From the NCBI GenBank assembly GCA_041602035.1, contig JBFIHA010000007.1, forward strand, positions 86,720 to 150,719: DNA of 64,000 nucleotides. The letters run 5' to 3'. The stretch is from Gemmatimonadales bacterium (GTDB lineage Bacteria; Gemmatimonadota; Gemmatimonadetes; Gemmatimonadales; GWC2-71-9). Shown piece after piece: positions 1 through 64,000 of this stretch. Positions within the stretch are counted from its first letter, which is position 1. Every line of letters starts with the position of its first letter. Below the pieces are notes generated by a model. It was given only the letters and a program-made list of their open reading frames with translations. It was not told where the DNA came from and searched no databases. A program made the position numbers and the translations under genes.

Positions 1-426
1 GGCGCAGGGCAACAGGGCCGCCAGGAGATCGGCCATGTCGCCGTCCGCCGACGTGCGCACGAGGAAATCGGTGTAGGCACGCGTGGTGGGCCACATCGGC
101 TCCGCTTCGAGGGCCGCCCCCGAGATCCCGAACCGCTCCGCATACGTGCGGTGCAGGGCCATTTCGCTGTTGAGCGTGAGGTCCAGCACCTTGGCGTACC
201 AGCCCATCGCCTCGAGCCGATCGGCCTTGGCCACCGCCCAGGCGAAGATGCGGGCGAACTCCTTGAGGTAACGGTAGTCCTGCAGCACCCAGCGCTTGAA
301 CCGCTCGATCTCGAGCGTGCCGTCCCCGAGCCCGCGCACGAACGGATGCTCGAGTTGTGCGTCCCATATCGGCTTTGCCTTCTCGTAGAGCTGAGCGGAC
401 AGTGACACGGATCCTCGACCGATCAT
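1..426 (-). CDS. tenA: TenA/thiaminase II family protein (N-terminal part; C-terminus lies beyond the window start)
   Basis: Absent from the ORF track because it runs off the edge. My reverse-strand translation from ATG (426-424) reads MIGRGSVSLSAQLYEKAKPIWDAQLEHPFVRGLGDGTLEIERFKRWVLQDYRYLKEFARIFAWAVAKADRLEAMGWYAKVLD. This matches the canonical TenA N-terminus (HPF..L..G.L....F..W..QDY.YL). Confidence 0.8.
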   Translation of the reverse strand, partial: MIGRGSVSLSAQLYEKAKPIWDAQLEHPFVRGLGDGTLEIERFKRWVLQDYRYLKEFARIFAWAVAKADRLEAMGWYAKVLDLTLNSEMALHRTYAERFGISGAALEAEPMWPTTRAYTDFLVRTSADGDMADLLAALLPCA

Positions 427-451
427 GATGTGCGAACCCTTCCCGCTCCCC

Positions 452-1123
452 TCACCCTCCCGGCCACTCCTCCCCCGTGGCCGCCATCTCCCAGAATGCG
501 ATCTCGTACTTCGTCGTGAGCTCGAAGTATTCCGCCATGCTCTCCCGTTCCGCGGGACCGGCCTGCGCGGCGAGGAGATCCAGCTGCTGTCCGAGATAGG
601 CCACGTACTGTGCGAACGCCTCGCCCGCCCAGTTTTCGACGAACGGATACCATTTCGATGCTCGATCGATCCCGGCCTGCACGACCTTCCACGAGTCGTG
701 ATACGCCTTCTCTGCCGCGTAGAGTACGGTGTATCCTTCAGCGTACGAGCCGCGGTGCGCGGTGGCCATGAGGAACTGGATGTAGGCGTGGTTGGTGAAG
801 GAGGGTGGGGCGCCGCGCAGAGCGATCCCGACGGCTTCCGCTCGCTCCTCGAACAGCCTGAGCTCTTTTTCGAGGGCAGTGATCACACCGGCCAGCGGCT
901 CCCAGTGCTCCCTCGGCGCCCTGGCAATGAGGGCGGCGATGAACGGGATGGCAGCTTCGACGAAGAGGTAGTCCTGCCGCATCCAGATGGCGAAGCGTTC
1001 GTCGGATATGGTGCCGTCTCGGGTGTCGCGCAGGAATCGGTGGGCGAGCATCCGCTCCCACAGCGGCCGGATGCGGGCGAGTTGGGTGGCACAGAACGAC
1101 ACGAGAGGCTCCTTGGGGTGCAT
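452..1123 (-). CDS. TenA/heme-oxygenase-like family protein (second tandem copy)
   Basis: Lies within ORF 452..1441. The internal ATG at 1123 gives MHPKEPLVSFCATQLARIRPLWERMLAHRFLRDTRDGTISDERFAIWMRQDYLFVEAAIPFIAALIARAP, a TenA-like pattern. The upstream part of the ORF is low-complexity and probably untranslated. Confidence 0.7.
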   Translation of the reverse strand: MHPKEPLVSFCATQLARIRPLWERMLAHRFLRDTRDGTISDERFAIWMRQDYLFVEAAIPFIAALIARAPREHWEPLAGVITALEKELRLFEERAEAVGIALRGAPPSFTNHAYIQFLMATAHRGSYAEGYTVLYAAEKAYHDSWKVVQAGIDRASKWYPFVENWAGEAFAQYVAYLGQQLDLLAAQAGPAERESMAEYFELTTKYEIAFWEMAATGEEWPGG

Positions 1124-1283
1124 GTCCGCTCCCGATCCCATCGGGATGCCGACCGGGCAGGAACCGGTGACCCAACGGAAACCCGTTCGGCTCGGCTTGG
1201 CAAGCCGGGAGCGGCCTGCTGAAACCGGCACTGGCAGGGGCTCGTAGGGGGGACAACCGGACGTTCGAGACGGGGACCGAACC

Positions 1284-1886
1284 ATGTCCAATTTTCGCAG
1301 ATCATTCATCGTAGTGGGCGCGCCGCTCGTCGTGGCGGCGGGTCTGCTGGTCATCTGGGGTGTCCGAACGGCGTCCTCGCTGAAGGCCCAAGTCGAAGCC
1401 TGGGCGGACAGCCTGGAGCACAGTCCAAACCCCGTGACCATGCGCCTGTCGTTCCTACCGGTCTACATCGGCGGTGGGAAGGTTGGTAAGCTCGAACAGG
1501 TGGTGATTCAGCGTCACGAGCCCGGCACCGTCGACAGCGTGCGCATCGCCATCACGACCTCCGATGAGGCCGACTTGACCGGCCTCGCCGACTGTCACCT
1601 CCACCTGGATCCGGACGCGTTCGACCGCAGCGGGCCGCTCGGCTACAAGCACGCCCTGAGTTGCGTCACGGACACGAGCGAGCTGGTCCGATTCGGGAGT
1701 GTCGCCTTGACGGGGTTGGGAGAGGAGTTCGCTCTGTATCTCGACAGTGCCGACCTGCCGTGTCAGCATATGGCAGAGGACGCCGCGCCGGGGTGCACCG
1801 AATTCCGGCAGCAGATTCGGCGGCTCAAGCAGGAGATCCGCGACGAGATCCGCGTCGACATCCGGCGCAGCGTGCGCGGGCACTGA
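1284..1886 (+). CDS. hypothetical membrane-anchored protein
   Basis: 200-aa ORF with one N-terminal hydrophobic helix (FIVVGAPLVVAAGLLVIWGV). High GC3 coding look. No recognisable family. Confidence 0.5.
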   Translation: MSNFRRSFIVVGAPLVVAAGLLVIWGVRTASSLKAQVEAWADSLEHSPNPVTMRLSFLPVYIGGGKVGKLEQVVIQRHEPGTVDSVRIAITTSDEADLTGLADCHLHLDPDAFDRSGPLGYKHALSCVTDTSELVRFGSVALTGLGEEFALYLDSADLPCQHMAEDAAPGCTEFRQQIRRLKQEIRDEIRVDIRRSVRGH

Positions 1887-1920
1887 GGCAAGTCATTCAC
1901 GCAGCGCGGGGGTACCGCTC

Positions 1921-2322
1921 ATGAGACGGACATCGAGTCTATTTCTCGCCCTGGCCGTGGCGGCCGGCACGGTGGCCTGCGCCGCCAAGGCAAGCGTCGA
2001 CGCTCCACCCCCTGCTCCGGCCCCGCTCGATCCGGTGGGGGTCTACAGCTTCTCGACCCTCTATCAGGGCGAGCCGATGACTGGCCGTATCGTGATTCGC
2101 GGGGCACCGGGCAGCTACACCGGCGTGGTGGAGCCCACGGCCGGGGCGCCGCCGGTCGAGATCTACTCGGTGACCGTGGAGGGCCAGCAGGTGCGGATCC
2201 TCGCCGACGCCGGTGGCGATGATCTCATGATGACAATGACGTTCACCGGCGACCAGTACACTGGCTCGTGGGTGCTGGGCTTCGACTCGGGCGAAATGAC
2301 CGGAACGCGGGTCCAGCAATAG
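1921..2322 (+). CDS. hypothetical lipoprotein
   Basis: Internal ATG of ORF 1747..2322 gives MRRTSSLFLALAVAAGTVAC, a signal peptide plus lipobox Cys. Confidence 0.55.
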   Translation: MRRTSSLFLALAVAAGTVACAAKASVDAPPPAPAPLDPVGVYSFSTLYQGEPMTGRIVIRGAPGSYTGVVEPTAGAPPVEIYSVTVEGQQVRILADAGGDDLMMTMTFTGDQYTGSWVLGFDSGEMTGTRVQQ

Positions 2323-2430
2323 TCGGCGATCATCCCTCAACCGCCCTCGGGTCGTCCAGGCGGCCCGGGGGCGGCGTTGTTTTCCACCATCCCTGGTGGC
2401 CCGGCCCCAGCTCGGGATAGTTTACCGCCA

Positions 2431-4431
2431 ATGCCAGATGCCACGCTGACGACCACCTGCCCCCTCGACTGCCCGGATTCATGCCTGCTCGACGTCACGA
2501 TCGAAGACGGGCGGCTCGTCACGATCACCGGGGCGGCGGATCCCGTCACCGCCGGGTTCGTTTGTGGCAAGGTTCGTCGCTTCGACCGGCAGGTCTATGC
2601 GCCGGAGCGCCTGTCGGACCCGCTCAGGCGATCGGGACCGAAGGGGAGCGGGGCGTTCGAGCCCGTGACGTGGGACGCGGCGATCGACGAGATCGTCACA
2701 CGGTTCCGTGCGATCGCCGACCGGACTGGTGCCGAGGCCATCCTGCCGTATCACTACGGTGGATCCAACGGCGTGCTCACCGACGGATTTCTCGATGCCC
2801 TCTTCTTCGCTCGGCTGGGTGCGTCGCGACTGCTCAAGACCTTGTGCGCCGCGCCGGCGACGGCTGTCGCGACCGGCATGTACGGCAAGATGCCGGGTGT
2901 GGCGTTCGAGCACTACGTCCACGCTCGCTGCATCGTCGTGTGGGGCGGCAACCCCAAGGCCTCCAACATCCATCTGGTACCGTTCATCAAGGAGGCGCGC
3001 CGCCGTGGGGCATTCGTCGCGGTCGTGGATCCCGTCCGCACGTTCGGCGACAGCGAAGCGGACCTGCACCTTGCAGTGCGCCCGGGCACCGATCTGCCGC
3101 TCGCACTCGCCCTGATCCGCCTGTGGCGGGAATGGAAGTGTCTCGACGTCGAGTTCCTGAACCGCCACGCCGTTGGGCTCGACACGCTCCTGAGTGCAGC
3201 GGCGGCGTGGACGCCCGAACGGGCGGCCGACACGACCGGTGTGCCAGCGCCCGATATCGAGACGCTGGCCCGCACGTACGCCGACGCCAGCCCCGCTGTC
3301 ATCCGGTGCGGCTGGGGGCTCGAGCGCAACCGCCATGGCGGGCAGGCGATTGCGGCCATCCTGGCCATGCCGGCCCTGCTCGGCAAGTTCGGGGTCCGGG
3401 GAGGGGGCTACACCCTGAGCAACAGCGGTGCGAGCCGGTTCGACGCCGGACGCGTGCTGGGCACGCCGCCGTGGACGACCCGGGCGGTCAACATGTCTCA
3501 GCTCGGCCGAGTCCTCGGCGGTGAGGCGGACCCGCCGGTCGAGGCGCTCTTTGTGTACAACTGCAACCCGGCGGTCACGGCACCGGACCAGACAAGAGTG
3601 CTCCGCGGACTCGAGCGATCCGAACTGTTCACGGTGGTGCTCGACCAGTTGATGACAGATACGGCACAGTATGCCGACATCATCCTGCCAGCGACTTCGT
3701 TCCCCGAGCACTGGGACGTTCGCGCGTCGTACGGTCGCTTTGCGGTGGGTGCGGTCCGCCCCCTGATTCGGGCTTCCGGCCAGGCGCGATCGAACCACGA
3801 GGTGTTCGGCATGCTCGGCCGAGCCATGGGGTTCGACGATGCGCCGTTCTCGTGGACGCAGGAGGAGGCATACGGGGCGGTCCTGGCCTCACTCGAGCTG
3901 GAGGGCGGGACCCCGCTCGCGCGAGAGGGGGCCGACGCCCTGACCTGGACGCACGACTTCCCTGGGCCGTCGCCCGTCATGTTCGACACGGTCTGGCCCA
4001 GGACAGCCGATGGGAAGGTCCATCTCACTCCAGCCGAACTCGGGTCGGAGCCGTATCGATACCGGGGCGACGCGGATCGGCGTTACCCGCTCGCGCTGAT
4101 CTCGCCGGCCACGTCCCGCACCATCAGCAGCACCATGGGGCAGTACGGGATTCCGGAGCTGTATCTGGAGATCAGTCCGCACGATGCCGCTGCACGGGGA
4201 ATCCACGGGGGGAGCCTCGTGCGGGTGTTCAATACACTGGCGGAAGTGACGTGCCGGGCCCGCGTCACGGACCGCATCCGACGTGGCGTGGTGCTGATCC
4301 CAAAGGGGGCTTGGCGTCGCTCGTCTGACAACCGGCTGACGGCGACGGCCCTGTGCCCGGATCATGTGAATGTCGTTGGGGGCGGGGCGTGCTACAACGA
4401 TGCACGGGTGGAGGTGAAGCTCCGGACGTAA
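2431..4431 (+). CDS. molybdopterin (MopB superfamily) oxidoreductase
   Basis: ORF 2377..4431. The N-terminal CPLDCPDSC (CxxCxxxC) Fe-S motif sits 9 aa after the ATG at 2431. The rest looks like a MopB catalytic domain plus a C-terminal molybdopterin-binding domain. The alternative TTG start is at 2377. Confidence 0.8.
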   Translation: MPDATLTTTCPLDCPDSCLLDVTIEDGRLVTITGAADPVTAGFVCGKVRRFDRQVYAPERLSDPLRRSGPKGSGAFEPVTWDAAIDEIVTRFRAIADRTGAEAILPYHYGGSNGVLTDGFLDALFFARLGASRLLKTLCAAPATAVATGMYGKMPGVAFEHYVHARCIVVWGGNPKASNIHLVPFIKEARRRGAFVAVVDPVRTFGDSEADLHLAVRPGTDLPLALALIRLWREWKCLDVEFLNRHAVGLDTLLSAAAAWTPERAADTTGVPAPDIETLARTYADASPAVIRCGWGLERNRHGGQAIAAILAMPALLGKFGVRGGGYTLSNSGASRFDAGRVLGTPPWTTRAVNMSQLGRVLGGEADPPVEALFVYNCNPAVTAPDQTRVLRGLERSELFTVVLDQLMTDTAQYADIILPATSFPEHWDVRASYGRFAVGAVRPLIRASGQARSNHEVFGMLGRAMGFDDAPFSWTQEEAYGAVLASLELEGGTPLAREGADALTWTHDFPGPSPVMFDTVWPRTADGKVHLTPAELGSEPYRYRGDADRRYPLALISPATSRTISSTMGQYGIPELYLEISPHDAAARGIHGGSLVRVFNTLAEVTCRARVTDRIRRGVVLIPKGAWRRSSDNRLTATALCPDHVNVVGGGACYNDARVEVKLRT

Positions 4432-4467
4432 GCAGGGGACAGGCGGGTTGAACACGCAGAACGGTGA

Positions 4468-4498
4468 GGGGGCGGAGATCCGGTGGGTCTCCGCCCCT
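4468..4498. terminator. GC-rich stem-loop between convergent genes
   Basis: GGGGGCGGAGA (4468-4478) pairs with TCTCCGCCCC (4488-4497) across an 8-9 nt loop. It lies between the stop codons of the molybdoenzyme (+) and the metalloprotease (-). Confidence 0.5.
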
Positions 4499-4545
4499 CG
4501 TCGGTTGCCTTTACGGGCCGTGTTCTGCCTCCTGCGGTGCGCCGC

Positions 4546-7029
4546 CTACCCGTTCGGGTCCAGAGTGCGGTCGATCCTCACGACGGCATCCTGAAGGTGG
4601 AGGCGGCTCGTGACATCGAGGCTGCGGCGCAGCGCCCGCTGGATCTCGCGCTTGAGCGTCTCCAGCTCGCCCCGCACGAACGGTCGGATGTCCGACTGCG
4701 GAACATTGACGGGAGTCACGAAGCTGCTGAACGCCGCCGGCACCGTTGGCGACTGGGTCATCAGGTACTCCATGCGCTCAAGATAGCCACGCTGGAGGTT
4801 GCGTCGATACACGTTGATGGACCGCCCGGCGGCGAGCTCGCTCCAGACGCCGTTGCGGAGGTCTCCCAGCAGCTCACCCAGTGAGTAGGCGTTGAGGCCG
4901 AGCCGGGCTTCACCCTCGATGAGGCGTTGCATGCGACCCGGATCCAGGATGCGATTCACCACGTTCACCTGAGCGGTTCGCATCCGCTCGATGGTACCGA
5001 CGTTTTCAATCCGGCCGAGGACTTCCTCGTTGATGAGCCAGATGGGCGGAGTCAATGCTTGTTGCTCCAGGAACCGCATGGCACGTTGTTGCGTCTCCTT
5101 CGGAACGAACGTGTATACCACGCCAGCTTGATCGTACGTCTTCGGCGTCTGTACGACACCACCAATGTTGGTGGCGACATGCCCCATGTAGCGATTCCAC
5201 TGGCTCAGGACCTGCCCGTACAGCTCCTCCAGCTCGTCGTAGTTCTCCAGTCCCTGATAGCTCCAGCCCACCAGGTTGGGAACGATACGCTTGAGGTTGG
5301 CGATCCCGTACTCGCTCGCCCGCATGGGGTCGTCACCGAGGGCCTCGGTCTGCGAGGTGGGGTCGATGCTACTCCCGCCACCGTAGTGATATGTCGGGTC
5401 GTCGTACCGCTCGCGGATCCACGCATCGAGGGTGGCACGTTCGGCATCGGGCGACGTCGCGTCCACAATGGGGCGGTACCCCCACCGGATCGCGTACTTG
5501 TCGTATGGCCCGACCCCGGGCAGGAAGCACACCCCTTCGTCTTCGGGTTGAGCGACGTAGTTGAAGCGGGCGTAGTCCATGATGGCCGGTGCTGTGCCCA
5601 TGCTGCACGTGAAACTCGCCGACCGGAGTGAATCGACGGGGTACGCGGCGCTCGATTTCATGTTGTGGGGGAGGCCCAACGTGTGTCCCACCTCGTGCGC
5701 CGCCACGAAGCGGATCAGTTCTCCCATCACCGCGTCGTCGAACTTCACGCTTCGCGCCGCCGGGTTCGCCGCCGCCGTCTGAATGAAGTACCAGTTTCGC
5801 AAGAGATTCAGCACGTTGTGGAACCAGCCGATGTCACTCTCCAGGATCTCCCCGGTTCGGGGATCGTGCACGTGCGGTCCGTAGGCGTTCTGCACGGGTG
5901 ACGGGAACCAGCGGATCACGGAGTATCGCACGTCCTCGGGGCTGAACTCCGGATCCTCCTCCGGCGTCGGCGGGTCCTTGGCGACAATCGCGTTCCGGAA
6001 CCCCGCCTCGGCGAAGGCGGCATTCCAGTCCTCGACGCCTCGCTTGAGATATGACCGCCACTTCTCGGGCGTGGCCGGGTCGATGTAGTACACGATGGGC
6101 TTCACGGGCTCGACCAGCTCGCCGCGCCGAAACGCCGCCGTGTCTTTGGGTTCGAGTCTCCAGCGTGTGATGTACCGCCGCGCGGTGACCTTCTGGTCGC
6201 TGCGGCCGTAATCGTTCTGCCGCACGCTGAAGTACCCGACCCGATCGTCACCGAGACGCGCCCGCATCGGCTGCTCCGGGAGCATGACCATCGAGTGGTT
6301 CATCTCCAGCGAGATCGTTCCAGTCGAGGAGTTGCTTGGTGGCTGGTTGGCGTTGTACGTCATGACGACCCGCACCTCGATGTTGCGCGGGAAGCTCTTC
6401 GCCCAGTCGACGAACGTGCGGTCGCGATCGAGGCTGCGGATCTTGAACCGCTCGCGTGCGGAAGAGCTCAGCCCCATCATCGGGATGTCCGTCGTGAAGA
6501 GCTCGGTCACGTCGATCACGGTCGCCAGCGTGTCCGTCTTTGCCGAGTCGAGCGCGAAGGCCTGGATGTCGAACGCCTGGATGATGGGCTCGAAGTTGGA
6601 GTTGCGGACGGCCTGGAAGATGGGAAGCGAGTCGTCGGCCACGTTGGTGTACGATACGTTGCGCAGCAGTACCTTGGTGCCGTGCCGCTGCCACCGCACC
6701 GTTTGCGTGTTGTTTTCCTCACCGCCGTACCCGATGCCGGCCGCCGTGCGGGCCCGTCGCGAGACGAGCAGCATCTCTCGATCCAGCATGCCGAGCGGTA
6801 TCTCGTAGAACAGCTTGTCGTCGATCCGATGGACGATGAAGAGACCCGAGTCGGACTTGGCCTCCTTGGTGATGACTTTGTCGTACGCCTTGATCTCCTT
6901 CTTTGGCGGCTCGGTTGGTCGTTGCTGACCCGCTTGGGGCGTCGGCGCCTGTCGGCCGGCGGCGGAGGCACAGGCCGTGAGGCCGATGGTGCTGAGGAGA
7001 ACGACGAACGCGGACATGACTCGCTGCAT
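4546..7029 (-). CDS. secreted zinc-dependent metalloprotease (DUF5117/DUF4953/DUF5118-type)
   Basis: ORF 4546..7077. Contains the HExxH motif AAHEVGHTLGLPHN. The ATG at 7029 gives MQRVMSAFVVLLSTIGLTAC, a signal peptide with lipobox-like Cys. Size and layout are typical of this family. Confidence 0.8.
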   Translation of the reverse strand: MQRVMSAFVVLLSTIGLTACASAAGRQAPTPQAGQQRPTEPPKKEIKAYDKVITKEAKSDSGLFIVHRIDDKLFYEIPLGMLDREMLLVSRRARTAAGIGYGGEENNTQTVRWQRHGTKVLLRNVSYTNVADDSLPIFQAVRNSNFEPIIQAFDIQAFALDSAKTDTLATVIDVTELFTTDIPMMGLSSSARERFKIRSLDRDRTFVDWAKSFPRNIEVRVVMTYNANQPPSNSSTGTISLEMNHSMVMLPEQPMRARLGDDRVGYFSVRQNDYGRSDQKVTARRYITRWRLEPKDTAAFRRGELVEPVKPIVYYIDPATPEKWRSYLKRGVEDWNAAFAEAGFRNAIVAKDPPTPEEDPEFSPEDVRYSVIRWFPSPVQNAYGPHVHDPRTGEILESDIGWFHNVLNLLRNWYFIQTAAANPAARSVKFDDAVMGELIRFVAAHEVGHTLGLPHNMKSSAAYPVDSLRSASFTCSMGTAPAIMDYARFNYVAQPEDEGVCFLPGVGPYDKYAIRWGYRPIVDATSPDAERATLDAWIRERYDDPTYHYGGGSSIDPTSQTEALGDDPMRASEYGIANLKRIVPNLVGWSYQGLENYDELEELYGQVLSQWNRYMGHVATNIGGVVQTPKTYDQAGVVYTFVPKETQQRAMRFLEQQALTPPIWLINEEVLGRIENVGTIERMRTAQVNVVNRILDPGRMQRLIEGEARLGLNAYSLGELLGDLRNGVWSELAAGRSINVYRRNLQRGYLERMEYLMTQSPTVPAAFSSFVTPVNVPQSDIRPFVRGELETLKREIQRALRRSLDVTSRLHLQDAVVRIDRTLDPNG

Positions 7030-7223
7030 GGCGCTACCCCCAAAGATGCCAAGGGTCTGTGGAATCGTGGCAGTCAACGGCGAGCGGGAAAACTACGTAG
7101 CGGTGGGCGCCGCGCGCCACCCGACGGACTCCTGGCTGTTTCGGTGGATCGGACGTACCGTGGACGGCCCATGCGCGTACCCTCGATGCTCGCGACCTGG
7201 CCGGATGGCCTGGACCCGGACGC

Positions 7224-8138
7224 ATGAAGCCGCCCGCCGTGCGTGAAGGGGCGGCGCTGGCGCGCGTGGCGCTGGGCGCGGTGCTCATCAGCTTCGCGCC
7301 GGTGCTGGTGCGGGTCGCGGATGTGGGGCCCACGCCGGCGGGGTTCTACCGCATGGCGGTGGGTGGAGTGATCCTGGCGGGCGTGGTCGCGGTCCGCCGC
7401 GGACAGTGGCGCGGCGGGAGGAACTACCTCGCCATCGCGGTGGTGAGTGGGGCATGGTTCGCGGCCGATCTGGCCTTCTGGCACCGGAGTATCCACCTGG
7501 TGGGACCGGGCCTCGCGACCATCCTCGCCAACTTCCAGGTGTTCGTGCTCGCCGGGTTCGGCATCGTCATGCTTCGGGAGCACGCGTCCCCCAGGCTGCT
7601 CGTGGCCATCCCACTCGCCGTCACGGGGCTGTTCCTTGTCTTCGGCTTCGACTGGGGAGCGTTGGATGCCGCCTATCGGTGGGGCGTGGCGTTCGGATTG
7701 CTCACAGCGGTGTCGTACGCCTCCTACTTGTTGACGCTCCGTCTGGCGCGCCAACGTGCCGACGGCGCGGATGTCATGGCCACCGTGGCGACGCTATCGC
7801 TCGTGTCGGCCGCCATCCTCGCCGTGTCGGTTCGTCTCGAGGGCGAGACCTTCGCGATCCCCACGGCTGGCACCGCGGGCATCCTGCTCGCCTATGCTGT
7901 GCTGATCCAGGTCATTGCCTGGGTGCTGATCTCCAGTGGCCTACCCCGGCTCGCGGCGTCGCAGGCTGGGCTCCTGCTCCTGCTGCAGCCGACCCTCGCC
8001 TTCGTGTGGGACATCGTACTCTTTCGGCGTCCCACGTCGGCCATCGAGCTCGTCGGTGCCGTGATCACCCTGGGAGCCATCTACCTGGGGCTCACCGGCG
8101 CCCGTCAGCAGCAACCGTCCGGGCCGCAGCAGGTGTAG
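7224..8138 (+). CDS. EamA/DMT family transporter
   Basis: 304-aa polytopic hydrophobic ORF with two EamA-like halves. Its 3' end overlaps the convergent gene 8105..10588 by 34 nt. Confidence 0.75.
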   Translation: MKPPAVREGAALARVALGAVLISFAPVLVRVADVGPTPAGFYRMAVGGVILAGVVAVRRGQWRGGRNYLAIAVVSGAWFAADLAFWHRSIHLVGPGLATILANFQVFVLAGFGIVMLREHASPRLLVAIPLAVTGLFLVFGFDWGALDAAYRWGVAFGLLTAVSYASYLLTLRLARQRADGADVMATVATLSLVSAAILAVSVRLEGETFAIPTAGTAGILLAYAVLIQVIAWVLISSGLPRLAASQAGLLLLLQPTLAFVWDIVLFRRPTSAIELVGAVITLGAIYLGLTGARQQQPSGPQQV

Positions 8139-10588
8139 CTCGCCGCGTCCTCTCCCGGCGCGAGGATGGCAAACATCCGATCGTAGGGTGGCCGACTGAG
8201 TTTCGCGACCGTGTCGGTGCAGACCTCGTACGGCTCGTTGCGCGGGAACAGATGTCCCTCCTCGTCGCCGAACGCCTTGCCGGGTCCGAGATACACGGCG
8301 CGATGTCCCTCGAACACGCAGCCGTCCTTCTTCTCGAACTTGAAACCCTGCACGGTCACCGAGAAGAACGGATAGCCCTCGACCTCCTTCCAGTAGGTGC
8401 GGCTCAGGACCGAAAGTCCGTAGAACCCCGCCCGCTCGAGCCGCGCCAGGAACTCCGCCTGCGTGAGCGCGCCGGAGAGGCACTCGCCCCAGAGGTGGAC
8501 GTTGGTCTTGAGGTGCGGTGGCATCTCCTGCTCGCTCACGATGTCCGAGATCACGATGCGACCGTGGTCTTTCAACACGCGCCACATCTCCTCGAACACG
8601 CGCGGCTTGTCCGGCGAGAGGTTGACCACGCAGTTGGAGGTTACGAGGTCGACCGACCCCGTGTCGACCGGAATCTCCTCCAGGAAACCCTCGCGGAAGT
8701 CCACCGCGTCGTACCCCAGCGCCGCCGCGACGCTCGGTTGATTCTCACGGGCCACCGCCAGCATGCGGTCGGTCATGTCGATGCCGATCGCCGTCCCTGT
8801 GGGCCCGACGAGCTTGGCAGCGATGAACACGTCGATGCCCGCACCGCAGCCGAGGTCGACCACCCTTTCACCCTCGGCAATCCCGGCGCTCGTCATGGGC
8901 GAGCCGCACCCGTAGAACCGATCGAGTACGTCCGTCGGGATATGGTCGATCGTGGAGTCATCGTGTTTCGTCGGACAGCACAGGTCGGCCTGGGGCTGGT
9001 CCGCCGCGGCACCGTAGAACTCGCGCATCTCGGCTCGCGGCGTGTCCACGTCGAACGAGAGCACGCAGTTGGAGTGGAGTGTGAGCACCGGTCGCTCGGC
9101 CAGCGCCGCGTCGGCGGTGCCGCAGGCAATGGCGCCCTCTCCCATGGCATGCAGGACGAGGGGCGCATCGTACCCGGATCGCAGGTTACGCCGGTCCTGT
9201 TTCTCCCGGCCCAGCGCGGTCATGACGTGCTTGACAAGATGGATCGCGATGGGATAGTACGGGTCCGCCCCGAGCGGATCGCCGGTTGCCCACCACGCAT
9301 GCTCCCAGTCACCGCCGCCGGTGAAGAACCGGAACGGGTCGCGCGTTACCGATGGCTTGCGGGCGACGGTCGCGGCGCGTAATCGCTTGACCACCGGGGA
9401 CGTGTCGAGGATTTCCGCAAGATCGGCGTTCGCCGTGTCGCCACAGCACAGCTCGGGCACGTTGACCAGGGCCGCCGTGGGATACACCCGGCCATCCACG
9501 TAGACGCTCAGGGAGTCCCACCCACCGTTGCCGAAATCGTACTTGATACCCGGCACGCCGTTCACCCGGCGCTTGACTGCTTCGAGGTTGTCGAGGGTGA
9601 TCCCGATCTGCTCGGCGGCCTCCGCCGCGCGCCGCACACCATTCACCAGCTGGACCACCTCGGGGAAGAACCCGTTCCCGCTCGCGGCCGCTCGGCCGCG
9701 CTTGTGTGCCCACATGAGGTGGAGGCTTCCGGCGCCCACCGTCTTGGCTAATGCCGGCAAGGTCTCGACTTCCTCGAGGTTCTGTTCGGTGACCACCGTC
9801 GAGAGCGACGTCTCGAACCCGAGGTCGGCGAGGAGTGACGCGCCTTCCACCGCCCTGGCGAATGTTCCCGCACCCCGAATGCGATCGTTGGTCTCGGCGC
9901 GTGCACCGTCGAGGGAGACCTGGAGGCGGACCGCCTCACGGTCGAGGGTGTCCAACTGCCTGCGCACCGCAGGTCGAAACACCGTGGCGTTGGTCAGCAC
10001 GATGACTTCGAGCCCGAGGTCGTGGGTGGCGCGGCGCACGAGGTCGAAGACATCCTTGCGCACGAAGGGTTCGCCGCCCGTGAGGTAGAGCCGCTCGAGG
10101 CCCATGGTGGCCGCACGCGTGACGAGCTGGTCCAGTCGCTCGATCGGCAGCCCCGGCTCCTTGCCCGGACCGGACGAGACGAGACAATGGGTGCACGTCA
10201 GGTTGCACGCGTTGTTGATCTGGATCCACAGTTCGCGGAGGCCGTCGGGTTGGGTGAGCGCGGCGCGACCCGGGTAGGAGGGTGGCTGCTGCGGGGCCGA
10301 GAACAGCATCCGTGCTCGATGGAGCGCTGAGAGAAAGTCGTGGACGTGAACCCAAGCCTTCCCTGCTTCCAGGTCGTGCCGTTCGGCGTAGCGGGGTGCC
10401 AAGGTGTTCACGGTGATGCCCGGGTTGTCGCCGATTGTATCGAGGATCTCCCGACCACGGGCGTCGACCGCGATCCAGTTGGGTGCGGCGTGATCGACGG
10501 CGTAGGTCAGGTCACCGTGGTGGAAGCTGTGGAGATCGGGGAGATGGAGCGGCGTCCGCGTTCCGAGCGGTTTCATGGATGTTGGCAT
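8105..10588 (-). CDS. fusion protein: PqqD-like N-terminus + radical SAM domain + ArsM-type As(III) S-adenosylmethionine methyltransferase
   Basis: The CNLTCTHC (Cx3Cx2C) radical-SAM motif lies around residue 130. The C-terminal half carries the SAM-binding motif VVDLGCGAGID. It also has the four ArsM cysteine contexts: ADLCCPT, RFYGCGSP, VTSNCVVNLSPDK and LWGECLSGAL. The tail is Cys-rich (TCCGPDGCC). Confidence 0.8.
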   Translation of the reverse strand: MPTSMKPLGTRTPLHLPDLHSFHHGDLTYAVDHAAPNWIAVDARGREILDTIGDNPGITVNTLAPRYAERHDLEAGKAWVHVHDFLSALHRARMLFSAPQQPPSYPGRAALTQPDGLRELWIQINNACNLTCTHCLVSSGPGKEPGLPIERLDQLVTRAATMGLERLYLTGGEPFVRKDVFDLVRRATHDLGLEVIVLTNATVFRPAVRRQLDTLDREAVRLQVSLDGARAETNDRIRGAGTFARAVEGASLLADLGFETSLSTVVTEQNLEEVETLPALAKTVGAGSLHLMWAHKRGRAAASGNGFFPEVVQLVNGVRRAAEAAEQIGITLDNLEAVKRRVNGVPGIKYDFGNGGWDSLSVYVDGRVYPTAALVNVPELCCGDTANADLAEILDTSPVVKRLRAATVARKPSVTRDPFRFFTGGGDWEHAWWATGDPLGADPYYPIAIHLVKHVMTALGREKQDRRNLRSGYDAPLVLHAMGEGAIACGTADAALAERPVLTLHSNCVLSFDVDTPRAEMREFYGAAADQPQADLCCPTKHDDSTIDHIPTDVLDRFYGCGSPMTSAGIAEGERVVDLGCGAGIDVFIAAKLVGPTGTAIGIDMTDRMLAVARENQPSVAAALGYDAVDFREGFLEEIPVDTGSVDLVTSNCVVNLSPDKPRVFEEMWRVLKDHGRIVISDIVSEQEMPPHLKTNVHLWGECLSGALTQAEFLARLERAGFYGLSVLSRTYWKEVEGYPFFSVTVQGFKFEKKDGCVFEGHRAVYLGPGKAFGDEEGHLFPRNEPYEVCTDTVAKLSRPPYDRMFAILAPGEDAASYTCCGPDGCC

Positions 10589-10722
10589 GGGTTGGGTGAC
10601 ACGCTGGTTACTGGGTTCGCCGGTCGAGTGGGATCAGCTTGCGAACACCGCCGGGCCCCGCCCGGTTCCGCCGGGCACCACACGCCTGGCCGAAGGTACC
10701 GAGCCGCGCCCGCGTCACGAGC

Positions 10723-11292
10723 CTAGGAGGGGGACGCGGCGGTCCGCCGCCGATACCGCATCGTCGACCACACGAGAACGACCACGACGAGCGCGCCGAT
10801 GATCGCTGCGAGGTATGGGGCGCGACGGTACGCGGCCAGGAGCCCGCTGCCAGACACCGTGAACACGATCGCCCCGGGCACGATCCCGGCGGCCGTCGTC
10901 CAGAGAAAGGTCCAGCGCCGGACAGGGGTGAGCCCGGCGGTCCAATTCACGGCCGTGAACGCGATCGTAGGGATGAACCTGAGCGCGAGGAGGGCGGGCC
11001 ACCCGGCCGAAAGCGCCATCCGGTCCACCTTCGCGAGGGTCCGGGTGGAGAGCATCCGCCCGGCCAGCGGCCGGCCGAAGCGACGCGCCAACTCGAAGCT
11101 AATGAGCGCTCCGACGACGGCACCGCCCCACGTGATGGCGGTCCCCAGCCGCGCACCGAACACCATCCCGTTCAGCATGGCCGGGATTTCGGCGGGGATG
11201 GGGAGGATGGCCACCAGGATCATGAACAGCGGGGCGAGTACGTACACCCACCCCCCGGACTGTTCGATGAACTGGACGACGGGATCGAGCAT
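10723..11292 (-). CDS. TVP38/TMEM64 (DedA-related) family membrane protein
   Basis: 189-aa ORF. MLDPVVQFIEQSGGWVYVLAPLFMILVAILPIPAEIPAMLNGMVFG is typical of SNARE-associated/TVP38 proteins. Confidence 0.7.
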   Translation of the reverse strand: MLDPVVQFIEQSGGWVYVLAPLFMILVAILPIPAEIPAMLNGMVFGARLGTAITWGGAVVGALISFELARRFGRPLAGRMLSTRTLAKVDRMALSAGWPALLALRFIPTIAFTAVNWTAGLTPVRRWTFLWTTAAGIVPGAIVFTVSGSGLLAAYRRAPYLAAIIGALVVVVLVWSTMRYRRRTAASPS

Positions 11293-11372
11293 GGATGCGA
11301 TGCGATATCTGCCAGCCGGGGCCCGATGTCAAGCGTGAGACATCGGACCCCGGGTGGTCAACTCCGGCATCG

Positions 11373-14096
11373 CTAGCGGCCGAGCCAGTAGTTGACCTTC
11401 ACCACGAAGGTGTTGGTGGCGTCCTGCTCGAAGATGTCCTTGAGTCCCTGCCCGAACGCGAAGTCGGGGTTGGTATTAGTGCCGAAGCGCCCGTGCTGCC
11501 ACACCAGGAACAGGGTAGAGCCGAGCATGTATTCCCACCGCAGCACCAGGTTGGAACGGAACGACAGGACGGTGAAGTCGGGGTTGCCCAGATCGATCTC
11601 TGGCACCCCGTCGCGGTCGAGGTCGATCCCGATCTCGCCGCCGTTGTCGATCAGGCGGTCCGAGCCGAAATCGTCAAACCTATCGGCGAATGTATCGCCC
11701 CGTGGATCGGCCACCTGGCGGAACCCGCGGTAGTCACCGGTGGCCACGAACGGCTGTGCCCAGAGCTGCAGCGAGAGCGTGGGAGTGAAGGTGACATTCC
11801 CCCGCACCGTCATCGATCCGACCGTCTGGCGCAGCTCGCCGAAGACGTAGCGCCGGTCGCCCAGCGCGTCCTCCTGGGTCAGGTACTGCCAGGAATCGAA
11901 CTGGGTAAAGACCCCCGGTGCGAACGTGAAGTCCATGTTCGACGCCGCCCGCCATGAGACGCGCGGGTTGAGGTTCACGCCCCACGAGTCGCTGGCGGGT
12001 TGGAAGAACGCGAATGAATTGAGCCCGACGCTCAGGGTCTTGCGGTTGTCGCTGAAGAACCCGCCCCAGAAGCTCATGCTGTAGGGCCGCATGAAGGCGG
12101 GCCCTCCGCGCAGCGCGCCGGTCGAGAGCGACGGAAAGTTCTGCTCCACCCCGAGATAGCCGCCCCAGTAGTTGAGAAACTGGAAGTTGGCGTTGACGTT
12201 GCCGCCGTTCCCCAGCCGCTCCCATCCATAGCTCCACGTGGTGTACTGATTGAAATTGAGCCCGAAGCGGCGGAACACCTTGCCGGGATCGTTCCAGCGG
12301 AGCCCCACCCACGCGAACTGCACGGTGCGGTCCGCTTCGCGCATGAAGCCCGCGTCGTTCACCTCGAACCCGGGCGACCGGGTATCGAACCCGGTGGCGA
12401 ACAGCATGCTCCCTTTGTTCTTGCTCACGATGAACTGGCTGGCGAACCCCTGGAGCGCGGTCCGCGTGGGGTCGTACGTGACGTGGTCGTTGTCCGGCCG
12501 CTGATAGTAGCGGGCCGAGGAACGTTGCGTGATGTCGATGGCCTCGGCGGAGCCACGGACCGCACTGCCCACCAGCCAGCCGCCGACCTCGTAGGTGTCG
12601 TCGGCAAAGCGGTGTGACCAGTCGAGTCCTCCCGCGACGGCCGAACTGCGGAGCCACGTGAGGTTGTCCGGCAGCGAGCGGGTCGTGGCGGTTCCGAAGA
12701 ACCCGACCTGGCTGAGCCCGCTCCGAAAGTCCCGCGCGAGACGGCCCACGAAATACCCACTACGCGGCTCCACGATGTCGGTGAACTCCTCACCAGTGCT
12801 GGAGACCACCTTGGCCTCCTCCTGGGCCGTCACGGCCCCGAGGAGACCCATGGTCCATCCGGAGGCCGTCTTGCCCGACAGCTTGGCGGCTCCGCGGATC
12901 GTCGTCTGGTCGACGCGGTCGGCGAAGCCGCCGCGTGCGTCCGCGCCCCCCTGCGGTGCGCGGCCCACCCGACGGGTGTAGAACAACTGCTCGTTGGCGT
13001 TATCGCCGTCCCCGAGGAGAATCGGGAACCGGAACACGTCGAGCCCCTCGTTGAAGAACGGGCGCCGTTCGGGGAAGAACGTCTCGAACGCCGAGAGGTT
13101 GACGACGGCCGGGTCGGCTTCGACCTGACCGAAGTCCGGGTTGATGGTGGCCGACAGCGTGAGGTTGGACGTCACGCCCAGCTTGACGTCAGCGCCCATA
13201 CGCCCCGATCGGTCCCGGCCGGTCTCGAACGGATTGTCCGCCTCCCCTTTGTCCCACTGCCCACTGGCCGAGAGGTACGGGAGCACTTCGATCCGGCGCG
13301 GCGGGCTGATGCGTTCAATGCCCACGAGGTCCCCGAACCGGGACACGATGCCCTGTTGGTCCTTGGGCATGAGGCGCCAATGGGTCTCCTCGTTGAGGCG
13401 ATTCACTAGCCGCACCACCTGGAAACCGAACTCGTGCCGCTCGGCCGCCGAAAACCGGAGTTGGCTGAACGGGATGCGGAACTCGGCGGTCCACCCCTCG
13501 GCGTCGGTCGATGTCCCAACGTCCCACACGGCGTCCCAAGACTCATCGTCGTTGTTGTCGTCGAACAGGTACATGTCGCGCTTGACGCCGGCGGGATTCA
13601 CGGAGAAGACGAACGCGGTGCGCCGGTCACGGTACGAGTCGACCCCGACCATGATCCAGTCTGACGGCGAGTCGACGTCGCGGCGCGTGAGGCGTGCCGA
13701 GATGCGATCGGCCTGCGAGTCCCAGGCACGGATGCCTACATACAGGGCCGCGTCGGTGTAGAGCACTCGCACCTCGGTCGGTTCCGTCGCCGGCTGCCCC
13801 TCGTGTGGATCCTGCTGCACGAAATCCGACACCGGGTCCGCCAATGCCCAGGCCGGGTCGTCCAGTCGCCCGTCGACGCGGGGCGGCTCGGGTGCGCGGA
13901 CAGCCACCGCTGTCGCGGCTGGCGGGTTCGCGATGCGTTCCCGCAGGGCCTGGTCGGCAGCGGACTGCTGGGCGTTCGCACTGGTCGCGCCCCCGCAAAG
14001 CGAAAGGAGCAGCAGGATGCCGAGGATGTGGAGGGGATGGCTGACGGCGGCGCGCTCGCCACGCGCGCTCAATGCCGCGGTCTCCGCACGATCCAT
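11373..14096 (-). CDS. CBM9-like / DUF5916 domain outer-membrane-type protein
   Basis: ORF 11373..14258. The ATG at 14096 precedes a signal-like stretch ([20 protein letters not shown]). [53 protein letters not shown] matches the N-terminus of the carbohydrate-binding family 9/DUF5916 family. Confidence 0.8.
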
Positions 14097-14301
14097 GTCG
14101 GAGTCGCCTCCTGCGAGATCGGTTCTTGCCCACTGTACGGGCTGGTGGGAAGGGTGGTTTCGCCTGTTAGATCCTCTTGACCGCGAAAGGGTTGCGGGGT
14201 ACGGGCGCCGTCGGCCGGGCCCGTGCTTGACCTGTGACGCCAAGCTGTATTGTTTCAAACACTTACGAGGCCACTGGCCCGATCATGGGAAGAACGGCGA
14301 A

Positions 14302-15051
14302 ATGAAACAGCTGGTCCTGCTGCGTCACGGCGAGAGCACCTGGAACAAGGAGAACCGGTTCACCGGGTGGACCGACGTAGGGCTCACGGAGCAGGGCGTG
14401 CGCGAAGCACTCACTGCGGGTCGCACCATGCTCCAACAGGGATTTGGCTTCGACGTCGCCTACACGTCGGTCTTGAAGCGGGCCATCAAGACCCTGTGGA
14501 TCGCGCTCGAGGAAATGGACCTGATGTGGATCCCAGTGTATCGGAGCTGGCGGCTCAACGAGCGGCACTACGGGGCCCTCCAGGGGCTCAACAAGGCGGA
14601 AACGGCGGAGCGGCACGGCGAGAAGCAAGTGAAGCTCTGGCGGCGAAGCTATGACATCCGCCCACCCGCGCTCACCCCGGACGACGAGCGCTACTCGGGG
14701 CGGGACCCACGCTACGCCGATCTCACGGAGGACGAGCTGCCGCTCACCGAGTGCCTCAAGGACACGGTGGAGCGGATGCTGCCGTACTGGTTCGACGTGA
14801 TCGCGCCCGTGGTGCAGTCGGGCACGCGCGTGCTGATCTCCGCGCACGGCAACTCGCTGCGCGCCCTGGTCAAACATCTCGACGAGATCCCGGACGAGGA
14901 GATCGTGGGACTCAATATTCCGACCGGGATTCCGCTGGTCTACGAGCTGAGGGACACCGATCTCTCCCCCATGCGGAGCTATTACCTCGGCGACGAGGAG
15001 GCGGTGGCCGCGGCACAGCAGGCCGTGGCCAACCAGGCAAAGCGAAAGTAG
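14302..15051 (+). CDS. gpmA: 2,3-bisphosphoglycerate-dependent phosphoglycerate mutase
   Basis: Internal ATG of ORF 13933..15051 gives [32 protein letters not shown], containing the RHGE catalytic motif. Confidence 0.95.
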
Positions 15052-15060
15052 GCGGAACCG

Positions 15061-15474
15061 TTAGTCCAGCTTCTCGGCCCTCAGGAACACCCCGGTTTTG
15101 GCGTCGAACACGCGAATGGCCACCACGATGCCTGCCCGCCGAGTGTCGACGTATCTGACGTGTACCACCTTCTTGTCCTTACTGGGGCGGTAGACCACCA
15201 TGCTCCCGGCCGGCGCGCGGACGTGGATGTTGCTACACGACCGGGCTGCGGGCTGGTGCCCGGGCGGGCGATTGGGGAGCCACAGCCGACAGCGTCCCGG
15301 TGGCGGCAGATGCCCCGGCGGGATGCCGAGTGCGACGGCCGTGTTGCCGATGACCGTCCCGTGAGGTTGGATGTCGCCGGAGCGGCTGGGCTCGGGCCCG
15401 CTCGCGACGGGAGGATTGGAGCTGCACGCGGCGATCAGGGCCGCGGCTGGGAGCAGGACGAGGCGTCGGGACAT
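15061..15474 (-). CDS. hypothetical lipoprotein
   Basis: Internal ATG (15474) of ORF 15061..15603 gives MSRRLVLLPAAALIAAC, a signal peptide with lipobox. Confidence 0.55.
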   Translation of the reverse strand: MSRRLVLLPAAALIAACSSNPPVASGPEPSRSGDIQPHGTVIGNTAVALGIPPGHLPPPGRCRLWLPNRPPGHQPAARSCSNIHVRAPAGSMVVYRPSKDKKVVHVRYVDTRRAGIVVAIRVFDAKTGVFLRAEKLD

Positions 15475-15628
15475 GGGTGACCTCCCGGGCTCGAAGCCCG
15501 GTTCGTGAATCCGTTCGCTGCAATCAATGGGAGCCGGGAGCCGGCGGCAGTGACCGCTCTCACGAATCCGCTTGACCCCCCCGACAGGCCCCGGTATGTT
15601 CATCTCCCGGAACGAGTTCCGGGGTCGT

Positions 15629-15703
15629 GGTGGCTGTAGCTCAATCGGTTAGAGCGCCGGACTGTGGCTCCGGAGGTTGCGGGTTCAATCCCCGTCAGCC
15701 ACC
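15629..15703 (+). tRNA. tRNA-His: tRNA-His (anticodon GTG)
   Basis: Hand-folded cloverleaf. An extra G-1 (15629) pairs with C73 (15703). The acceptor GTGGCTG pairs with CAGCCAC. The anticodon stem is CCGGA/TCCGG with loop CTGTGGC. The T-loop is GGGTTCAATCCCC. Confidence 0.9.
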
Positions 15704-16109
15704 CTTACCAGACGCAGCTGCGCACCGAACCAGAACTCCACCGACTGCGTAGCGGTCAGGCTCACGCGCACTCCCCCAGCCACGGTGCGCAACCGCCTCG
15801 GCTCATCATTGTTCACTTGTGCGTACGCCTCGGGCAGGGGTCGTGGAAGCCACAGCTATCCCTGGCGCTGGTGTACGAGCCCTGAGTTGCTAGACCGATT
15901 GGTCACCACCAGGCCGACGTTCCCTCTTCCCAAGAGGAACGTGTTCGTGGACCTGGTCGGGTAGTCAACGCGGCCACCCATGCCCAGGCGGAAGTGCTCC
16001 ACATTGCGGCTCTTCAGCTCGAGTTCGGTGGCAAGCGCGCCCGAGAGGTCGGACTGCACTCGTCGCTGTGCCTCGAAGTTGACCTGGGCGTAACGGAACT
16101 TCAGAGGCG

Positions 16110-16138
16110 TTGCAGTTATATAGCCTTCAAAGTAATAT
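16110..16138 (+). promoter_or_regulatory. candidate sigma70-like promoter inside the AT-rich tract
   Basis: TTGCAG (16110-16115), a 17-nt spacer, then TAATAT (16133-16138). It sits about 170 nt upstream of the MarR start. Pattern match only. Confidence 0.3.
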
Positions 16139-16308
16139 CAGAGTAATACTGAAGCTATTAGGCAAACATAACGGAGAGGCCGGAACTACTTAATCCAATG
16201 TAATACAAATACTTATATGACTGTGGCAAGCGTAACGTTTCCCTATCGCGCTGCCGCAGTTTCATTTTGTATAGGAAGCAATTAATTGGGAAGCTGCAGG
16301 GGGATCTG

Positions 16309-16926
16309 ATGACGGAACTCCGCGACGAGATCAGGACGCAGCCCCACGCAGTGGTCGATGCCCGGGGGCACGCAGCCGACGCAGGCCCGGGAGCGGCCGA
16401 CCGCTGCTACGATGTCCTGATCGCCCTGCGCCGCGTCATGCGGGCGGTAGACCTCCACTCGCGATCACTCGTCCAGCGGTGTGGTCTGACCGGGCCCCAG
16501 CTCCTGGTGCTGCGGGAGATCGGGCGCGACGAGCTATCGGTCGGTGCGCTGGCCAGGGCAGCCTCCCTGAGCCAGGCGACCGTCACCGACATCCTCCACC
16601 GGCTCGAAGCGCGGGGGCTGGTCGAGCGCCGGCGCGGTGACAACGACAAGCGCCAGGTGCTCGTCAGAGCGACGAATGCCGGCAAGCGGATGCTGCAGCA
16701 TGCGCCGCGGCTGTTGCAGGACTCGTTCGTCGTGCAGTTCACCAGCCTCGCGGAGTGGGAGCAGACGCAGCTCATCTCCTCGTTGCAGCGGGTCGTAGCA
16801 ATGATGGAAGCGACCGGCTTGGAAGTCTCGCCCGTGCTGGCCGCGGGCCCCATTGCGCCGGGCGCCACGGAAACGACGGACGAGCCGGACGCCGGCAGAA
16901 TCAAAGCGCCGGCCGGAACGGGATAA
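16309..16926 (+). CDS. MarR family transcriptional regulator
   Basis: ORF 16267..16926. The ATG at 16309 follows GCAGGGGGA. LTGPQLLVLREIGRDELSVGALARAASLSQATVTDILHRLEARGLVERRRGDNDKRQVLV is a MarR winged helix. Confidence 0.85.
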   Translation: MTELRDEIRTQPHAVVDARGHAADAGPGAADRCYDVLIALRRVMRAVDLHSRSLVQRCGLTGPQLLVLREIGRDELSVGALARAASLSQATVTDILHRLEARGLVERRRGDNDKRQVLVRATNAGKRMLQHAPRLLQDSFVVQFTSLAEWEQTQLISSLQRVVAMMEATGLEVSPVLAAGPIAPGATETTDEPDAGRIKAPAGTG

Positions 16927-16934
16927 GACGAGTC

Positions 16935-18707
16935 ATGTGCGGCATCTGTGGGGAGATCCGACTCGACGGATGCGACGCAAGCGTCGAGGCCGTCAAGACC
17001 ATGACCGACACGCTTGCGCCCCGCGGGCCCGACGCGTCCGCCACGTACAGCCAAGGGTCCATGGCATTCGGCCATCGACGGCTCAAGATCATCGACATCT
17101 CGGAGCGGGCGCAGCAGCCGATGGTGGACAGCGAGCTTGGGCTCGTGATCGTCTACAACGGCGCGATCTACAACTACCGCGCACTACGGGGAGAGTTAGA
17201 GGGCAAGGGGTACCGCTTTTTCTCGAACGGCGACACGGAAGTGGTCCTCAAGGCATACCATGCATGGGGTGAACGGTGCGTCGAGCGCTTCAACGGCATG
17301 TTCGCCTTCGCCATTCGCGAGCGAGACAGCGGGCGCTGCTTCGTGGCACGCGACCGACTGGGCATTAAGCCGCTGTACTACACCTCGACGGGCAGCGCAT
17401 TCCGCTTTGCCTCCTCGCTCCCTGCCCTGCTCGCGGGAGGCACCGTCGACACCGAGATCGACCACGTGGCGCTGCATCACTACATGATGTTCCACGCCGT
17501 CGTCCCGGCTCCCCGGACCATTCTGTGCGGTGTGTGCAAGCTGCCACCCGCGACCCGGATGACGATCGAGCCAGACGGCCGACGGGCGCTGACGACCTAC
17601 TGGCGCCTCCACTACACGCGCGACGCGGAAGAGAAAGCCTACGACCTGGAAGATTGGCGGCGCCTGCTGCGCAGCAAGCTGGACGAGTCGGTGCGCCGCC
17701 GGCTGGTCGCCGACGTTCCCGTCGGGGTGTTGCTCTCCGGGGGCGTCGACTCGAGTCTCGTCGTCGCCCTGCTGGCCCAGAACGGCCAGAACGGGCTGAA
17801 CACCTTCTCCATCGGGTTCGAGAACGTGGGCGACGAGACGGGCAACGAGTTCCGCTATTCCGACGTCGTCGCCCAGCAGTTCGAGACCGAGCATCACCGG
17901 ATCGAGGCGGAGACCACTACCGTGCTCGCCGCGCTGGACGGCGCCGTGCGCGCCATGAGCGAGCCCATGGTCAGCCACGACTGCGTCGGGTTCTATCTGC
18001 TGAGCCAGGAGGTAGCCCGGCACGCGAAGGTCGTGCAGAGCGGCCAGGGCGCTGATGAGGTGTTCGCCGGCTACTCCTGGTACCCACCGCTCATGGAGAC
18101 CCGGCGACCGCTGACCGACTATGAAAAGGTGTTCTTCGACCGCAGCCACGACGAGTACGTGCGCGCGGTGCACCCGCGGCTCGTCGGGGAGAACCACAGT
18201 CACCGCTTCGTAGCCCGGCACTTCGCCGGGGTCGAGACCGAGCAAGCCGTCGAGAAGGCCCTGCATCTCGATACCACGGTGATGCTGGTGGACGATCCAG
18301 TGAAGCGGGTGGACAACATGACGATGGCGTGGGGTCTCGAGGCACGCGTCCCCTTCCTTGATCACGAGCTCGTCGAGCTCGCGGCCCGGATTCCAGCGGA
18401 ACACAAGGTCAAGAACGGCGGCAAGCACGTGCTCAAGGACCTGGCCCGCCGGCTGTTGCCCGAGGAAGTCATCGATCGGCCCAAGGGGTACTTCCCCGTG
18501 CCCGCGCTGCGCTATCTCCAGGGATCCTACCTCGACCGGGTACGGGATCTGCTCGACAGTGCTGCTGCCAGGCGACGCGACGTATTCAACCGGGACTACC
18601 TGGACACCCTGCTAGCCAGCCCGGAGGATCACCACACACCGCTACGGGGCTCCAAGCTCTGGCAGGTGGCTCTCCTGGAGTACTGGTTCCAAACCCATGG
18701 CATGTAG
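16935..18707 (+). CDS. asnO: N-acetylglutaminylglutamine amidotransferase (asparagine synthase family)
   Basis: Internal ATG of ORF 16755..18707 gives the MCGICGE Ntn-amidotransferase N-terminus. The SGGVDSS PP-loop is present. It lies 8 nt after the MarR stop and directly upstream of ngg. Confidence 0.85.
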   Translation: MCGICGEIRLDGCDASVEAVKTMTDTLAPRGPDASATYSQGSMAFGHRRLKIIDISERAQQPMVDSELGLVIVYNGAIYNYRALRGELEGKGYRFFSNGDTEVVLKAYHAWGERCVERFNGMFAFAIRERDSGRCFVARDRLGIKPLYYTSTGSAFRFASSLPALLAGGTVDTEIDHVALHHYMMFHAVVPAPRTILCGVCKLPPATRMTIEPDGRRALTTYWRLHYTRDAEEKAYDLEDWRRLLRSKLDESVRRRLVADVPVGVLLSGGVDSSLVVALLAQNGQNGLNTFSIGFENVGDETGNEFRYSDVVAQQFETEHHRIEAETTTVLAALDGAVRAMSEPMVSHDCVGFYLLSQEVARHAKVVQSGQGADEVFAGYSWYPPLMETRRPLTDYEKVFFDRSHDEYVRAVHPRLVGENHSHRFVARHFAGVETEQAVEKALHLDTTVMLVDDPVKRVDNMTMAWGLEARVPFLDHELVELAARIPAEHKVKNGGKHVLKDLARRLLPEEVIDRPKGYFPVPALRYLQGSYLDRVRDLLDSAAARRRDVFNRDYLDTLLASPEDHHTPLRGSKLWQVALLEYWFQTHGM

Positions 18708-18719
18708 CCGGGAGCACGC

Positions 18720-20465
18720 ATGAGTGCTATACGAGAGAAACCGCATCGAATCGAGCGACGAGAGGCACTCACCCTGCGGAGTTGGGGAGACCGCCCCGTG
18801 GGACCCGCCGCGGACACGCTCCCCTCTGATGTCGTCGTGGACTGCGGCTGGGGACGGCTGATCTTCGCCCACACGTTCGACGAACCGCAGACCGTCGCTG
18901 GCGCGTTGCGCTCCGAGGAAGAGGGACGCCGCGACATCGCGCTCTACGTACGCGACCCACACGTCGTGCTCGCCCTCGCGCCGCAGGAGTTGTTCCTCGA
19001 TCCGTCGCACACGTACCGGCTGTGGCTCTCGAGCTACCGCCCGTCGAAGGCGCAGCCGCGGGGCTTCACCGTGCGCAAACTACGGACGAAGGGCGACGCC
19101 GAGGCCGTGAACCGCATCTACGCGTCGCGCGGCATGGTGACCACGCAGCCGCCGTCGTTCCTCTGGAAGCGTCGGCGGTCGAAGGTGCTGACGTACTTCG
19201 TGGCGGAGGATAGCGAAACCGGTGACGTGATCGGCACGGTCACCGGGATCGACCATGTGCACGCGTTCGAGGACCCGGACAACGGCTCGAGCCTGTGGTG
19301 CCTCGCGGTGGATCCGCAGGCGGCCCACCCGGGGATCGGCCAGGCCCTCACCTTGCGCCTAGCCGAGCATTTCGTCGCGCAGGGACGCGCCTTCATGGAC
19401 CTCTCGGTGATGCACGACAACCAGCAGGCCATCGCGCTCTACGAGAAGCTCGGGTTCCAGCGCGCCCCAGTGTTCTGCGTCAAACGCAAGAACCCGATCA
19501 ACGAGCCGCTCTTCGCGCCGGGCCAGAGCGAGGTCGAGCTGAACCCCTACGCACAGATCATCATCGACGAGGCACGGCGGCGCGGCATTCTGGTGGAAGT
19601 GCTCGACGACCAGTTGGCATACTTCCGGGTCACGCTGGGCGGCCGCTCCGTCACCTGTCGCGAGTCTCTCACCGAATTGACCAGCGCCATTGCGTTCTGC
19701 CGCTGCGACGACAAGCGCCTCACCCACCGGGTGCTGCAGGCTGCGGGCCTCAAGGTGCCGACACAGCAGGAAGCAGCGAGCGACGTGGAAAACGCGACTT
19801 TCCTCGCAGAGCATGGTCAGGTCGTCGTGAAGCCCGCACGCGGCGAGCAGGGCGCGGGCGTGAGCGTGGGCATCCGCACACCGGCCGCGCTCGCCGACGC
19901 CATCCAGATGGCGCAGCGCGAATGCCCGGACGTCGTAATCGAGGAGTATGTGGAAGGGCAGGACCTTCGCGTGATCGTGATTGGCGGCGAGGTCGTCGCA
20001 GCGGCACTACGCAAGCCCCCCCAGGTCACGGGCACCGGTCAGCACACCGTCACCAAGCTGATCGAGAAGTACAACCGCCGTCGCATGGCCGCGACGGCCG
20101 GCAAGAGCAAGGTCCCGCACGACGAGGAGACTGAGCGCTGCGTCCGTGCGGCGGGGTACGAGCTGGACAGCGTCCCGCCTGCCGGCGAAACGCTCACGGT
20201 GCGCAAGGCGGCGAATCTCCACACCGGCGGCACCATCCACGATGTCACGCAGCAGGTGCATCCCGTGCTCATCGAGGCCTCAGTGGCCGCAGCCCAGGCG
20301 CTGGAGATCCCGGTCGTCGGGCTCGACCTGGCCGTGCCAGACGTGGAGGGCCCGGAGTACGCGATCATCGAGGCGAATGAGCGCCCGGGGCTCGCCAACC
20401 ACGAGCCGCAGCCGACGGCCGAGCGGTTCATCGACCTCCTGTTCCCGCAGACGGCCGTTCGGTAG
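18720..20465 (+). CDS. ngg: N-acetylglutaminylglutamine synthetase (GNAT + ATP-grasp)
   Basis: 581-aa ORF. N-terminal GNAT (GIGQALTLRLAEHF...AIALYEKLGFQR). C-terminal ATP-grasp/cyanophycin-synthetase-like domain (VVVKPARGEQGAGVSVGI, EANERPGLANH). Confidence 0.85.
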   Translation: MSAIREKPHRIERREALTLRSWGDRPVGPAADTLPSDVVVDCGWGRLIFAHTFDEPQTVAGALRSEEEGRRDIALYVRDPHVVLALAPQELFLDPSHTYRLWLSSYRPSKAQPRGFTVRKLRTKGDAEAVNRIYASRGMVTTQPPSFLWKRRRSKVLTYFVAEDSETGDVIGTVTGIDHVHAFEDPDNGSSLWCLAVDPQAAHPGIGQALTLRLAEHFVAQGRAFMDLSVMHDNQQAIALYEKLGFQRAPVFCVKRKNPINEPLFAPGQSEVELNPYAQIIIDEARRRGILVEVLDDQLAYFRVTLGGRSVTCRESLTELTSAIAFCRCDDKRLTHRVLQAAGLKVPTQQEAASDVENATFLAEHGQVVVKPARGEQGAGVSVGIRTPAALADAIQMAQRECPDVVIEEYVEGQDLRVIVIGGEVVAAALRKPPQVTGTGQHTVTKLIEKYNRRRMAATAGKSKVPHDEETERCVRAAGYELDSVPPAGETLTVRKAANLHTGGTIHDVTQQVHPVLIEASVAAAQALEIPVVGLDLAVPDVEGPEYAIIEANERPGLANHEPQPTAERFIDLLFPQTAVR

Positions 20466-20500
20466 GAGGGCCCGTGGCCACCGTCCCAGCACCCGGCGAC

Positions 20501-21646
20501 ATGCGGCTGCAGCGTCCTGAGGTTGATCTCGACTACATCCTTGAGACGCTCCATACGCTGCTCGACATCCCCAGCCCCTCGGGGTACACGGACCAAATCG
20601 TCCACTGGGTCGGCGAGGAGCTCCAGCGACTGGGCGTACCGTTCGAGCTCACGCGACGCGGCGCGATCCGGGCCGATCTCTCCGGGCGGTTACGCAGCCC
20701 GGACCGCGCCGTGGTCGTCCACCTGGACACCCTCGGCGCCATGGTCCAGCGGATCAAGCCCAACGGCCGCCTGGCGCTCGCGCCCATCGGCAACTGGTCC
20801 GCTCGATTCGCGGCGGGCGGGCGGGCGACGCTGATGACCGACACGGGGTGCCGCCGCGGCACGGTGCTGCCGCTCAAGGCGTCGGGACACACGTTCGGCG
20901 ACGAGGTGGACCGACAGCCCGGCACGTGGGATCGGGTGGAGCTGCGCTTGGACGATCCGGTGGACAGCGCCGCGGACCTGGAACCCCTGGGCGTCAATGT
21001 GGGCGACTACGTCGTGTTCGACCCCGGCACCGAGTTCATGGCGGACACGGGATTCATCAATGCCCGCCACCTGGATGACAAGGCAGGAGTCGCCGTGCTG
21101 CTGGGTGCCACGAAGGCGTTGCGCGAAACCGGCGCCAAGCTGCCGCTGGACTGCCACCTCATCTTCACGATCAGTGAGGAGGTGGGGTCGGGGAGCTCCC
21201 ACACCCTGCACGGCGACGTCGCCGAGATGGTGACGATCGACAGCGCACCCCAGGCACACTGGAAGAACTCTCGAGAGGACGCCGTCACCATCGCTATGAT
21301 GGACTCGGCGGGTCCCTTCGACTGGCATCTCACCCACAAGCTCATCGACCTGTGCCGCGACCACGACATCCCCCATCGGCGGGACGTGTTCCAGTACTAC
21401 CGCTGCGATAGCGCCTCGGCGGTCGATGCCGGCAACGATCTCCGCACCGCATTGGCCTGCTTCGGGGTCGATGCCTCCCACGGCTGGGAGCGGACCAACA
21501 TCCGGAGTCTCCAGGCTCTCGCCGAGTTGACTGTGCTCTACATACTGAGCGAGCCGACCTTCATACGAGATCGGGACGAGCTGGCCACACTCGAGGGCTT
21601 CTCCCAGCAGCCGACGGGGCCCGCGGAGCTTCCTGGCGGGCCGTGA
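20501..21646 (+). CDS. M42 family peptidase of the NAGGN osmoprotectant system
   Basis: ORF 20474..21646. The ATG at 20501 gives MRLQRPEVDLDYILETLHTLLDIPSPSGYT, a typical M42 N-terminus. It is the third member of the conserved asnO-ngg-peptidase trio. Confidence 0.8.
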   Translation: MRLQRPEVDLDYILETLHTLLDIPSPSGYTDQIVHWVGEELQRLGVPFELTRRGAIRADLSGRLRSPDRAVVVHLDTLGAMVQRIKPNGRLALAPIGNWSARFAAGGRATLMTDTGCRRGTVLPLKASGHTFGDEVDRQPGTWDRVELRLDDPVDSAADLEPLGVNVGDYVVFDPGTEFMADTGFINARHLDDKAGVAVLLGATKALRETGAKLPLDCHLIFTISEEVGSGSSHTLHGDVAEMVTIDSAPQAHWKNSREDAVTIAMMDSAGPFDWHLTHKLIDLCRDHDIPHRRDVFQYYRCDSASAVDAGNDLRTALACFGVDASHGWERTNIRSLQALAELTVLYILSEPTFIRDRDELATLEGFSQQPTGPAELPGGP

Positions 21647-21921
21647 GGCAGCGCTGCACCGTGGCGAGTTACGACACATTCCTGTTGCGGATCGACCCTG
21701 TCGTGCTCGAGGCTGTGAGACGCTGGGCCGGCCAAGATCTCAGGAGTGTCAATCGCCAGATTGAGTTCCTCTTGCGTGAGGCTCTGCTGCAGACCGGACG
21801 CCTGGACCCGCATCATCGGCACGTCGCGAGGCGGGCGAACGATCAGCCGAATGGCCGCGTAGGCTACACGGCCGATGACCGGGACGAGGATGATGGCAGG
21901 ATGGAGGGAGCTGAGCGATGA
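21643..21921 (+). CDS. Arc/ribbon-helix-helix DNA-binding protein (HicB/CopG-like)
   Basis: FLLRIDPVVLEAVRRWAGQDLRSVNRQIEFLLREALLQTGRL matches the common Arc-like RHH pattern. The start is uncertain: GTG at 21643 overlaps the peptidase stop, and another GTG is at 21661. Confidence 0.55.
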   Translation: MRQRCTVASYDTFLLRIDPVVLEAVRRWAGQDLRSVNRQIEFLLREALLQTGRLDPHHRHVARRANDQPNGRVGYTADDRDEDDGRMEGAER

Positions 21922-22212
21922 GACGCCACGTCGATGCCTATGGCGCCACAGACGCCGGCAACACACGCACGCGGAACGAGCATCAGTTCTTGGTCGCTGA
22001 TCGCTCCCGAAGTGCGGCAGGTCGCCCCGGGTGCCGGCGATACGATTCCCCTGTGCACCGATGGGCTCACGTGCGAGGTACCCGAGAGTCAGATCGTTGA
22101 CATCCTCGTGCGCCGGGGCTCGGCTCAGGCGAAGTGCGCTGCGCTAATCGATGCCGCCAACCGAGCCGGCCGCTCCGACAACGTCACGGTGGTTGTGGTA
22201 CGACTGACTTGA
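21918..22212 (+). pseudogene. PP2C-type Ser/Thr phosphatase remnant (internal deletion plus frameshift)
   Basis: Frame 21918 encodes a PP2C N-terminus (GATDAGNTRTRNEHQFLVAD). Frame 21934 encodes the C-terminus (LCTDGLTCEVPESQIVDIL...AANRAGRSDNVTVVVVRL). The central catalytic part (roughly 150 aa) is missing. Confidence 0.65.
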
Positions 22213-22285
22213 CGGCTCCGCACCTATGCCTCCTCGACTCTCGAGGTGTGAAGCCCTCAGCGAACGTGAACGCGAACCGATTGCG

Positions 22286-22717
22286 TCAGGCGCCGCCCCG
22301 GATGACCCCCTGGATCTCCCGCAGGATGGCTGTCTCGCGGGGCCTCTTGGTCACCATCTGCCGGAGCCGCTTCTCGGTGAAGTGGGCCCGAACCCGGGCG
22401 TCGGCTGAGTGCTCCCGGAGGGCGGCCAGGACGCCCTCGGGTAGCTCGAGGACCTGCAGCACTCTGGCAATCCGCGAGTGGTCCTCCCCGGTAGCCCTGG
22501 CGAGGGCTCGAATGCTGCGGTAGTCGTTGTCCGCCATCAACCGGCGGTAGCGCTCGGCGCGCTCCCAGGCTGGCTCTTCGGCCATCCGGTTCTGGTAGGC
22601 CCGCCACGCGCGGCCGTGCATGGGCCGATCGCCCTTGACCCCTTGAGGGGCCTCGCCGCTGATCAGGGCCCGGCGGCGGTTGCGGTAGACCGCGAAGTAG
22701 TTGTCGATTAGGATCAT
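22286..22717 (-). CDS. hypothetical protein with ParB-like HTH segment
   Basis: ORF 22286..22747. SIRALARATGEDHSRIARVLQVLELPEGVLAAL resembles the ParB/Spo0J HTH. No ParB N-terminal nuclease-like domain is visible. Confidence 0.5.
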   Translation of the reverse strand: MILIDNYFAVYRNRRRALISGEAPQGVKGDRPMHGRAWRAYQNRMAEEPAWERAERYRRLMADNDYRSIRALARATGEDHSRIARVLQVLELPEGVLAALREHSADARVRAHFTEKRLRQMVTKRPRETAILREIQGVIRGGA

Positions 22718-22808
22718 AGCCGGGGGACGGTCCGGGGCCTCCTCCATTTCGGGGTTCCACGCCAGGACGGTGTGGTGGTGGAGGTCGAGTCTGGCAAGGG
22801 ACCCTGAA

Positions 22809-22862
22809 GGCGGTAGGGCGGTAGGACGGTATGGGGGCAGGCTACCGCCCTACCGTCCGACC
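22809..22862. repeat. GACGGTAGG-type imperfect palindrome (member H0)
   Basis: GGCGGTAGGGCGGTAGGACGGTA (22809-22831) faces TACCGCCCTACCGTCCGACC (22843-22862), just upstream of tRNA-Trp. Confidence 0.6.
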
Positions 22863-22878
22863 GACGTCCCGCCATTAG

Positions 22879-22951
22879 AGGTCCGTAGCTCAATTGGCAG
22901 AGCACCGGTCTCCAAAACCGGGGGTTGCAGGTTCGAGTCCTGCCGGGCCTG
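22879..22951 (+). tRNA. tRNA-Trp: tRNA-Trp (anticodon CCA)
   Basis: AGGTCCGTAGCTCAATTGGCAGAGCACCGGTCTCCAAAACCGGGGGTTGCAGGTTCGAGTCCTGCCGGGCCTG. The acceptor AGGTCCG pairs with CGGGCCT. The anticodon loop is CTCCAAA. The T-arm is GCAGG-TTCGAGT-CCTGC. Confidence 0.92.
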
Positions 22952-22958
22952 TTGCGAC

Positions 22959-22987
22959 AAGGCCGCGCCATCGGCGCGGCCTTTGTC
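22959..22987 (+). terminator. stem-loop terminator after tRNA-Trp
   Basis: GGCCGCGCC (22961-22969) pairs with GGCGCGGCC (22973-22981) across a 3-nt loop, followed by TTTGT. Confidence 0.6.
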
Positions 22988-22997
22988 GTACAGACCC

Positions 22998-23078
22998 GCA
23001 GACTCGCTCTAACCGTCGGCGCGTCCGCTGCCGCGCACTCGCCGCCGCTTGACGAGTCGGGTCCTTGCCGCGGCCCTT
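22998..23078 (+). repeat. ~80-bp direct repeat R2, copy A
   Basis: GCAGACTCGCTCTAACCGTCGGCGCGTCCGCTGCCGCGCACTCGCCGCCGCTTGACGAGTCGGGTCCTTGCCGCGGCCCT. About 90% identical by eye to 33807-33886. It ends in a degenerate copy of the tRNA-Trp 3' 17-mer. Confidence 0.7.
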
Positions 23079-23454
23079 GTCGTTGCGGCCCGGCAGTCTC
23101 GTTGACCTCGTCGCTCGCTCGTGCTCGCGACGTCGGTTCGAGTCCTCGAAGGACTTCTTTCGCCCAGGCTATGTCCGCGGCTCGTCGCGTACAGGCACCG
23201 ACAGTCTCCGCTCTTACCGGGGCTCCGTCTGCTTTCGCGCACGGTGACACCGGTTCGCGACCTGCATTCGAACTCAATCGTCGGTACCCAACGTTTCGTT
23301 GCTTGTGCTGCGCCGCTGCGTAACGGCTACATGCAACAGCAGAAGCGCGGTCACGGATTGTCCAGCCACTCCCCGATGCACCCCACGGACTCATGTGCCG
23401 GGGTGAGGAAGTCGACTCGCAGAAAACGACCGGGCCGCGGCTGACCCCGGGTCC

Positions 23455-24015
23455 CTAACCGGAGGCGGCAGGGGAAATGATGATCCCACGCAACTCCACG
23501 GTAGGATTCGCTGGGTTGCAGACGCTTTGTCCAACTGGGGTCGCTCCGGCTGTGAACTTGATCGTCATCCCATGAAGCTCGCCTGTTCCATGTCCGACGC
23601 CCCGGCCGAGCCCAGGAACGCCACCGATGACTTCCACTGTTTGCCTGATTTCCCAGGTGCCGTCGACCGCGTCGGGCCTGACAGTGACCGCAAGGTGAGC
23701 GTGCCCGTTTCCAGTTCTGTTGATGTTGACATCCACGACATTTTCCTCGGAACCATCAACAAGCGGGTTGCCGGTGACCCATTCGTTGCGGTTTCTGGCG
23801 CCTTGGACATGCAGTGTACCGCCGGGGGTGATCTTGACGCCATCTGGCGCGAAGCTCTCGCAGAAGTTGATGAAACCCTCGAACTCCGTGCGCGTGGCGG
23901 CCGCGGCCGACAGCAGCGGCGAGACGTCCGTCACAGCCGTCGGGCTTGTTGCCTGGTCCGCGCACGCGCCGAAGGCAGCGAGGAACGTCACGGCCGCGAG
24001 AATCTGGTAACGCAT
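23455..24015 (-). CDS. hypothetical secreted lipoprotein, paralog A
   Basis: Internal ATG (24015) of ORF 23455..24177 gives MRYQILAAVTFLAAFGAC. It shares motifs such as KITPGGTLH, RPDAV.GTWEIR and GVGHGTGELHGMTIK with the neighbouring gene. Confidence 0.7.
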   Translation of the reverse strand: MRYQILAAVTFLAAFGACADQATSPTAVTDVSPLLSAAAATRTEFEGFINFCESFAPDGVKITPGGTLHVQGARNRNEWVTGNPLVDGSEENVVDVNINRTGNGHAHLAVTVRPDAVDGTWEIRQTVEVIGGVPGLGRGVGHGTGELHGMTIKFTAGATPVGQSVCNPANPTVELRGIIISPAASG

Positions 24016-24062
24016 CTTTACCTCCGTGTTAGGATGTTCAGGTTTGTCACTGCGTGGGGGAC

Positions 24063-24074
24063 CATTTCGAAATG
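24063..24074. promoter_or_regulatory. perfect 12-bp palindrome CATTTCGAAATG in the leader of paralog A
   Basis: Lies about 48 nt upstream of the ATG at 24015. A near-identical site sits at the equivalent position upstream of paralog B. Confidence 0.35.
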
Positions 24075-24154
24075 CGACGAGTGGGAGTGCATGCAGGCTC
24101 TGCTTCCCCGCAACGACGCGCTCGAAACCATCGGGCGGTGGCTGACGCTGAGCC

Positions 24155-24712
24155 CTAGCCGGAGGCGGCAGGAGCAATGATCGTCACATGCACTCTCGAA
24201 CTGGGATTGCTTGGGTTGCACACGTTTTGTCCCTGCGTGTGAAAACCTTCTCCCCTGACCTTGATGGTCATGCCGTGAAGCTCGCCTGTTCCATGTCCGA
24301 CGCCCCAACCACCCATACCGATTCGCACTTGGTTCCTGATTTCCCAAGTGCCTTCGACTGCGTCGGGCCTGAGGGTGCGTACACCATGAGCGCGGCCGTC
24401 TCCAGTGTTGAGGTTGATGTTGGCGTCCCCGACAATTTCCTCGAAACCGTCCAGCAGCGGGTGGCCGAAAACCCACTGGTTCCAGTTTCCGGCTCCTCTG
24501 ATGTGTAGCGTTCCACCGGGGGTGATTTTGATGCCGTCTGGCGGCGTGCTCCCGCAAGCGTGCACTAAACCATCGACCTCCGTGCGTTGGGCGGCCTCTA
24601 CCGATAACAGCGGCATTATCTCCGTCACAGCTGTCGGGCTTGTCGACTGGTCCGTGCACGCCCCGACGGCACCCAGGAACGCCACGGCCGGGATGAGAAT
24701 CTGGTAACGCAT
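24155..24712 (-). CDS. hypothetical secreted lipoprotein, paralog B
   Basis: Internal ATG (24712) of ORF 24155..24787 gives MRYQILIPAVAFLGAVGAC. Roughly 55-60% identical to paralog A by eye, with the same C-terminus (PAASG). Confidence 0.7.
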   Translation of the reverse strand: MRYQILIPAVAFLGAVGACTDQSTSPTAVTEIMPLLSVEAAQRTEVDGLVHACGSTPPDGIKITPGGTLHIRGAGNWNQWVFGHPLLDGFEEIVGDANINLNTGDGRAHGVRTLRPDAVEGTWEIRNQVRIGMGGWGVGHGTGELHGMTIKVRGEGFHTQGQNVCNPSNPSSRVHVTIIAPAASG

Positions 24713-24758
24713 TTTGACCTCCGTGTCAGGGATGTTCAGGTTGGTCGCTGGTAGGGAC

Positions 24759-24770
24759 CATTCCGAAATG
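24759..24770. promoter_or_regulatory. near-palindrome CATTCCGAAATG in the leader of paralog B
   Basis: Lies about 47 nt upstream of the ATG at 24712. It sits inside a ~65-nt leader conserved with paralog A (GGACCATT.CGAAATGCGACG, GATGTTCAGGTT). Confidence 0.35.
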
Positions 24771-24954
24771 CGACGCGCGCGGGTCACCGGCTAACCACTC
24801 CGACATCGGAAGTAGCACACGATCCTCCGAATGGCTGCGCTACAACTAGCCGGCCGGCTGCGGTGGTTCATTGACGCGGAGTGGTGCCGGGATATTCTTG
24901 CGTGGGGCGATCAATTCGTCGTTCTGCGCAGTCAGCCGAGAGTCAACTCCGCCG

Positions 24955-27816
24955 ATGTACCATCTCCGCACGTTGGGAACCGCGCGCTTGGAAGGGCCTA
25001 GTGGCCCGTTGGGAGGCAGGGTCGCGCGGCGCCACCAGCTCGCGCTGCTCGCCCAGCTCGCCGTGGCCCGGGGCCACACCCTCACCCGCGACAAACTCCT
25101 CGCCTACCTCTGGCCGGAAGCGAACAACAACCGGGCGCGCCATCGGCTGAACGTGGCGGTGCATGAGGTTCGCCGGGCGTTGGGCGCGGACGCGATCGTT
25201 TCCCTGGTCGACGATCTACGTTTGAACACGGATGTCGTAACGAGCGATGTTGCCGAGTTCGAGGCCGCGGTGAGGACCGGCGAGTTGGAGCGCGCGGTGG
25301 GACTGTATGGCGGGCCGTTCTTGGATGGGTTTCATCTCAGGGGGGCGCGGGAGTTCGACGCCTGGGCGAGCGAGGTGCGGGAGCGGCTGTCGGGTCGCTA
25401 CGCCAATGCACTGGGGCAGCTGGCTAGCGAAGCGCGGGAGCTGGGCAACGGAGGGAGCGCGGTCCGTTGGTGGCAGGCGCTGGTGGCCCACGAGCCGTAT
25501 CAGGCCGACGCCGTGAATGGGTTGATAGAGGCGCTGGTGGCTGTGGGTGATCGGGCGGGGGCGCTGGAGGCGGGTAGCGCCTACGCCCGACGAGTGACGC
25601 GCGATCTAGCGATGGAGCCAGACGTCAAGGTGGTGGCTCTGTTAGAACGGGTGCGCTCAGAGAATCCGGAACCGGTTGCAGGCGGCACCGCCGTCGTGAG
25701 CGGGCCGACGGGGTCGGCGATATCACCCGAGCTCACCGCTTCACGCGTGCAGGGGCGCGACCAGGCCACGGCTCCGCGGCCCGTTACGCGTGGCCGGCAG
25801 CTCTGGTCGACGGCTCTGCACAGCCGGTGGATCCGTACGGCGGGTGTGGCGGGAGCGATCGCCATGGTTGCTGTTGGCGCTCGCATGTGGGTACACCAGT
25901 CGCAAGTCCGCTGGGCGCGAGACGTGGCGCTCCCCGCCGCGGCCCGACTCGTGGACGAGGGGCGGACGTATGCGGCGTACCGGTTGTTGCGGGAAGCTGA
26001 GGCGTACGTGCCGGATGATCCGATCCTCGAGGAGCTGCTGCTCGAATCCGCCACGCGCGTTAGCATTCGCTCCACGCCACCGGGCGCCCAGGTGTATGCC
26101 CGCGATTTCCTCGATGAACCGCACGCCTGGGAGCTCCTGGGCTCCACACCCCTGGACGCGGTACGCCTCCCGTGGGGCCACCTGGTGTACAGGATCTCGC
26201 TTGAAGGCTTTCAGCCCAGGGAGGGGCTGGTGTTCACGCAGGCTCGGGCGCTGGACTTCTCCCTGCAGCCGGCCAACGAGGCTCCTGCGAACATGGTGCA
26301 TGTGCCCGGCGGGAACTACGAGTTCTTCAAGCAGCAAGCCGACCTCGACGACTTCTGGATCGACCAGTACGAGGTGACCAACCGGCAGTTCAAGGTGTTC
26401 GTCGATCAAGGCGGATACGACAGACGTGAGTTCTGGCCTGAGCCAGTCGTCAACGACGGCACCGACTTTGGTTGGGACGAAACGCGGGCGTTGTTCCTTG
26501 ACCGGACGGGCCGGCCAGGGCCCGCCACGTGGGAGGTGGGTGCCTACCCTGACGGGCGGGACGAGTATCCGGTCAGCGGAGTGAGCTGGTACGAAGCGGC
26601 GGCCTATTGCGCTTCGGTCGGCAAGCAGCTTCCGACCGCCTTCCACTGGTACCACGCAGCCGCTCTGGGTGGGGTAACGGAGTTCGTGCAGTTCAGCAAT
26701 TTCGATGCGACCGGCCCCACGACGGTGGGCCATCCCCTTCGGCTCGGATTCCATGGCACGTACGACATGGCCGGCAACGTCAAGGAATGGGTCTGGAACG
26801 AAGCGGACGACGCCAGGCGGTACGTCCTGGGTGGTGGCTGGCATGAACCCAGCTACCAGTTCAACACTCCCGATGCGCAGCCCCCCACGCGCCGGGAGCC
26901 CAGCTACGGCATTCGCTGCGCCAAGTATCGAGCGCCCCTGACTGTGGCACAGACTGCCCCCATCGCGACGCCGTTCCGCGACTACCGACACGAGACCCCT
27001 GTGAGTGACGAGGTGTTCGCAGTGTACAAGAGGTTGTACGAGTACGACCGGACACCTCTAGACCCCCAGGTAGACCCTGTGCGCGAGGAGTTCGAGCACT
27101 GGTCAGTGGAGCACGTGAGCTTCGCAGCAGCGTACAGCAACGAGCGGGTGCCGGCGCAGCTCTTTCTTCCGAAGAACGCGCGTCCGCCGTTTCAGGCGGT
27201 TGTGTGGTTCCCAGGTGGCGCGCCATTTGTCCAGCGGTCTTCGCCTGAGGGATCCTTCGGCGATGCATCCAGGTTCCTGTTCCTGGTCCGGAGCGGCCGG
27301 GCAGTGGTGCTCCCGGTTTACAGGGGCATGTACGAACGCCACATCGGGCCCATCTTCTTGCCGAACATTTGGCGCGATCTGATGATTCATGCGGCAAAAG
27401 ATCTCCGCCGCACCGTTGACTACCTCGAGACGCGGCAGGATATCGACGCACAGAAGCTTGCGTACTCCGGGATCAGCATGGGCGCGGCGGTCGGTCCGAT
27501 CATGACCGCCGTCGAGCAGCGCTTCCGAGCGAGCATCCTGTTCGGTGGTGGGTTGTACTCCCTTCAGCAACCGCCGGAGGCAGAGGCATTCCATTTCGTT
27601 CCCCGGGTCAAAGTGCCGACCCTCATGATCAACGGCCGGCACGACTTCTTCTTTCAGTATGAGACATCCCAGGTCCCGATGCTTGAGTGGTTGGGCACGC
27701 CCGACAAGCACCATGCGGTTTTCGAGTCAGGGCACGTGCCGACAGAGCGGCAAGAGGTCATGAAGGAAGCACTGGACTGGCTCGACCGGTTTCTCGGGCC
27801 GGTGGCCAGACGCTGA
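24955..27816 (+). CDS. multidomain protein: SARP/BTAD transcriptional regulator + TM helix + FGE-sulfatase (SUMF1-like) domain + alpha/beta-hydrolase (S9/DLH-like)
   Basis: ORF 24871..27816, with ATG at 24955 (MYHLRTLG). The N-terminus is an OmpR-like winged helix plus BTAD (LLAYLWPE...AVHEVRRAL...DVAEFEAAV). A TM helix follows (IRTAGVAGAIAMVAVGARMWV). The FGE motifs are FWIDQYEVTN, YPVSGVSWYEAAAYC, GNVKEWV and GIRCAK. The C-terminal hydrolase carries the nucleophile elbow GISMG. Confidence 0.8.
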   Translation: MYHLRTLGTARLEGPSGPLGGRVARRHQLALLAQLAVARGHTLTRDKLLAYLWPEANNNRARHRLNVAVHEVRRALGADAIVSLVDDLRLNTDVVTSDVAEFEAAVRTGELERAVGLYGGPFLDGFHLRGAREFDAWASEVRERLSGRYANALGQLASEARELGNGGSAVRWWQALVAHEPYQADAVNGLIEALVAVGDRAGALEAGSAYARRVTRDLAMEPDVKVVALLERVRSENPEPVAGGTAVVSGPTGSAISPELTASRVQGRDQATAPRPVTRGRQLWSTALHSRWIRTAGVAGAIAMVAVGARMWVHQSQVRWARDVALPAAARLVDEGRTYAAYRLLREAEAYVPDDPILEELLLESATRVSIRSTPPGAQVYARDFLDEPHAWELLGSTPLDAVRLPWGHLVYRISLEGFQPREGLVFTQARALDFSLQPANEAPANMVHVPGGNYEFFKQQADLDDFWIDQYEVTNRQFKVFVDQGGYDRREFWPEPVVNDGTDFGWDETRALFLDRTGRPGPATWEVGAYPDGRDEYPVSGVSWYEAAAYCASVGKQLPTAFHWYHAAALGGVTEFVQFSNFDATGPTTVGHPLRLGFHGTYDMAGNVKEWVWNEADDARRYVLGGGWHEPSYQFNTPDAQPPTRREPSYGIRCAKYRAPLTVAQTAPIATPFRDYRHETPVSDEVFAVYKRLYEYDRTPLDPQVDPVREEFEHWSVEHVSFAAAYSNERVPAQLFLPKNARPPFQAVVWFPGGAPFVQRSSPEGSFGDASRFLFLVRSGRAVVLPVYRGMYERHIGPIFLPNIWRDLMIHAAKDLRRTVDYLETRQDIDAQKLAYSGISMGAAVGPIMTAVEQRFRASILFGGGLYSLQQPPEAEAFHFVPRVKVPTLMINGRHDFFFQYETSQVPMLEWLGTPDKHHAVFESGHVPTERQEVMKEALDWLDRFLGPVARR

Positions 27817-28230
27817 ACCATTCTCTGAACAATGGGGAGCATCCGGCCCTTCCACGAGCAAACGCGCATCGCGCCGGAGCGAGGACCTGTGCATGCCAGT
27901 TAACAGGCGCAATGCTTCGCGTGGCTTGTGACCGTTCGCTAGAGGATCTTCGTTCGCTGCGTATGGCCTCAGTAGGGACCACTCTTTGCCCGTCCCCCCG
28001 GCAGGGCCAGTGCATCGGGCTGCCGGGATCGAGCGTGGATCACTTTCTAAGTTGGGCACATCCTGGGCACATCCACCCGCAGACAGACGCAACCAGACGC
28101 CAGTCAGGCGCAAAAGGCGCCCTCATCGCCTCGGCCATGCGCCCTCCCGTCCGCGGGTAGGGTCGAGGTCGCCTACTCGGCGGCGTCGATCCGGTGAACC
28201 ACCGTACCGGTCAGATCCGCAAACCATTTG

Positions 28231-28355
28231 CAAACCAACAGGAAGGGACAGGACAGTACGAGAGGGGACAGAACGGGACGAAAGGACCTGCCAAGTCAGT
28301 ACAGGGAGGGACTAAACGGGACCAGAAGGGACCAGACGGGATGAAGACCACCGAA
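28231..28355 (+). repeat. T-depleted purine-rich tract with phased GGGAC motifs
   Basis: Only 6 T in 125 nt by hand count. GGGAC starts at 28245, 28265, 28275, 28308, 28318 and 28328, which are multiples of about 10 nt apart. Includes the tandem GGGACCAGA(A/C). It abuts tRNA-Trp partial copy 1. Confidence 0.6.
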
Positions 28356-28397
28356 CTCCAAAACCGGGGGTTGCAGGTTCGAGTCCTGCCGGGCCTG
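28356..28397 (+). repeat. 42-nt duplicate of the tRNA-Trp 3' portion (copy 1, 42/42 identical)
   Basis: CTCCAAAACCGGGGGTTGCAGGTTCGAGTCCTGCCGGGCCTG is identical to 22910-22951. It lacks the 5' acceptor strand and D-arm, so it is not a tRNA gene. Confidence 0.9.
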
Positions 28398-28400
28398 TGA

Positions 28401-28523
28401 AGACAGACGGTAAGACGGTAGGTTGGTAGGACGGTAGGTGCGTCCGGGCTTCCTACTGTCTTTGTCGTTTACCGTCCTACCGTCGTACCGTCCTACCGTC
28501 CGTTGCGAGTCCTGCCGGGCCTG
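28401..28523. repeat. GACGGTAGG-type ~100-nt imperfect palindrome H1 plus flanking 17-nt tRNA-Trp 3'-end repeat
   Basis: The left arm GACGGTAAGACGGTAGGTTGGTAGGACGGTAGG faces the right arm TACCGTCCTACCGTCGTACCGTCCTACCGTC. The 17-mer GAGTCCTGCCGGGCCTG follows at 28507-28523. Confidence 0.8.
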
Positions 28524-28525
28524 TG

Positions 28526-28560
28526 AGCGCAAGTGCTCATGGTGCTTGCGCTTCTGTTAT
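28526..28560 (+). terminator. stem-loop followed by T-rich run
   Basis: AGCGCAAG (28526-28533) pairs with CTTGCGCT (28545-28552), followed by TCTGTTAT. This mirrors the hairpin that follows the genuine tRNA-Trp gene. Confidence 0.4.
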
Positions 28561-28943
28561 GGCCCTTTGTTACCCTGGGTGGGCGTCACAGTGGCCTGTG
28601 ACCGATTGCGTGACGCTCCCAGCATAGAATCCGGCCGAGCCACGCAACTCTCTCTCAGCAGTCCCACTCAGTGCTTGCGCCTCAATCGGTTACTGAATCG
28701 GCGTCGATGTGCTCGACACCCCGAACCGGGCACCCGGTTCCGCTGTCGTACGGCTCGCCTCGAATGGAAGGCGTGTTTTGACCTTGCAGCGTGCCCGACG
28801 TTGCCGTCGGCTGCAGAGCAGAAGAGCGTAGGGCGCTGCGCCTCCATCTGGGAGAGGCGACCGTCTACGCATTTGAGTTCCGTCCGGTGGCGCAGAGCGG
28901 CCCGGCCTAATTCGTCACTTCGGTCCGGCGCTTCGACTACCGG

Positions 28944-30260
28944 CTATCGCATGGGCGACGCCGTCGGTAGCGGATTCACCACGTCGAGGTGACTCAGAAG
29001 CACGAGCTCCCCAGTCGTCGCGACGTTGGTGTAGTCGTACTGGTCGAGGCCGTCGGGACCGACCACGATCGCCAACGGCGGAATGAGGATGACATCGTAC
29101 GTCTCGTGGGCCGTTTCGAATGCGAGCAGGTCGATGTTCATGGGGTCGGTCACGTCGTAGACCTTGAGCCCGGCCCGGCCGTCGCACACGAACAGCGTGG
29201 CGCCGTCAATCCCCAGACCGAAGGGTCCCTGCATCCCGTAGCTTTTGACCAGCAGCGGATTCGCGAGGTCGGTGATGTCCAGGATGTCGAGCTGATTCGC
29301 GCCTCCCCCGCACAAGCTTCCCGCCCGCAGTGTCACGTAGGCATAGTCGCCGTGGGCCACCACGGGATCGCAGGCGGTGACGTGTGCAAACGCGGAGAGC
29401 TTCGTCGGGTTCTCCGGGTTGGTGTTGTCGTATATGAACATCCCCGTGGTGGATCCAATGAACAGGTAATCCCCGTACGGAAAGATCGTTTCGATACCCC
29501 AGCCGACGTCGACCGTGCTCCAGAGACTGGGATTGCTGGGATCGTCAATCCGCACGAGCTGGATGTACGAATCGTGAAGGGCGTACAAGAAGGGTTCGAC
29601 AATGGTGAACCGGGCCATCGATCCGCCTGTGCCGGTCGCGCCTGAGCGGTTCCCGCCTGTGGGGGCCGCGATATCCCCCCCGCTCTCGAGCCCTACACCA
29701 AAGAAGTGGTCCGCGCGCACGCGCTCGATTCCCGTCTGCTCCCATCCCACGACGACGCCGATGCGCTCATCGGGAGTCTCGACTCGGCTGTTGGCGACGA
29801 AATTGTCCGCCATCCAGGGTGATGGGGTCTGATACGGAAAAGCGTCTTCTATCCGTGCGACCTCGACGGCATTCAGCGGGTCGGCGATGTCGACCGCGAC
29901 GAGGTCCACATAGCTGTCGGCGTACAGGGTGGTGCCCTGTATTGCCATGTCGACGTTCCCGGGGATCGGGATGAAGGCAATCTTCTGCGGCGAGGATGGG
30001 TTGGTGTTGTCGATGACGTGGATGCCCTTGTAGAGCTCGTTGATGTAGATGTAGCTGTCTTTGACGTAGATCTTGCCGGTGGTGTCGATAGCGACGGGGT
30101 CCACCGCCACGACCGGCGTTCGGAGCTCCGCATAACTGAGGTAGACCGGCGAGAACACCGGTACCTCCTGGTACTCTGTGCAACCGGTAACAACGAATCC
30201 TGTTGCCGCAACGCAACCAACCGCGGCGAAGACGGCCGACGCCATAAGGGATTTTCGCAT
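28944..30260 (-). CDS. LVIVD-repeat (beta-propeller) lipoprotein
   Basis: ORF 28944..30281. MRKSLMASAVFAAVGCVAATGFVVTGC is signal/lipobox-like. Repeated motifs of the GIHVIDNTNPSSPQKIAFI and LKVYDVTDPMNIDLLAFE type are present. Confidence 0.75.
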   Translation of the reverse strand: MRKSLMASAVFAAVGCVAATGFVVTGCTEYQEVPVFSPVYLSYAELRTPVVAVDPVAIDTTGKIYVKDSYIYINELYKGIHVIDNTNPSSPQKIAFIPIPGNVDMAIQGTTLYADSYVDLVAVDIADPLNAVEVARIEDAFPYQTPSPWMADNFVANSRVETPDERIGVVVGWEQTGIERVRADHFFGVGLESGGDIAAPTGGNRSGATGTGGSMARFTIVEPFLYALHDSYIQLVRIDDPSNPSLWSTVDVGWGIETIFPYGDYLFIGSTTGMFIYDNTNPENPTKLSAFAHVTACDPVVAHGDYAYVTLRAGSLCGGGANQLDILDITDLANPLLVKSYGMQGPFGLGIDGATLFVCDGRAGLKVYDVTDPMNIDLLAFETAHETYDVILIPPLAIVVGPDGLDQYDYTNVATTGELVLLSHLDVVNPLPTASPMR

Positions 30261-30780
30261 TTTCGCATGCTCCATGGTCACGCCTCCTGGCTTTCCGGAG
30301 TGACCTGAAGCCTGCTAGTCGGCTCCCGGAGGAGCCTCTCGCAGCCCGTATCACGCCTCATGCAGCAAGCTAGCAAGCTTCGGGTCACTATGGTTCGATT
30401 TGAGATTCGCGGTGAGGATTCCGCCAAAGCGCCACCCCTGTTCTCCCAAGGGTCGCTGGTAGCCTGCGTGAAGTCCCCACGTCCGGGTACGAGAGCAAAC
30501 GGAAGAGAGCGCATGGCGCCTCCCTGCCCGGTGGGCAGCTCCGGCCCCCAACACGCACTCCCCGGGGACACGTGGCCCGCCGCATCACCTTGTATGACCC
30601 GCCGCGGCCCCGAAGGGTCACATCACGGCGGGTGATTCATGGGATTCCCCGGGGCTGACCGCCCCGGGTTCAGGTGTGCTTCCCTTGAGCAGCCGGACGC
30701 GGGCATTGCTCGGACGCGTACCATAGCCAAGCTCGGTGACCGGTGTCGCAGACTGATCAAGCCCTATGTTGAATGGAGAC

Positions 30781-30888
30781 CGTCACAACTGACGTTTCCT
30801 CTGACGTTAGCCCATGCCGTACCCTTCGTTCTGGTGGGTATTGCGTCAGTGAATGACGCCTCTTGACGCCGTTTTGACGTAAGGGTAC
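30781..30888 (+). repeat. cluster of TGACG/CGTCA motifs bracketed by an 8-bp inverted repeat
   Basis: Motifs: CGTCA-N4-TGACG (30781-30794), CTGACGTT twice (30789, 30801), GCGTCA-N5-TGACGC (30843-30859), TTGACGCC and TTGACGTA. GTACCCTT (30829) faces AAGGGTAC (30881). The cluster abuts tRNA-Trp partial copy 2. Confidence 0.6.
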
Positions 30889-30890
30889 AT

Positions 30891-30932
30891 CTCCAAAACC
30901 GGGGGTCGCAGGTTCGAGTCCTGCCGGGTCTG
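30891..30932 (+). repeat. 42-nt duplicate of the tRNA-Trp 3' portion (copy 2, 40/42 identical)
   Basis: CTCCAAAACCGGGGGTCGCAGGTTCGAGTCCTGCCGGGTCTG has two substitutions relative to 22910-22951. Confidence 0.9.
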
Positions 30933-30934
30933 TG

Positions 30935-31057
30935 AAGAAAGACGGTAAGACGGTAGGTGGGTAGGACGGTAGGTGCGTCCGGGCTTCCTACTGTCTTTGT
31001 CGTTTACCGTCCTACCGTCGTACCGTCCTACCGTCCGTTGCGAGTCCTGCCGGGCCT
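30935..31057. repeat. GACGGTAGG-type palindrome H2 plus flanking 16-nt tRNA-Trp 3'-end repeat
   Basis: Nearly identical to H1 (GACGGTAAGACGGTAGGTGGGTAGGACGGTAGGTGCGTCCGGGCTTCCTACTGTCTTTGTCGTTTACCGTCCTACCGTCGTACCGTCCTACCGTCCG). GAGTCCTGCCGGGCCT lies at 31042-31057. Confidence 0.8.
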
Positions 31058-31091
31058 TTCAGAGCCGGGGACCCATCTCGATCATGGGCAC

Positions 31092-33689
31092 TTAACCGCC
31101 CACCTTGCGGCCTGTGGCATCACGGCCATTCTGATGCATTACGACGCCGGTCACCTCCCCCGACTGGTTCTTGGTAAATGTGAACTCCACCGGAGCTGTT
31201 CTTGAGTAGAACCTGGTCTCCGACTCGGCGTAGATCCGAGACTTCTCCTGCCCAGCCGGCTGAACCCATAACGTGCCATCCTCGAACGTCACGACGACCG
31301 AGAACCGCGACGAAAACTGGTACTCGCCGGTGTACGACACGAGAACGGTCGCGTCGACCTCGGCTTCAGCGCGCTCCGACACGGGACCCTTGCATTCCCG
31401 TCCCGACTCGATTTCGCTTTCGATCCGATTGAACTCCATCGCGTAGTTCGACACGTTGTCGTACTTCATCTCTCGCGCCATGTCGTACGCTTTGCTGTAG
31501 TTCGCTCTCGACTCCTCTGACCGACACAACACGCGATACGCGTCCCCGAGGTGGTTGAACACCCGCGCCGATCCGGGATGGAGCACCGCGTTGCGCTCCA
31601 ATTCCCGTACGGCGTCGTCCCAGCGACCTTCCCGCGCGTGCGTGCGCGCGGCGATGTCGGCCACGTCTTCATGCGGTACCACTCGATATCCAAACCGCTC
31701 GCTCAGCTCGGCGTAGTGGGCGTCAATCGTCGCCCAGCCTTCTCCGCCGGCTTGCGCCGCCAAGGTCGCGATGTCGGTAAGCTCCCAGCCAGCGAACAGC
31801 CAGGTCAGGCCGTCGCGAAGCGCGACATGTGCATCGGCCGAGCCACTGGAGAAGGTTCTGTCTCCACCGTACGACGCGTTCATCGATCCATCTCTACCCA
31901 CTGCGATCGTGCCGACCGATTCGTGAGGGCCCGCCGTCTGCGCATCTCCCACGAGTATCGTCAACGCGGCCGTGCGGTACTCGGCCGCGACCCATGGCCG
32001 CAGCTCGTCAGTGATGAACGCAGAAAAGACAGACCGTTGCGCGGCCGTGGGTGCCGGAGTATGCACGACGATGAGCCCAGGGGCGCGGCCGCGATCGGCC
32101 AGAGAACGCGCGACGCCGGAGGCCTGATGCAGCGCAGGCTCACCGTCGAGCACGACCATCACGGGGTACTGACTGGACATCGACAACTCGTATCCCTCGG
32201 GCGTCAGCGTCCGGAGCGAGCGCTCCTCGCCGAGAATCGCGGAAGTAATGCTGGCCTTCCGTCCGGGAAGCGACGCCCTCGCGCCCTCGGCTGCGGCTAG
32301 CGGGACACCGGCTGCGATGCGACGAGGTGCGCTGGTGCTCCGTCCGCCCTGGTGCAGGACCATGCCATTGACCGCGCCGGCGTCGTCTTTGGCAAACGAG
32401 ATCTGCGCATTCACGACGCGGGCAAAGAACCTCGTATCGGTCTCGGGGAAGATCGGGAACTTGTTCTGCCCGGTTGCCTGCGCGAAGAGGCCATCGTTCT
32501 CGAGCGTGATGGCAATGACGAAAGTCGGTCGCAGCTCGTACTCGCCGACGTAGGTCTCAAGAATGTCTTGGGGGACGAAGACTTCGATCCGATCGGCTAC
32601 CGGCGTGTCACTCACCGGGATGTCCGGGTTGATCAGATGTAACGCAATGTCCCGTGACGAGATCGGGTAGTTCGCGAGCATGACCGCGCCGACGCCGGCG
32701 TCCGGATCGAATCCAACGAACGCGCGGAAGCCCCGCGTGGCGCCCCCGTGGGTGATGATGCGTTTCTCACCAAACCTCATCACGTGCCAGTTGAGGCCGA
32801 TATCGGTGTTCTCGTCGACGGTACTCCGCACTTGGTACGCATCCCGCATCGACCGTTCGATCTGCGACGTCGGTGGACCGGTGTTGGCGGCCACGAAACG
32901 CAACATGTCTTCTGCATTGGACCGTAGAGCGCCCATCGCCGGGAGGTTGGGCCAGTTGCGGTAGGGAGCAGCGAGCCCCATCTCGTCGTGTCCGACCGTC
33001 ATCCACTCGCGCACCTCACCTTCGACCTTCGTGCTCGTTGTGTGCATCCCGAGGGGATCGAGGATCCTTTCCCTGAGCAGCTGTTCGTACGTTTGCCCGG
33101 TGGCGCGCTCGAGCACGTGGCCGAGTAACGCGACCGCGATGTTCGAGTACTCGTACTCGGCGCCGACATCGCGGCGCAGCTCGTGGCCCGAGAGAAACTC
33201 GTACAGCATGTCGATCGTGTACGTGGGGTACGCGCCGTCGCCGGTGGGAACCATGTTGGTCGGCATGCGCGTCAATGACGACCGGTGCGTGGCAATATCG
33301 AGCAACGTGATCTCGCGTCCGGGTCGGCTCGGGACAGTCACACTGTCAGGCAGGTACTTGGCGATCGGGTCCTCTAGAGCGACCTCACCGCGCGCGACCG
33401 CGTCCGCCAGCAGGATCCCCGTAAAGGCCTTGGTGATCGATCCGAGTTCGAAAACCGATTTAGGGCCGAGCGGCCGTGCACCTTCGCCGGCATCACCGTA
33501 GTAGACGATTTTCGTCGATCCATCGGCTTCCATGACGCCGAGCACTATCGCCATGCCGCTGTCGGCCTCGACGCGCTTTTCGATGAGTGCGGTCAGGTCC
33601 TCAGTCGACGGGAAATGTTGTGCGCTCGCGGCGGCGGGAAGCAGTATCGCGAGCAAGAAAAGGATGGTCAGTCGCGTTCGCTGCATCAT
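31092..33689 (-). CDS. serine hydrolase (class C beta-lactamase/PBP family) with esterase-like, TPR and two DUF3471-like regions
   Basis: ORF 31092..33935. The ATG at 33689 gives MMQRTRLTILFLLAILLPAAASAQ. The SxxK motif is GSITKAF. The upstream ORF extension is translated hairpin repeat and is spurious. Confidence 0.8.
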   Translation of the reverse strand: MMQRTRLTILFLLAILLPAAASAQHFPSTEDLTALIEKRVEADSGMAIVLGVMEADGSTKIVYYGDAGEGARPLGPKSVFELGSITKAFTGILLADAVARGEVALEDPIAKYLPDSVTVPSRPGREITLLDIATHRSSLTRMPTNMVPTGDGAYPTYTIDMLYEFLSGHELRRDVGAEYEYSNIAVALLGHVLERATGQTYEQLLRERILDPLGMHTTSTKVEGEVREWMTVGHDEMGLAAPYRNWPNLPAMGALRSNAEDMLRFVAANTGPPTSQIERSMRDAYQVRSTVDENTDIGLNWHVMRFGEKRIITHGGATRGFRAFVGFDPDAGVGAVMLANYPISSRDIALHLINPDIPVSDTPVADRIEVFVPQDILETYVGEYELRPTFVIAITLENDGLFAQATGQNKFPIFPETDTRFFARVVNAQISFAKDDAGAVNGMVLHQGGRSTSAPRRIAAGVPLAAAEGARASLPGRKASITSAILGEERSLRTLTPEGYELSMSSQYPVMVVLDGEPALHQASGVARSLADRGRAPGLIVVHTPAPTAAQRSVFSAFITDELRPWVAAEYRTAALTILVGDAQTAGPHESVGTIAVGRDGSMNASYGGDRTFSSGSADAHVALRDGLTWLFAGWELTDIATLAAQAGGEGWATIDAHYAELSERFGYRVVPHEDVADIAARTHAREGRWDDAVRELERNAVLHPGSARVFNHLGDAYRVLCRSEESRANYSKAYDMAREMKYDNVSNYAMEFNRIESEIESGRECKGPVSERAEAEVDATVLVSYTGEYQFSSRFSVVVTFEDGTLWVQPAGQEKSRIYAESETRFYSRTAPVEFTFTKNQSGEVTGVVMHQNGRDATGRKVGG

Positions 33690-33806
33690 TTGGGCGTGTC
33701 CGCGTGAGGGGTGTCTGCACTTGAATGTGCGTAGCACCCTTACGCGGTCAAGGCGTTGCGGTTTCGAGGAATTCGACCGAGGGACGGGGCGGGATGAAGG
33801 TGAGGC

Positions 33807-33886
33807 GCAGACTCGCTCTACCCGTCGGCTCGTCCGCTGTCGCGCACTCGCCGCCGGCTGACGAGTCGAGTCCTGCCGGGCCTGTG
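33807..33886 (+). repeat. ~80-bp direct repeat R2, copy B
   Basis: GCAGACTCGCTCTACCCGTCGGCTCGTCCGCTGTCGCGCACTCGCCGCCGGCTGACGAGTCGAGTCCTGCCGGGCCTGTG. It ends with a perfect copy of the 17-nt tRNA-Trp 3' end (33868-33884). Confidence 0.7.
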
Positions 33887-34006
33887 GAAATAGACGGTAC
33901 GACGGTAGGTCGGTAAGACGGTAGGTGCCCGCCATGCCCGCCGTCTTTGCTGTTTACCGTCCTACCGCCTTACCCTCCTACCGTCCGTTGGGAGTCCTGC
34001 CGGGCC
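33887..34006. repeat. GACGGTAGG-type palindrome H3 plus 15-nt tRNA-Trp 3'-end repeat
   Basis: GACGGTACGACGGTAGGTCGGTAAGACGGTAGG faces TACCGTCCTACCGCCTTACCCTCCTACCGTC. GAGTCCTGCCGGGCC lies at 33992-34006. Confidence 0.75.
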
Positions 34007-34009
34007 GGT

Positions 34010-34132
34010 GAGGACAGACGGTAAGACGGTAGGTGGGTAGGACGGTAGGTGCGTCCGGCTTCCTACCCTCTTTGTCGTTTACCGTCCTACCGTCGTACCG
34101 TCCTACCGTCCGTTGCGAGTCCTCCCCGGCGC
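34010..34132. repeat. GACGGTAGG-type palindrome H4 plus degenerate tRNA-Trp 3'-end repeat
   Basis: Close copy of H1/H2. The degenerate repeat GAGTCCTCCCCGGCGC lies at 34117-34132. Confidence 0.75.
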
Positions 34133-34200
34133 TTGACCGGGTCCGTTCCCGGGCACCACTATCTGACCAACACGCTCATCCCAAGGTGAAGGAGGGAGTC

Positions 34201-34686
34201 ATGCGATGCACGGCCGCTCTACCGGTGCTCTCAATTGTGATGGTCGCAGGCTGCACTCCGCAGCCGGCGATCGATCTCGAGGCAGAGCGCAACGCCCTGA
34301 TGACTGCAGACCGCGCCTGGTTCGAGGCGTATGCCGCCAGTGAGAACCCGGCGGACGCGTTCGTCGCTCAGCTCGTCGATAACGCTACCTTGCTCCCGCC
34401 CAACGCGCCGTTGGCGCAGGGCAGGGAGGCCATTCACGCCGTGATCAGCGACCTCGAAGCCATGCCAGGGTTCTCGGTCACGTGGGAGCCGAACGCGGCC
34501 GAAGTGGGAAGCGGTGGCGATCTGGGCTACACGATCGGCAGCTACCAGATGAAGATGGAAGGCCCCGACGGCCCGATGACGATCGACGGCAAGTACCTGA
34601 CCGTTTGGCAGAAGCAGGCTGACGGGACCTGGAGGGTCATCGCCGACATGTTCAACGCGAACGGTCCCCCGGCGCCGCAGATGTGA
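34201..34686 (+). CDS. DUF4440/SnoaL-like (NTF2 fold) lipoprotein
   Basis: Internal ATG of ORF 34033..34686 gives MRCTAALPVLSIVMVAGC. The C-terminal KYLTVWQKQADGTWRVIADMFN is typical of DUF4440. Confidence 0.7.
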   Translation: MRCTAALPVLSIVMVAGCTPQPAIDLEAERNALMTADRAWFEAYAASENPADAFVAQLVDNATLLPPNAPLAQGREAIHAVISDLEAMPGFSVTWEPNAAEVGSGGDLGYTIGSYQMKMEGPDGPMTIDGKYLTVWQKQADGTWRVIADMFNANGPPAPQM

Positions 34687-34834
34687 CCCCAGATCGGCGG
34701 GCGCTGGACGCCCGCCAAGCTCTTCGACGTCGTCGCTCGCCCCTGCTCGCGACATCGGTTAATGCTGGGCTTGGGTCGGGTGCTCCTCAGCGGCTGATGG
34801 GGCAGGCGCTGAGCCCTCGCCCCCTCATAGCTGC

Positions 34835-34868
34835 CGCCCTACCGTCCTACCGTTCTACCGCCTTTCGG
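34835..34868. repeat. half-copy (right arm only) of the GACGGTAGG-type element
   Basis: CCGCCCTACCGTCCTACCGTTCTACCGCC, with no matching left arm nearby. Confidence 0.5.
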
Positions 34869-34974
34869 GCCCGATATTTGCGCCTTTTTGGCAGGCAGGG
34901 CGGCGCGGAGCCGCGGCGTGGGGGAACGACTCGGCTCGCCCGATGGTACGATGGCAATCTGCCATACTGGTTGC

Positions 34975-36069
34975 ATGACTCGGGGAGAGGGAGACGTGAA
35001 AGGACGCCGGTTTACGCTGGTTCTCGGTGGGGGCGGCATGAAGGGCATCGCCCACGTGGGGGTGCTGCTCGCGCTCGAAAAGCACGCCGCCTTCCCCGTC
35101 GAGGTCGTGGGCTCCAGCGTGGGATCGCTGGTGGCGGGCGCCTGGTGTGCGGGCATGCCGGCCGTGGAGCTCCGGAAGCTCGCGCTCGCCCTGCGCCGCC
35201 GAGACCTGTTCCGCATCGCGCACCGCGACATGGCGGTCAAGCGCATGCGGTCTCGCGCCATCTACCAGAGTGAGCCCCTCAGGCAATACGTGACGCGCCT
35301 GTTCGGAGACATCACGTTCGACGAGTTGAAGCGTCCCCTCCTGATCAACTCGGTCAGCCTCACCACGGGGCGCCAAGTGTTTTGGGGTTCGCCCGGACTC
35401 TCCGACATCCGCGTGGCGGACGCCGTGCTCGCGTCATGCGCGCTGCCGGGATACCTGCCGCCCCATGAGATCCGCGGCGAGTACTTCATCGACGGGGCCG
35501 CCGTGGCGAATCTCCCCGTGGCGGCGACCACCGCACTCGATCGCGACCTGATCCTGGCGGTCGACGTGGGTTCGACCGCGGCCATTCGTCCGGATGCGGA
35601 AACGATGGGCTTCGCTGCGGTGTACGCGCGCGCCATCGAGTTCGGCATCCAGACGATGCGGACTGCCGCCCTGCTGCATTGGAGTCGACCGCCTCTGCTC
35701 CTGATCCAGCCGGATATCCGCTACAGCAGCCTGCTCTCGTTCCACTACAACCGCGAGCTCGTGGCCGAGGGCTACCGAGCGACCACCGAGATGCTCGCGG
35801 ATCCCGCCGTAATTCCGCCACGCGGGGCCTCGGGCGTCTACCCTCGGCAACGGTACGGCGTGCGCGTGATCCGGGAGCGGTGTATCGGCTGTGGGGCGTG
35901 CCGCATTCATGGACCGCCCGGGTTGTTCGTCCCTGGCGGCGACGGGAAGGCGGTCGTGACCGAGCCGGTGCAGGTCTGGAACGCCGTGCAGGCGGAGTTC
36001 GTCCGACAGTGCCCGACCAAGGCCATCGTGCTGGAGGCCGCCGAGCAGGAACGCGAGTCCGCGGCGTGA
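34975..36069 (+). CDS. patatin-like phospholipase fused to a C-terminal single-cluster ferredoxin domain
   Basis: ORF 34888..36069, with ATG at 34975. Oxyanion motif GGGGMKG, nucleophile GSSVG and catalytic DGA (FIDGAAVANLP). The C-terminus has CIGCGAC...(about 35 aa)...CP. Confidence 0.8.
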   Translation: MTRGEGDVKGRRFTLVLGGGGMKGIAHVGVLLALEKHAAFPVEVVGSSVGSLVAGAWCAGMPAVELRKLALALRRRDLFRIAHRDMAVKRMRSRAIYQSEPLRQYVTRLFGDITFDELKRPLLINSVSLTTGRQVFWGSPGLSDIRVADAVLASCALPGYLPPHEIRGEYFIDGAAVANLPVAATTALDRDLILAVDVGSTAAIRPDAETMGFAAVYARAIEFGIQTMRTAALLHWSRPPLLLIQPDIRYSSLLSFHYNRELVAEGYRATTEMLADPAVIPPRGASGVYPRQRYGVRVIRERCIGCGACRIHGPPGLFVPGGDGKAVVTEPVQVWNAVQAEFVRQCPTKAIVLEAAEQERESAA

Positions 36070-36221
36070 CGAGTGCACTCCGGTCGTAACCGGGAACTCA
36101 GTACCCCTTCCTTCCAGCCAACCGTCCCAGCGCACCACTGCTGACCGCCTCGTGCGGTAGCGGCCTCCCGTCCCAGGCGTACATTTCCCCGCAGCAATCC
36201 CAGACTCGCCAAGGAGATCCC

Positions 36222-36695
36222 ATGGGCTCCCGACGCCTCATCCCCACGTTCGCCGTGACGCTCGCCCTCGCCGCCTGCTACCCTGCGGCCGAAGCCCCCG
36301 CGCTGTCGGACGAGGACACGGCCGCGATCCAGAGCTTGCTCGACAACTACGTGGCCAACGTGCAGGCGCAGGACTGGACGACGCTCCTCTCGTACTACGT
36401 CGACGGCGCCGTTCGGATGCCACCTGACGCACCGATGCAAGCAAACGACGCCGAGATGATGGCGTGGCTCGAGGCGCTCCCACCGGTCACGAGCTTCAGC
36501 CTCACGCCGCAGGTCATCGATGGCCGAGGCGACCTCGCCTATGCGCGCGGCGCGTACACACTCGACCTTGCACCGCCCGATGCGCCACCGGTGCAGACGG
36601 TCGGGAAGTGGCACGCGATCTATGAGCGCCAAGCCGATGGATCCTGGCTCTGTGTGAGCGACATCTGGAACAGCGACGTGCCGCCGGCCATGTAA
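36222..36695 (+). CDS. DUF4440/SnoaL-like (NTF2 fold) lipoprotein
   Basis: MGSRRLIPTFAVTLALAAC is a lipobox signal. KWHAIYERQADGSWLCVSDIWN is a DUF4440-like C-terminus. Confidence 0.7.
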   Translation: MGSRRLIPTFAVTLALAACYPAAEAPALSDEDTAAIQSLLDNYVANVQAQDWTTLLSYYVDGAVRMPPDAPMQANDAEMMAWLEALPPVTSFSLTPQVIDGRGDLAYARGAYTLDLAPPDAPPVQTVGKWHAIYERQADGSWLCVSDIWNSDVPPAM

Positions 36696-36713
36696 CGAAC
36701 GGCGCGAGGGCAG

Positions 36714-36825
36714 CAAGACGGTAAGGCGGTGGGTGCGGAAATCGCACCTGCCGCCGTGCTATATGCCGTCCTGCCCAGCGACCGTCCTCTCGTCCTGTCG
36801 CCCTACCGCCCGCCGACGCCGTGCC
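36714..36825. repeat. degenerate member of the GACGGTAGG-type palindrome family
   Basis: AGACGGTAAGGCGGTGGGTGCGG ... CCGTCCTGCCCAGCGACCGTCCTCTCGTCCTGTCGCCCTACCGCCC. Confidence 0.4.
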
Positions 36826-36850
36826 TACATTCTGACCACCTTCTCCGGGC

Positions 36851-38899
36851 ATGACCCGCATGGCCGAGTCGGTCTCGTTCAGGCGCAACATCGGGCTCTT
36901 CATGGCCGTGATGATCGGCATCGGTGCCATGATGGGGCCGGGGATCTTTGCGCTGCCCGGCGAGCTGGCCCACATGATCGGTCCGCTCGGCATCTTCGTC
37001 TATCTGGCGATGGGCCTGGTGACCGTGCTGACCGCCCTCAACTACAGCGAGCTCGGCGCGGCGATCCCACTGGCCGGGGGCGGCTACTCGTTCACCAGCC
37101 GCACGCTGTCCCGACCGGTCGCCTTCTACACGGGGTGGTTCTTCTGGATAGGGCACACGCTTGCCTGCGCCATGTATGCCGTGATCTTCGCGCTCACCAT
37201 TCGTGGGTACTTCTGGCCCGAGGTCAGTCTCCCCCTAGTGGTGGTACTCACCACGGTGGTGTTCGCGGCGGTGAACCTCCGCGGGATGGCCGAGGCCATC
37301 AGGATCATCACGGTCATGAACCTGGTCGAGCTGGCCGTGTTGGTGGTCTTTGCCGTGCTTGGCGCCATGCGGGTCGAGCCGCGAAACCTCACGCCGTTGG
37401 CCCCGATGGGCTACGGACCGTTCCTGCCGGCGATGGCGCTCATCTACATCTCCTACGTGGGGTTCGAGTTGATCACTGAGGCCTCCGAGGAGATCATTGC
37501 CCCGGCCAAGACGATCCCGCGCGCCATTCTCATCACGCTGGGGGTGGGAACCACCATCTATATCGGTGTGGTGTGGGTCATGATGGGTGCCGTTCACCAC
37601 ACGGCATTAGCTCGCAGCGACGTGCCATTCATCTTTGCGGCTGATTTCCTTTTCGGGGCATGGGGACGGTGGGCGGCGGTCGTCGCGACCATCATGGCGA
37701 GCCTGTCTGCGTTCAGCGTCACGCTCGGGGCCAGCGCTCGCGTGCTGTATGCGCTCGGCCGCGACGGTCATTTCCCGCATACCTTTGCCACGCTCCATCG
37801 ACGGTTTCGCACGCCGCACGTGGCGTTGGCCGTGTGCGCAGTGGCGGTCGTGGTGTTCGGATCCTCGGGCATCGTGCGGTTCGTCGCGTCGGTGTCCGAC
37901 TTTGGCTACTTGATGGGCTTGGGCATCGTCAACTACGCGGTCATCTCGCTCCATCGGCGCATGCCCAACCTCAGAAGGCCATTCAGGGTAGCGTTGTTCC
38001 CGGTGGTGCCGATCCTCGGGGTCATATCCTGCTGGATCTTCGTGCCCGCCCTGGAGCTGCGAAGCTTCGTACTTGGGGGGGTGCTCACGCTCGCCGGTGG
38101 CGGCGTGTATCTCCTTCGTCCCGCCAACCGGGCCGAGTTTGCCCGCTTGCCACAAGCCCTGACCTATCTGCGTCTGTTATTGCGAGCAAAGTGGAGGCCG
38201 CGCATGCGAATACTCATCATCAGCGGCGACCAGCGAGGCCGGAATATCGCCGACCGGCTGCTCGCCCGCGACGAGTTCCGTCTCGTGTTCCGGGCCGCGG
38301 AGCACCAGGTCACGTTCGTCGAGGAAGACGAGCGGCGGTGCCGCGAACTGGAGCAGCGCTACAGCGTGCCCATCTATCAGGGTGACGGCACCCGCCGGGA
38401 GGTGCTCGAGCAGGTGGGTCTCGGCAACATCGATGTGGCGATCGCCGCGTCCAACGACGACGATCGCAACGTCATCGCGGCGCTCCAGGCCAAGCGGCTC
38501 GGGGTGCCGCAGGTGATCGGCATCGTGCAGGACGGTGACTACGTGGCCCTGCTGGAAGACAACGGCGTGGTGGCGATCAGTGCACCGTGGGCTACCGCAG
38601 CGATGGTGGAGAACTATCTGGATCGGCCCGGCGTGGCCGAGCTGTTCGAGATCGGGACCGGGGTCGCAAGCCTCGTGGGGGTGATCGTGCCGGAGGGGGC
38701 GGCGGTCGCAGAGAAGCGGATCCGGGAGATCAGCATGCCCACCGAATGCGTCGTTGCCGCCGTGGTGCGGGGCAAACAGTTCGTCGTGCCGCGCGGCGAC
38801 ACTGTCATCCATCCCGGCGATCACGTGGTGTTCGTTGGACCCACCAGCGCGGTGAAGAAAGCCCATGACGCGTTCCTGACCGCACGAAGTGGGGCGTGA
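36851..38899 (+). CDS. APC-family amino acid/polyamine permease fused to TrkA-N/TrkA-C (RCK) domains
   Basis: 682-aa ORF. About 440 aa are polytopic permease (GIGAMMGPGIFALPGE). RILIISGDQRGRNIADRL follows (Rossmann-like TrkA-N). A TrkA-C-like end follows (VIVPEGAAVAEKRIREISMP...VIHPGDHVVFVG). Confidence 0.75.
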   Translation: MTRMAESVSFRRNIGLFMAVMIGIGAMMGPGIFALPGELAHMIGPLGIFVYLAMGLVTVLTALNYSELGAAIPLAGGGYSFTSRTLSRPVAFYTGWFFWIGHTLACAMYAVIFALTIRGYFWPEVSLPLVVVLTTVVFAAVNLRGMAEAIRIITVMNLVELAVLVVFAVLGAMRVEPRNLTPLAPMGYGPFLPAMALIYISYVGFELITEASEEIIAPAKTIPRAILITLGVGTTIYIGVVWVMMGAVHHTALARSDVPFIFAADFLFGAWGRWAAVVATIMASLSAFSVTLGASARVLYALGRDGHFPHTFATLHRRFRTPHVALAVCAVAVVVFGSSGIVRFVASVSDFGYLMGLGIVNYAVISLHRRMPNLRRPFRVALFPVVPILGVISCWIFVPALELRSFVLGGVLTLAGGGVYLLRPANRAEFARLPQALTYLRLLLRAKWRPRMRILIISGDQRGRNIADRLLARDEFRLVFRAAEHQVTFVEEDERRCRELEQRYSVPIYQGDGTRREVLEQVGLGNIDVAIAASNDDDRNVIAALQAKRLGVPQVIGIVQDGDYVALLEDNGVVAISAPWATAAMVENYLDRPGVAELFEIGTGVASLVGVIVPEGAAVAEKRIREISMPTECVVAAVVRGKQFVVPRGDTVIHPGDHVVFVGPTSAVKKAHDAFLTARSGA

Positions 38900-38923
38900 C
38901 TCGTGGCTGAGCGTGGCCAAGCG

Positions 38924-40327
38924 ATGCCTCACAGCTCGAAACGGTCCGTGCTGCGTTGCGGGTTCATGATCGGTGGGGTGTTGCTACCCGCGCCGCTGTC
39001 GGGCCAAGACTCCGATCAGGCCAGGCGGATCGATTCCGCCCAGGTGGCGAGGGCAACCCTGCAGACGTGGGATGAGCAGTTGCGTCTCATTATTCTTGAT
39101 CGCGGCGGTAACTACTTCGGACGCACCAGCGACCGCGGTATCCTCCAACGGTTCAATGCCATAGCGGACGACGAATACGAGCTCGACCTGATTTCCTATG
39201 GGTTCTCGCTCTTGGAAGACTATGAGTGGTTCCAGCGCGGCCAGGGTGCTCGCTACTGGGGAGGGAGCATCAACAAGCTCCGTGTGGTGCAAGAGGCAAC
39301 GGTTGCGGCAGCGGTGGATCTGAGCCCGACGTGGACCGCCGATGTCAGGATCAATCATCAGGCCACGCTGCAAGGCAACCGAAGCACCGTGCGTCTCGGA
39401 GCCCGGAAATCCCTGTGGGCCGGTCGCGCGCACGTCTTCGGAACCGGGGTCATCAGTGCGCTGAAGCCGGAATCCGATGTCGAGATCGGCGTCCTGCTCC
39501 ATCCGAGGGAGGGCACCCGCATCACCGTTGCCCTCGCAGCGCTCGACGTGTTCAACGACCTCATCTACGAGACCCTGGGCGTCGGGACCGGAGTATCTGA
39601 CTCCACGCTCAGCTACACCACCCAACCGTTCGCGCCTCGACTCGCCGTGGACACTCGGATTGGCCCGTTTCGCTTCGAGGCGTACGCCTTGGCAGTCACG
39701 CCCACGACACTGGTGGTTGAGCGACAATCGATGCCGGGAGAAGGGTTCGCCCAGGACGAACGTTTCGCTTATGCCGGTGGTCTGGGGGAGTGGGAACCGT
39801 CCGGGAGCACGGCAGTCGGGGGCTTCGCCACCTGGGTTCGAGCACGAACACACCGCAGACCGCTGGAGCTGGGCGCACCGGAGGACGCCTTCGATCTAAC
39901 GGAGGCCACGACACAGCTGGGAGTCCACGGTATCCACTTGTTCCAGGACTTCGCGGCCGAGGCGTGGATGGCTAGGGTGTGGCGCACTGAGGATCGGCTC
40001 CGACCGGACACGACCGTGGCTGCAATGCTCGACTACGAGGATCGGGCGTGGGTCGGGCGCTCCCAGGTGACCTACCGGCCGTCCACAGGATTTCGCGCCG
40101 GCGTGGGGCTCGAGTTCACGGCCCGCCAGGTCGTTGGCGAGGACCGAATGCCATCGCGTCGAGACCTGCACAAGAACAACTTCCGTCTGCGATTGGAACT
40201 CGGGTGGGCGTTTGACCGCAAAGCAGCCGTTTTTGCCGGAGCCGGCTTCGAGCTGGATAGCGACCTTCGCGCCCCCTCCGAAGGAACGTTCGACGGGGGC
40301 CACGCCCGCTGTGTACTGTATTTCTGA
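38924..40327 (+). CDS. hypothetical outer-membrane beta-barrel-like protein
   Basis: ORF 38903..40327. It has an N-terminal signal-like segment and alternating amphipathic strands. The C-terminus ends in an aromatic residue (CVLYF), typical of OMPs. Confidence 0.5.
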   Translation: MPHSSKRSVLRCGFMIGGVLLPAPLSGQDSDQARRIDSAQVARATLQTWDEQLRLIILDRGGNYFGRTSDRGILQRFNAIADDEYELDLISYGFSLLEDYEWFQRGQGARYWGGSINKLRVVQEATVAAAVDLSPTWTADVRINHQATLQGNRSTVRLGARKSLWAGRAHVFGTGVISALKPESDVEIGVLLHPREGTRITVALAALDVFNDLIYETLGVGTGVSDSTLSYTTQPFAPRLAVDTRIGPFRFEAYALAVTPTTLVVERQSMPGEGFAQDERFAYAGGLGEWEPSGSTAVGGFATWVRARTHRRPLELGAPEDAFDLTEATTQLGVHGIHLFQDFAAEAWMARVWRTEDRLRPDTTVAAMLDYEDRAWVGRSQVTYRPSTGFRAGVGLEFTARQVVGEDRMPSRRDLHKNNFRLRLELGWAFDRKAAVFAGAGFELDSDLRAPSEGTFDGGHARCVLYF

Positions 40328-40506
40328 GTTATCCTGACTGGGACTGTGCCGCGTGCGTCTGGGCCGAAACGTTGGCGCGGTACGGGGGTACAGGTTGGGT
40401 GCCGCGTCGCGAGACGAGTTCACTCTCGCTAGCTTGCGGCATCTTTCAGCGGAGATCGGGTCTTCCGTTTCTCGACGGCGACCCCCCAAACCCGAGGAGT
40501 GGGACC

Positions 40507-41169
40507 GTGAAGCGTATCGTGGCAGTAGTGGCCATATCGGCCCTGACGGTGGGGCTCGTGGGCTGCGCCTCCAGGGCGCAGACCGGGGCGATCGTTGGTG
40601 CCGGCGGAGGAGCCGTCGTGGGGGCGGTCATCGGCAAAGCGGCCGGGAACACGGCGGCTGGCGCCGTGATCGGAGCGGCCGTGGGTGGCGCTGCCGGTGC
40701 AATCATCGGCGGGTACATGGACCGCCAGGCAGCGGAGATGGAGCGGGACCTCGAAGGCGCCCGTATCGAGCGGATCGGCGAAGGCATCAAGATCACGTTC
40801 GCGGGCGGGATCTTGTTCGACGTCGATCGCGCTGACGTCCGGCCCGAGGCCCAGACCGAGCTCGTGAAGCTTGCTGGTATCCTGAACAAGTACCAGGACA
40901 CCAACATTCTCGTCGAAGGGCACACGGACGCCACCGGACCCGAGGACTACAACATGAACCTGTCGGTTCGCCGAGCGTCGTCGGTGGCCACGTTCCTCGC
41001 AGTGCAACAAGTGGAGCGCGGGCGGCTGAGCGCCGTCGGATACGGCGAGCTGCAGCCCATGGCCACCAACGAGACCGCCGCTGGCCGACAGCAAAATCGT
41101 CGTGTGGAAGTGGCGATCTGGGCGAATGACAAGCTCAAGGACGCGGCGAGACGTCAAGCAACGCAGTGA
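40507..41169 (+). CDS. OmpA-family lipoprotein with glycine-zipper segment
   Basis: The GTG at 40507 within ORF 40372..41169 gives VKRIVAVVAISALTVGLVGC. A Gly-zipper follows (GAIVGAGGGAVVGAVIGKAAG). OmpA_C motifs are NILVEGHTDATG, NLSVRRA and NRRVEV. Confidence 0.8.
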   Translation: MKRIVAVVAISALTVGLVGCASRAQTGAIVGAGGGAVVGAVIGKAAGNTAAGAVIGAAVGGAAGAIIGGYMDRQAAEMERDLEGARIERIGEGIKITFAGGILFDVDRADVRPEAQTELVKLAGILNKYQDTNILVEGHTDATGPEDYNMNLSVRRASSVATFLAVQQVERGRLSAVGYGELQPMATNETAAGRQQNRRVEVAIWANDKLKDAARRQATQ

Positions 41170-41182
41170 GGACGGAACAAAC

Positions 41183-41392
41183 ATGGTAGGGCTGTTTGGA
41201 CGTCGCCGGTCGCCAATACGCACGCTGGCCGCCGCCCTGATTGCGCTCGGTGTGCTGGGGTACCGGCTGCTGACCCGCACGCCCGATACTTCCACCACCG
41301 GCTTTTGGGTCGCCGTGGCCTTGGCCGCAACCCTGCTCGGCGTGGTCGTGTGGGTGGTCCTCTCGGCCCTGCGGGGCCGAGCGAGCGGCTGA
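41183..41392 (+). CDS. small two-TM membrane protein
   Basis: Internal ATG of ORF 41102..41392 gives MVGLFGRRRSPIRTLAAALIALGVLGYRLL...FWVAVALAATLLGVVVWVVLSAL. It is tightly packed between the OmpA and PAS genes. Confidence 0.45.
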   Translation: MVGLFGRRRSPIRTLAAALIALGVLGYRLLTRTPDTSTTGFWVAVALAATLLGVVVWVVLSALRGRASG

Positions 41393-41394
41393 GG

Positions 41395-41808
41395 ATGGTT
41401 GTGCCAGGCCAAGAGCCTCGCGTGCCCGAGCCAGATCGGTTTGCCTATTCGGCACTGCTCGATGCGCTGCCCGATGCGGTGGTCATGGTGGACCACGGCG
41501 GCCTCATCGTCGAGTTCAACGCCAGAGCACAGGGCATGTTCGGGTATGCACGCCACGAGATGGTCGGCGAGCCGGTCGAGGTGCTGATGCCCGAGCGCTT
41601 CCGTGACCGACACGTCGCCGACCGCGGGGGATACGTGAAGTCCCCGTTCGTGCGACCGATGGGTGTCGATATCGAACTGCTCGGCCGACACAAGGCCGGG
41701 CACGAATTCCCAGTGGAAATCAACCTGGCGCCGTTCCAGTCCCCGCGAGGCCCACTCGTGGTGACAGTGATTCGGGTGGTGTCGGAGCGGAGAACGCGAA
41801 CGGGATAG
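41395..41808 (+). CDS. stand-alone PAS domain protein
   Basis: The ATG at 41395 follows GGCTGAGG. LLDALPDAVVMVDHGGLIVEFNARAQGMFGYARHEMVGEPVEVLMPERFR...HKAGHEFPVEINL is a PAS fold with no output domain. Confidence 0.75.
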   Translation: MVVPGQEPRVPEPDRFAYSALLDALPDAVVMVDHGGLIVEFNARAQGMFGYARHEMVGEPVEVLMPERFRDRHVADRGGYVKSPFVRPMGVDIELLGRHKAGHEFPVEINLAPFQSPRGPLVVTVIRVVSERRTRTG

Positions 41809-42072
41809 CGACCCGCGCACTCGCCCTCACAATCCCAAGCATCACAATTCCGCTTGACGAATCGGACGAGATCCCTAGCTTGGACAGTACGTCGGGTGGC
41901 AGTTTCCCAGGGCCGTGTGGACGGACGGCCTGAAGCGAAGCGATACGTTCGGAGCGCCCGACGGAGCGGCCCTGCGGGAGGGGACAATCGCGGGGCCGCT
42001 ATCTTTTCAGCCCGCGTCTGGTCAATCCCGGCCTATGCGTTATTGTGTCGGGGTAGCCACCCGGAGGCGGCC

Positions 42073-43608
42073 GTGCGCCACGTCCCCAACCCCTTCAGGC
42101 TACGCGATCAGCGCCTCCCGACGCTGCCACTCGCGATCGGCGTATTCGTCTTGTGCGTCATGGCCTTCTGTGCCGCGTGCGGAGAGCCACCGAGCGCCCC
42201 TGCGGCGGGTGGTCCGCCGATCGCCTCGGTCCGCGTCACGCCCGACAGCGCAATCATGTTGGAGGGCACGCGTCTTCGCTTGGCCGTGTCGGTGCGCGAT
42301 TCGGCCGGATCTGAGCTCGTCGGGCGCCCGGTCTCCTTTTCCTCGCTGTCACCGCACATCGCCGCAGTCGCGAGCGACGGACAGATCGAGGCTCGAACAC
42401 TGGGCATTGCACGGGTCGTCGTTGAAGCGGGAGGGTTGAGCGACACGGCCACGATCGCTGTCCGCGTGCTGTTTCGGACCGTCAGTGCCGGCGCCGGGCA
42501 TACGTGTGCCGTGAGCTCCACGCATCGCCTCTATTGCTGGGGCGATGGGGGGCTGGGGCGGCTGGGTGATGGGACGGATCGGTCGTCGCCCGTCCCGGTC
42601 GCCGTCAATGCCGACGTCCGATTCCAGGCAGTGAGCGCAGGCGGCGATGCCACATGCGGCTTGAGTGGGGTGGAAGCATACTGCTGGGGCAACAACGGGG
42701 CGCGGCAACTCGGCACGGGCACCAAGCCCGGGATGTGGACGCCCGCCCGGGTCGCTGGCGGGCACGCGTTTACGACCGTCGCCATTGGCACCCTCCATGC
42801 CTGCGGGCTCTCGGTGACCGACCGCGCATACTGCTGGGGAGCGGATTGGGCCGGCCAAGTCGGAAACGGGCCCCCTCCATCGGGGCTAGCGCCTCTCGCG
42901 GTGATGGATGAGGAAGCGTTTACCGCAATCGCGCTGGGATGGTTGTTCACCTGCGGGATCGCCAGCGACGGGACTGCACGCTGTTGGGGCTTCAACGACC
43001 GGATGCAGCTCGGTGTCCCGACGGTGGTCGAGTCGTGCGTGTGGCCAAACGGCACACCGGCGCCGTGTAGCACGACCCCGGTCGCCGTGACGGGTGGCCG
43101 ATCGTTCGTGTCGGTGGTGGCCGGGCGCGAACACGCATGCGGCCTGGATGCCGACGGCCAAGCGTGGTGTTGGGGTGGCAACGCGTTTGGCCAGCGGGGC
43201 GACGGTACCACGCAAGTGTCCCCGGATCCGAGCCCGGTCGTGGACGCACCGGCGCTGGTGGCGTTGACCGCCGGCGACCGGCACACTTGCGGCCTCGACG
43301 TCGACGGCCGGATCTGGTGCTGGGGTTACAACGGCCGAGGGGCACTCGGAACCGACGCAACGTTCGACAGTTGCGATGGGGGGCTGTGCAGCACGAGGCC
43401 CGTCGTCGTGCAGACGGACCTCCGCTTCTCCGCCGTGAGCGCAAGCGCCGGCCTCCACGGTTCGCACACGTGTGCCGTGAGCCGCTCGGGCCAGACGTAC
43501 TGCTGGGGGTCGAATGGGGTTGGCCAGCTCGGTGCGGCGTACCGTGGTGGGATCAGCTTCGAGCCACTGCGCGTGTTTGGGCAGCCCACGCTGGATCCAG
43601 AACCGTGA
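42073..43608 (+). CDS. Big_2 + RCC1-repeat (beta-propeller) lipoprotein
   Basis: ORF 41854..43608, with a likely GTG start at 42073. It has a signal/lipobox (VFVLCVMAFCAAC), a Big_2-like segment (VTPDSAIMLEGTRLRLAV) and repeated CWG.N..GQLG RCC1 blades. Confidence 0.75.
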   Translation: MRHVPNPFRLRDQRLPTLPLAIGVFVLCVMAFCAACGEPPSAPAAGGPPIASVRVTPDSAIMLEGTRLRLAVSVRDSAGSELVGRPVSFSSLSPHIAAVASDGQIEARTLGIARVVVEAGGLSDTATIAVRVLFRTVSAGAGHTCAVSSTHRLYCWGDGGLGRLGDGTDRSSPVPVAVNADVRFQAVSAGGDATCGLSGVEAYCWGNNGARQLGTGTKPGMWTPARVAGGHAFTTVAIGTLHACGLSVTDRAYCWGADWAGQVGNGPPPSGLAPLAVMDEEAFTAIALGWLFTCGIASDGTARCWGFNDRMQLGVPTVVESCVWPNGTPAPCSTTPVAVTGGRSFVSVVAGREHACGLDADGQAWCWGGNAFGQRGDGTTQVSPDPSPVVDAPALVALTAGDRHTCGLDVDGRIWCWGYNGRGALGTDATFDSCDGGLCSTRPVVVQTDLRFSAVSASAGLHGSHTCAVSRSGQTYCWGSNGVGQLGAAYRGGISFEPLRVFGQPTLDPEP

Positions 43609-43790
43609 TCGGCCGCAGCGCACGGTGCTGAAGTGGGGCGCTCGGGGCCACGGCCGCGTGAGGGTCGACTGATACCGAAGATCTGCGTTTCGCTGTAGAC
43701 TTGGGGATGCCGCATCCCTGTGCGAGTGTTCGGGTATGGAATGAGGGCCGACTCGCCAGGATGTCCCGTCCTACTCCATCGGAGGTACCC

Positions 43791-44216
43791 ATGCACGCCC
43801 GCACGCCCCTGCTCGCCGCGTCACTCGCCATGATGGTCTTCGCGGGATGCGGGGACGACGTGGCCGGCAACGTGACGCAAGACCTGAGCGGGAACTATTC
43901 GTTGATCTCGTTCGCCTTAGGCACGCCGGCGGGGATCGTCCAGGGTGCCACTGGGACCGTTGCCCTCACCGCGACGAACTACGTCGCGTCGTTCACCATT
44001 CCGCAGCTGCCACCCGACCCACCGGAGGTGGTGGACGACGAGGGCACGTACACCGCGATCGGCTCGGCCACCTCGGGGACCTGGACGCAGCAGTCCACTC
44101 TCGACCCGAACCTGCAGTACGCCGGCACCTATGCGGTCGATCCGGCGACGGACCGACTCACGCTCGACACGACGACGTTCGGCGTTCGCACCATCCTCGT
44201 CCTTCAGCGGAACTGA
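43791..44216 (+). CDS. hypothetical lipoprotein
   Basis: The ATG at 43791 follows GGAGGT and gives MHARTPLLAASLAMMVFAGC. Confidence 0.6.
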   Translation: MHARTPLLAASLAMMVFAGCGDDVAGNVTQDLSGNYSLISFALGTPAGIVQGATGTVALTATNYVASFTIPQLPPDPPEVVDDEGTYTAIGSATSGTWTQQSTLDPNLQYAGTYAVDPATDRLTLDTTTFGVRTILVLQRN

Positions 44217-44252
44217 TCGCGTGACCGACCGCCGAACTCGGAGAGCCGTGGC

Positions 44253-46424
44253 ATGACTGCTGGCATCGGTCGAGGTGGTCGGGGCTGGGCCGTCGTTCTT
44301 GCCGTCGCCGGCCTCGCTGGTCTGCCTGCGGCAGGGCTGGCGCAAACCGGAGTGATCGCCGGCATCGTTCTGGAGGCCGGATCGGGTACCCCCCTCGAAG
44401 GTGCCACGGTCGTCCTGCGCGGCACGCCCCTCAGCACGGTGACCGACGCCCGCGGACGGTTTGCGTTCGGCCGTCTCGAAGGGGGCCGCTACACGTTGCT
44501 CGTCGCCGCCATTGGCTTCGCCCGAGACAGCCAGCCCGACATCGTGCTTCCCCATGGCGAACGACGAGAAGTCTCGCTCGCCCTGCGGACCGAGGCGCTC
44601 GTGTTGCCGGAGTTCGTCGTTACGGGGACTCGGAGCGCGGAGCGGAGCGACGAGGCGATGGCCAGTATTGCCGTTCTTCCCGCTCACGACCTGGTGAACC
44701 GCAACGTCACCACGCTCGACCAGGCGCTGGTCTACGTTCCAGGCGTCACGTTCAACGGCAAGAACCAACTCGACATTCGAGGTGCCGCGGGGTACGCACG
44801 GGGAATTGGAAGCCGGGTGCTGATGCTGCTGGACGGACACCCCATCCTCAGCGGCGACGGCGGCGAAATCGATTTCATGAGCATTCCGCTCCTCGATCTC
44901 GAGCAGTTGGAGGTCGTCAAAGGCGCGTATTCGGCTGTTTACGGCAGCAACGCGCTCGGGGGCGTCGTCAACCTGATCACCGCTCCGGTAGGCAGCACAC
45001 CGGAGACCGTCGCGCGGGCGCATGTCGATGCGTACACCTATCCATCCGAGTACAGCTGGGCCGATGGGATGCAGGGGGCGTTCGGGTTTGGGCTGCAGCA
45101 CTCACGACGAGTGGGCAACGTGGGCCTGCGCGTGTTCGCCGGCCACGAGCGCACCGATGGCTACAAGGAGAACGGCGATTCGCGGCGGTGGATTGGAAGG
45201 CTGAAGCTCGCGTCGGCGGCCGACGCCGATCACCCGTGGGACCTCTATGGCGTGTACAGCCGGGAACGTGCCGGGGAGTTCTTCACCTGGCGATCTCCGG
45301 ACGAGCCGTATCGTGTCCCAGCCGTCTACGTCGGAGATCACACCCTCGAGCACCGGTTGGTGACCGGGGCGACGATCACGCCCCGCGCTCGTACGTCGCA
45401 CCTCGTCAAACTCAGTCCGTACTTCAACGTTACGCGGATCGAGAACGTCTTCACCGACAACGATGATTGGCACACCGCCGTGAAGCCCGGCGTGACGGCG
45501 GAGGTCGCGTGGTATGCCGGGGATCGGCACGCGCTCCGGTTCGGTGCGGACGGCGCCCATACGTGGGTGACCTCGAACTTCCTCGGCGCGCCAACGATCC
45601 GGGACGTGGCCGCGTTCGCCCAGGACGAAATTCAGGTCACGAGCCGGCTCAAGGGATCGCTCGGCGTGCGTCTCGATCACCACAAAGCCAATCTCGGTGC
45701 GTCTGAATGGGCGTTGAGTCCCAAGGTCGGTGCGTCGCTGCGCGTGGGGAAGGGAACCACCCTGCGGACGTCCGTCAGCGCGGGCTATCGGGCGCCGAGT
45801 GCGATCGAACAGTTCGTGTCGTCTCAGCAGTTCGGTTTTCGCGTGATCCCCAACCCGACCCTGACGGGTGAGCACGCGTGGTCGGCCGAACTCGGCGCCA
45901 CGGTCCGTATTCTCGAGGAGCTTCGGGTCGACGCGTCCGTGTTCGGGAGTATCTATCGGGACTTGATCAGTCCGGCGCCCGCGCCCGGGCAAACGTTCGT
46001 GTTCCAGTTCCGCAACGTGTCACGGGCGCGGGTCGCAGGGCTCGATGTCGGGCTGCACGCGCAGCTCGTCCCGTCCCTGCTCGACGTGCAGGCCACCTAC
46101 CTCTTTCTGGACACCGAAGATCGCGATACGGGATCACCGCTCCCCTACCGGTCCCGCCACAATGCGACGGGGACGCTCAACCTACTCGGCGGCCTGGCCG
46201 GCGTGGACCTGCGGTTCCGCAGTCGGGTGGAGGGCGTGCTCGCTTTTCCGCTGGACCCGCGCTCGGACGTCACCGTGATCGACCTGCGGGTCGGGTATCG
46301 CGCGCTCAACGTGCTGTGGCAACTCAAGGTGGCAAACCTCTTTAACCAGTTCTACGTCGATGTGCAGGAGCGGAACCCGGGAGCGCCACGGAGCATCGCC
46401 ATCACGGCGGTGCATGGGCTCTAG
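44253..46424 (+). CDS. TonB-dependent receptor with N-terminal CarboxypepD_reg domain
   Basis: 723-aa ORF with a signal peptide. GIVLEAGSGTPLEGATVVLRGT...TDARGRFAF is CarboxypepD_reg. Plug region: EFVVTGTR...VPGVTFNG...LDIRGA...VLMLLDGHP. A barrel follows. Confidence 0.85.
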   Translation: MTAGIGRGGRGWAVVLAVAGLAGLPAAGLAQTGVIAGIVLEAGSGTPLEGATVVLRGTPLSTVTDARGRFAFGRLEGGRYTLLVAAIGFARDSQPDIVLPHGERREVSLALRTEALVLPEFVVTGTRSAERSDEAMASIAVLPAHDLVNRNVTTLDQALVYVPGVTFNGKNQLDIRGAAGYARGIGSRVLMLLDGHPILSGDGGEIDFMSIPLLDLEQLEVVKGAYSAVYGSNALGGVVNLITAPVGSTPETVARAHVDAYTYPSEYSWADGMQGAFGFGLQHSRRVGNVGLRVFAGHERTDGYKENGDSRRWIGRLKLASAADADHPWDLYGVYSRERAGEFFTWRSPDEPYRVPAVYVGDHTLEHRLVTGATITPRARTSHLVKLSPYFNVTRIENVFTDNDDWHTAVKPGVTAEVAWYAGDRHALRFGADGAHTWVTSNFLGAPTIRDVAAFAQDEIQVTSRLKGSLGVRLDHHKANLGASEWALSPKVGASLRVGKGTTLRTSVSAGYRAPSAIEQFVSSQQFGFRVIPNPTLTGEHAWSAELGATVRILEELRVDASVFGSIYRDLISPAPAPGQTFVFQFRNVSRARVAGLDVGLHAQLVPSLLDVQATYLFLDTEDRDTGSPLPYRSRHNATGTLNLLGGLAGVDLRFRSRVEGVLAFPLDPRSDVTVIDLRVGYRALNVLWQLKVANLFNQFYVDVQERNPGAPRSIAITAVHGL

Positions 46425-46445
46425 GCGTTCCCAGAGGCGCGCGAC

Positions 46446-47051
46446 GTGAAAATCGCCTTCATCGGTACCCACGGCGTCGGCAAGACGACGCTGTGCTTCG
46501 ATCTCGCGGCGCGGCTGAAGCGCTTGGACCTGGGCGTGGACATCGTCAAAGAGGTCGCGCGCGGCTGTCCGCTCCCGATCAACGAAGACACGACGCTGGA
46601 CGCGCAGGCGTGGATCCTCCACACCCAGATCGCCCAAGAGATCGCGGCGGGCACGCAATATGAGGCCGTGATCTGCGACCGGTCGGTGCTGGACAACTAT
46701 GCCTATCTCGTGCATCGGCTCGGTCGACGACCGGAGTACGACACGCTGGTGCGGACGTGGGTCGGAACCTATAGCGGCCTCTTCAAGGTCCCGGTCATCC
46801 AGGAGCCGTCGTTCGACGGTACCCGTGCCGTGAGCCGCGCGTTCCAGATGCAGATCGATGGTGTGATCGACCACCTGCTCGATGCGTTCGGCGTTCCGTC
46901 GCATCGGCTCGATCCGTCCAGCCGGCCCGCCTGGGTGGAGGACGTACTCCGGGCGCTGGGCCTTCCCCTCGAACCGCCGCAGATCGACCTCTTCTCGGTC
47001 GTGCACAGCGCAACCCCCGAAGGCCCGGAGCGGAATCCCCACGGGCGCTGA
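46446..47051 (+). CDS. P-loop ATPase (AAA_28/NadR-kinase-like)
   Basis: Starts with GTG. The Walker A motif is GTHGVGKTT. About 200 aa. Confidence 0.65.
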   Translation: MKIAFIGTHGVGKTTLCFDLAARLKRLDLGVDIVKEVARGCPLPINEDTTLDAQAWILHTQIAQEIAAGTQYEAVICDRSVLDNYAYLVHRLGRRPEYDTLVRTWVGTYSGLFKVPVIQEPSFDGTRAVSRAFQMQIDGVIDHLLDAFGVPSHRLDPSSRPAWVEDVLRALGLPLEPPQIDLFSVVHSATPEGPERNPHGR

Positions 47052-47062
47052 ACCCGACTCCC

Positions 47063-48736
47063 ATGCGGTTCCCGTTCCTCCTGCTCACCTCGCTCCTCGC
47101 CGTCACTGGGACGCTGGAGGCGCAGTTCGTGCGCGGGACCGTGCGCCACGAAACCACGGGGGTGCCGCTTGGCGGCACGTTCGTCGTGCTCTTGGACGCG
47201 GACTCACTCGAGGTCGCCCGCACGATCACCGATCCCCTGGGCCAGTTCGCGTTGGCTCCCCCCCGCGCGGGTCGGTACCGGCTCCGTACCGAGCGAATCG
47301 GGTTCCGCAGCCTGGTCTCGTCGGACATGGCACTCGATGACCGTCCCCGATCGCCCGTCGACCTCCGGATCGCACCGATCGTGATCCGACTTGCCGCACT
47401 CATGGTCAGCGGTGAGTCGCGCGAGTGCCGCATCGTAGGCGATCAAGCGCTGGACGTCCTGTCGGTGTGGGAGGAGGCCCGCAAAGTGTTGCAGGCCGTG
47501 GCGTGGTCCGACCTCCAGGAGCAACTCGTGTACGAAGTGGAACGGTTCGAGCGCTCCTACACGCCATCACTGGCGCTGGTCCGGGAGACCCGCACCACGA
47601 CGCCGTCGCGACACGTGTTGCCGTTTCGCAGCCGCTCCCCACGAGAGCTCGACGAAGGCGGCTACGTCATCATCGAGGAGGACAGCGTCGTCTACGAGGC
47701 GCCGGACGCCGAGGTGTTCTTCTCGAATCCGTTTCTTCAGCACCACTGCTTCGCGCTCGACGAGGCGATTCAGGATGGGCGTCGTGTTCTTGGGTTGCGG
47801 TTCGAGCCGGTGCGGGGTCGCACACGCCCCGACGTGAAGGGCGTGTTCTGGGTCGATGCGGAAACGGCGGCGCTGCAGCGGGTCGCGTTTACCTACGTGA
47901 ATGTGGGTGCGTGGCAGCGCGAGCGTGGGGCTGGTGGTGAGGCCGAGTTCGTCCAGCTACCCGACGGCCGGTGGATCGTGAACCGCTGGTGGATTCGTAT
48001 GCCGCTCGTGGTCCAAAATCAGACCCTGAAGGGGCCGGTGTGGGACTTGGTGCAGGCGATCGCTGGCTACGAGGAGGAGGGGGGCGTGGTGCGCCGAGTC
48101 TACGCCGGCGACGGGCGCCTGCTGTACGCTCGGGACCGCACCACGGTACGTGGGACGGTGTTTGACAGCACGTCGGGGCACGGGTTGACGAACGCGTTCG
48201 TGCGGCTCGCCGGCACCGACCACGTGACCATCACGCAGGCAGACGGGAGCTACTGGCTGCCCGGTGTTTCGGAAGGCCGGTATTCCGTGACGGTCGACCA
48301 TCCGCGGGCCGCCCTCTTGGGGGTCATGCCCGAAGCAGAGGTCTCGCTGGGCAGTGGCGGAGAGGAGCGGGTGGACCTAGCCCTGCCCTCGGCCCCGACG
48401 CTGGCGCGTCGCCACTGCTCGGACCCGTCACGACGCGGAAGACTCGGGTTGCTGGTGGGGCGGGTGCGCGATGACGCGTCGGGGATGGAGGTAGCGGACG
48501 CGACGGTGCAGGTCGTCTGGCTCATTGGAGACGCGGCCGAGCCGCGCGAGCGTCGTACACAGACGCCAACGGACTCCACGGGTGCCTACCGCCTGTGCGT
48601 GCCGAGAGGGGCGCCGCTCTCGGTCGAGTTGTGGGCTGACGACCAGCTCCTGGCTGCCACACCGGCACTCGTGGGTGCGTCGGGACTACTCGTTGCCGAT
48701 CTCACCATCCGCGACCCGAACCGACGACCGAACTGA
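47063..48736 (+). CDS. CarboxypepD_reg-like domain protein (secreted)
   Basis: Signal peptide MRFPFLLLTSLLAVTGTLEAQ. It contains several carboxypeptidase-regulatory-like beta-sandwich segments (VRGTV.D..TG.PL). Confidence 0.7.
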   Translation: MRFPFLLLTSLLAVTGTLEAQFVRGTVRHETTGVPLGGTFVVLLDADSLEVARTITDPLGQFALAPPRAGRYRLRTERIGFRSLVSSDMALDDRPRSPVDLRIAPIVIRLAALMVSGESRECRIVGDQALDVLSVWEEARKVLQAVAWSDLQEQLVYEVERFERSYTPSLALVRETRTTTPSRHVLPFRSRSPRELDEGGYVIIEEDSVVYEAPDAEVFFSNPFLQHHCFALDEAIQDGRRVLGLRFEPVRGRTRPDVKGVFWVDAETAALQRVAFTYVNVGAWQRERGAGGEAEFVQLPDGRWIVNRWWIRMPLVVQNQTLKGPVWDLVQAIAGYEEEGGVVRRVYAGDGRLLYARDRTTVRGTVFDSTSGHGLTNAFVRLAGTDHVTITQADGSYWLPGVSEGRYSVTVDHPRAALLGVMPEAEVSLGSGGEERVDLALPSAPTLARRHCSDPSRRGRLGLLVGRVRDDASGMEVADATVQVVWLIGDAAEPRERRTQTPTDSTGAYRLCVPRGAPLSVELWADDQLLAATPALVGASGLLVADLTIRDPNRRPN

Positions 48737-48774
48737 CGGACGCGGCCGCCGCGCGGGCCGTCGTCGGCCGTGGA

Positions 48775-49902
48775 TCACTGTGGCACCGCGACGCCGCTTC
48801 CCGCGATCACATCCAGATACGACCGATACGCCCCGGCTTCGGCGCGTACCACGAATTCATCCATCGATTGCAGGAGTTGCACGCTCAGATAGCCGGGGAC
48901 GGCCTCTGCCGGTGTGAAGCCGAAGTTGCGGCGGAAGTAGCTCCGCAGGATCACCGAGTGCTCGTCCCTGGGCAGCTGCGCCACGTTCCGTGCAAACCGC
49001 TGGAACGTTCCATCGCGCATCAGGTACAGCTCGACGTTCGACGTGTAGAACACCGATACGGTGAGCCCCCGCTGTGCGAGGAGGTCGGCGATCGCGGGCA
49101 GGGCGTGCTCGCCGGCGAAATCCCCCACCACAGGAATGATGCGGTCCCGCGTCTGAAGCGCCTTGACGATGTGAAACGCCGAATCCGACGCGAGGTAGCT
49201 TACCTGCCGCCCGACACCGTCCGTTTCTGCCATCAGCTCGCGAAACGTCGGGTACCCAGCTCTCGGCGGTCGCCCGTGACTTCGGAAACGCAGGTCCAGC
49301 CCTTCCCGTATGAATTGTCCGTGAAATCGGCGTATCGTCGCGACGTCGGCGTCCGAGAGCGACATACCGAACCGCCTGACCGTCGCCGTGACGGTGTCGA
49401 CGGCCTCCGAGGCCGTGGTCGTGTCCGTGCCGACCGAGTCGACGTACGCGGCGAGTGCATCCACGCTCGCGGAGGTCCACCGGTGGAGTTCGGTGGGGAT
49501 CGAAGCGCCGAACAGCAGGCAGAGGTAGTCGAGCCGGGTGCGGGCCACCGCGAACAGCGCCTTGAACATCAGATGCTGCAGCAGGTTGTCGCGCCGAATG
49601 TCGACGATGAAAGCGATGTCGGGCTGCACCGCCGCGATATAGGAGAAATTCTGGTCGGGTCCCACACCGATGTATGCAGCACCGCGCACCAATCGTGCGT
49701 CCAGCTTGTCCACGACGTGCAGATAGGATCGCTCGTTCGAGATCAGGTTGTCCGTGTCGAAGTAGCCCCCTGGTTCGGAGAGGCGTTCGACGAGCCGCGC
49801 GAACTCGGTGCCACGTGCCTGTTGCGGCCGATCGCCGCGCGCACCGGTGCCACAGGCAGCCAGGCCGGCAAGCGCAAGGACACTCACCCACGAGGTGCGC
49901 AA
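48775..49902 (-). CDS. conserved hypothetical lipoprotein
   Basis: 375-aa ORF with a TTG start and lipobox (LALAGLAAC). Good coding look. I do not recognise the family. Confidence 0.6.
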   Translation of the reverse strand: MRTSWVSVLALAGLAACGTGARGDRPQQARGTEFARLVERLSEPGGYFDTDNLISNERSYLHVVDKLDARLVRGAAYIGVGPDQNFSYIAAVQPDIAFIVDIRRDNLLQHLMFKALFAVARTRLDYLCLLFGASIPTELHRWTSASVDALAAYVDSVGTDTTTASEAVDTVTATVRRFGMSLSDADVATIRRFHGQFIREGLDLRFRSHGRPPRAGYPTFRELMAETDGVGRQVSYLASDSAFHIVKALQTRDRIIPVVGDFAGEHALPAIADLLAQRGLTVSVFYTSNVELYLMRDGTFQRFARNVAQLPRDEHSVILRSYFRRNFGFTPAEAVPGYLSVQLLQSMDEFVVRAEAGAYRSYLDVIAGSGVAVPQ

Positions 49903-50123
49903 TCGTCGGCGGGGAGAGAGGAGACGGGAGTGAATGGCGAAGCTCCAGCGAGAGGGTCGCGACGGTCCGTCAGTCTAGGACTCCGGCCGCGCCTCGGCAA
50001 GGCATCCGGATCGTGGCAGTCGGGCGACCCTTGCCGCCACCTGGCCCGACGTGGAGTATCGGAGGGCCGATCGCGGGCGACGTCGGCCGCAGCGCTGGGA
50101 TGAGGACGATCACGTCGTGGAGG

Positions 50124-51716
50124 ATGCCCATGTCTCGATACCTTGCGGTGGTGCTCCGTTCCCTTCGGGTAACGACACCCACCGGCCTCGGACGATGCCT
50201 CGTGCTGCTGCTCGCTGGCGTGCTGCCAGCCGTCGCGGCGGCGCAGGACGTCGACCTCGCAGCCCTCGACCGCTATATCGCGGACGCCGGACGGGACTGG
50301 CAGGTTCCTGGATTCGCGGTCGCGATCGTCAAGGACGACTCGGTAGTCTTGGCGACCGGGTATGGCGTGCGCGAGCTGGGCAAGACCGATCCGGTGGACG
50401 AACATACGCTGTTTGCCATTGCCTCCAACACGAAAGCCTTTACGGCAGCGGCGCTTGCCAAGCTGGTCGATGAGCGGCGGATCGCGTGGGACGACCATGT
50501 CACCGACTACCTGCCCTACTTCCAGCTCTATTCCCCGTACGTGACGGCGGAGATGCGGGTTCGCGACCTCCTCTCCCATCGGAGTGGACTCGGTACCTAT
50601 AGCGGTGATCTCCTGTGGTACGGCACCTCGTACTCCCGCGAGGAGGTGCTGCGACGCGCCCGATACCTGAACCCGGCGGGCGCGTTCCGTGCGGATTACG
50701 GCTACTCCAATCTCATGTTCCTCGCCGCCGGCGAGATCGTGCCCGCCGTGACAGGCCGCAGCTGGGACGAGTACATCGAGTCGGAGTTCTTCGCGCCCCT
50801 TGGGATGGTCCGGTCCGTCACGTCGGTCGACAGCCTGACCCACCGCACCAACGTGGCCACGCCTCACGGGGAGCAGCGCGGACGCCTCCAGACCTTTCCG
50901 TGGTACGGCTGGGACAACGTTGGTCCCGCGGCGAGTATCGTCTCGAGTGCGAGCGAGATGGCCCGATGGCTGCGCCTACAACTCCGTCGGGGCACGGTGG
51001 ACGGCAGGACGTACTTCAGTGAGGAGGCCGCACGCACGATGTGGACGCCGCACATGTCGTTTACCGTGAGCCGCTCGGCTGAAGAGCGGTATCCATCCAC
51101 GCACTTTCGCGGATACGGCCTGGGGTGGGGGCTCATGGACTACCTGGGACGCAAGGTGGTGAGCCATGGGGGTGCGTACGACGGGATGTATTCGCGGGTG
51201 GTGCTGGTGCCCGAGGAGCAGCTCGGCATCGTCGTGCTCACCAACTCCATGACGAGCCTGCCGACGGCCGTGGCCTATCGAATCCTGGATGCCTACCTCG
51301 GTGGGGCAGAGCGCGATTGGAGCGACGTGTTTTTACGCGACGCGGAGCGGGATCGGCAACGCTGGGCCGCCCGCTGGGGAGCGTGGGACGACGCGCGCCT
51401 CCCCAACACGAGCCCGTCGCTGCCGTTGGATCGCTACTCGGGGACGTATGGGGGGCCGCTCTACGGGGACGCCGTCGTGGCGGTAGAAGGGGGCAGTTTG
51501 GTCGTCCGGTTCGTTCCGAATCCCGATCTCGTGGGCGACCTCACCCATTGGCACCACGACACGTTTCAGATCAGCTGGCGACGCGAGTTCCCGTGGTTCG
51601 GTCGGGGCTGGGTGCAGTTCGTGATCGATCGGACCGGCGAGGTCGTGGAAATGCAGGTGGACGTCCCCAACGAGGACTTCTGGTTCACGGAGCTGGAGTT
51701 CACGAAGCGACCGTAA
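50124..51716 (+). CDS. serine hydrolase (class C beta-lactamase/PBP family) with C-terminal DUF3471-like domain
   Basis: Lies within ORF 49674..51716, with ATG at 50124 after GTGGAGG. The SxxK motif is ASNTKAF. YSN is present (GYSNLMF). Confidence 0.8.
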   Translation: MPMSRYLAVVLRSLRVTTPTGLGRCLVLLLAGVLPAVAAAQDVDLAALDRYIADAGRDWQVPGFAVAIVKDDSVVLATGYGVRELGKTDPVDEHTLFAIASNTKAFTAAALAKLVDERRIAWDDHVTDYLPYFQLYSPYVTAEMRVRDLLSHRSGLGTYSGDLLWYGTSYSREEVLRRARYLNPAGAFRADYGYSNLMFLAAGEIVPAVTGRSWDEYIESEFFAPLGMVRSVTSVDSLTHRTNVATPHGEQRGRLQTFPWYGWDNVGPAASIVSSASEMARWLRLQLRRGTVDGRTYFSEEAARTMWTPHMSFTVSRSAEERYPSTHFRGYGLGWGLMDYLGRKVVSHGGAYDGMYSRVVLVPEEQLGIVVLTNSMTSLPTAVAYRILDAYLGGAERDWSDVFLRDAERDRQRWAARWGAWDDARLPNTSPSLPLDRYSGTYGGPLYGDAVVAVEGGSLVVRFVPNPDLVGDLTHWHHDTFQISWRREFPWFGRGWVQFVIDRTGEVVEMQVDVPNEDFWFTELEFTKRP

Positions 51717-51721
51717 GACCG

Positions 51722-51910
51722 TCAGAAGTCTCGCTTCTTCATCTCCGAGAAGAGCTTCTGTGAGCCGTCGTCCTCCTCTGGCTCGTCGGGCAGCGTGTCG
51801 TCGAATCTGCGTCGCCTCTTCGCCTTGGTCTTGGCGACCTTCGCGGCATTCCGCCTCGCCAGCGCCTCCAGTTTCTTGTCGTCGCTCTTCGACATGCGCA
51901 TCGGCTCCAT
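51722..51910 (-). CDS. small highly charged hypothetical protein
   Basis: Part of ORF 51722..51985. MSKSDDKKLEALARRNAAKVAKTKAKRRRRFDDTLPDEPEEDDGSQKLFSEMKKRDF has a high-GC3 codon pattern. The start is uncertain. Confidence 0.35.
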   Translation of the reverse strand: MEPMRMSKSDDKKLEALARRNAAKVAKTKAKRRRRFDDTLPDEPEEDDGSQKLFSEMKKRDF

Positions 51911-52119
51911 CTCACGGTACTGACCACTAGGGACGCCCGTCCCACTGCAAGCTGGCGGGCGGCTGCGCGGGACGCAAGGCGCCACGGCGCCCCCAGGCGG
52001 CGTCGTTCCTGGGAGCCGGGTTGCCTGGGGTCACCTCGCTCTCCATACTTGCTTCGGAGACGACGACGTGCCGTGCCGATCGGGCCCCCCCGCCCCATCG
52101 CTCGACGAACCGTGACACC

Positions 52120-54558
52120 ATGACCGACTTCCTGCAGACCCTCCAGGCTGCGCTCCCCGAGCGCTATACGCTCGTGCGTGAGCTGGGTCGCGGCGGCATG
52201 GCCACCGTGTTCTTGGCGCGCGAGCGACACCCCAACCGCCAGGTCGCGATCAAGGTGCTGCAAACGGGGATCACCCTGCAGCTGGGACGGGAGCGATTCC
52301 TGCGCGAGATCGATCTCCTGTCCAATCTGACGCATCCGCACATCGTGCCGATATTCGCCGCCGGTGAAGCCGACGGTTTGCTGTACTACGTGATGCCGTT
52401 CGTCGAAGGGGAGACGCTGCGGCAGCGGTTGGCGCGGGACGGAACATTGCCGCTGTCGACGGCGCTTCGGATCACCGCAGAGGTGGCGGAGGCCCTCGAG
52501 CACGCGCACCGCCGCAACGTCGTCCATCGCGACGTCAAGCCGGAAAACATCCTGCTGCACGACGGCTACGCGCTCGTGACGGATTTCGGCGTGGCACGCG
52601 CCATCTCGGAGGCCGGTCCGGATCTCATCACCGAGTCGGGGATTGCCGTCGGCACGCCGGCGTACATGAGTCCCGAGCAGGCGTCCGGCGTGCGGGACAT
52701 CGATGGCCGCACGGACATCTACGCCTTGGGCTGCGTGCTGTACGAGATGCTCACGGGGGAACCGCCGTTCGGCAAGGGGACAGCACACGAGGTCCTGGCC
52801 CGCCATGTCACGGAACCGGCACTGCCGATCCGGGTGCACGCGCCTGGTGTCCCCGTCGAGATCGAGGACGCCCTGCAGAAGGCGCTGGCCAAGCGCCCCC
52901 CCGACCGGTTCCAGTCAGCGACGGAACTGGCGGAGCTGCTGACCGTGTTGCGGAGCAGCCTGTCATCGGCATCCATCATGCTGCTCCCGATCGGCGGCCG
53001 GTTCGCGTCACGCCTCGCGCGCGGTGGGTGGCGTACGGTTGCCGGGGGGGTGCTCGCGGCCGTGCTCGTCATTGGCGGCACGTGGCAACTGTCGCGGCGG
53101 TCGGGCGTGTTCCTCCCCGTGGATCGAGGCACGTATGTCGACTCGGTGTCGGTGATGCCACCGGAGAACCTCACCGGCGATCCAATGCTGGATCGGCTCG
53201 GCGATGCCCTGACCTACGACGTGATCAGTGGGCTCAACAGGATTTCCGAGCTCAAGGCCTCCGCCTATGTGTCGGTCCGCGCCCAGGAGCGGGAATCGCT
53301 GCAGCTCCGCGAGCTGGCGCGACAGCTCGGGGTGCGCCTGGTGCTGGTGCCACACTTCCGGCGTGTGGGTGGTCGTCTCCGGCTCGAGGCCGAGCTCGTC
53401 GAAGCGGAATCGGGACGCCTCGTCGGGAGCCGGTCGTGGTGGATTGTGACGCGGAACGAAGCAGAGTTGCTGGGCGAGTTGGGCTCGGGCATGGTCGATC
53501 TCATCACCAGTAGTGTCGGACTCGGTGCGCGTCCGCAGCTCGCGATTCGGACGGGGCCGGCCCAGGAGCAGTATCTCCTCGGCAAGCATTGGCTGGGGCG
53601 CCGGACACCGTCGGGAGTGCGGCGGTCGATCGCCCACTTCCAGAACGCGATCCGGCTCGATTCGACGTCGGCCCCGGCATTCGAAGGATTGTCCAGTGCC
53701 TACATGTTGGCACTCTTCTATCGGTACGACATCGGCCTCGACGGCTACGACATTGCGGGTCGCGCCCTCGCCGCCGCCGAACGCGCCGTCCGCCTGGATC
53801 CCACCTATGCGCCAGCCTACGCCGCCCGAGGATACGTGACCAGTCGCGCCTTCGGCTCGACACGCGACGCCGCGCGTGACTTTCGCCGCGCCCTCGAGCT
53901 CGAGCCGAACTCAGCGCAGTCGGTCGGGTGGTCGGGCGCCGTGTTGCTGGAGCAGGGCAGGGAAGACGAGGCACTCCTGGCCAGTCGCCGCGCCATCGAT
54001 CTGGACCCGCTCTCGCCGGCGCGACGGCTGAGTCTCGCCTACGCCGCATTCCCCTTGGGACAGTACGAGGTGGTCATCGAGGAAGCGCGCCGGGCGACCG
54101 AGCTGGAGCCCGAGCTCACGACCTCGCGGGCGTTGGAGGGCCGGGCCCTGCTGTTGAGCGGGCGAGCCCAGGAGTGCGTGACGCTGGAGCTTGGCCCACA
54201 CGAAGGCGTGCGGGCGGCATGTCTGTGGTCACTGGGCCGCCGTGGGGAGGCCCAAGCGATCGTCGATTCGCTCACGCGTTTCGTGCGCGCGGGGCGCGCC
54301 GACTCGGTGTACACCGACGTGGTGCGAGTGGAAGACCTCGCCTGCTACTATGCTTGGGCCGGTGAGCGGGAGCGCGCTCTTGAATGGCTTGCGGAGGCCT
54401 ACCGGCTCTCACCCATCGGGGTCGACCATCGCGTACTGCAGTCCGCGCTGTTCGACCGTCTGCGCCGGGAACCCGCGGCGAAGGAGCGCATCGAGCAACT
54501 CACCGGCGAGATTTGGCCCAGGGTGCGGGCGGGCGCTGTCCGGTCGAGACTCCCCTAG
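52120..54558 (+). CDS. Ser/Thr protein kinase with TM segment and C-terminal TPR region
   Basis: The ATG at 52120 within ORF 52021..54558 starts the gene. Kinase motifs: GRGGMATVFLA, AIKVL, HRDVKPENILL, DFG and SPEQ. TPR-like repeats follow. Confidence 0.9.
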   Translation: MTDFLQTLQAALPERYTLVRELGRGGMATVFLARERHPNRQVAIKVLQTGITLQLGRERFLREIDLLSNLTHPHIVPIFAAGEADGLLYYVMPFVEGETLRQRLARDGTLPLSTALRITAEVAEALEHAHRRNVVHRDVKPENILLHDGYALVTDFGVARAISEAGPDLITESGIAVGTPAYMSPEQASGVRDIDGRTDIYALGCVLYEMLTGEPPFGKGTAHEVLARHVTEPALPIRVHAPGVPVEIEDALQKALAKRPPDRFQSATELAELLTVLRSSLSSASIMLLPIGGRFASRLARGGWRTVAGGVLAAVLVIGGTWQLSRRSGVFLPVDRGTYVDSVSVMPPENLTGDPMLDRLGDALTYDVISGLNRISELKASAYVSVRAQERESLQLRELARQLGVRLVLVPHFRRVGGRLRLEAELVEAESGRLVGSRSWWIVTRNEAELLGELGSGMVDLITSSVGLGARPQLAIRTGPAQEQYLLGKHWLGRRTPSGVRRSIAHFQNAIRLDSTSAPAFEGLSSAYMLALFYRYDIGLDGYDIAGRALAAAERAVRLDPTYAPAYAARGYVTSRAFGSTRDAARDFRRALELEPNSAQSVGWSGAVLLEQGREDEALLASRRAIDLDPLSPARRLSLAYAAFPLGQYEVVIEEARRATELEPELTTSRALEGRALLLSGRAQECVTLELGPHEGVRAACLWSLGRRGEAQAIVDSLTRFVRAGRADSVYTDVVRVEDLACYYAWAGERERALEWLAEAYRLSPIGVDHRVLQSALFDRLRREPAAKERIEQLTGEIWPRVRAGAVRSRLP

Positions 54559-54730
54559 CCTCACGCTACGCCTGCGTCAGGCAGTGGGCGGCCCTACCTC
54601 GAGACAAGGTGCTCACGCGAGAGCGGTGGGCGCAGCCCTGACACCCGATTATCTTGCTCGGGCTTCTGATCTGCCAATACCCTGTGCGGGGCATCCCGCG
54701 CAGGTCAACGCGAAATCGAGTGTGGGACCG

Positions 54731-55618
54731 ATGTTCAGACCAACCGTTCAATTGACCACTCTCACCACGGCACTGCTGATCGGGGTCGGGCAAAGCGTAG
54801 CGGCACAGGACGCCGCGGTCGGTGCCATCGTGATCGCACACGGTGGTAGTGCGGGATGGAATGCCCTGGTGCGTGAGGCGGCGATGGACGCGCGGACCGG
54901 CGGACCCATCGAGCTGAGCTTCCTCATGGGGCCCGAAGCATCGACACATCGGTTCCAGGATGCCGCACGACGGCTGGTCGAGCGTGGTGCGCAGAAGATC
55001 GTAGTCGTTCCCGTGTTGGTGTCGAGCCACAGCGGTCACTTTGAACAGATTCGCTACCTGGTCGGCGCCACGGACAGCCTGTCGGACATGATGCACCACC
55101 ACTTGCACATGGCGGGGATCGAGCGGGCACGAGTGAACGTGCCCATCGCCCTGGCCCCGGCAATCGATGGCGATCCGGCCGTCGTGCCGGTACTCGCCGC
55201 GCGCGCGCTCGCGCTGGCGACGGAGCCGACGAATCAGGCGCTCTTCATCGTGGGCCACGGTCCGAGCACGCCGGACGAGTACGCCATCTGGATGCGGCAG
55301 GTCCGGAACCTTGCCGATTCGGTGCAGGCAGCGACCGGGTTTGCGGACGTGAAAGCCGGCCTGTTATGGGACGACTCACCGCCGCCGGTCCGAGCGGAGG
55401 CCGTGCTTAGGATTCGTGACCTCATCGCCCTCCAACACCGAGCCACTCGTCGGTCAGTCGTCGTCGTACCCCTACTCATCTCTCGCGGGCGGGTGAGCGA
55501 CGAGAAGATTCCCGCCGATCTCGCGGGACTCGATATCGCCTATAGTGGGGAAGGTCTGCTCCCACACGCGGCGGTGTCGCGGTGGATCGAGAAACGGGTG
55601 GCGGAGACGAGACGCTAG
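54731..55618 (+). CDS. CbiX/SirB-like (class II chelatase fold) protein, two tandem domains, with predicted signal peptide
   Basis: The ATG at 54731 within ORF 54191..55618 starts the gene. MFRPTVQLTTLTTALLIGVGQSVAAQD is signal-like. Two repeats resemble CbiX: VIAHGGS...VVVPVLVSSHSGHF and FIVGHGPS...VVVPLLISRG. Confidence 0.6.
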   Translation: MFRPTVQLTTLTTALLIGVGQSVAAQDAAVGAIVIAHGGSAGWNALVREAAMDARTGGPIELSFLMGPEASTHRFQDAARRLVERGAQKIVVVPVLVSSHSGHFEQIRYLVGATDSLSDMMHHHLHMAGIERARVNVPIALAPAIDGDPAVVPVLAARALALATEPTNQALFIVGHGPSTPDEYAIWMRQVRNLADSVQAATGFADVKAGLLWDDSPPPVRAEAVLRIRDLIALQHRATRRSVVVVPLLISRGRVSDEKIPADLAGLDIAYSGEGLLPHAAVSRWIEKRVAETRR

Positions 55619-55870
55619 TTCTCCCTCCCACCCTCCAGAGGATCACGCTCAGACACAGCGTTCCCACCCCTCGCTCGTCACCCGAGCGGTAAGTGTACGC
55701 CTCCGTTGTGGCGGTCTGGCCGGGTCTGCTCAGTGACATGAGACTAAATCGAAAGGGGAGTTACGCTCTTTGGTCGGTTCCGGAGATCGCTTGACGCTGG
55801 CTTGACGCGGGCACCGAAGCGTGGGCACTGGCTTCGTGCCGGATCCTTCTCCCCATGCAAGGAGGTGCCC

Positions 55871-57085
55871 ATGCACATTCGTGCTGCCACCACCCTCGGT
55901 GCCTTGCTGCTCGCGGGCGCCATGGCTGCCTGCGACGACACCGCCGCGCCACCGGGTGACCCGGCGTTGCAGTCGCAATCTGCTGACCTCCCGCCCCCAT
56001 CGCCCCTCGTTAGCCTCGCCGGCGAGTCCGTGTGGCCGTTCACCGGCTCCGACTTCGCCGGCACCCGAGTCGATCCCATCAACGTGGCGTTCACCGGCTG
56101 GACCGATCCGCGTGACCTTCGCGCCGCTCTGCTGATGCTGGACGGTGACCGGAGTGCGTTCACCGGGCATCCGCAGCTCGGCGTGTTCGCGGACATCGAC
56201 TGCACGTGGAAGGACGCCATGGGCGACGCGCAGACCGCGTATGGTGCCGCGAGTGGATGGGTCGGCTCCTCAGTCCAACTCGAGTGCGGTGATTACGATC
56301 CTGTGCGTCTCCACCTGCGCTTCTTCGACATCGGAGACGTCACCCTTGGCGGTGCCCATTTTGAGATCCTGGTTCCGGGCACGACCAACCACCAGGTCGT
56401 CAGCTGGGAGTTCGCCGAGGGCTTGCTCGTGGCGGACATCATCCGCACCGGCATCGGGGGGCCCCTCGGGTCGAGCGGACCGATCAATCCGGTGCCGTAC
56501 CGTTCGATCCCTGGCGTCATCTACAACAGCCTGCCGGGCGAGCTGAAGTTCCTCGTTCTCGCGTCGGGTGGCGTGCCCAACTGGCCGGTGCCGGGCGATG
56601 TCGGGATCGGGACCGACGGGCAAGCCACCATCCTCCACATGGCGGCTACAGTCGACGGCAAACCCGAGGTTGCCAGGCAGCGCCTGGTGATTCAATTCGA
56701 TCAGGTGATCCCCAAGCCGTTCTGTACCTCGAGTCCGTTCGACTACCTGTACGTGAACGGCCCGGTCACCCTACGCCAGCACGTGGTCGTGACCCGGTCG
56801 GGGAACTACCACAGCCAATTCCACGCCGTCGGCATGCTGGATCTCCAGCCGCTCACGGTCGATCTCTCGACCGGCGGGCTGGTGCCATCCGGCGAGCCGT
56901 ATCGAGCCCATGTCAACGAACACGTCAAGGGCATCCTCACTGATCGGGTGAGCCTGGCGTCGCAGTTCGTGCTTCGCGCCGAGATCCCGCGGAACGGGCC
57001 GTTCCGCGGCTCGCTGCAGTCCACACTCAGGGTGGCACCCGGCAACGGCAGCTACCACAGCGTCACCGTGCGCTGCGATCCGTAG
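55871..57085 (+). CDS. hypothetical lipoprotein
   Basis: The ATG at 55871 follows GGAGGT and gives MHIRAATTLGALLLAGAMAAC. Confidence 0.6.
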   Translation: MHIRAATTLGALLLAGAMAACDDTAAPPGDPALQSQSADLPPPSPLVSLAGESVWPFTGSDFAGTRVDPINVAFTGWTDPRDLRAALLMLDGDRSAFTGHPQLGVFADIDCTWKDAMGDAQTAYGAASGWVGSSVQLECGDYDPVRLHLRFFDIGDVTLGGAHFEILVPGTTNHQVVSWEFAEGLLVADIIRTGIGGPLGSSGPINPVPYRSIPGVIYNSLPGELKFLVLASGGVPNWPVPGDVGIGTDGQATILHMAATVDGKPEVARQRLVIQFDQVIPKPFCTSSPFDYLYVNGPVTLRQHVVVTRSGNYHSQFHAVGMLDLQPLTVDLSTGGLVPSGEPYRAHVNEHVKGILTDRVSLASQFVLRAEIPRNGPFRGSLQSTLRVAPGNGSYHSVTVRCDP

Positions 57086-57247
57086 CGAGCGCTGCACCAG
57101 GGGTCCGAAGCCGACGGACACTTCGGACCCCTGACTGGCTTGGCCCACCTCAGTACCTGTCCCCCACCCCGGGTCGATCCACTAGCTTTGGTCTCTGGCG
57201 CGCCCTATGGCGGCGCATGCAGTTGCTCGCTCCTTCCAGGAGGTGTC

Positions 57248-59356
57248 ATGGCTCGGATGCCCATTCCGTTCGCGCTGGTGGTGATGCTCGCCAGTACCGC
57301 AGGGGCGTCGCGCGCGCAGCAGCTCCCGATTCTCCCCGCCGACCAGACCCAACTCATCACGCAGGAAGTCTCGGGTGACGCCGCGTACGAGCACATCCGA
57401 TACATGACGCAGTTCCATCGGCCGCGCGGCGGATCGGATGGGCTGTGGAGCGTGGCCGAATACGTGGCGGAGAAGGCGCGAGCCTTCGGGTTGACCGATG
57501 TGCAGCTCATCAAACAACCCTCCACGACGCGCCCCTGGAACGCGCGGTTCGCGGACCTGTGGATCGTGGGGCCTGCTCCCGAGCGGATCGCGAGCACGCT
57601 CCAAACGGTGCTCCATCTGGCGGACTACAGTCGGAGCGCGGACGTCACCGGTCCGTTGGTCGACATTGGGGAAGGCCGCGCCGACGATCTCGATGGCAAG
57701 GACCTCACCGGGGCGATCGTGCTGACCCACGGGTCTGCCGTGGTGGCGATGCGAGAAGCGGTGTGCGGGCGTGGCGCCGCCGGCGTGGTGTGGTACCCGA
57801 GCCCGTTCTCCGATGATGTGGGCACGAGCGGCGCCGGATTGTCGCGACCCGATCAGCTTCGTTGGCTCACGATTCCCGGGAGCACTGGGGGCGACTGTGA
57901 GCCGACGTTCGCGTTCAACTTGTCGACTCGTCAGGGGGTGGCCCTGCGCAATCGCCTCGCACAACAGGAGGAACCGCTCGTCGTCCACGCGGTCGTGGAC
58001 GCCGCGTTCGACTCGGAACAAGGTGAAGAGCCCTGGCAAGTGATGGTGGAAGGGTTCATCCGGGGCACCGAGCCGGGACTCGGCCAGGACATCGTGCTGA
58101 CCGGCCATCTGCAGGAGGAGGGCTTCTCCGCCAACGACGACGCCAGTGGAACGGCGAGCACGCTGGAAGTCGGCCGAGCCCTCAGCCGCTTGATCTCGGA
58201 GGGCAGGATCCCACGCCCGCGCCGGAACATTCGGTTCTGGTGGGTGACGGAGATCTCAAGTCAGCGGCAGTACTTCGCCGATCATCCCGACGCCCACCGC
58301 GCCATGTGGGTAAACGTGAACCAGGACATGGTCGGGGCGGATCAGTCCCAGGACATCCTACGGAAGCAGAACATCACGCGCGTGCCGGCCGCGCGGTTCC
58401 ACTTCTTCAACGACATCGTCGAGTCGGTCGTCGACTTCATGGTGGCGAGCAACACCTACGAACTGGCTCAGGCCCAGGCGGGCGGTGCGTTGTATCCCAA
58501 GCCGCACCTCGCGCACCTCGGCAGCATGCATCGCTACAACGCCGCGATGATCTTCTTCCACACCTCCAGCGACCACATGACGTTCTTGGAGGCGCCGATC
58601 GGCGTGCCGGGCGTGAGCTTCACCAACATGCCCGACCGTTTCATCCACTCGAGCGACGACGATCTGTGGAACATCGACCGCACCCAGCTGGGCCGAAACG
58701 CCGCGGCGGTAGCGCTGATCGCCTACACGATGGCCACGGCGGGCGAGGGTGATGTCGCGGCCTTCGCAGCCGCCACCGTCGGTCGCGGCCTCGAGCGAAT
58801 GGCCGCGAACGTCCGCCTCGCGCTCTCCTGGATCGCGACCGCAGAGGACAAGGACGCGGCGTACCACCGCGCGGCCGATCAAGTGTGGTACGCGGTCGAG
58901 CGGGAGCGGTTGGCCATCGGTTCCCTCAGGGAGGTGGCCCCCACTGCCGCCGCGACAGCCGACGGATTCTTGCGCGAGCTGGACCGCCGCAGCGCGCAAA
59001 TGATGCGCGAGGTGGACCTGGCCTATCGTCAGACCACTGGCCGGAGCCGGGCGCCCCGTCGGACGCTGTCCGAGACGGAGCGGGCGCTGCAGTCCATGAC
59101 CCCGTCCCTCGTCGCCGGTCCGACCGAGTTTCTGCGCGGGCGGGGCCGGCTGCGCTTCGTACCGGGTCTCCATGGACTCATGGGGTTCGAGATTATGAAC
59201 AGCATCGACGGTCGCCGCTCCGGGCTCGACATCTATCGCTATGTGGCGGCCGAGGCACGAGAAGCCGGGACGCACTACTACGGCACGGTGACGCCCGAGC
59301 ATGTACGGCAATATCTGGAGCACGCGGTGAATGCGGAGTTGGTGGTGGTGAGATAA
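57248..59356 (+). CDS. M28-family (aminopeptidase-like) metallopeptidase
   Basis: The ATG at 57248 within ORF 57140..59356 starts the gene. It has a signal peptide. LTGHLQEEGFSANDDASGTAS matches the M28 metal-ligand region (H...ANDxASG). Confidence 0.65.
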   Translation: MARMPIPFALVVMLASTAGASRAQQLPILPADQTQLITQEVSGDAAYEHIRYMTQFHRPRGGSDGLWSVAEYVAEKARAFGLTDVQLIKQPSTTRPWNARFADLWIVGPAPERIASTLQTVLHLADYSRSADVTGPLVDIGEGRADDLDGKDLTGAIVLTHGSAVVAMREAVCGRGAAGVVWYPSPFSDDVGTSGAGLSRPDQLRWLTIPGSTGGDCEPTFAFNLSTRQGVALRNRLAQQEEPLVVHAVVDAAFDSEQGEEPWQVMVEGFIRGTEPGLGQDIVLTGHLQEEGFSANDDASGTASTLEVGRALSRLISEGRIPRPRRNIRFWWVTEISSQRQYFADHPDAHRAMWVNVNQDMVGADQSQDILRKQNITRVPAARFHFFNDIVESVVDFMVASNTYELAQAQAGGALYPKPHLAHLGSMHRYNAAMIFFHTSSDHMTFLEAPIGVPGVSFTNMPDRFIHSSDDDLWNIDRTQLGRNAAAVALIAYTMATAGEGDVAAFAAATVGRGLERMAANVRLALSWIATAEDKDAAYHRAADQVWYAVERERLAIGSLREVAPTAAATADGFLRELDRRSAQMMREVDLAYRQTTGRSRAPRRTLSETERALQSMTPSLVAGPTEFLRGRGRLRFVPGLHGLMGFEIMNSIDGRRSGLDIYRYVAAEAREAGTHYYGTVTPEHVRQYLEHAVNAELVVVR

Positions 59357-59394
59357 CTGCCGGGAAGCGGGAAACGGGGAAGAGGGATGGCATC

Positions 59395-60642
59395 ATGAAT
59401 GTGCTCGTGCTGAACTGCGGGTCGTCGACGGTCAAGTTCCAGATCATCGAGACCGATGCAGAGTTGATCCAACAGGAAGCCGACCGTCGTCTGGCGAGCG
59501 GCGTGGTGGAGCGCATTGGCGGCCAGGCGCTCCTCACATTTCATTCGCAAGGGCATTCCAAGGAGCGGCATGCGGAGCCTCTCCGCGATCATCGGGCGGC
59601 GATCGATCGGATCCTGCGCTGGGTGGTGTCCCGCGCCTCGAACATCGATCACATCACATCACTGTCCGACATCCATGCCGTGGGTCACCGAGTCGTGCAC
59701 GGGGCGGAGCGATTCCAGAAGTCCGTGCGCATCGACGCGCAGGTCCTTGAAGGGATCGAAGACTGCATCGAGCTCGCGCCGCTTCACAATCCGGCGAATC
59801 TGAAGGGCATCCGGTCGGCTCAAGAGCTACTTGGGGAGGGCATTCCCCAGGTTGCCGTGTTCGACACGGCATTTCACGCAACGATGCCGGAAGAGTCGTA
59901 TCTCTACGCGATCCCGTATCAGCTGTACCGGCGTCACAAGATCCGTCGCTACGGCTTTCACGGCACGTCGCACCGTTACATCGCGTACCGGTATCGAACC
60001 GTCCACGGCTTGGAGCGGGAGCAGGTCGACATCATCACGATGCACCTCGGCAACGGCTGCTCGGCCTGCGCCATCAAGGGAGGGAAGTCGTTCAACACGT
60101 CCATGGGGTTCACGCCGCTCGAGGGGCTCGTCATGGGCACCCGGTCCGGGAACATCGACCCCTCGCTGATCGAGTATCTCGCCATCAAAGAAGGCATGAG
60201 TATTTCCGAAATCGACACGCTGCTGAACAAGCAGTCGGGGTTGCTCGGCCTCTCCGGTCTCACCGGCGACATGCGCGAGCTGCTGGAGGAGGACGCGGAG
60301 AATCAGGATCGGCGGGCGAGGCTCGCCATCGCCATCTTCTGCCGCCGGGTACGTCACTACATCGGTGCCTACTTGGCCGAGATGGGGAACGCGCAGGCGG
60401 TGGTGTTCAGTGGGGGGATCGGTGAGAACTCGTGGGCGATCCGTGAACGGGTCTGTGCCGGTCTCGGGGCGCTGGGGTTGCGACTGGACGAGGGGCGCAA
60501 CCGCGAGATGGTGTCCGGCCGCGAGGGAGAGATCTCCGTCGAAGGGTCGCCCCTCAAGGCCTACGTGATCCCGACCAACGAGGAGCTGCTCATCGCGCGC
60601 GACACGTTCCGCGTCCTCGTCGACCTGCCCAGGCGGTTCTAG
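59395..60642 (+). CDS. ackA: acetate kinase
   Basis: MNVLVLNCGSSTVKFQI..., AVGHRVVHG, HNPANL, FDTAFH, GFHGTSH and GGIGEN are canonical AckA motifs. Confidence 0.95.
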   Translation: MNVLVLNCGSSTVKFQIIETDAELIQQEADRRLASGVVERIGGQALLTFHSQGHSKERHAEPLRDHRAAIDRILRWVVSRASNIDHITSLSDIHAVGHRVVHGAERFQKSVRIDAQVLEGIEDCIELAPLHNPANLKGIRSAQELLGEGIPQVAVFDTAFHATMPEESYLYAIPYQLYRRHKIRRYGFHGTSHRYIAYRYRTVHGLEREQVDIITMHLGNGCSACAIKGGKSFNTSMGFTPLEGLVMGTRSGNIDPSLIEYLAIKEGMSISEIDTLLNKQSGLLGLSGLTGDMRELLEEDAENQDRRARLAIAIFCRRVRHYIGAYLAEMGNAQAVVFSGGIGENSWAIRERVCAGLGALGLRLDEGRNREMVSGREGEISVEGSPLKAYVIPTNEELLIARDTFRVLVDLPRRF

Positions 60643-61436
60643 CCGGTTGCGCCAGCACCCGCGTCGTCGAGCGAGGCGACGTGAATGGCGATACCACCGA
60701 GCAACTTGCGGCTCACGCGCCGCACCCGGAATCCGTGGGCGGACAACTGCGCTGACATGCCCTGCCAGGAGACGTGGTGCTCGATGGAGGCCGCGATGTA
60801 GCCGTAGGTGACGGGCTGCCGGTGCCACAGCCATCCCGCCAGGTTGCCAGCCAACCGCAGGTAGCCGACGAAGAGCGAGCGCCACAGGGCGTTCCGTGGC
60901 CGGTAGAAATCCAGGGTGACGAGTAGCCCCCCGGCGTGCAGCACGCGCGCGATCTCTCGCAGCGCAGCGGGGGTGTCAGGCGCGTTGCGAATGGCGTAGC
61001 CGGCCAGCACCACCTGCGCGCTTGCGTCGCGGATCGGGAGGCGGCTCATGTCTGCCGCCACGAACCGGGGCCACGGCCGGCCGGCTCCGGTCCGCTGCCG
61101 GGCGAGCGTCAGCATGCGCCGCGCCATGTCGAATCCGACGACGCGCGCCGTGGCAGCACTGGCGGCGCTTCCGAACGCCAAGTCACCGGTGCCGCAGGCC
61201 AGATCCAACAGGAGGGTGGGTTCTTTCGTGACTGCCGCCAGCTCTGAGAGCATCTCGCGCTTCCAGTGGCGGTCCATTCCGTACGAGAACAACCGGGTGA
61301 ACCGATCGTATCGCTTCGCGACCACCTCGAACATGGTGGTGACGAATCGCTGCTTGCGGCGGCGATCGCGAAGGTGCTCCTCTAGGTCGAGCGAGCGGAG
61401 CTGTGCTTCCGGGTCGTCGGAACCACGCGTCGGCAT
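60639..61436 (-). CDS. UbiE/MenG-type class I SAM-dependent methyltransferase
   Basis: ORF 60639..61460. MFEVVAKRYDRFTRLFSYGMDRHWKR plus LLDLACGTGDL resembles the UbiE/COQ5 family. Confidence 0.7.
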   Translation of the reverse strand: MPTRGSDDPEAQLRSLDLEEHLRDRRRKQRFVTTMFEVVAKRYDRFTRLFSYGMDRHWKREMLSELAAVTKEPTLLLDLACGTGDLAFGSAASAATARVVGFDMARRMLTLARQRTGAGRPWPRFVAADMSRLPIRDASAQVVLAGYAIRNAPDTPAALREIARVLHAGGLLVTLDFYRPRNALWRSLFVGYLRLAGNLAGWLWHRQPVTYGYIAASIEHHVSWQGMSAQLSAHGFRVRRVSRKLLGGIAIHVASLDDAGAGATG

Positions 61437-61563
61437 CAGGCGGGCCGTGTTGACACGCACGTGAGCGCCGCGGTACTCATGCTGCTCGCCTCATGATGAT
61501 CATTTTGGTCGGTTTGCTCTCGAAACGGAACCGCGCGTTCCTCCAGGACCTTGGGGGCCGTCC

Positions 61564-62772
61564 GTGAACCGATCCGCGTACGATGTGGCCGTGGTCGGCG
61601 CCGGGCCGGCGGGGAGCGCCACGGCGGCCCTGCTGGCGGAACGCGGACTGCGCGTGGTGCTCCTGGACCGCGCGGCGTTCCCTCGTGACAAGGCGTGCGC
61701 CGAGTATGTGAGTCCCGGGGCGTTGCCGATCCTCGAGCGGATCGGTGTGCTTGGGGCGCTCCGCGCGGAATCTGCTCCCCTCTCCGGCATGACGGTCGTG
61801 AGCCATCGCGGGACGGCGTTCACGGGACGGTTCCGCGCCGCGCACGGGTTCCGCGGCCACAGTGATGTGGGGCTCGGTGTGCGCCGCACCGTCCTTGACA
61901 CCCACCTCGTTCGGGCGGCTGTGGCACGAGGGGCCGAACTGAGAGAGCGGGTGCTCGTGGAGTCGGTGTCGGGAGCCGATGGCGGTGTGCGTCGGCTGCA
62001 CGTTCGAAGCAACGGCCGCCCGGACCGGCTGGTGGCGCGGCTCGTGGTGGCCGCCGACGGCCTTAAGTCGCGCATCGCCCGTCAGCTGCGCCTTGCACGG
62101 AGCGCCCGTCTCCGACGACTTGCGCTCGTGACGCATGCCACGGCAGTGGAAGGCATGGGTGACGTCGGTGAGATGCACGTCGGCCGCGTCGGGTACCTGG
62201 GATTGGCTCCCGTCGGCAACGGGGAAACCAACGTTGCCGTCGTGGTCGATCTCGCTCGTGTGGGGCCACCGACCTCGGCGGAGTGCTGGCTACGCGCCTT
62301 GATCCCGGCGTTCCCGTCGGCCGCTGCTCGGCTCCGCGGCGCCGCCCTTCACGGGCCCGTCTTGGCGGCGGGACCGTTTGCCCACCACACCGTGCGCGCG
62401 ACGGCGGACCGGCTGATGTTGGTGGGAGACGCCGCCGATTTCTACGATCCGTTCACCGGCGAGGGCATCTACGCGGCGCTTCGAGGGGCCGAGCTGGTGC
62501 TGGGAGCCGCTCTGCGCGGATTCGCAGACGACCGGCTCTCCGGCGCTGCGTTGGTGTCGTACGATCGCAGTCGTCGGAGGGAGTTTGGGCGCAAGTGGGC
62601 CGTGGAACGGCTGATTGCGTGGACGATCGGTCACCCACTCGCCTTCGAGCACGCGGCAAAACGGCTTGCACAGCGGCCTGGGTTGGCTGATCTGCTGGTC
62701 GGCGTCACGGGCGACGTCGTGCCGGCCGGCGAGGTCCTCCGGCCTTCCTTCGTAGCACGGCTCGTCTGGTGA
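61564..62772 (+). CDS. geranylgeranyl-reductase-family FAD-dependent oxidoreductase
   Basis: Starts with GTG. YDVAVVGAGPAGSATAALLAERGLRVVLLDR is the dinucleotide fold. GDAADFYDPFTGEGI is the GGR-family motif. Confidence 0.8.
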   Translation: MNRSAYDVAVVGAGPAGSATAALLAERGLRVVLLDRAAFPRDKACAEYVSPGALPILERIGVLGALRAESAPLSGMTVVSHRGTAFTGRFRAAHGFRGHSDVGLGVRRTVLDTHLVRAAVARGAELRERVLVESVSGADGGVRRLHVRSNGRPDRLVARLVVAADGLKSRIARQLRLARSARLRRLALVTHATAVEGMGDVGEMHVGRVGYLGLAPVGNGETNVAVVVDLARVGPPTSAECWLRALIPAFPSAAARLRGAALHGPVLAAGPFAHHTVRATADRLMLVGDAADFYDPFTGEGIYAALRGAELVLGAALRGFADDRLSGAALVSYDRSRRREFGRKWAVERLIAWTIGHPLAFEHAAKRLAQRPGLADLLVGVTGDVVPAGEVLRPSFVARLVW

Positions 62773-63491
62773 GCGGACACCGGGCCGGCCGCCGCGGCCT
62801 CGTCTCGTCGATCGGTGTGGAGGCGCTGGACACGCCCGCGCTTGATCCGGAGACCACCCGAGCGACGCTCGCTGACATCGCCACGGCCAACCTGCTGTTC
62901 GGCGGGCAGAGTGCCGTGGCGTGGGGAGTGGACCAACTGCTCGACGGGCACCCGGCTCCGCGAGAGCTTACCGTGCTCGACGTCGGTGCCGGACTCGGTG
63001 ACGTCTTGAACCACCTCCAGCACCGCATGGAGCGTGTGGGTATGAGAGTGAAGCCGCTCGCACTGGACTGGCACCGCACGGCCGCGACGCTGAGCGCGGC
63101 GCGCGGGCTCCCGTCGATCGCGGCAGACGCCCTCGCGCTCCCGATCGCAGACAAGTCGGTCGACATCGTGGTTGCGAGTCAGCTCCTCCACCACTTCAGC
63201 CGTGATGCCGGCTGTGATGTCATCCGGGAGCTCGATCGGGTGGCCAGGCTGGGTGTGGTGGTGGCCGACATTCGGCGCACCTTTGTGGCCGCGTGGGGTA
63301 TCTGGATTGCAGCCGTGCTGTTGGGATTTCACCGCGTCAGCCGACGGGACGGCGTGGTTTCGGTGCGGCGCGGTTTCACCCTCACGGAACTCGTGGCACT
63401 CACGGAGAAGGCGGGCGTGTCGGCCGAGGCTCGGCGGCGTCCCGGCTTCCGCCTCGTCGCTCACTGGAGGACCAGTGCGCACGCTGGATAG
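62769..63491 (+). CDS. class I SAM-dependent methyltransferase
   Basis: VLDVGAGLGDV is SAM motif I. Its GTG start overlaps the upstream stop (GTGA). Confidence 0.7.
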   Translation: MSGHRAGRRGLVSSIGVEALDTPALDPETTRATLADIATANLLFGGQSAVAWGVDQLLDGHPAPRELTVLDVGAGLGDVLNHLQHRMERVGMRVKPLALDWHRTAATLSAARGLPSIAADALALPIADKSVDIVVASQLLHHFSRDAGCDVIRELDRVARLGVVVADIRRTFVAAWGIWIAAVLLGFHRVSRRDGVVSVRRGFTLTELVALTEKAGVSAEARRRPGFRLVAHWRTSAHAG

Positions 63492-63933
63492 CACGCTGAT
63501 CTCAGCACCCATCGATCGGATCTTTCGGCTGGCGTCGGACGTCGAGCGGTGGCCGGAGTTTCTGACTCATTACCGTTGGGTGACCATGCTCGAGCGTGGC
63601 ACCAGCGGTGGGACCGTCGAGATGGCGGCGTGGCGCCCATTCGGGGTGTTCAAGTATCCCACGTGGTGGGTATCCGAGATGGAGGTCGTTCCCGACCGCC
63701 GCGAAGTGCGCTATCACCACGTGCGGGGCATCACGACCGGGATGGACGTGGTCTGGACGCTGACGTCGGCCGGCGATCGGATCGAGGTGACGATCGTGCA
63801 CGAGTGGTCGGGACCCCGGTGGCCGCTGATCGGCGGCGTCGCCGCCAACTGGGTCATCGGGCCGGTGTTCATTCATGGGATTGCCTCCCGGACGCTCGCC
63901 GGCATCAAACGAATGGCGGAAGCGGATGCCTGA
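63475..63933 (+). CDS. SRPBCC-superfamily (polyketide cyclase/dehydrase or lipid-binding) protein
   Basis: The GTG at 63475 within ORF 63172..63933 starts the gene. LISAPIDRIFRLASDVERWPEFLTHY is a typical SRPBCC N-terminus. It overlaps the upstream gene by 17 nt. Confidence 0.65.
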   Translation: MRTLDSTLISAPIDRIFRLASDVERWPEFLTHYRWVTMLERGTSGGTVEMAAWRPFGVFKYPTWWVSEMEVVPDRREVRYHHVRGITTGMDVVWTLTSAGDRIEVTIVHEWSGPRWPLIGGVAANWVIGPVFIHGIASRTLAGIKRMAEADA

Positions 63934-64000
63934 AGTCGTGATCACCGGCGTCGGGTGTGTGACGCCCATTGGCACGGGGGTAGAGGGTCTCTGGGCGGGC
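63926..64000 (+). CDS. beta-ketoacyl synthase (FabF/KS-like), N-terminal fragment cut by the window end
   Basis: My translation is MPEVVITGVGCVTPIGTGVEGLWAG, the canonical KAS I/II N-terminus. The ATG overlaps the upstream stop by 8 nt. Confidence 0.7.
   Translation, partial: MPEVVITGVGCVTPIGTGVEGLWAG

Follow-up and report, generated by a model that had tools for sequence, protein, structure and literature searches.

The 64-kb window analysed here (64,000 nucleotides from a Gemmatimonadales bacterium) carries four long hairpins, H1 to H4, each bracketed by direct repeats derived from a tRNA-Trp gene. We read it best as the overlap of two independent things, a lineage-wide hairpin family and an ordinary tRNA-Trp integration hotspot. 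The direct repeats are most plausibly attachment-site footprints left by integrative recombination, and we consider it fairly probable that integrase-less island remnants were stacked at tRNA-Trp and that the hairpin was duplicated as part of an attachment-site block. The features are as follows, with the strand where one is assigned.

22809-22862, no strand: short octamer hairpin (3 units per arm) between a ParB-HTH-like gene and tRNA-Trp
22879-22951, plus: intact gene for tRNA-Trp(CCA), whose last 15 nt, GAGTCCTGCCGGGCC (22935-22949), form the repeated core
22952-22990, plus: strong hairpin directly 3' of tRNA-Trp (-31.5 kcal/mol), conserved in L247
22997-23075, plus: block D10 copy 1, ending in a degenerate core, GGGTCCTTGCCGCGGCCC; 90% identical to 33806-33882
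23088-23138, plus: block D8 copy 1, 82% identical to D8 copy 2 (34710-34760)
23139-28221, no strand: island A cargo, two paralogous 186-aa secreted-protein genes and a 981-aa BTAD/FGE-sulfatase/hydrolase gene
28222-28344, plus: two GCAAACC and six GGGAC repeats, abutting tRNA fragment 1
28345-28398, plus: displaced tRNA-Trp 3' fragment 1, 94% over 54 nt
28401-28503, no strand: H1, 4 x GNCGGTAR, 33-nt centre, 4 x YTACCGNC
28506-28526, plus: T-loop-class core copy CGAGTCCTGCCGGGCCTGTGA, a 21-nt direct repeat with 28380-28400
28525-28553, plus: hairpin, then a T-rich tail, directly after the core copy 28506-28526
28554-30779, no strand: island B cargo, one LVIVD-repeat lipoprotein gene (28944-30275, minus strand)
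30780-30889, plus: TGACG/CGTCA repeats, 7 in 113 nt, abutting tRNA fragment 2
30890-30933, plus: displaced tRNA-Trp 3' fragment 2, 95% over 44 nt, from the anticodon loop
30935-31037, no strand: H2
31042-31056, plus: core copy after H2
31058-33805: island C cargo, a minus-strand beta-lactamase/DUF3471/esterase/TPR gene
33806-33882, plus: block D10 copy 2, ending in an exact core (33868-33882)
33887-33989, no strand: H3, a divergent copy whose arms pair less well
33992-34006, plus: core copy between H3 and H4
34010-34113, no strand: H4
34117-34131, plus: degenerate eighth core after H4, GAGTCCTCCCCGGCG
34201-34686, plus: DUF4440 gene, the cargo after the H3/H4 stack, followed by D8 copy 2 (34710-34760)
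34835-34868, no strand: solo C-rich octamer array upstream of a patatin gene
36714-36825, no strand: decayed octamer hairpin between a second DUF4440 gene and a permease gene

The four hairpins are imperfect palindromes of 103-104 nt with the general plan (GNCGGTAR)x4, centre, (YTACCGNC)x4, at the coordinates given in the original prediction. The 9-nt internal period proposed there is wrong, since the 9-mers on which it was based overlap by one G; the start-to-start spacing is 8. The near-identity of H1, H2 and H4 is borne out (96% for H1/H2, 94% for H1/H4), while H3 is 79-81% identical to the others and has a centre different from the one common to H1 and H2. ORF and Pfam annotation places all copies between genes, as had been claimed. 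RNA folding, proposed as a check, gave stable hairpins of -44 to -59 kcal/mol (H1 -58.7, H2 -55.4, H3 -43.9, H4 -53.6), with z-scores against shuffles of -7.2, -5.7, -3.3 and -5.0, respectively. The three-unit pattern is matched 11 times in the window and the four-unit pattern, with up to 2 mismatches, 10 times (0.00 expected in both cases), all within 22.8-34.9 kb. The octamer hairpins lack a T-run and are therefore not canonical intrinsic terminators. The lesser copies predicted earlier also exist, the last of them only weakly recognisable: the short hairpin at 22809-22862 (-42.5 kcal/mol, z -3.2), the half copy at 34835-34868 and the degenerate copy at 36714-36825, where relatives carry a 4-unit array at the orthologous spot. 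The solo array has orthologs in L246, L247 and L248 with different unit sequences.

With up to one mismatch, the 15-mer core occurs seven times in the window against 0.04 expected, always on the plus strand, and the claim that tRNA-Trp-derived direct repeats bracket every full palindrome holds. The repeats fall into two classes: long ones start at the anticodon loop (42-44 nt) and short ones at the T-loop (15-21 nt), the latter beginning at (C)GAGTCC. In fragment 1, the match to tRNA-Trp is unbroken from the anticodon loop up to the 3' end. Upstream of both long fragments stand short direct repeats, GGGAC x6 for fragment 1 and TGACG x7 for fragment 2; the block at 28222-28344 looks like putative integrase arm-type sites, and that at 30780-30889 is a second, different, putative arm-site-like block. 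The hairpin at 22952-22990 is the present trailer/terminator of tRNA-Trp, and that at 28525-28553 looks like an older one. The modules run in the order A, H1, B, H2, C, H3, H4, DUF4440, cargo alternating with core-hairpin-core. D10 and D8 lie 12 nt apart in their first copies; H3, H4 and the DUF4440 gene intervene in the second. GC content between 23 and 34 kb is below that of the flanks, and island genes are lower in third-position GC. The flanking repeats had been read as a possible target-site duplication; they are not of the transposase type, as they range from 14 to 21 nt in length and begin at canonical integrase crossover positions in the tRNA, and the same repeats also bound cargo segments of 2.4-5.4 kb.

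The arrangement recurs in an independent NCBI MAG contig (L251), colinear with 25554-34703 at 99.8%, and a Logan contig (L120) spans H3-H4; an assembly artefact is thereby excluded. Relative L247, whose nucleotide identity is about 83-88%, has a nearly empty site compared with the window. There, tRNA-His, a short palindrome, tRNA-Trp, the terminator, D10 and a degenerate core are followed by tgtggaaa, a simple GC hairpin, gttgcga, one gene, the solo array and patatin, and island A cargo is absent; the window's stretch of approximately 11 kb from D10 copy 1 to the patatin flank is thus an insertion. The short palindrome of L247 is a degenerate ortholog of the hairpin at 22809-22862, which on this comparison is ancestral. 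Where the window has H3, L247 carries a plain GC hairpin framed by the same two linkers (tgtggaaa ... gttgcga), and the conserved feature there is a hairpin, not octamers. Cargo varies among the close relatives L246, L247 and L139, with junction modules shared. In L139, the GGGAC repeats, tRNA fragment, hairpin and core are about 93% conserved, as is the block 28222-28344 in particular; the genes on either side and the hairpin centre differ. In L246, the ortholog of the degenerate core 34117-34131 is GAATCCTGCCGGGCG, preceded by a decayed C-rich arm. Bracketing by tRNA-Trp is seen only in this strain and two close relatives. Neither the ORFs scanned (0.4-57 kb of the window) nor the gene lists of L246 and L247 include an integrase (in the window, nor any other recombinase), and no integrase-bearing relative of these islands was found.

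The original prediction took octamer periodicity and tRNA-end bracketing as marks of one element family. A census scan of one genome per species matched at least 118 loci and separates the two: among the matches listed with an organism, 72 of 80 loci, in about 55 assemblies, are from Gemmatimonadota, and among the matches listed none has the tRNA-Trp core next to the array and only 2 loci have an adjoining tRNA gene. For some 30 palindromes of other genomes, genuine flanking direct repeats do not exceed 9 nt; a long one at L018 was rejected as an indexing artefact at a contig end. The 63 classifiable intergenic elements lie between convergent (28), co-directional (28) or divergent (7) gene pairs, at a median of 14.5 nt from the nearest gene 3' end, and usually begin only a few nt from a stop codon. 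Of the arrays no more than 60 nt away from a stop codon, 52 are G-rich on the gene sense strand and 11 are C-rich, and paired arms are G-rich first in 28 cases and C-rich first in 1. Arms comprise 3 to more than 16 octamer units, and both arms of a pair carry the same unit variant, i.e. they covary. Hairpins of the family fold with high stability; fold stability of the transcribed versus the opposite strand gave no signal (n=10). The REP-like character suggested earlier fits this wider family. Its claimed novelty stands in part: the element is widespread, REP-like and unrelated to tRNA-Trp ends, yet neither Rfam nor the searchable literature returned a match, and the octamer-hairpin family across Gemmatimonadota is apparently undescribed so far.

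We propose that octamer hairpins may act as very stable RNA 3'-end hairpins, with termination, protection from 3' exonucleases or RNase III sites as candidate roles. tRNA-Trp would be a hotspot for two classes of integrative elements, one recombining in the anticodon loop and leaving the 42-54-nt fragments, the other recombining in the T-loop and leaving the 15-21-nt copies. Islands probably accreted one after another beside tRNA-Trp, with integrases presumably acting in trans, and lost their integrases, so that they would now be CIME-like remnants. One octamer hairpin may have sat directly after the tRNA-Trp 3' end, in the position of the trailer hairpin, joined the 175-nt block common to islands and target (tRNA fragment, hairpin and core) and been copied together with it. 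H2 with its tRNA fragment and core forms a 175-nt direct repeat, 96% identical to 28356-28530. The earlier idea of a reduced integrative element with its cargo lost survives as a CIME-like remnant, without the tie between hairpin arms and bracketing. Besides the lack of an integrase among the ORFs scanned (0.4-57 kb), of an integrase-bearing relative of the islands, of a T-run and of a strand signal in folding, two observations sit uneasily with our reading. The 125-126-bp unit is too small for a plausible free circle, so hairpin-only units need one old deletion followed by copying, or another mechanism; and the junction TACCGTCCGTTGCGAGTCC, nearly invariant in six copies over three genomes (window, L139 and L246), might have a function of its own instead of being a passive scar.

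This R-arm/linker/core junction would also suit an unlikely alternative, in which the hairpin plus one core is a miniature mobile element of about 126 bp (mini-integrative or MITE-like) targeting the T-loop-to-3'-end segment of tRNA-Trp, its octamer arrays being binding sites for a recombinase in trans and its bracketing intrinsic to the subfamily. All full copies agree in their linkers and in how they are oriented to the core, H3 and H4 stand in tandem, and L139 has a 48-nt insertion exactly at the T-loop break point. If the 126 nt separating the two 21-nt repeats that flank H1 are excised, a clean tRNA 3' end followed by the terminator-like hairpin remains, which fits the hotspot reading as well. 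However, similar arrays occur throughout Gemmatimonadota without att-like repeats which makes them improbable arm sites for a recombinase specific to tRNA-Trp, and in L247 the linkers enclose a plain GC hairpin. H1 and H2 lie inside the 175-nt repeat, which includes an anticodon-loop-class fragment and explains their duplication without independent insertion; the variable repeat length (14-21 nt) and the lack of a recombinase among the ORFs scanned (0.4-57 kb) also argue against it.

Very unlikely, in our judgement, is an origin without any site-specific recombinase, through unequal crossing-over, replication slippage or palindrome-promoted template switching followed by gene conversion, the islands having come in by homologous recombination with the repeats as anchors. 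It would account for the mosaic copies (H2 has the left arm variant of H4 and the centre of H1), for concerted array evolution at orthologous sites (CCTACCGT-type units in the solo array of the window, CACTACCG-type in L247) and for the microhomology between TTCGA in the T-loop and TTGCGA in the trailer/linker. Under simple tandem duplication, however, the sequence following every core should be identical, and it is not; the breakpoints match the anticodon loop and T-loop, and distinct arm-like blocks adjoin the long fragments. An integron-like array, in which 1-3-gene cargo is exchanged at composite tRNA-core/hairpin sites analogous to attC, seems highly improbable, even though cargo and core-hairpin-core modules alternate, close relatives differ in cargo and share junction modules, and the H1, H2 and H4 modules are as near-identical as chromosomal attC sites. 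Neither an IntI-like gene nor an attI/Pc arrangement was found in the ORFs scanned (0.4-57 kb), the cargo genes are large, lie in both orientations and come with upstream regions of their own, and two tRNA-repeat classes with their own arm-like blocks fit ordinary tRNA-targeting integrases better.

The locus shares with integrons imperfect palindromes of about 100 nt, near-identical within one array, between short cargo segments; the cores here are direct and tRNA-derived, whereas attC has inverse R''/R' boxes, and the cargo is not promoterless or uniformly oriented. Like REP/BIME elements, the octamer hairpins probably have many extragenic copies in a genome; they are imperfect palindromes placed chiefly downstream of gene 3' ends and between convergent genes, have a fixed polarity with the G-rich, GTAG/GTAA-containing side at the 5' foot, and lack target-site duplications. 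The two differ in that REP is a single 20-40-nt palindrome, whereas the arms here are tandem 8-nt units, the centres are variable and can contain other repeats or a gene, and the lineage is Gemmatimonadota; no RAYT transposase was detected, in a weak test. Intervening sequences of 23S rRNA have long terminal inverted repeats (stem of about 28 bp or more) and a loop that may contain a PF05635 (S23p) gene of about 120 aa (PMC4990558). Octamer arms likewise enclose a PF05635 (23S rRNA intervening-sequence protein) gene at 7 related loci, but the elements are intergenic rather than within 23S rRNA helices, their stems consist of octamer repeats, and the copies in the window have no ORF. tRNA hotspots and CIMEs (PMC5704250, PMC4383910) differ in that the islands here are unusually small (0.13-5.4 kb), four of them being a hairpin alone, and island-target identity runs 130 nt past the tRNA fragment. 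What they share with this locus is an intact tRNA that borders it on one side, direct repeats consisting of displaced 3' tRNA fragments, boundaries of these repeats in the anticodon loop and T-loop, integrase-less segments between att copies and a relative in which the site is nearly empty. That decayed elements devoid of an integrase, with att sites on their flanks, accrete in tandem has been documented (PMC5704250).

The four full palindromes of the window occupy the following positions:

28401-28503, H1, imperfect palindrome
30935-31037, H2, imperfect palindrome
33887-33989, H3, imperfect palindrome
34010-34113, H4, imperfect palindrome

Each consists of a 5' arm of four GNCGGTAR units and a 3' arm of four YTACCGNC units. 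The original prediction assigned a 9-nt period to the arms, but the units start 8 nt apart, so that the period is 8, and neighbouring 9-mers have one G in common. The near-identity proposed for H1, H2 and H4 was recovered in pairwise comparison (96% for H1/H2, 94% for H1/H4); H3 shares 79-81% identity with the other full hairpins. The predicted stems were likewise borne out by folding of the single strands of H1 to H4, which gave -58.7, -55.4, -43.9 and -53.6 kcal/mol, respectively, with stems of at least 30 bp and none of 200 shuffled sequences as stable. The octamer patterns have 10-11 matches in the window versus 0.00 expected, all within 22.8-34.9 kb, and every copy examined lies either between genes or at the 3' end of a gene. 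An assembly artefact was ruled out by two independent assemblies: a Logan contig spans H3-H4, and window positions 25554-34703 recur colinearly, at 99.8%, in an independent NCBI MAG contig (L251). Other short-read contigs of the same strain terminate within these repeats.

Two tRNA genes lie upstream of the full hairpins:

15630-15704, tRNA-His gene
22879-22951, tRNA-Trp(CCA) gene

As originally predicted, every full palindrome is bracketed by 15-mers derived from tRNA-Trp. This core, the last 15 nt of the tRNA gene, is present in seven copies at one mismatch or fewer (0.04 expected), all on the plus strand and downstream of tRNA-Trp, with an eighth, degenerate copy at 34117. The displaced copies of the tRNA gene are of two classes. 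The long fragments (54 and 44 nt) show uninterrupted identity from the anticodon loop (CTCCAAA), and the short ones (15-21 nt, or 14-21 nt as hairpin flanks) start at (C)GAGTCC in the T-loop. The anticodon loop and the T-loop are, by an established rule (Williams 2002, cited in PMC4383910), crossover positions of tRNA-targeting tyrosine integrases. Each long fragment is preceded by a short-repeat block of its own, GGGAC six times in 127 nt or TGACG/CGTCA seven times in 113 nt, for about 0.2 expected per strand. A 175-nt block composed of tRNA fragment, hairpin and core is repeated at 96% identity on either side of an LVIVD gene, and the near-identity of H1 and H2 is therefore that of the two ends of one small island. 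Displaced tRNA fragments are known to mark island ends (PMC4383910), and CIMEs are integrase-less segments with retained att sites that accumulate in tandem by accretion (PMC5704250). The scan of the ORFs at 0.4-57 kb of the window revealed neither an integrase nor a transposase, and the integrase-less segments with their att-like repeats fit the CIME definition. The tRNA-Trp hotspot portion of the locus is known biology.

Relatives with a comparable site were found through a patatin gene used as anchor on the right flank; the ParB-HTH-like gene and the M42 peptidase of the NAGGN operon, used as anchors on the left, returned relatives without tRNA-Trp downstream. In L247, a relative at ~83-88% nucleotide identity to the window, the order is tRNA-His, a short palindrome, tRNA-Trp, a terminator hairpin, the D10 block (22997-23075 and 33806-33882 in the window), a degenerate core, tgtggaaa, a plain GC hairpin, gttgcga, one gene, a solo C-rich array, patatin, another array and a permease, the patatin flank lying ~1.4 kb beyond tRNA-Trp. 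From this order, three changes are deduced in the window: a 7.1-kb insertion between the tRNA genes (15706-22800), which are 73 nt apart in L247; an insertion of ~10.8 kb after D10; and the presence of H3, H4 and a DUF4440 gene in the place of the plain hairpin. Those arrays that lie at 22809, 34835 and ~36800 are ancestral. We also considered the insertion of 12 kb into a single palindrome, given the 42-nt complementarity between 22799-22840 and 34831-34872, and rejected it because L247 has both arrays in orthologous position without such a relationship.

The other two relatives carry parts of the same arrangement. L246 has a patatin gene 94% identical, a decayed arm and core ahead of the DUF4440 gene and a second arm-linker-GAGTCC junction, its remaining cargo being different. 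L139, a metagenome contig, has the GGGAC block, a tRNA fragment, a hairpin that shares its arms and linkers with those of the window and has a centre of 6 nt, and a core, with genes that differ from those of the window on both sides of the shared block. Its tRNA fragment (~1000-1050) is interrupted by a 48-nt insertion with a small hairpin; the insertion splits the T-loop precisely at GGTTC/AGTCC, the point where the short core repeats start. Within the 1.8 Mb compared, the linker junctions from hairpin to core, TACCGTCCGTTGCGAGTCC and CCGGGCCTGTGAAGACAGACGGTA, are limited to the window, L139 and L246.

Upstream of patatin, four genomes share an orthologous solo array (window 34835-34868; L247 2371-2410; L248 97-140; L246 7292-7320). 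It has three to six units whose type varies among genomes, CCTACCGT-type versus CACTACCG-type, which suggests concerted evolution by slippage or conversion. Of an 89-aa gene that L246 has intact (6985-7254) and that can still be recognised in L247, only the last ~40-60 nt remain in the window (34762-34800); the variable region has its right-hand limit at this remnant.

The inserted DNA also carries genes of its own. The 7.1-kb insertion starts directly behind tRNA-His and contains a NAGGN osmoprotectant operon (asparagine synthase, ATP-grasp/acetyltransferase, M42 peptidase), two 92-aa ORFs and the ParB-HTH-like gene; a search for a tRNA-His fragment at its far end found none. Homologues of the ParB-HTH-like protein (153 aa, 22286-22747, minus strand) occur, at 60-84% identity, in MAGs whose labels are Acidobacteriota, Omnitrophota, Planctomycetota and Gemmatimonadota, and in one contig (L227) the gene lies directly behind a tRNA-His, with a DUF5131 gene as its neighbour. 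It has the appearance of an island gene that has been transferred widely. Further on, 23455-24015 and 24155-24715 (minus strand) are tandem paralogues whose 186-aa products have N-termini resembling signal peptides and belong to no Pfam family; the two genes are ~76% identical over 281 nt, and their upstream regions are conserved.

How hairpins and tRNA ends came together can be read in more than one way. Almost all copies of the core have a hairpin behind them, namely 22952-22990 for the tRNA gene itself, 28525-28553 for the core at 28507 and H1-H4 for the others, the exception being the core at 31042, which has at most a weak hairpin behind it. If the 126 nt that separate the two 21-nt repeats flanking H1 are taken out, what is left is a tRNA 3' end and, directly behind it, a hairpin with a T-rich tail. 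If integrase-less islands were stacked at the tRNA gene, each core with its hairpin would be an earlier tRNA-Trp 3' end with its trailer, or a 3' end brought by the incoming element, and the trailer hairpin of tRNA-Trp in this lineage would by chance be a member of the octamer family. The alternative is that the hairpin-plus-core module is recombinationally active in its own right. Four units hold a hairpin and nothing else, and the arm-linker-core junction is strongly conserved; it is mainly on account of these two features that the alternative retains appreciable weight beside the stacked islands that we prefer. Simple tandem duplication through TTCGA/TTGCGA microhomology was rejected as the sole mechanism, the sequence behind each core being different.

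To place the hairpins in a wider context, the four-unit arm pattern was scanned in one genome per species, which gave at least 118 loci. Among the matches listed, 72 of the 80 organism-labelled loci belong to Gemmatimonadota or Gemmatimonadales MAGs (~55 assemblies), and both several contigs per MAG and matches at contig ends are common. None of the loci listed has the tRNA-Trp 15-mer adjoining an array, the sole match with one mismatch or fewer being on a Cupriavidus contig, ~5 kb away from the array, and only two have a tRNA gene adjoining an array. One Gemmatimonadaceae MAG (L011, 361-1247) has its array in a transcribed spacer of a tRNA cluster, in the order His, Trp, Glu, Glu, array, Asp, Leu, Thr. 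At ~30 palindromes of other genomes the flanks carry no real direct repeat longer than 9 nt. The first interpretation was partly right, as regards the tRNA-derived repeats, and wrong in treating hairpin and tRNA end as one family, the arrays being lineage-wide and the bracketing local.

The arms are tandem arrays of 8-nt units, 24-130 nt in length, around a centre of 5-300 nt, and paired arms carry the matching unit variant (GAC/GAC, GGC/GGC, GTC/GTC). Among the matches listed, the G-rich arm comes first in 28 pairs and second in one. A second palindromic repeat, CATCCCGAGCGNAGCGAGGGATC and its complement, is nested in or beside the centres of octamer hairpins at seven or more loci from different MAGs (L019, for example at 6054-6130, L025, L030, L036, L079, L081 and L101). 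Searches of existing collections returned little: in Rfam the hairpins stay below the gathering score, with chance-level matches to miRNA precursors (26-29 bits versus cut-offs of 69-97), and only the two tRNA genes of the window pass it; plasmid and phage collections queried by BLAST with 28222-28560 matched through the tRNA part only; and a search of the accessible literature for the octamer strings and for Gemmatimonas repeats gave no match. In viral contigs the arm pattern matched eight loci, and a scan for the tRNA-Trp 3' end retrieved nothing beyond tRNA-Met/Trp genes and the prophage ends of other taxa, all of them lacking octamers.

The position of the arrays relative to genes was assessed on GC-rich loci, which provided 116 elements, 16 of them overlapping a called ORF. 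The 63 classifiable intergenic elements are distributed as 28 convergent, 28 co-directional and 7 divergent, at a median of 14.5 nt from the nearest gene 3' end, and for arrays within 60 nt of a stop codon the sense strand is G-rich in 52 cases versus C-rich in 11. From indirect evidence, namely the post-stop position, the convergent-pair bias, the sense-strand polarity, the covariation of the arms and the high stability, we infer that the wider family forms an RNA 3'-end structure, with termination, protection from 3'-exonucleases and RNase III processing as candidate roles. Fold stability gave no signal with respect to the direction of transcription (n=10 only). The hairpins may have roles at the DNA level.

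Some of the elements enclose a gene. By tblastn, seven of the 118 array-selected loci listed show the succession of G-rich arm, PF05635 gene (in either orientation) and C-rich arm:

L003, L046, L053, L056, L073, L076 and L083, PF05635 gene exactly between the arms (e.g. L076, 495-1002)

The arms of L076 and L083 are separated by 470-540 nt, which code for a protein of PF05635 (E = 8.5e-30 and 7.7e-32, respectively), the 23S rRNA intervening-sequence protein family, which is not known as a transposase family. PF05635 was the only family found within arms elsewhere, and tblastn found no such gene in the window. One could imagine an unrecognised IVS-like selfish family of Gemmatimonadota, its full-length members having PF05635 in the loop and H1-H4-type hairpins being gene-less miniature derivatives, of which one subfamily, fused here to the tRNA-Trp T-loop core, would act as a recombination module in a cassette-like array shuffling single secreted-enzyme genes between strains; we consider this scenario improbable.

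Gemmatimonadota are abundant in soil and genetically little studied. A phylum-wide, orientation-locked hairpin repeat starting bases from stop codons would affect assembly and annotation, and would open a route to transcript 3'-end formation in a high-GC lineage without evident U-tract terminators at the hairpins. The PF05635 genes nested in octamer arms tie intergenic hairpins to 23S rRNA intervening sequences and offer a concrete system for the role of the protein family and the mobility of the element. The tRNA-Trp locus, although ordinary biology, is a clean case of very small integrase-less islands stacked at a tRNA gene.

Compared with known systems, H1-H4 differ from intrinsic terminators, which need a U-tract: a consensus scan flags none of the four, and there is no T-run. 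Integron attC sites have inverted R''/R' cores together with IntI and attI, whereas the cores of the window are direct and no integrase was found in the ORFs scanned. The likeness to REP or MITE elements put forward in the original prediction is partial. Like REP/BIME, the octamer family has many extragenic copies (at least 118 loci, several per MAG), mostly at gene 3' ends. A REP/BIME unit is, however, a short palindrome of ~20-40 nt, whereas each octamer arm is an array of 8-nt units. As to the conserved GT(A/G)G head at a fixed side of REP/BIME palindromes, every octamer unit has GTAG or GTAA and 28 of 29 pairs begin with the G-rich arm, and there is no single head tetranucleotide. For RAYT (Y1 HUH transposase), an approximate E. 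coli RayT query, which makes for a weak test, gave no tblastn match in ~0.9 Mb of loci (best E=0.64). The MITE part of the comparison fails on the fixed-length target-site duplication, the ~30 palindromes of other genomes having no real flanking direct repeat above 9 nt and those of the window having tRNA-derived flanks of 14-21 nt, and on the transposase-encoding autonomous relative, of which none is among the window ORFs scanned (0.4-57 kb). The 23S rRNA intervening sequences have a terminal inverted-repeat stem with an S23p ORF in the loop and are cleaved by RNase III (PMC4990558). The octamer elements resemble them in their long-stem inverted repeats and in the loop-borne PF05635 gene at seven loci, the window copies having no ORF, and differ in being intergenic, outside 23S rRNA helices. 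The octamer-arm hairpins, with their occasional PF05635 cargo, appear to be an undescribed family of a REP/IVS sort. The arrangement at tRNA-Trp looks like that of a tRNA-targeting element or CIME array: the direct repeats are the 3' part of the adjacent intact tRNA gene, their boundaries fall at the anticodon loop or the T-loop, and the site is differently occupied or near-empty in the relatives L246, L139 and L247.

Follow-up and report, generated by a model that had tools for sequence, protein, structure and literature searches.

A tRNA-Trp gene of a Gemmatimonadales bacterium is followed by repeated copies of its own 3' part, and the array that they form is probably the product of tandem accretion of small, integrase-less, att-flanked, CIME-like islets, with a second layer of events at the T-loop. 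This is a known kind of scar, comparable with the ssrA islands of Dehalococcoides and with streptococcal CIMEs, and it is here unusually compact and layered. Tandem islands at tRNA and tmRNA genes, integrase-less ones included, have been documented (PMC3146451; PMC5704250). The array lies in the window, by which we mean the whole 64-kb stretch of DNA that was analysed. A sequence-only reading of the window had proposed that the repeats are att scars of serial site-specific integration. This proposal is supported by the boundaries of the repeats, the P arm beside them, parallel arrays on other contigs (L125/L126 and L147) and decay with distance from the tRNA.

Copies of the tRNA-Trp 3' end

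Two 42-nt and five to seven 17-19-nt copies of the tRNA 3' part lie downstream of the cognate tRNA-Trp gene, all co-oriented with it. The gene, its adjoining hairpins and the long copies are:

22807-22870, strand not assigned: octamer-repeat hairpin (GGCGGTAG x3 / CTACCGYC x3) immediately 5' of tRNA-Trp
22879-22951, + strand: intact tRNA-Trp(CCA) (ARAGORN and Rfam, 69.6 bits), in an attL-like role; anticodon loop 22910-22916, T-loop 22932-22938
22955-22990, + strand: terminator-like hairpin 3' of tRNA-Trp (self-inverted match 22934-23006)
28345-28397, + strand: partial tRNA-Trp copy 1, matching nt 32-73 at 42/42 (28356-28397); anticodon stem broken
30891-30932, + strand: partial tRNA-Trp copy 2, 40/42

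The sequence-only reading had given both long copies these same scores, 42/42 and 40/42. In copy 1, a weaker likeness reaches back to tRNA nt 21 (22899-22952 versus 28345-28398, 94% over 54 nt). The terminal 17-mer GAGTCCTGCCGGGCCTG was searched with up to 3 mismatches tolerated and compared with 100 shuffles. It occurs seven times on the + strand with at most one mismatch (22935, 28381, 28507, 30916, 31042, 33868 and 33992), against an expectation of 0.66 from the shuffles, none of which reached seven. Those at 28507, 31042, 33868 and 33992 had been listed earlier, as had the degenerate copies at 23056 and 34117 and GGTTCGAGTCC at 23135, and all are present. The tail repeats are thus confirmed as real and well beyond chance.

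The copies begin at two defined places. The 42-nt blocks open with nt 32, where the anticodon loop begins; the short ones start within the T-loop, at nt 55-57, as they also do in L147. Tyrosine integrases are known to cross over in tRNA genes at both the anticodon loop and the T-loop/junction (PMC4383910). There are no such copies at the tRNA-His gene in the same 64-kb window or at 17 tRNAs at other loci, and the tRNA-Met of L147 is the sole other case. The copies decay with distance from the tRNA, from 42/42 with an intact leader through 40/42 and then 19 nt with a leader remnant to a degenerate 17-mer.

Arms, hairpin modules and parallel arrays

The long copies and the third unit carry intact or residual arms on their left, and a hairpin follows the first:

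28216-28344, + strand: attP-type P arm ('leader') of copy 1, conserved, ~130 nt, 87-96% identity in L125/L126
28524-28552, + strand: terminator-like hairpin after copy 1 and module E1, 13-bp stem on folding
30781-30890, + strand: P-arm-like left flank of copy 2, with clustered TGACG at 30790, 30802, 30854, 30864 and 30875, inverted at 30781 and 30844
33781-33799, + strand: leader remnant GGGACGGGGCGGGATGAAG, part of unit 3

Within the leader of copy 1, two copies of TGCAAACC at 28218 and 28229 stand 11 nt apart, and GGGAC-type repeats phased at 10 nt form two clusters (28245/65/75 and 28308/18/28/38). No other phased run of three or more occurs in the 64 kb, and none arose in 200 resamples. 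The TGACG set of copy 2 is a different set of repeats. Helically phased direct repeats of this kind would be expected in protein-binding DNA and not in an RNA structure. The hairpin after copy 1, which had been noticed earlier, does fold and is read as the beginning of the P' side of the next islet.

Each short copy of the tail is paired with another across a module of ~110 nt, usually a hairpin of GACGGTAG octamers, which gives 17-mer-hairpin-17-mer units at 28381-28523, 30916-31058, 33868-34008 and 33992-34133. The sequence-only reading had taken the repeats as islet ends; their reading as serial att scars is supported, but the 15-17-nt copies are not independent ends and belong to a T-loop-level layer. 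The pairing of 17-mers across modules, the ~130-nt leader and the duplication of segments A and B at the far end of the array had all been missed. The modules and segments are:

22997-23075, + strand: segment A, ending in the degenerate 17-mer 23056-23078; 90% to 33806-33882
23088-23138, + strand: segment B, then GGTTCGAGTCC; 82% to 34710-34760
28398-28523, + strand: module E1, octamer hairpin with arms 28407-28438 and 28468-28499; second 17-mer 28507-28523
30933-31058, + strand: module E2, octamer hairpin and second 17-mer 31042-31058
33781-33884, + strand: unit 3, with leader remnant, segment A' (33806-33865) and a 19-nt tRNA end (33866-33884)
33885-34133, + strand: tandem modules E3 and E4, period 124, two octamer hairpins; common 17-mer 33992-34008 and degenerate copy 34117-34133
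34710-34872, + strand: segment B' (34710-34760), then a single octamer arm at 34831-34872 in inverted orientation to 22799-22840; the array probably ends here

Segments A and B, which adjoin the tRNA, are thus both duplicated at the far end. The 175-nt block of copy 2 plus E2 is 96% identical to that of copy 1 plus E1, and E1, E2 and E4 are mutually 94-96% identical, which gene conversion or unequal crossing-over could explain as well as insertion. A module of ~125 bp is very small for integrase-mediated integration or excision, and this counts against the accretion reading. The hairpin with its 17-mer behaves as an indel with exact 17-mer limits, being present in unit a of L125 and missing from units b and c of L126. 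The GACGGTAG octamer repeat is dispersed across the phylum, where its hairpins are abundant and break assemblies; within the 64 kb, octamer arrays are concentrated in this 12 kb, with none in the remaining 52 kb.

The same architecture recurs elsewhere. In L125/L126, from another metagenome and organism, leader and core are 87-96% identical to those of the window, and three units lie between genes (beta-propeller, P-type ATPase) that are unrelated and differ from the cargo of the window; these are short contigs, and the tRNA anchor of their array lies outside them. L147, a second Gemmatimonadota contig, has a like architecture at tRNA-Met. There too the copies open with the first anticodon-loop base, its leader holds two copies of TGTAACAA and phased CCCACG repeats, and it has TGT[AC]ACA pairs in the P' flanks, T-loop duplications, and fragments of SARP and kinase genes. 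The junction of leader and copy 1 is confirmed at 100% by an independent short-read contig (L145), and the whole 33.8-34.2 kb unit, including E3/E4, at 99.9% by an independent assembly (L116). Because the short-read contigs end within the 175-nt repeats, the segment order depends on the source assembly.

Under the accretion reading, each incoming circular element would have brought an attP whose core, equipped with a terminator, spans the tRNA from anticodon loop to 3' end. Strand exchange in the anticodon loop by a heterobivalent tyrosine integrase would then rebuild the tRNA from element DNA and push the old 3' part downstream. Repeated rounds would leave internal P-core-P' junctions, with the youngest islet adjoining the tRNA. 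In a second layer of events, with its breakpoint in the T-loop, the last 17-19 nt would have been duplicated around the ~110-nt non-coding modules, mostly octamer hairpins. What we observe is the repeats with their exact limits, the layout of the arms, the lack of a recombinase and the recurrence on other contigs; how the strands recombined, in which order the islets arrived and whether any still move is what we infer.

Cargo, recombinase and other explanations

The islets carry the following genes and remnants, and one further gene lies beyond the last degenerate 17-mer:

23455-24177 and 24155-24787, - strand: islet 1, two paralogous genes, 75% nt identity, no family match
24871-27816, + strand: islet 1, SARP/BTAD-FGE-sulfatase-hydrolase protein (Pfam)
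28838-28928, - strand: ~90-nt remnant of an FGE-sulfatase 3' end, adjoining the LVIVD gene
28944-30281, - strand: islet 2, LVIVD-repeat lipoprotein
31092-33689, - strand: islet 3, beta-lactamase-fold serine hydrolase with DUF3471, esterase and TPR; also a gene call in L116
34201-34686, + strand: DUF4440 lipoprotein, past the last degenerate 17-mer and before segment B'

The cargo consists of ordinary genes that relatives carry in other contexts. Close homologues of LVIVD (83-94% nt) and SARP-FGE (83% nt) are found in unrelated contexts without tRNA units, and the SARP-FGE homologue in L147 (83% nt) likewise lies just left of an att leader. The FGE-sulfatase gene is full length in L141, and its remnant is common to the window and L142. 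Limits of cargo homology end 230-420 nt short of the att repeats and do not coincide with them, and no islet was seen to move as a unit among the cargo homologues compared in relatives; these points count against the accretion reading. In its favour, the G+C content of the array is 0.60-0.64 against 0.65-0.70 in the flanks, and synteny with relatives stops directly after the M42 peptidase gene at 21628.

The sequence-only reading had seen no integrase, excisionase or transfer gene in or beside the segments. This holds for the whole 64 kb, by Pfam over all called genes and the larger intergenic ORFs. A tblastn search of the 64 kb with a phage integrase as query gave no match, and no pseudogene remnant of an integrase or excisionase was found there; nor was any integrase, excisionase or such remnant found in the 20.6 kb of L147 or in L125/L126. 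The enzyme therefore remains hypothetical. Neither empty sites nor excised circles were observed. Because the array does not encode the recombinase, its islets would be decayed remnants or CIME-like elements with integrase supplied in trans. They are 0.6-5.4 kb long, with one to three intact genes each and well preserved att copies, and such clean islets fit simple decay poorly.

These compact islets also suit an active, tRNA-anchored gene-capture platform with integron-like logic, in which a recombinase encoded elsewhere would insert, excise and shuffle single-gene cassettes at attP-like junctions and the 17-mer-bounded hairpin modules would be mini-cassettes. We consider such a platform unlikely. 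It would accommodate three independent arrays (window, L125/L126 and L147) without a recombinase within reach, att units far better conserved than their surroundings (87-96% between organisms, 96% within the array), modules gained and lost exactly at 17-mers, the tandem E3/E4, and the same SARP-FGE gene adjoining a P arm at two different tRNAs. However, no recombinase was found, the cargo genes point in both directions, and neither a shared promoter nor an attI-like site is evident. The homology limits of the cargo in relatives differ from the att sites, remnants (the FGE 3' end; the L147 SARP and kinase fragments) suggest decay and not clean cassettes, and the arrays known so far are only three.

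A recombinase-free origin by segmental duplication, unequal crossing-over and gene conversion, with hairpins promoting slippage or breakage, is less likely still. It leaves unexplained the exact anticodon-loop and T-loop boundaries in two tRNA species and a phage attP, the attP-type arm repeats beside the cores, and the unrelated cargo between conserved units in another organism, even though it agrees with the local duplications (A/A', B/B' and genes, 23413-24079 versus 24114-24775), with repeat blocks near-identical across 140-175 nt, and with the phylum-wide abundance, assembly breakage and clustering in this 12 kb of octamer hairpins. Least probable is that the copies are functional RNA elements, whether tRNA-like signals for RNase P/RNase Z processing or punctuation, which the sequence-only reading had suggested, or terminators kept for the expression of neighbours: the units are well conserved, each is followed by a hairpin, and the hairpins of E2, ~30 nt beyond the hydrolase stop codon, and of E1, between convergent genes, could terminate transcription, but neither the 5' acceptor strand nor the D arm is present in the copies, conserved mismatches (CCGAA/ACCGG) break the anticodon stem, no copy scores as a tRNA or any Rfam family at E<=1, compensatory changes in the hairpins number 0/52 pairs, cargo lies on both strands relative to the copies, and the phased leader repeats are those expected of protein-binding DNA.

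Comparison with known systems

Integron cassette arrays also place one or a few genes between repeated recombination sites, with recombinase-less cassettes and, in some, long imperfect hairpin sites; the window differs in lacking IntI, attI and Pc, in its tRNA-derived sites with arm-type repeats, and in its mixed gene orientation. The octamer modules resemble REP/BIME hairpins in being short, abundant, intergenic, imperfect, often right past stops and variable in unit copy number. Unlike these, they are inverted arrays of tandem 8-nt units, (GACGGTAG)n, confined to Gemmatimonadota-like genomes, and we know of no RAYT-like gene for them. Elsewhere such modules have no flanking direct repeat of more than 8 nt, whereas in the window they are bracketed by the 17-mer.

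Islander islands share the tDNA with a displaced, co-oriented 3' fragment and the anticodon-loop or T-loop/junction subsites, and their tandem arrays number 125 of two or more and 4 of three or more; Islander requires an integrase gene within each island, a filter that all islets of the window would fail (PMC4383910). The tandem ssrA islands of Dehalococcoides, 15 of which are without any integration module and have been suggested to be cis-mobilizable (McMurdie et al. 2011, PMC3146451), likewise show numerous direct repeats of a t(m)RNA 3' end downstream of the gene and co-oriented with it, and a T-loop insertion point. They differ in that they have a serine (CcrB-like) integrase, roughly half of them carry a conserved integration module of six genes, and there is one 20-bp repeat class instead of two (42 nt and 17-19 nt) (PMC3146451); in the window no island has a recombinase and the arms resemble the tyrosine integrase type. 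Tandem accretion of ICE/IME-derived CIMEs is known from ICESt1/CIME of Streptococcus thermophilus and the tRNA-Lys of S. agalactiae (PMC5704250). These too are flanked by attL/attR, have lost integration and transfer genes, and have accumulated side by side at their target gene's 3' end through site-specific integration into a resident att site; unlike the islets, they are known by homology to a parental ICE/IME, and their mobilisation in cis has been shown experimentally (PMC5704250). The islets are much smaller, have the extra T-loop layer and have no known parental element or integrase.

An architectural counterpart to the unit itself is a phage attP at tRNA-Trp (L152, IMGVR_UViG_3300019858_000078). 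It belongs to a true phage fragment with terminase and integrase, from an evidently different host, whose G+C is lower and whose acceptor stem differs, and its arm repeats stand on both sides of the core, whereas the window unit has neither an integrase nor a TGCAAACC pair on its P' side. The phage site reads as two copies of TGCAAATG, two of GGGCCGAAA, the core, a terminator hairpin and two of TTGCAAATGA, followed by a PF00589 tyrosine integrase (E 1e-20). As in the window, its partial tRNA-Trp core opens with the first anticodon-loop base, paired octamer arm repeats share the 11-nt spacing (TGCAAATG versus TGCAAACC), a second pair of short repeats lies nearer the core, and a terminator hairpin stands past it.

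Partial copies of tRNA-Trp and the T-loop modules

The array begins at an intact tRNA-Trp(CCA) gene, which ARAGORN and Rfam both place at 22879-22951 on the plus strand. The sequence-only reading had claimed that the 3'-terminal 42 nt of this gene recur downstream, and we find them again at 28356-28397 (copy 1, 42/42) and 30891-30932 (copy 2, 40/42). An intact tDNA is followed in the window by co-oriented 3' fragments. The terminal 17-mer, GAGTCCTGCCGGGCCTG, was likewise said to recur. A search allowing up to three mismatches returned seven occurrences, all on the plus strand and each with at most one mismatch, where 0.66 were expected and 0 of 100 shuffles reached seven. That reading also listed degenerate 17-mer copies at 23056 and 34117 and, at 23135, a T-loop-like GGTTCGAGTCC; all three are present.

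The 42-nt blocks begin at tRNA nucleotide 32 (numbered from 22879), the first base of the anticodon loop CTCCAAA, and the short blocks begin at nucleotides 55-57, within the T-loop TTCGAGT. Crossovers at tRNA-gene attachment sites are found in the anticodon loop, the T-loop or the T/acceptor junction (PMC4383910), and the boundaries of the window blocks lie at two of these recognised subsites, the anticodon loop and the T-loop. The block boundaries are the informative feature of the repeats; two independent comparisons, with the phage fragment L152 and with the tRNA-Met array of contig L147, agree. In all the sequence examined, downstream fragments occur at 2 of 20 tRNAs only, the window tRNA-Trp and the tRNA-Met of L147. 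The fragments decay away from the tRNA, from 42/42 with an intact arm, through 40/42 and then 19 nt with an arm remnant, to the degenerate 17-mer. Individual junctions are confirmed by the short-read contigs L145 and L116; because short-read contigs break in the repeats, the order of the segments rests on the source assembly. The contigs that came from exact-protein look-ups for strain variants are short-read assemblies of one population, broken in the repeats. The exact-protein look-up of the LVIVD protein, with the start codon chosen here, gave no match.

Self-comparison of the window showed that the short copies are paired around a module of ~110 nt, in the order 17-mer, hairpin, 17-mer.

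Modules bracketed by the 17-mer
28381-28523, E1
30916-31058, E2
33868-34008, E3
33992-34133, E4

E3 and E4 stand in tandem and have the middle 17-mer in common. E1, E2 and E4 are 94-96% identical to one another, a near-identity that could reflect gene conversion, and E3 is 83-85% identical to these. The hairpin arms consist of four GACGGTAG-type octamers opposite four CTACCGTC-type octamers. The intact tRNA-Trp has the same pattern: behind it come a terminator hairpin and segment A (22952-23055) and then a degenerate 17-mer. The far end of the array holds duplicates of segments A and B from beside the tRNA, at 33806-33882 and 34710-34760. Octamer arrays are confined, in the window, to the array's 12 kb.

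Octamer hairpins and arms of the array
22807-22870, smaller octamer hairpin, directly upstream of tRNA-Trp
28407-28499, octamer hairpin
30942-31034, octamer hairpin
33894-33984, octamer hairpin
34018-34109, octamer hairpin
34831-34872, lone octamer arm

Tandem octamers of the form (GACGGTAG / GGTAGGAC)n, often in inverted pairs that give hairpins of ~100 nt, are dispersed intergenic repeats of Gemmatimonadota. Octamer arrays were found at no fewer than 114 loci (L001-L114); the matches listed are mostly from Gemmatimonadota MAGs, many per MAG, and often lie at contig ends or directly behind a stop codon. The matches listed include a few similar arrays in records of Bacteroidales, Chloroflexota and actinobacteria. 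No paper with the octamer sequence came up when the literature was searched by text; by that search, these hairpins are an abundant and undescribed repeat family. They break short-read assemblies of Gemmatimonadota. Three interpretations were set aside. A large inverted repeat enclosing the array (22799-22840 / 34831-34872) owes its similarity essentially to the common octamer array. The hairpin is not, as a general property, a MITE with a target-site duplication, as none of 16 hairpins elsewhere is flanked by a direct repeat of more than 8 nt. Among known RNA families only the true tRNA was matched, and the hairpins gave spurious sub-threshold matches to miRNA precursors.

The attP-type leader and comparison loci

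Copy 1 is preceded by a leader (28216-28344) that resembles the P arm of an attP; the two together are called unit 1. The leader (CTGCAAACCATTTGCAAACC...GGGACCAGACGGGA) contains two TGCAAACC repeats 11 nt apart and then two clusters of phased GGGAC-type repeats, with up to four repeats each at a spacing of exactly 10 nt. This is the sole phased run of three or more in the 64 kb, and 0 of 200 resamples gave one. Helically phased direct repeats beside a core resemble the integrase arm sites and excisionase sites of the lambda and L5 attP. Unit 1 has the identity with the attB core and the flanking arm-type repeats of an attP, the latter as the TGCAAACC pair and the phased GGGAC. Copy 2 is without such a leader and has its own TGACG repeat cluster at 10-12-nt spacing, and unit 3 (~33781-33884) retains only a leader remnant at 33781-33799. 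A matching arm-repeat pair is absent from the P' side of the window units.

When metagenomes were scanned for the junction of hairpin and 17-mer, two overlapping contigs, L125 and L126, were returned; they contain three serial units. Each is formed by a purine-rich leader of ~165 nt and a tRNA-like part, and the leader is 87-96% identical to window 28216-28397. The genes between these units code for a beta-propeller protein and a P-type ATPase and are unrelated to those of the window; upstream lies a kinase fragment. The hairpin and second 17-mer are present in unit a of L125 and absent from units b and c of L126; this makes the module an indel whose limits are exactly the 17-mers. At L125 918-966 and L126 1707-1754 a 48-nt insertion interrupts the T-loop of a partial tRNA exactly at the start of the 17-mer (GGTTC[48 nt]GAGTCC). 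Its last bases (ACGCGTC) resemble those (ACGAGTC) of window segment A', the far-end duplicate of segment A. The insertion is one more hint of a recombination hotspot in the T-loop.

A scan of viral contigs with a tRNA-Trp 27-mer reaching from anticodon loop to T-loop returned five contigs, of which L152 (IMGVR_UViG_3300019858_000078) was informative. It is a phage fragment with a terminase, and its region 2600-3956 holds a complete tRNA-Trp attP and a tyrosine integrase.

Layout of the L152 attP, in order
Part 1, P arm: two TGCAAATG, 11 nt apart, and two GGGCCGAAA
Part 2, partial tRNA-Trp starting exactly at CTCCAAAA
Part 3, terminator hairpin
Part 4, P' arm: two TTGCAAATGA
Part 5, tyrosine integrase gene (PF00589, E 1e-20)

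By this layout, unit 1 agrees with a genuine tyrosine-integrase attP in the boundary of its core and in the sequence and spacing of its arm repeats, and the L152 attP can be used as a template for finding the missing integrase. Paired TGCAAATG repeats are seen on both arms of L152.

L147 (JGI 3300041077 Ga0452210_007605) carries the homologue closest to the SARP-FGE gene (83% nt). Two partial 3' copies of its tRNA-Met(CAT) gene (3348-3422) lie downstream, at 11083 and 14245. Perfect identity of these copies begins at the first anticodon-loop base. Each has before it a leader of ~99 nt, with two TGTAACAA and phased CCCACG repeats, and behind it an insert and then the T-loop-to-3' end once more. 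The motif TGT[AC]ACA occurs six times in the 20.6 kb of L147, always in att flanks, on P and P' sides. The islets of the L147 array (3348-14336) carry a TonB receptor, SARP-FGE and a Ser/Thr kinase. Its segment 3673-3829, to the right of the tRNA, shares 80% identity with the beginning of the kinase gene to the right of the first partial copy (11512-11668). No integrase was present among the called genes of L147.

An nhmmer model of the unit found no further leader copies in the comparison loci. In viral contigs, 0 matches were obtained for the leader, the tRNA-Trp 3' 22-mer, the unit-specific anticodon-stem variant and the L147 tRNA-Met core. BLAST of unit 1 against phage and plasmid collections matched tRNA-Trp genes only, across the tRNA-like 55 nt, and left leader and hairpin unmatched.

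Recombinase search, cargo and neighbourhood

The sequence-only reading saw no integrase or transfer gene in or beside the islets, the gene segments between the copies. This absence extends to the whole window: across the 64 kb, Pfam searches of every called gene, gap ORF and intergenic ORF yielded neither an integrase or serine recombinase nor an excisionase or transfer protein. PF00589 had no match among the genes and intergenic ORFs of the window, nothing was added by NCBIfam and PHROGs for the window proteins without annotation, and tblastn of the L152 integrase against the window was negative. Non-coding gaps are at most ~600 nt, so the islets have no room for an integrase pseudogene. An unannotated 230-aa ORF on the minus strand (54566-55258) has a sub-threshold match to PF18897, a serine-integrase recombination directionality factor family; at 17 bits against a cut-off of 23.6, the match was treated as probable noise.

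The gene content is as the first reading described it. The genes are a paralogous pair without family match, a SARP-FGE-hydrolase, an LVIVD lipoprotein, a beta-lactamase-fold hydrolase and a DUF4440 lipoprotein. The pair is a tandem duplication (23413-24079 and 24114-24775, 75% nt identity), and neither gene matched Pfam, NCBIfam or PHROGs; the sequence-only reading took both for lipoproteins. The LVIVD gene is 83-94% identical in nucleotide sequence in L141, L142, L144 and L153, which have four different neighbourhoods and no tRNA units, and the segment common to these relatives stops 230-420 nt inside the att repeats. Downstream of LVIVD lies a ~90-nt remnant of an FGE-sulfatase 3' end (28838-28928). 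The same truncated remnant is found in L142 (11425-11515), and the full-length gene in L141 (11354-12265). L147 contains SARP and kinase fragments. The FGE remnant and the L147 fragments suggest deletion and patchwork. The closest LVIVD homologue (94% nt) is adjoined in L153 by a segment, 2700-3238, whose translation includes ...LYRLIEDHCDEFS... and presumably resembles the N-terminus of an IS91-family transposase; IS91-family elements can mobilise neighbouring genes. Paralogues of the cargo also occur outside the array, a second DUF4440 gene two genes downstream (36222-36695) and a second beta-lactamase/DUF3471 hydrolase 16 kb away (49674-51716).

Upstream of the array, 16755-21646 holds a complete NAGGN osmoprotectant operon (asparagine synthase-like amidotransferase, GNAT/ATP-grasp synthase, M42 peptidase), which is conserved in L127-L129 at 73-83% nt. 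Homologues of the operon place the organism in Gemmatimonadota, and the closest named match is a Gemmatimonadales MAG (87%).

Features between the NAGGN operon and tRNA-Trp
21643-21921, Arc-like RHH ORF
21934-22212, C-terminal fragment of a PP2C phosphatase
22286-22747, minus strand, small ParB-HTH-like ORF

Synteny with relatives breaks off at 21628, immediately after the operon, which puts tRNA-Trp in a variable region. The relatives (M42 peptidase 83-87% aa) lose synteny directly after the M42 gene and have no tRNA within 10 kb; no empty site could be defined.

Probable accretion at tRNA-Trp and known systems

Tandem accretion of islets at tRNA-Trp is the best-supported account of the array, and we regard it as probable. 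The interpretation of the repeats as integration scars, put forward in the sequence-only reading, is backed by the boundaries, the attP-type arm, L125/L126, L147 and the decay gradient. Incoming elements would have had an attP core equal to tRNA-Trp nucleotides 32-73 and would have integrated via a crossover in the anticodon loop. Every integration would have restored the tRNA and shifted the former 3' end away from it. The oldest islet would lie furthest from the tRNA, and the decay gradient agrees. A second process, at the level of the T-loop, may have produced the 17-mer-bracketed modules. The islets, now without a recombinase, would be either fossils or CIME-like elements (cis-mobilizable, att-flanked and without integration or transfer genes of their own) that depend on an integrase in trans. 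Some observations call for caution: in other genomes the cargo genes are ordinary genes, 125 bp is very little for a module moved by an integrase, and no empty site, circle or islet moved as a unit was seen in the sequences compared.

An active cassette platform would be a more ambitious version of the same chemistry, and we think it unlikely. Gemmatimonadota would here capture genes at tRNAs as cassettes of one to a few genes between attP-like junctions (arm repeats, helically phased repeats and a tRNA 3' core), with diverged versions of the site for Trp and Met and a recombinase encoded elsewhere. A second, T-loop-specific reaction would move hairpin mini-modules of ~125 bp. If the islets do move in trans, the tRNA-Trp and tRNA-Met arrays would be a cassette-like platform for gene exchange distinct from integrons. 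Duplication of the repeats independent of a recombinase is quite improbable, as it leaves the boundaries and the arms unexplained. The suggestion that the copies serve as RNA processing or punctuation signals fails on structure and is highly improbable: they lack the 5' acceptor strand, have a conserved break in the anticodon stem, fold neither as a tRNA nor as an acceptor/T-arm minihelix and match no tRNA or other Rfam family at E<=1, and the hairpins have no compensatory changes.

With tandem accretion as the working account, the locus is a precisely mapped case of accessory genes piling up at a tRNA gene without a recombinase, in a poorly studied phylum. The accumulated cargo comprises lipoproteins, secreted hydrolases and signalling proteins. 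The analysis defines the exact att cores and arm repeats (the 42-nt anticodon-loop class, the 17-nt T-loop class, the TGCAAACC pairs and the phased GGGAC), which serve as search handles for the missing integrase and the parental element.

The Dehalococcoides ssrA locus has more than a dozen co-oriented tmRNA 3'-end repeats downstream and tandem islands, 15 of them without an integration module (PMC3146451). The window array likewise has tandem islands, co-oriented 3'-end repeats and islands that lack an integration module. Insertion at ssrA is in the T-loop and involves a serine recombinase and a single repeat class (PMC3146451), whereas the window has two repeat classes. The concept of CIMEs and accretion comes from streptococci (PMC5704250). 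The islets share the CIME structure, with attL/attR-type repeats of the target gene end on both sides and no genes for integration, excision or transfer. As to their ancestry, gene remnants show decay, and no parental element was found in viral contigs or in phage and plasmid collections. The Islander definition of an island needs an integrase (PMC4383910); the islets fall outside it, having no PF00589 integrase inside or overlapping them. Integrons have intI, attI and Pc at the head of the array, whereas this array has neither IntI nor attI, and no recombinase lies on either side of it. Integron cassettes each end in an attC, an imperfect palindrome (R''-L''/L'-R'); the window sites are instead tRNA 3' fragments, and the hairpins are octamer arrays and optional. 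The array is of a known kind, in a phylum where it was not described before, and its unusual traits are its compactness, its two crossover layers and its recurrence at two tRNAs.
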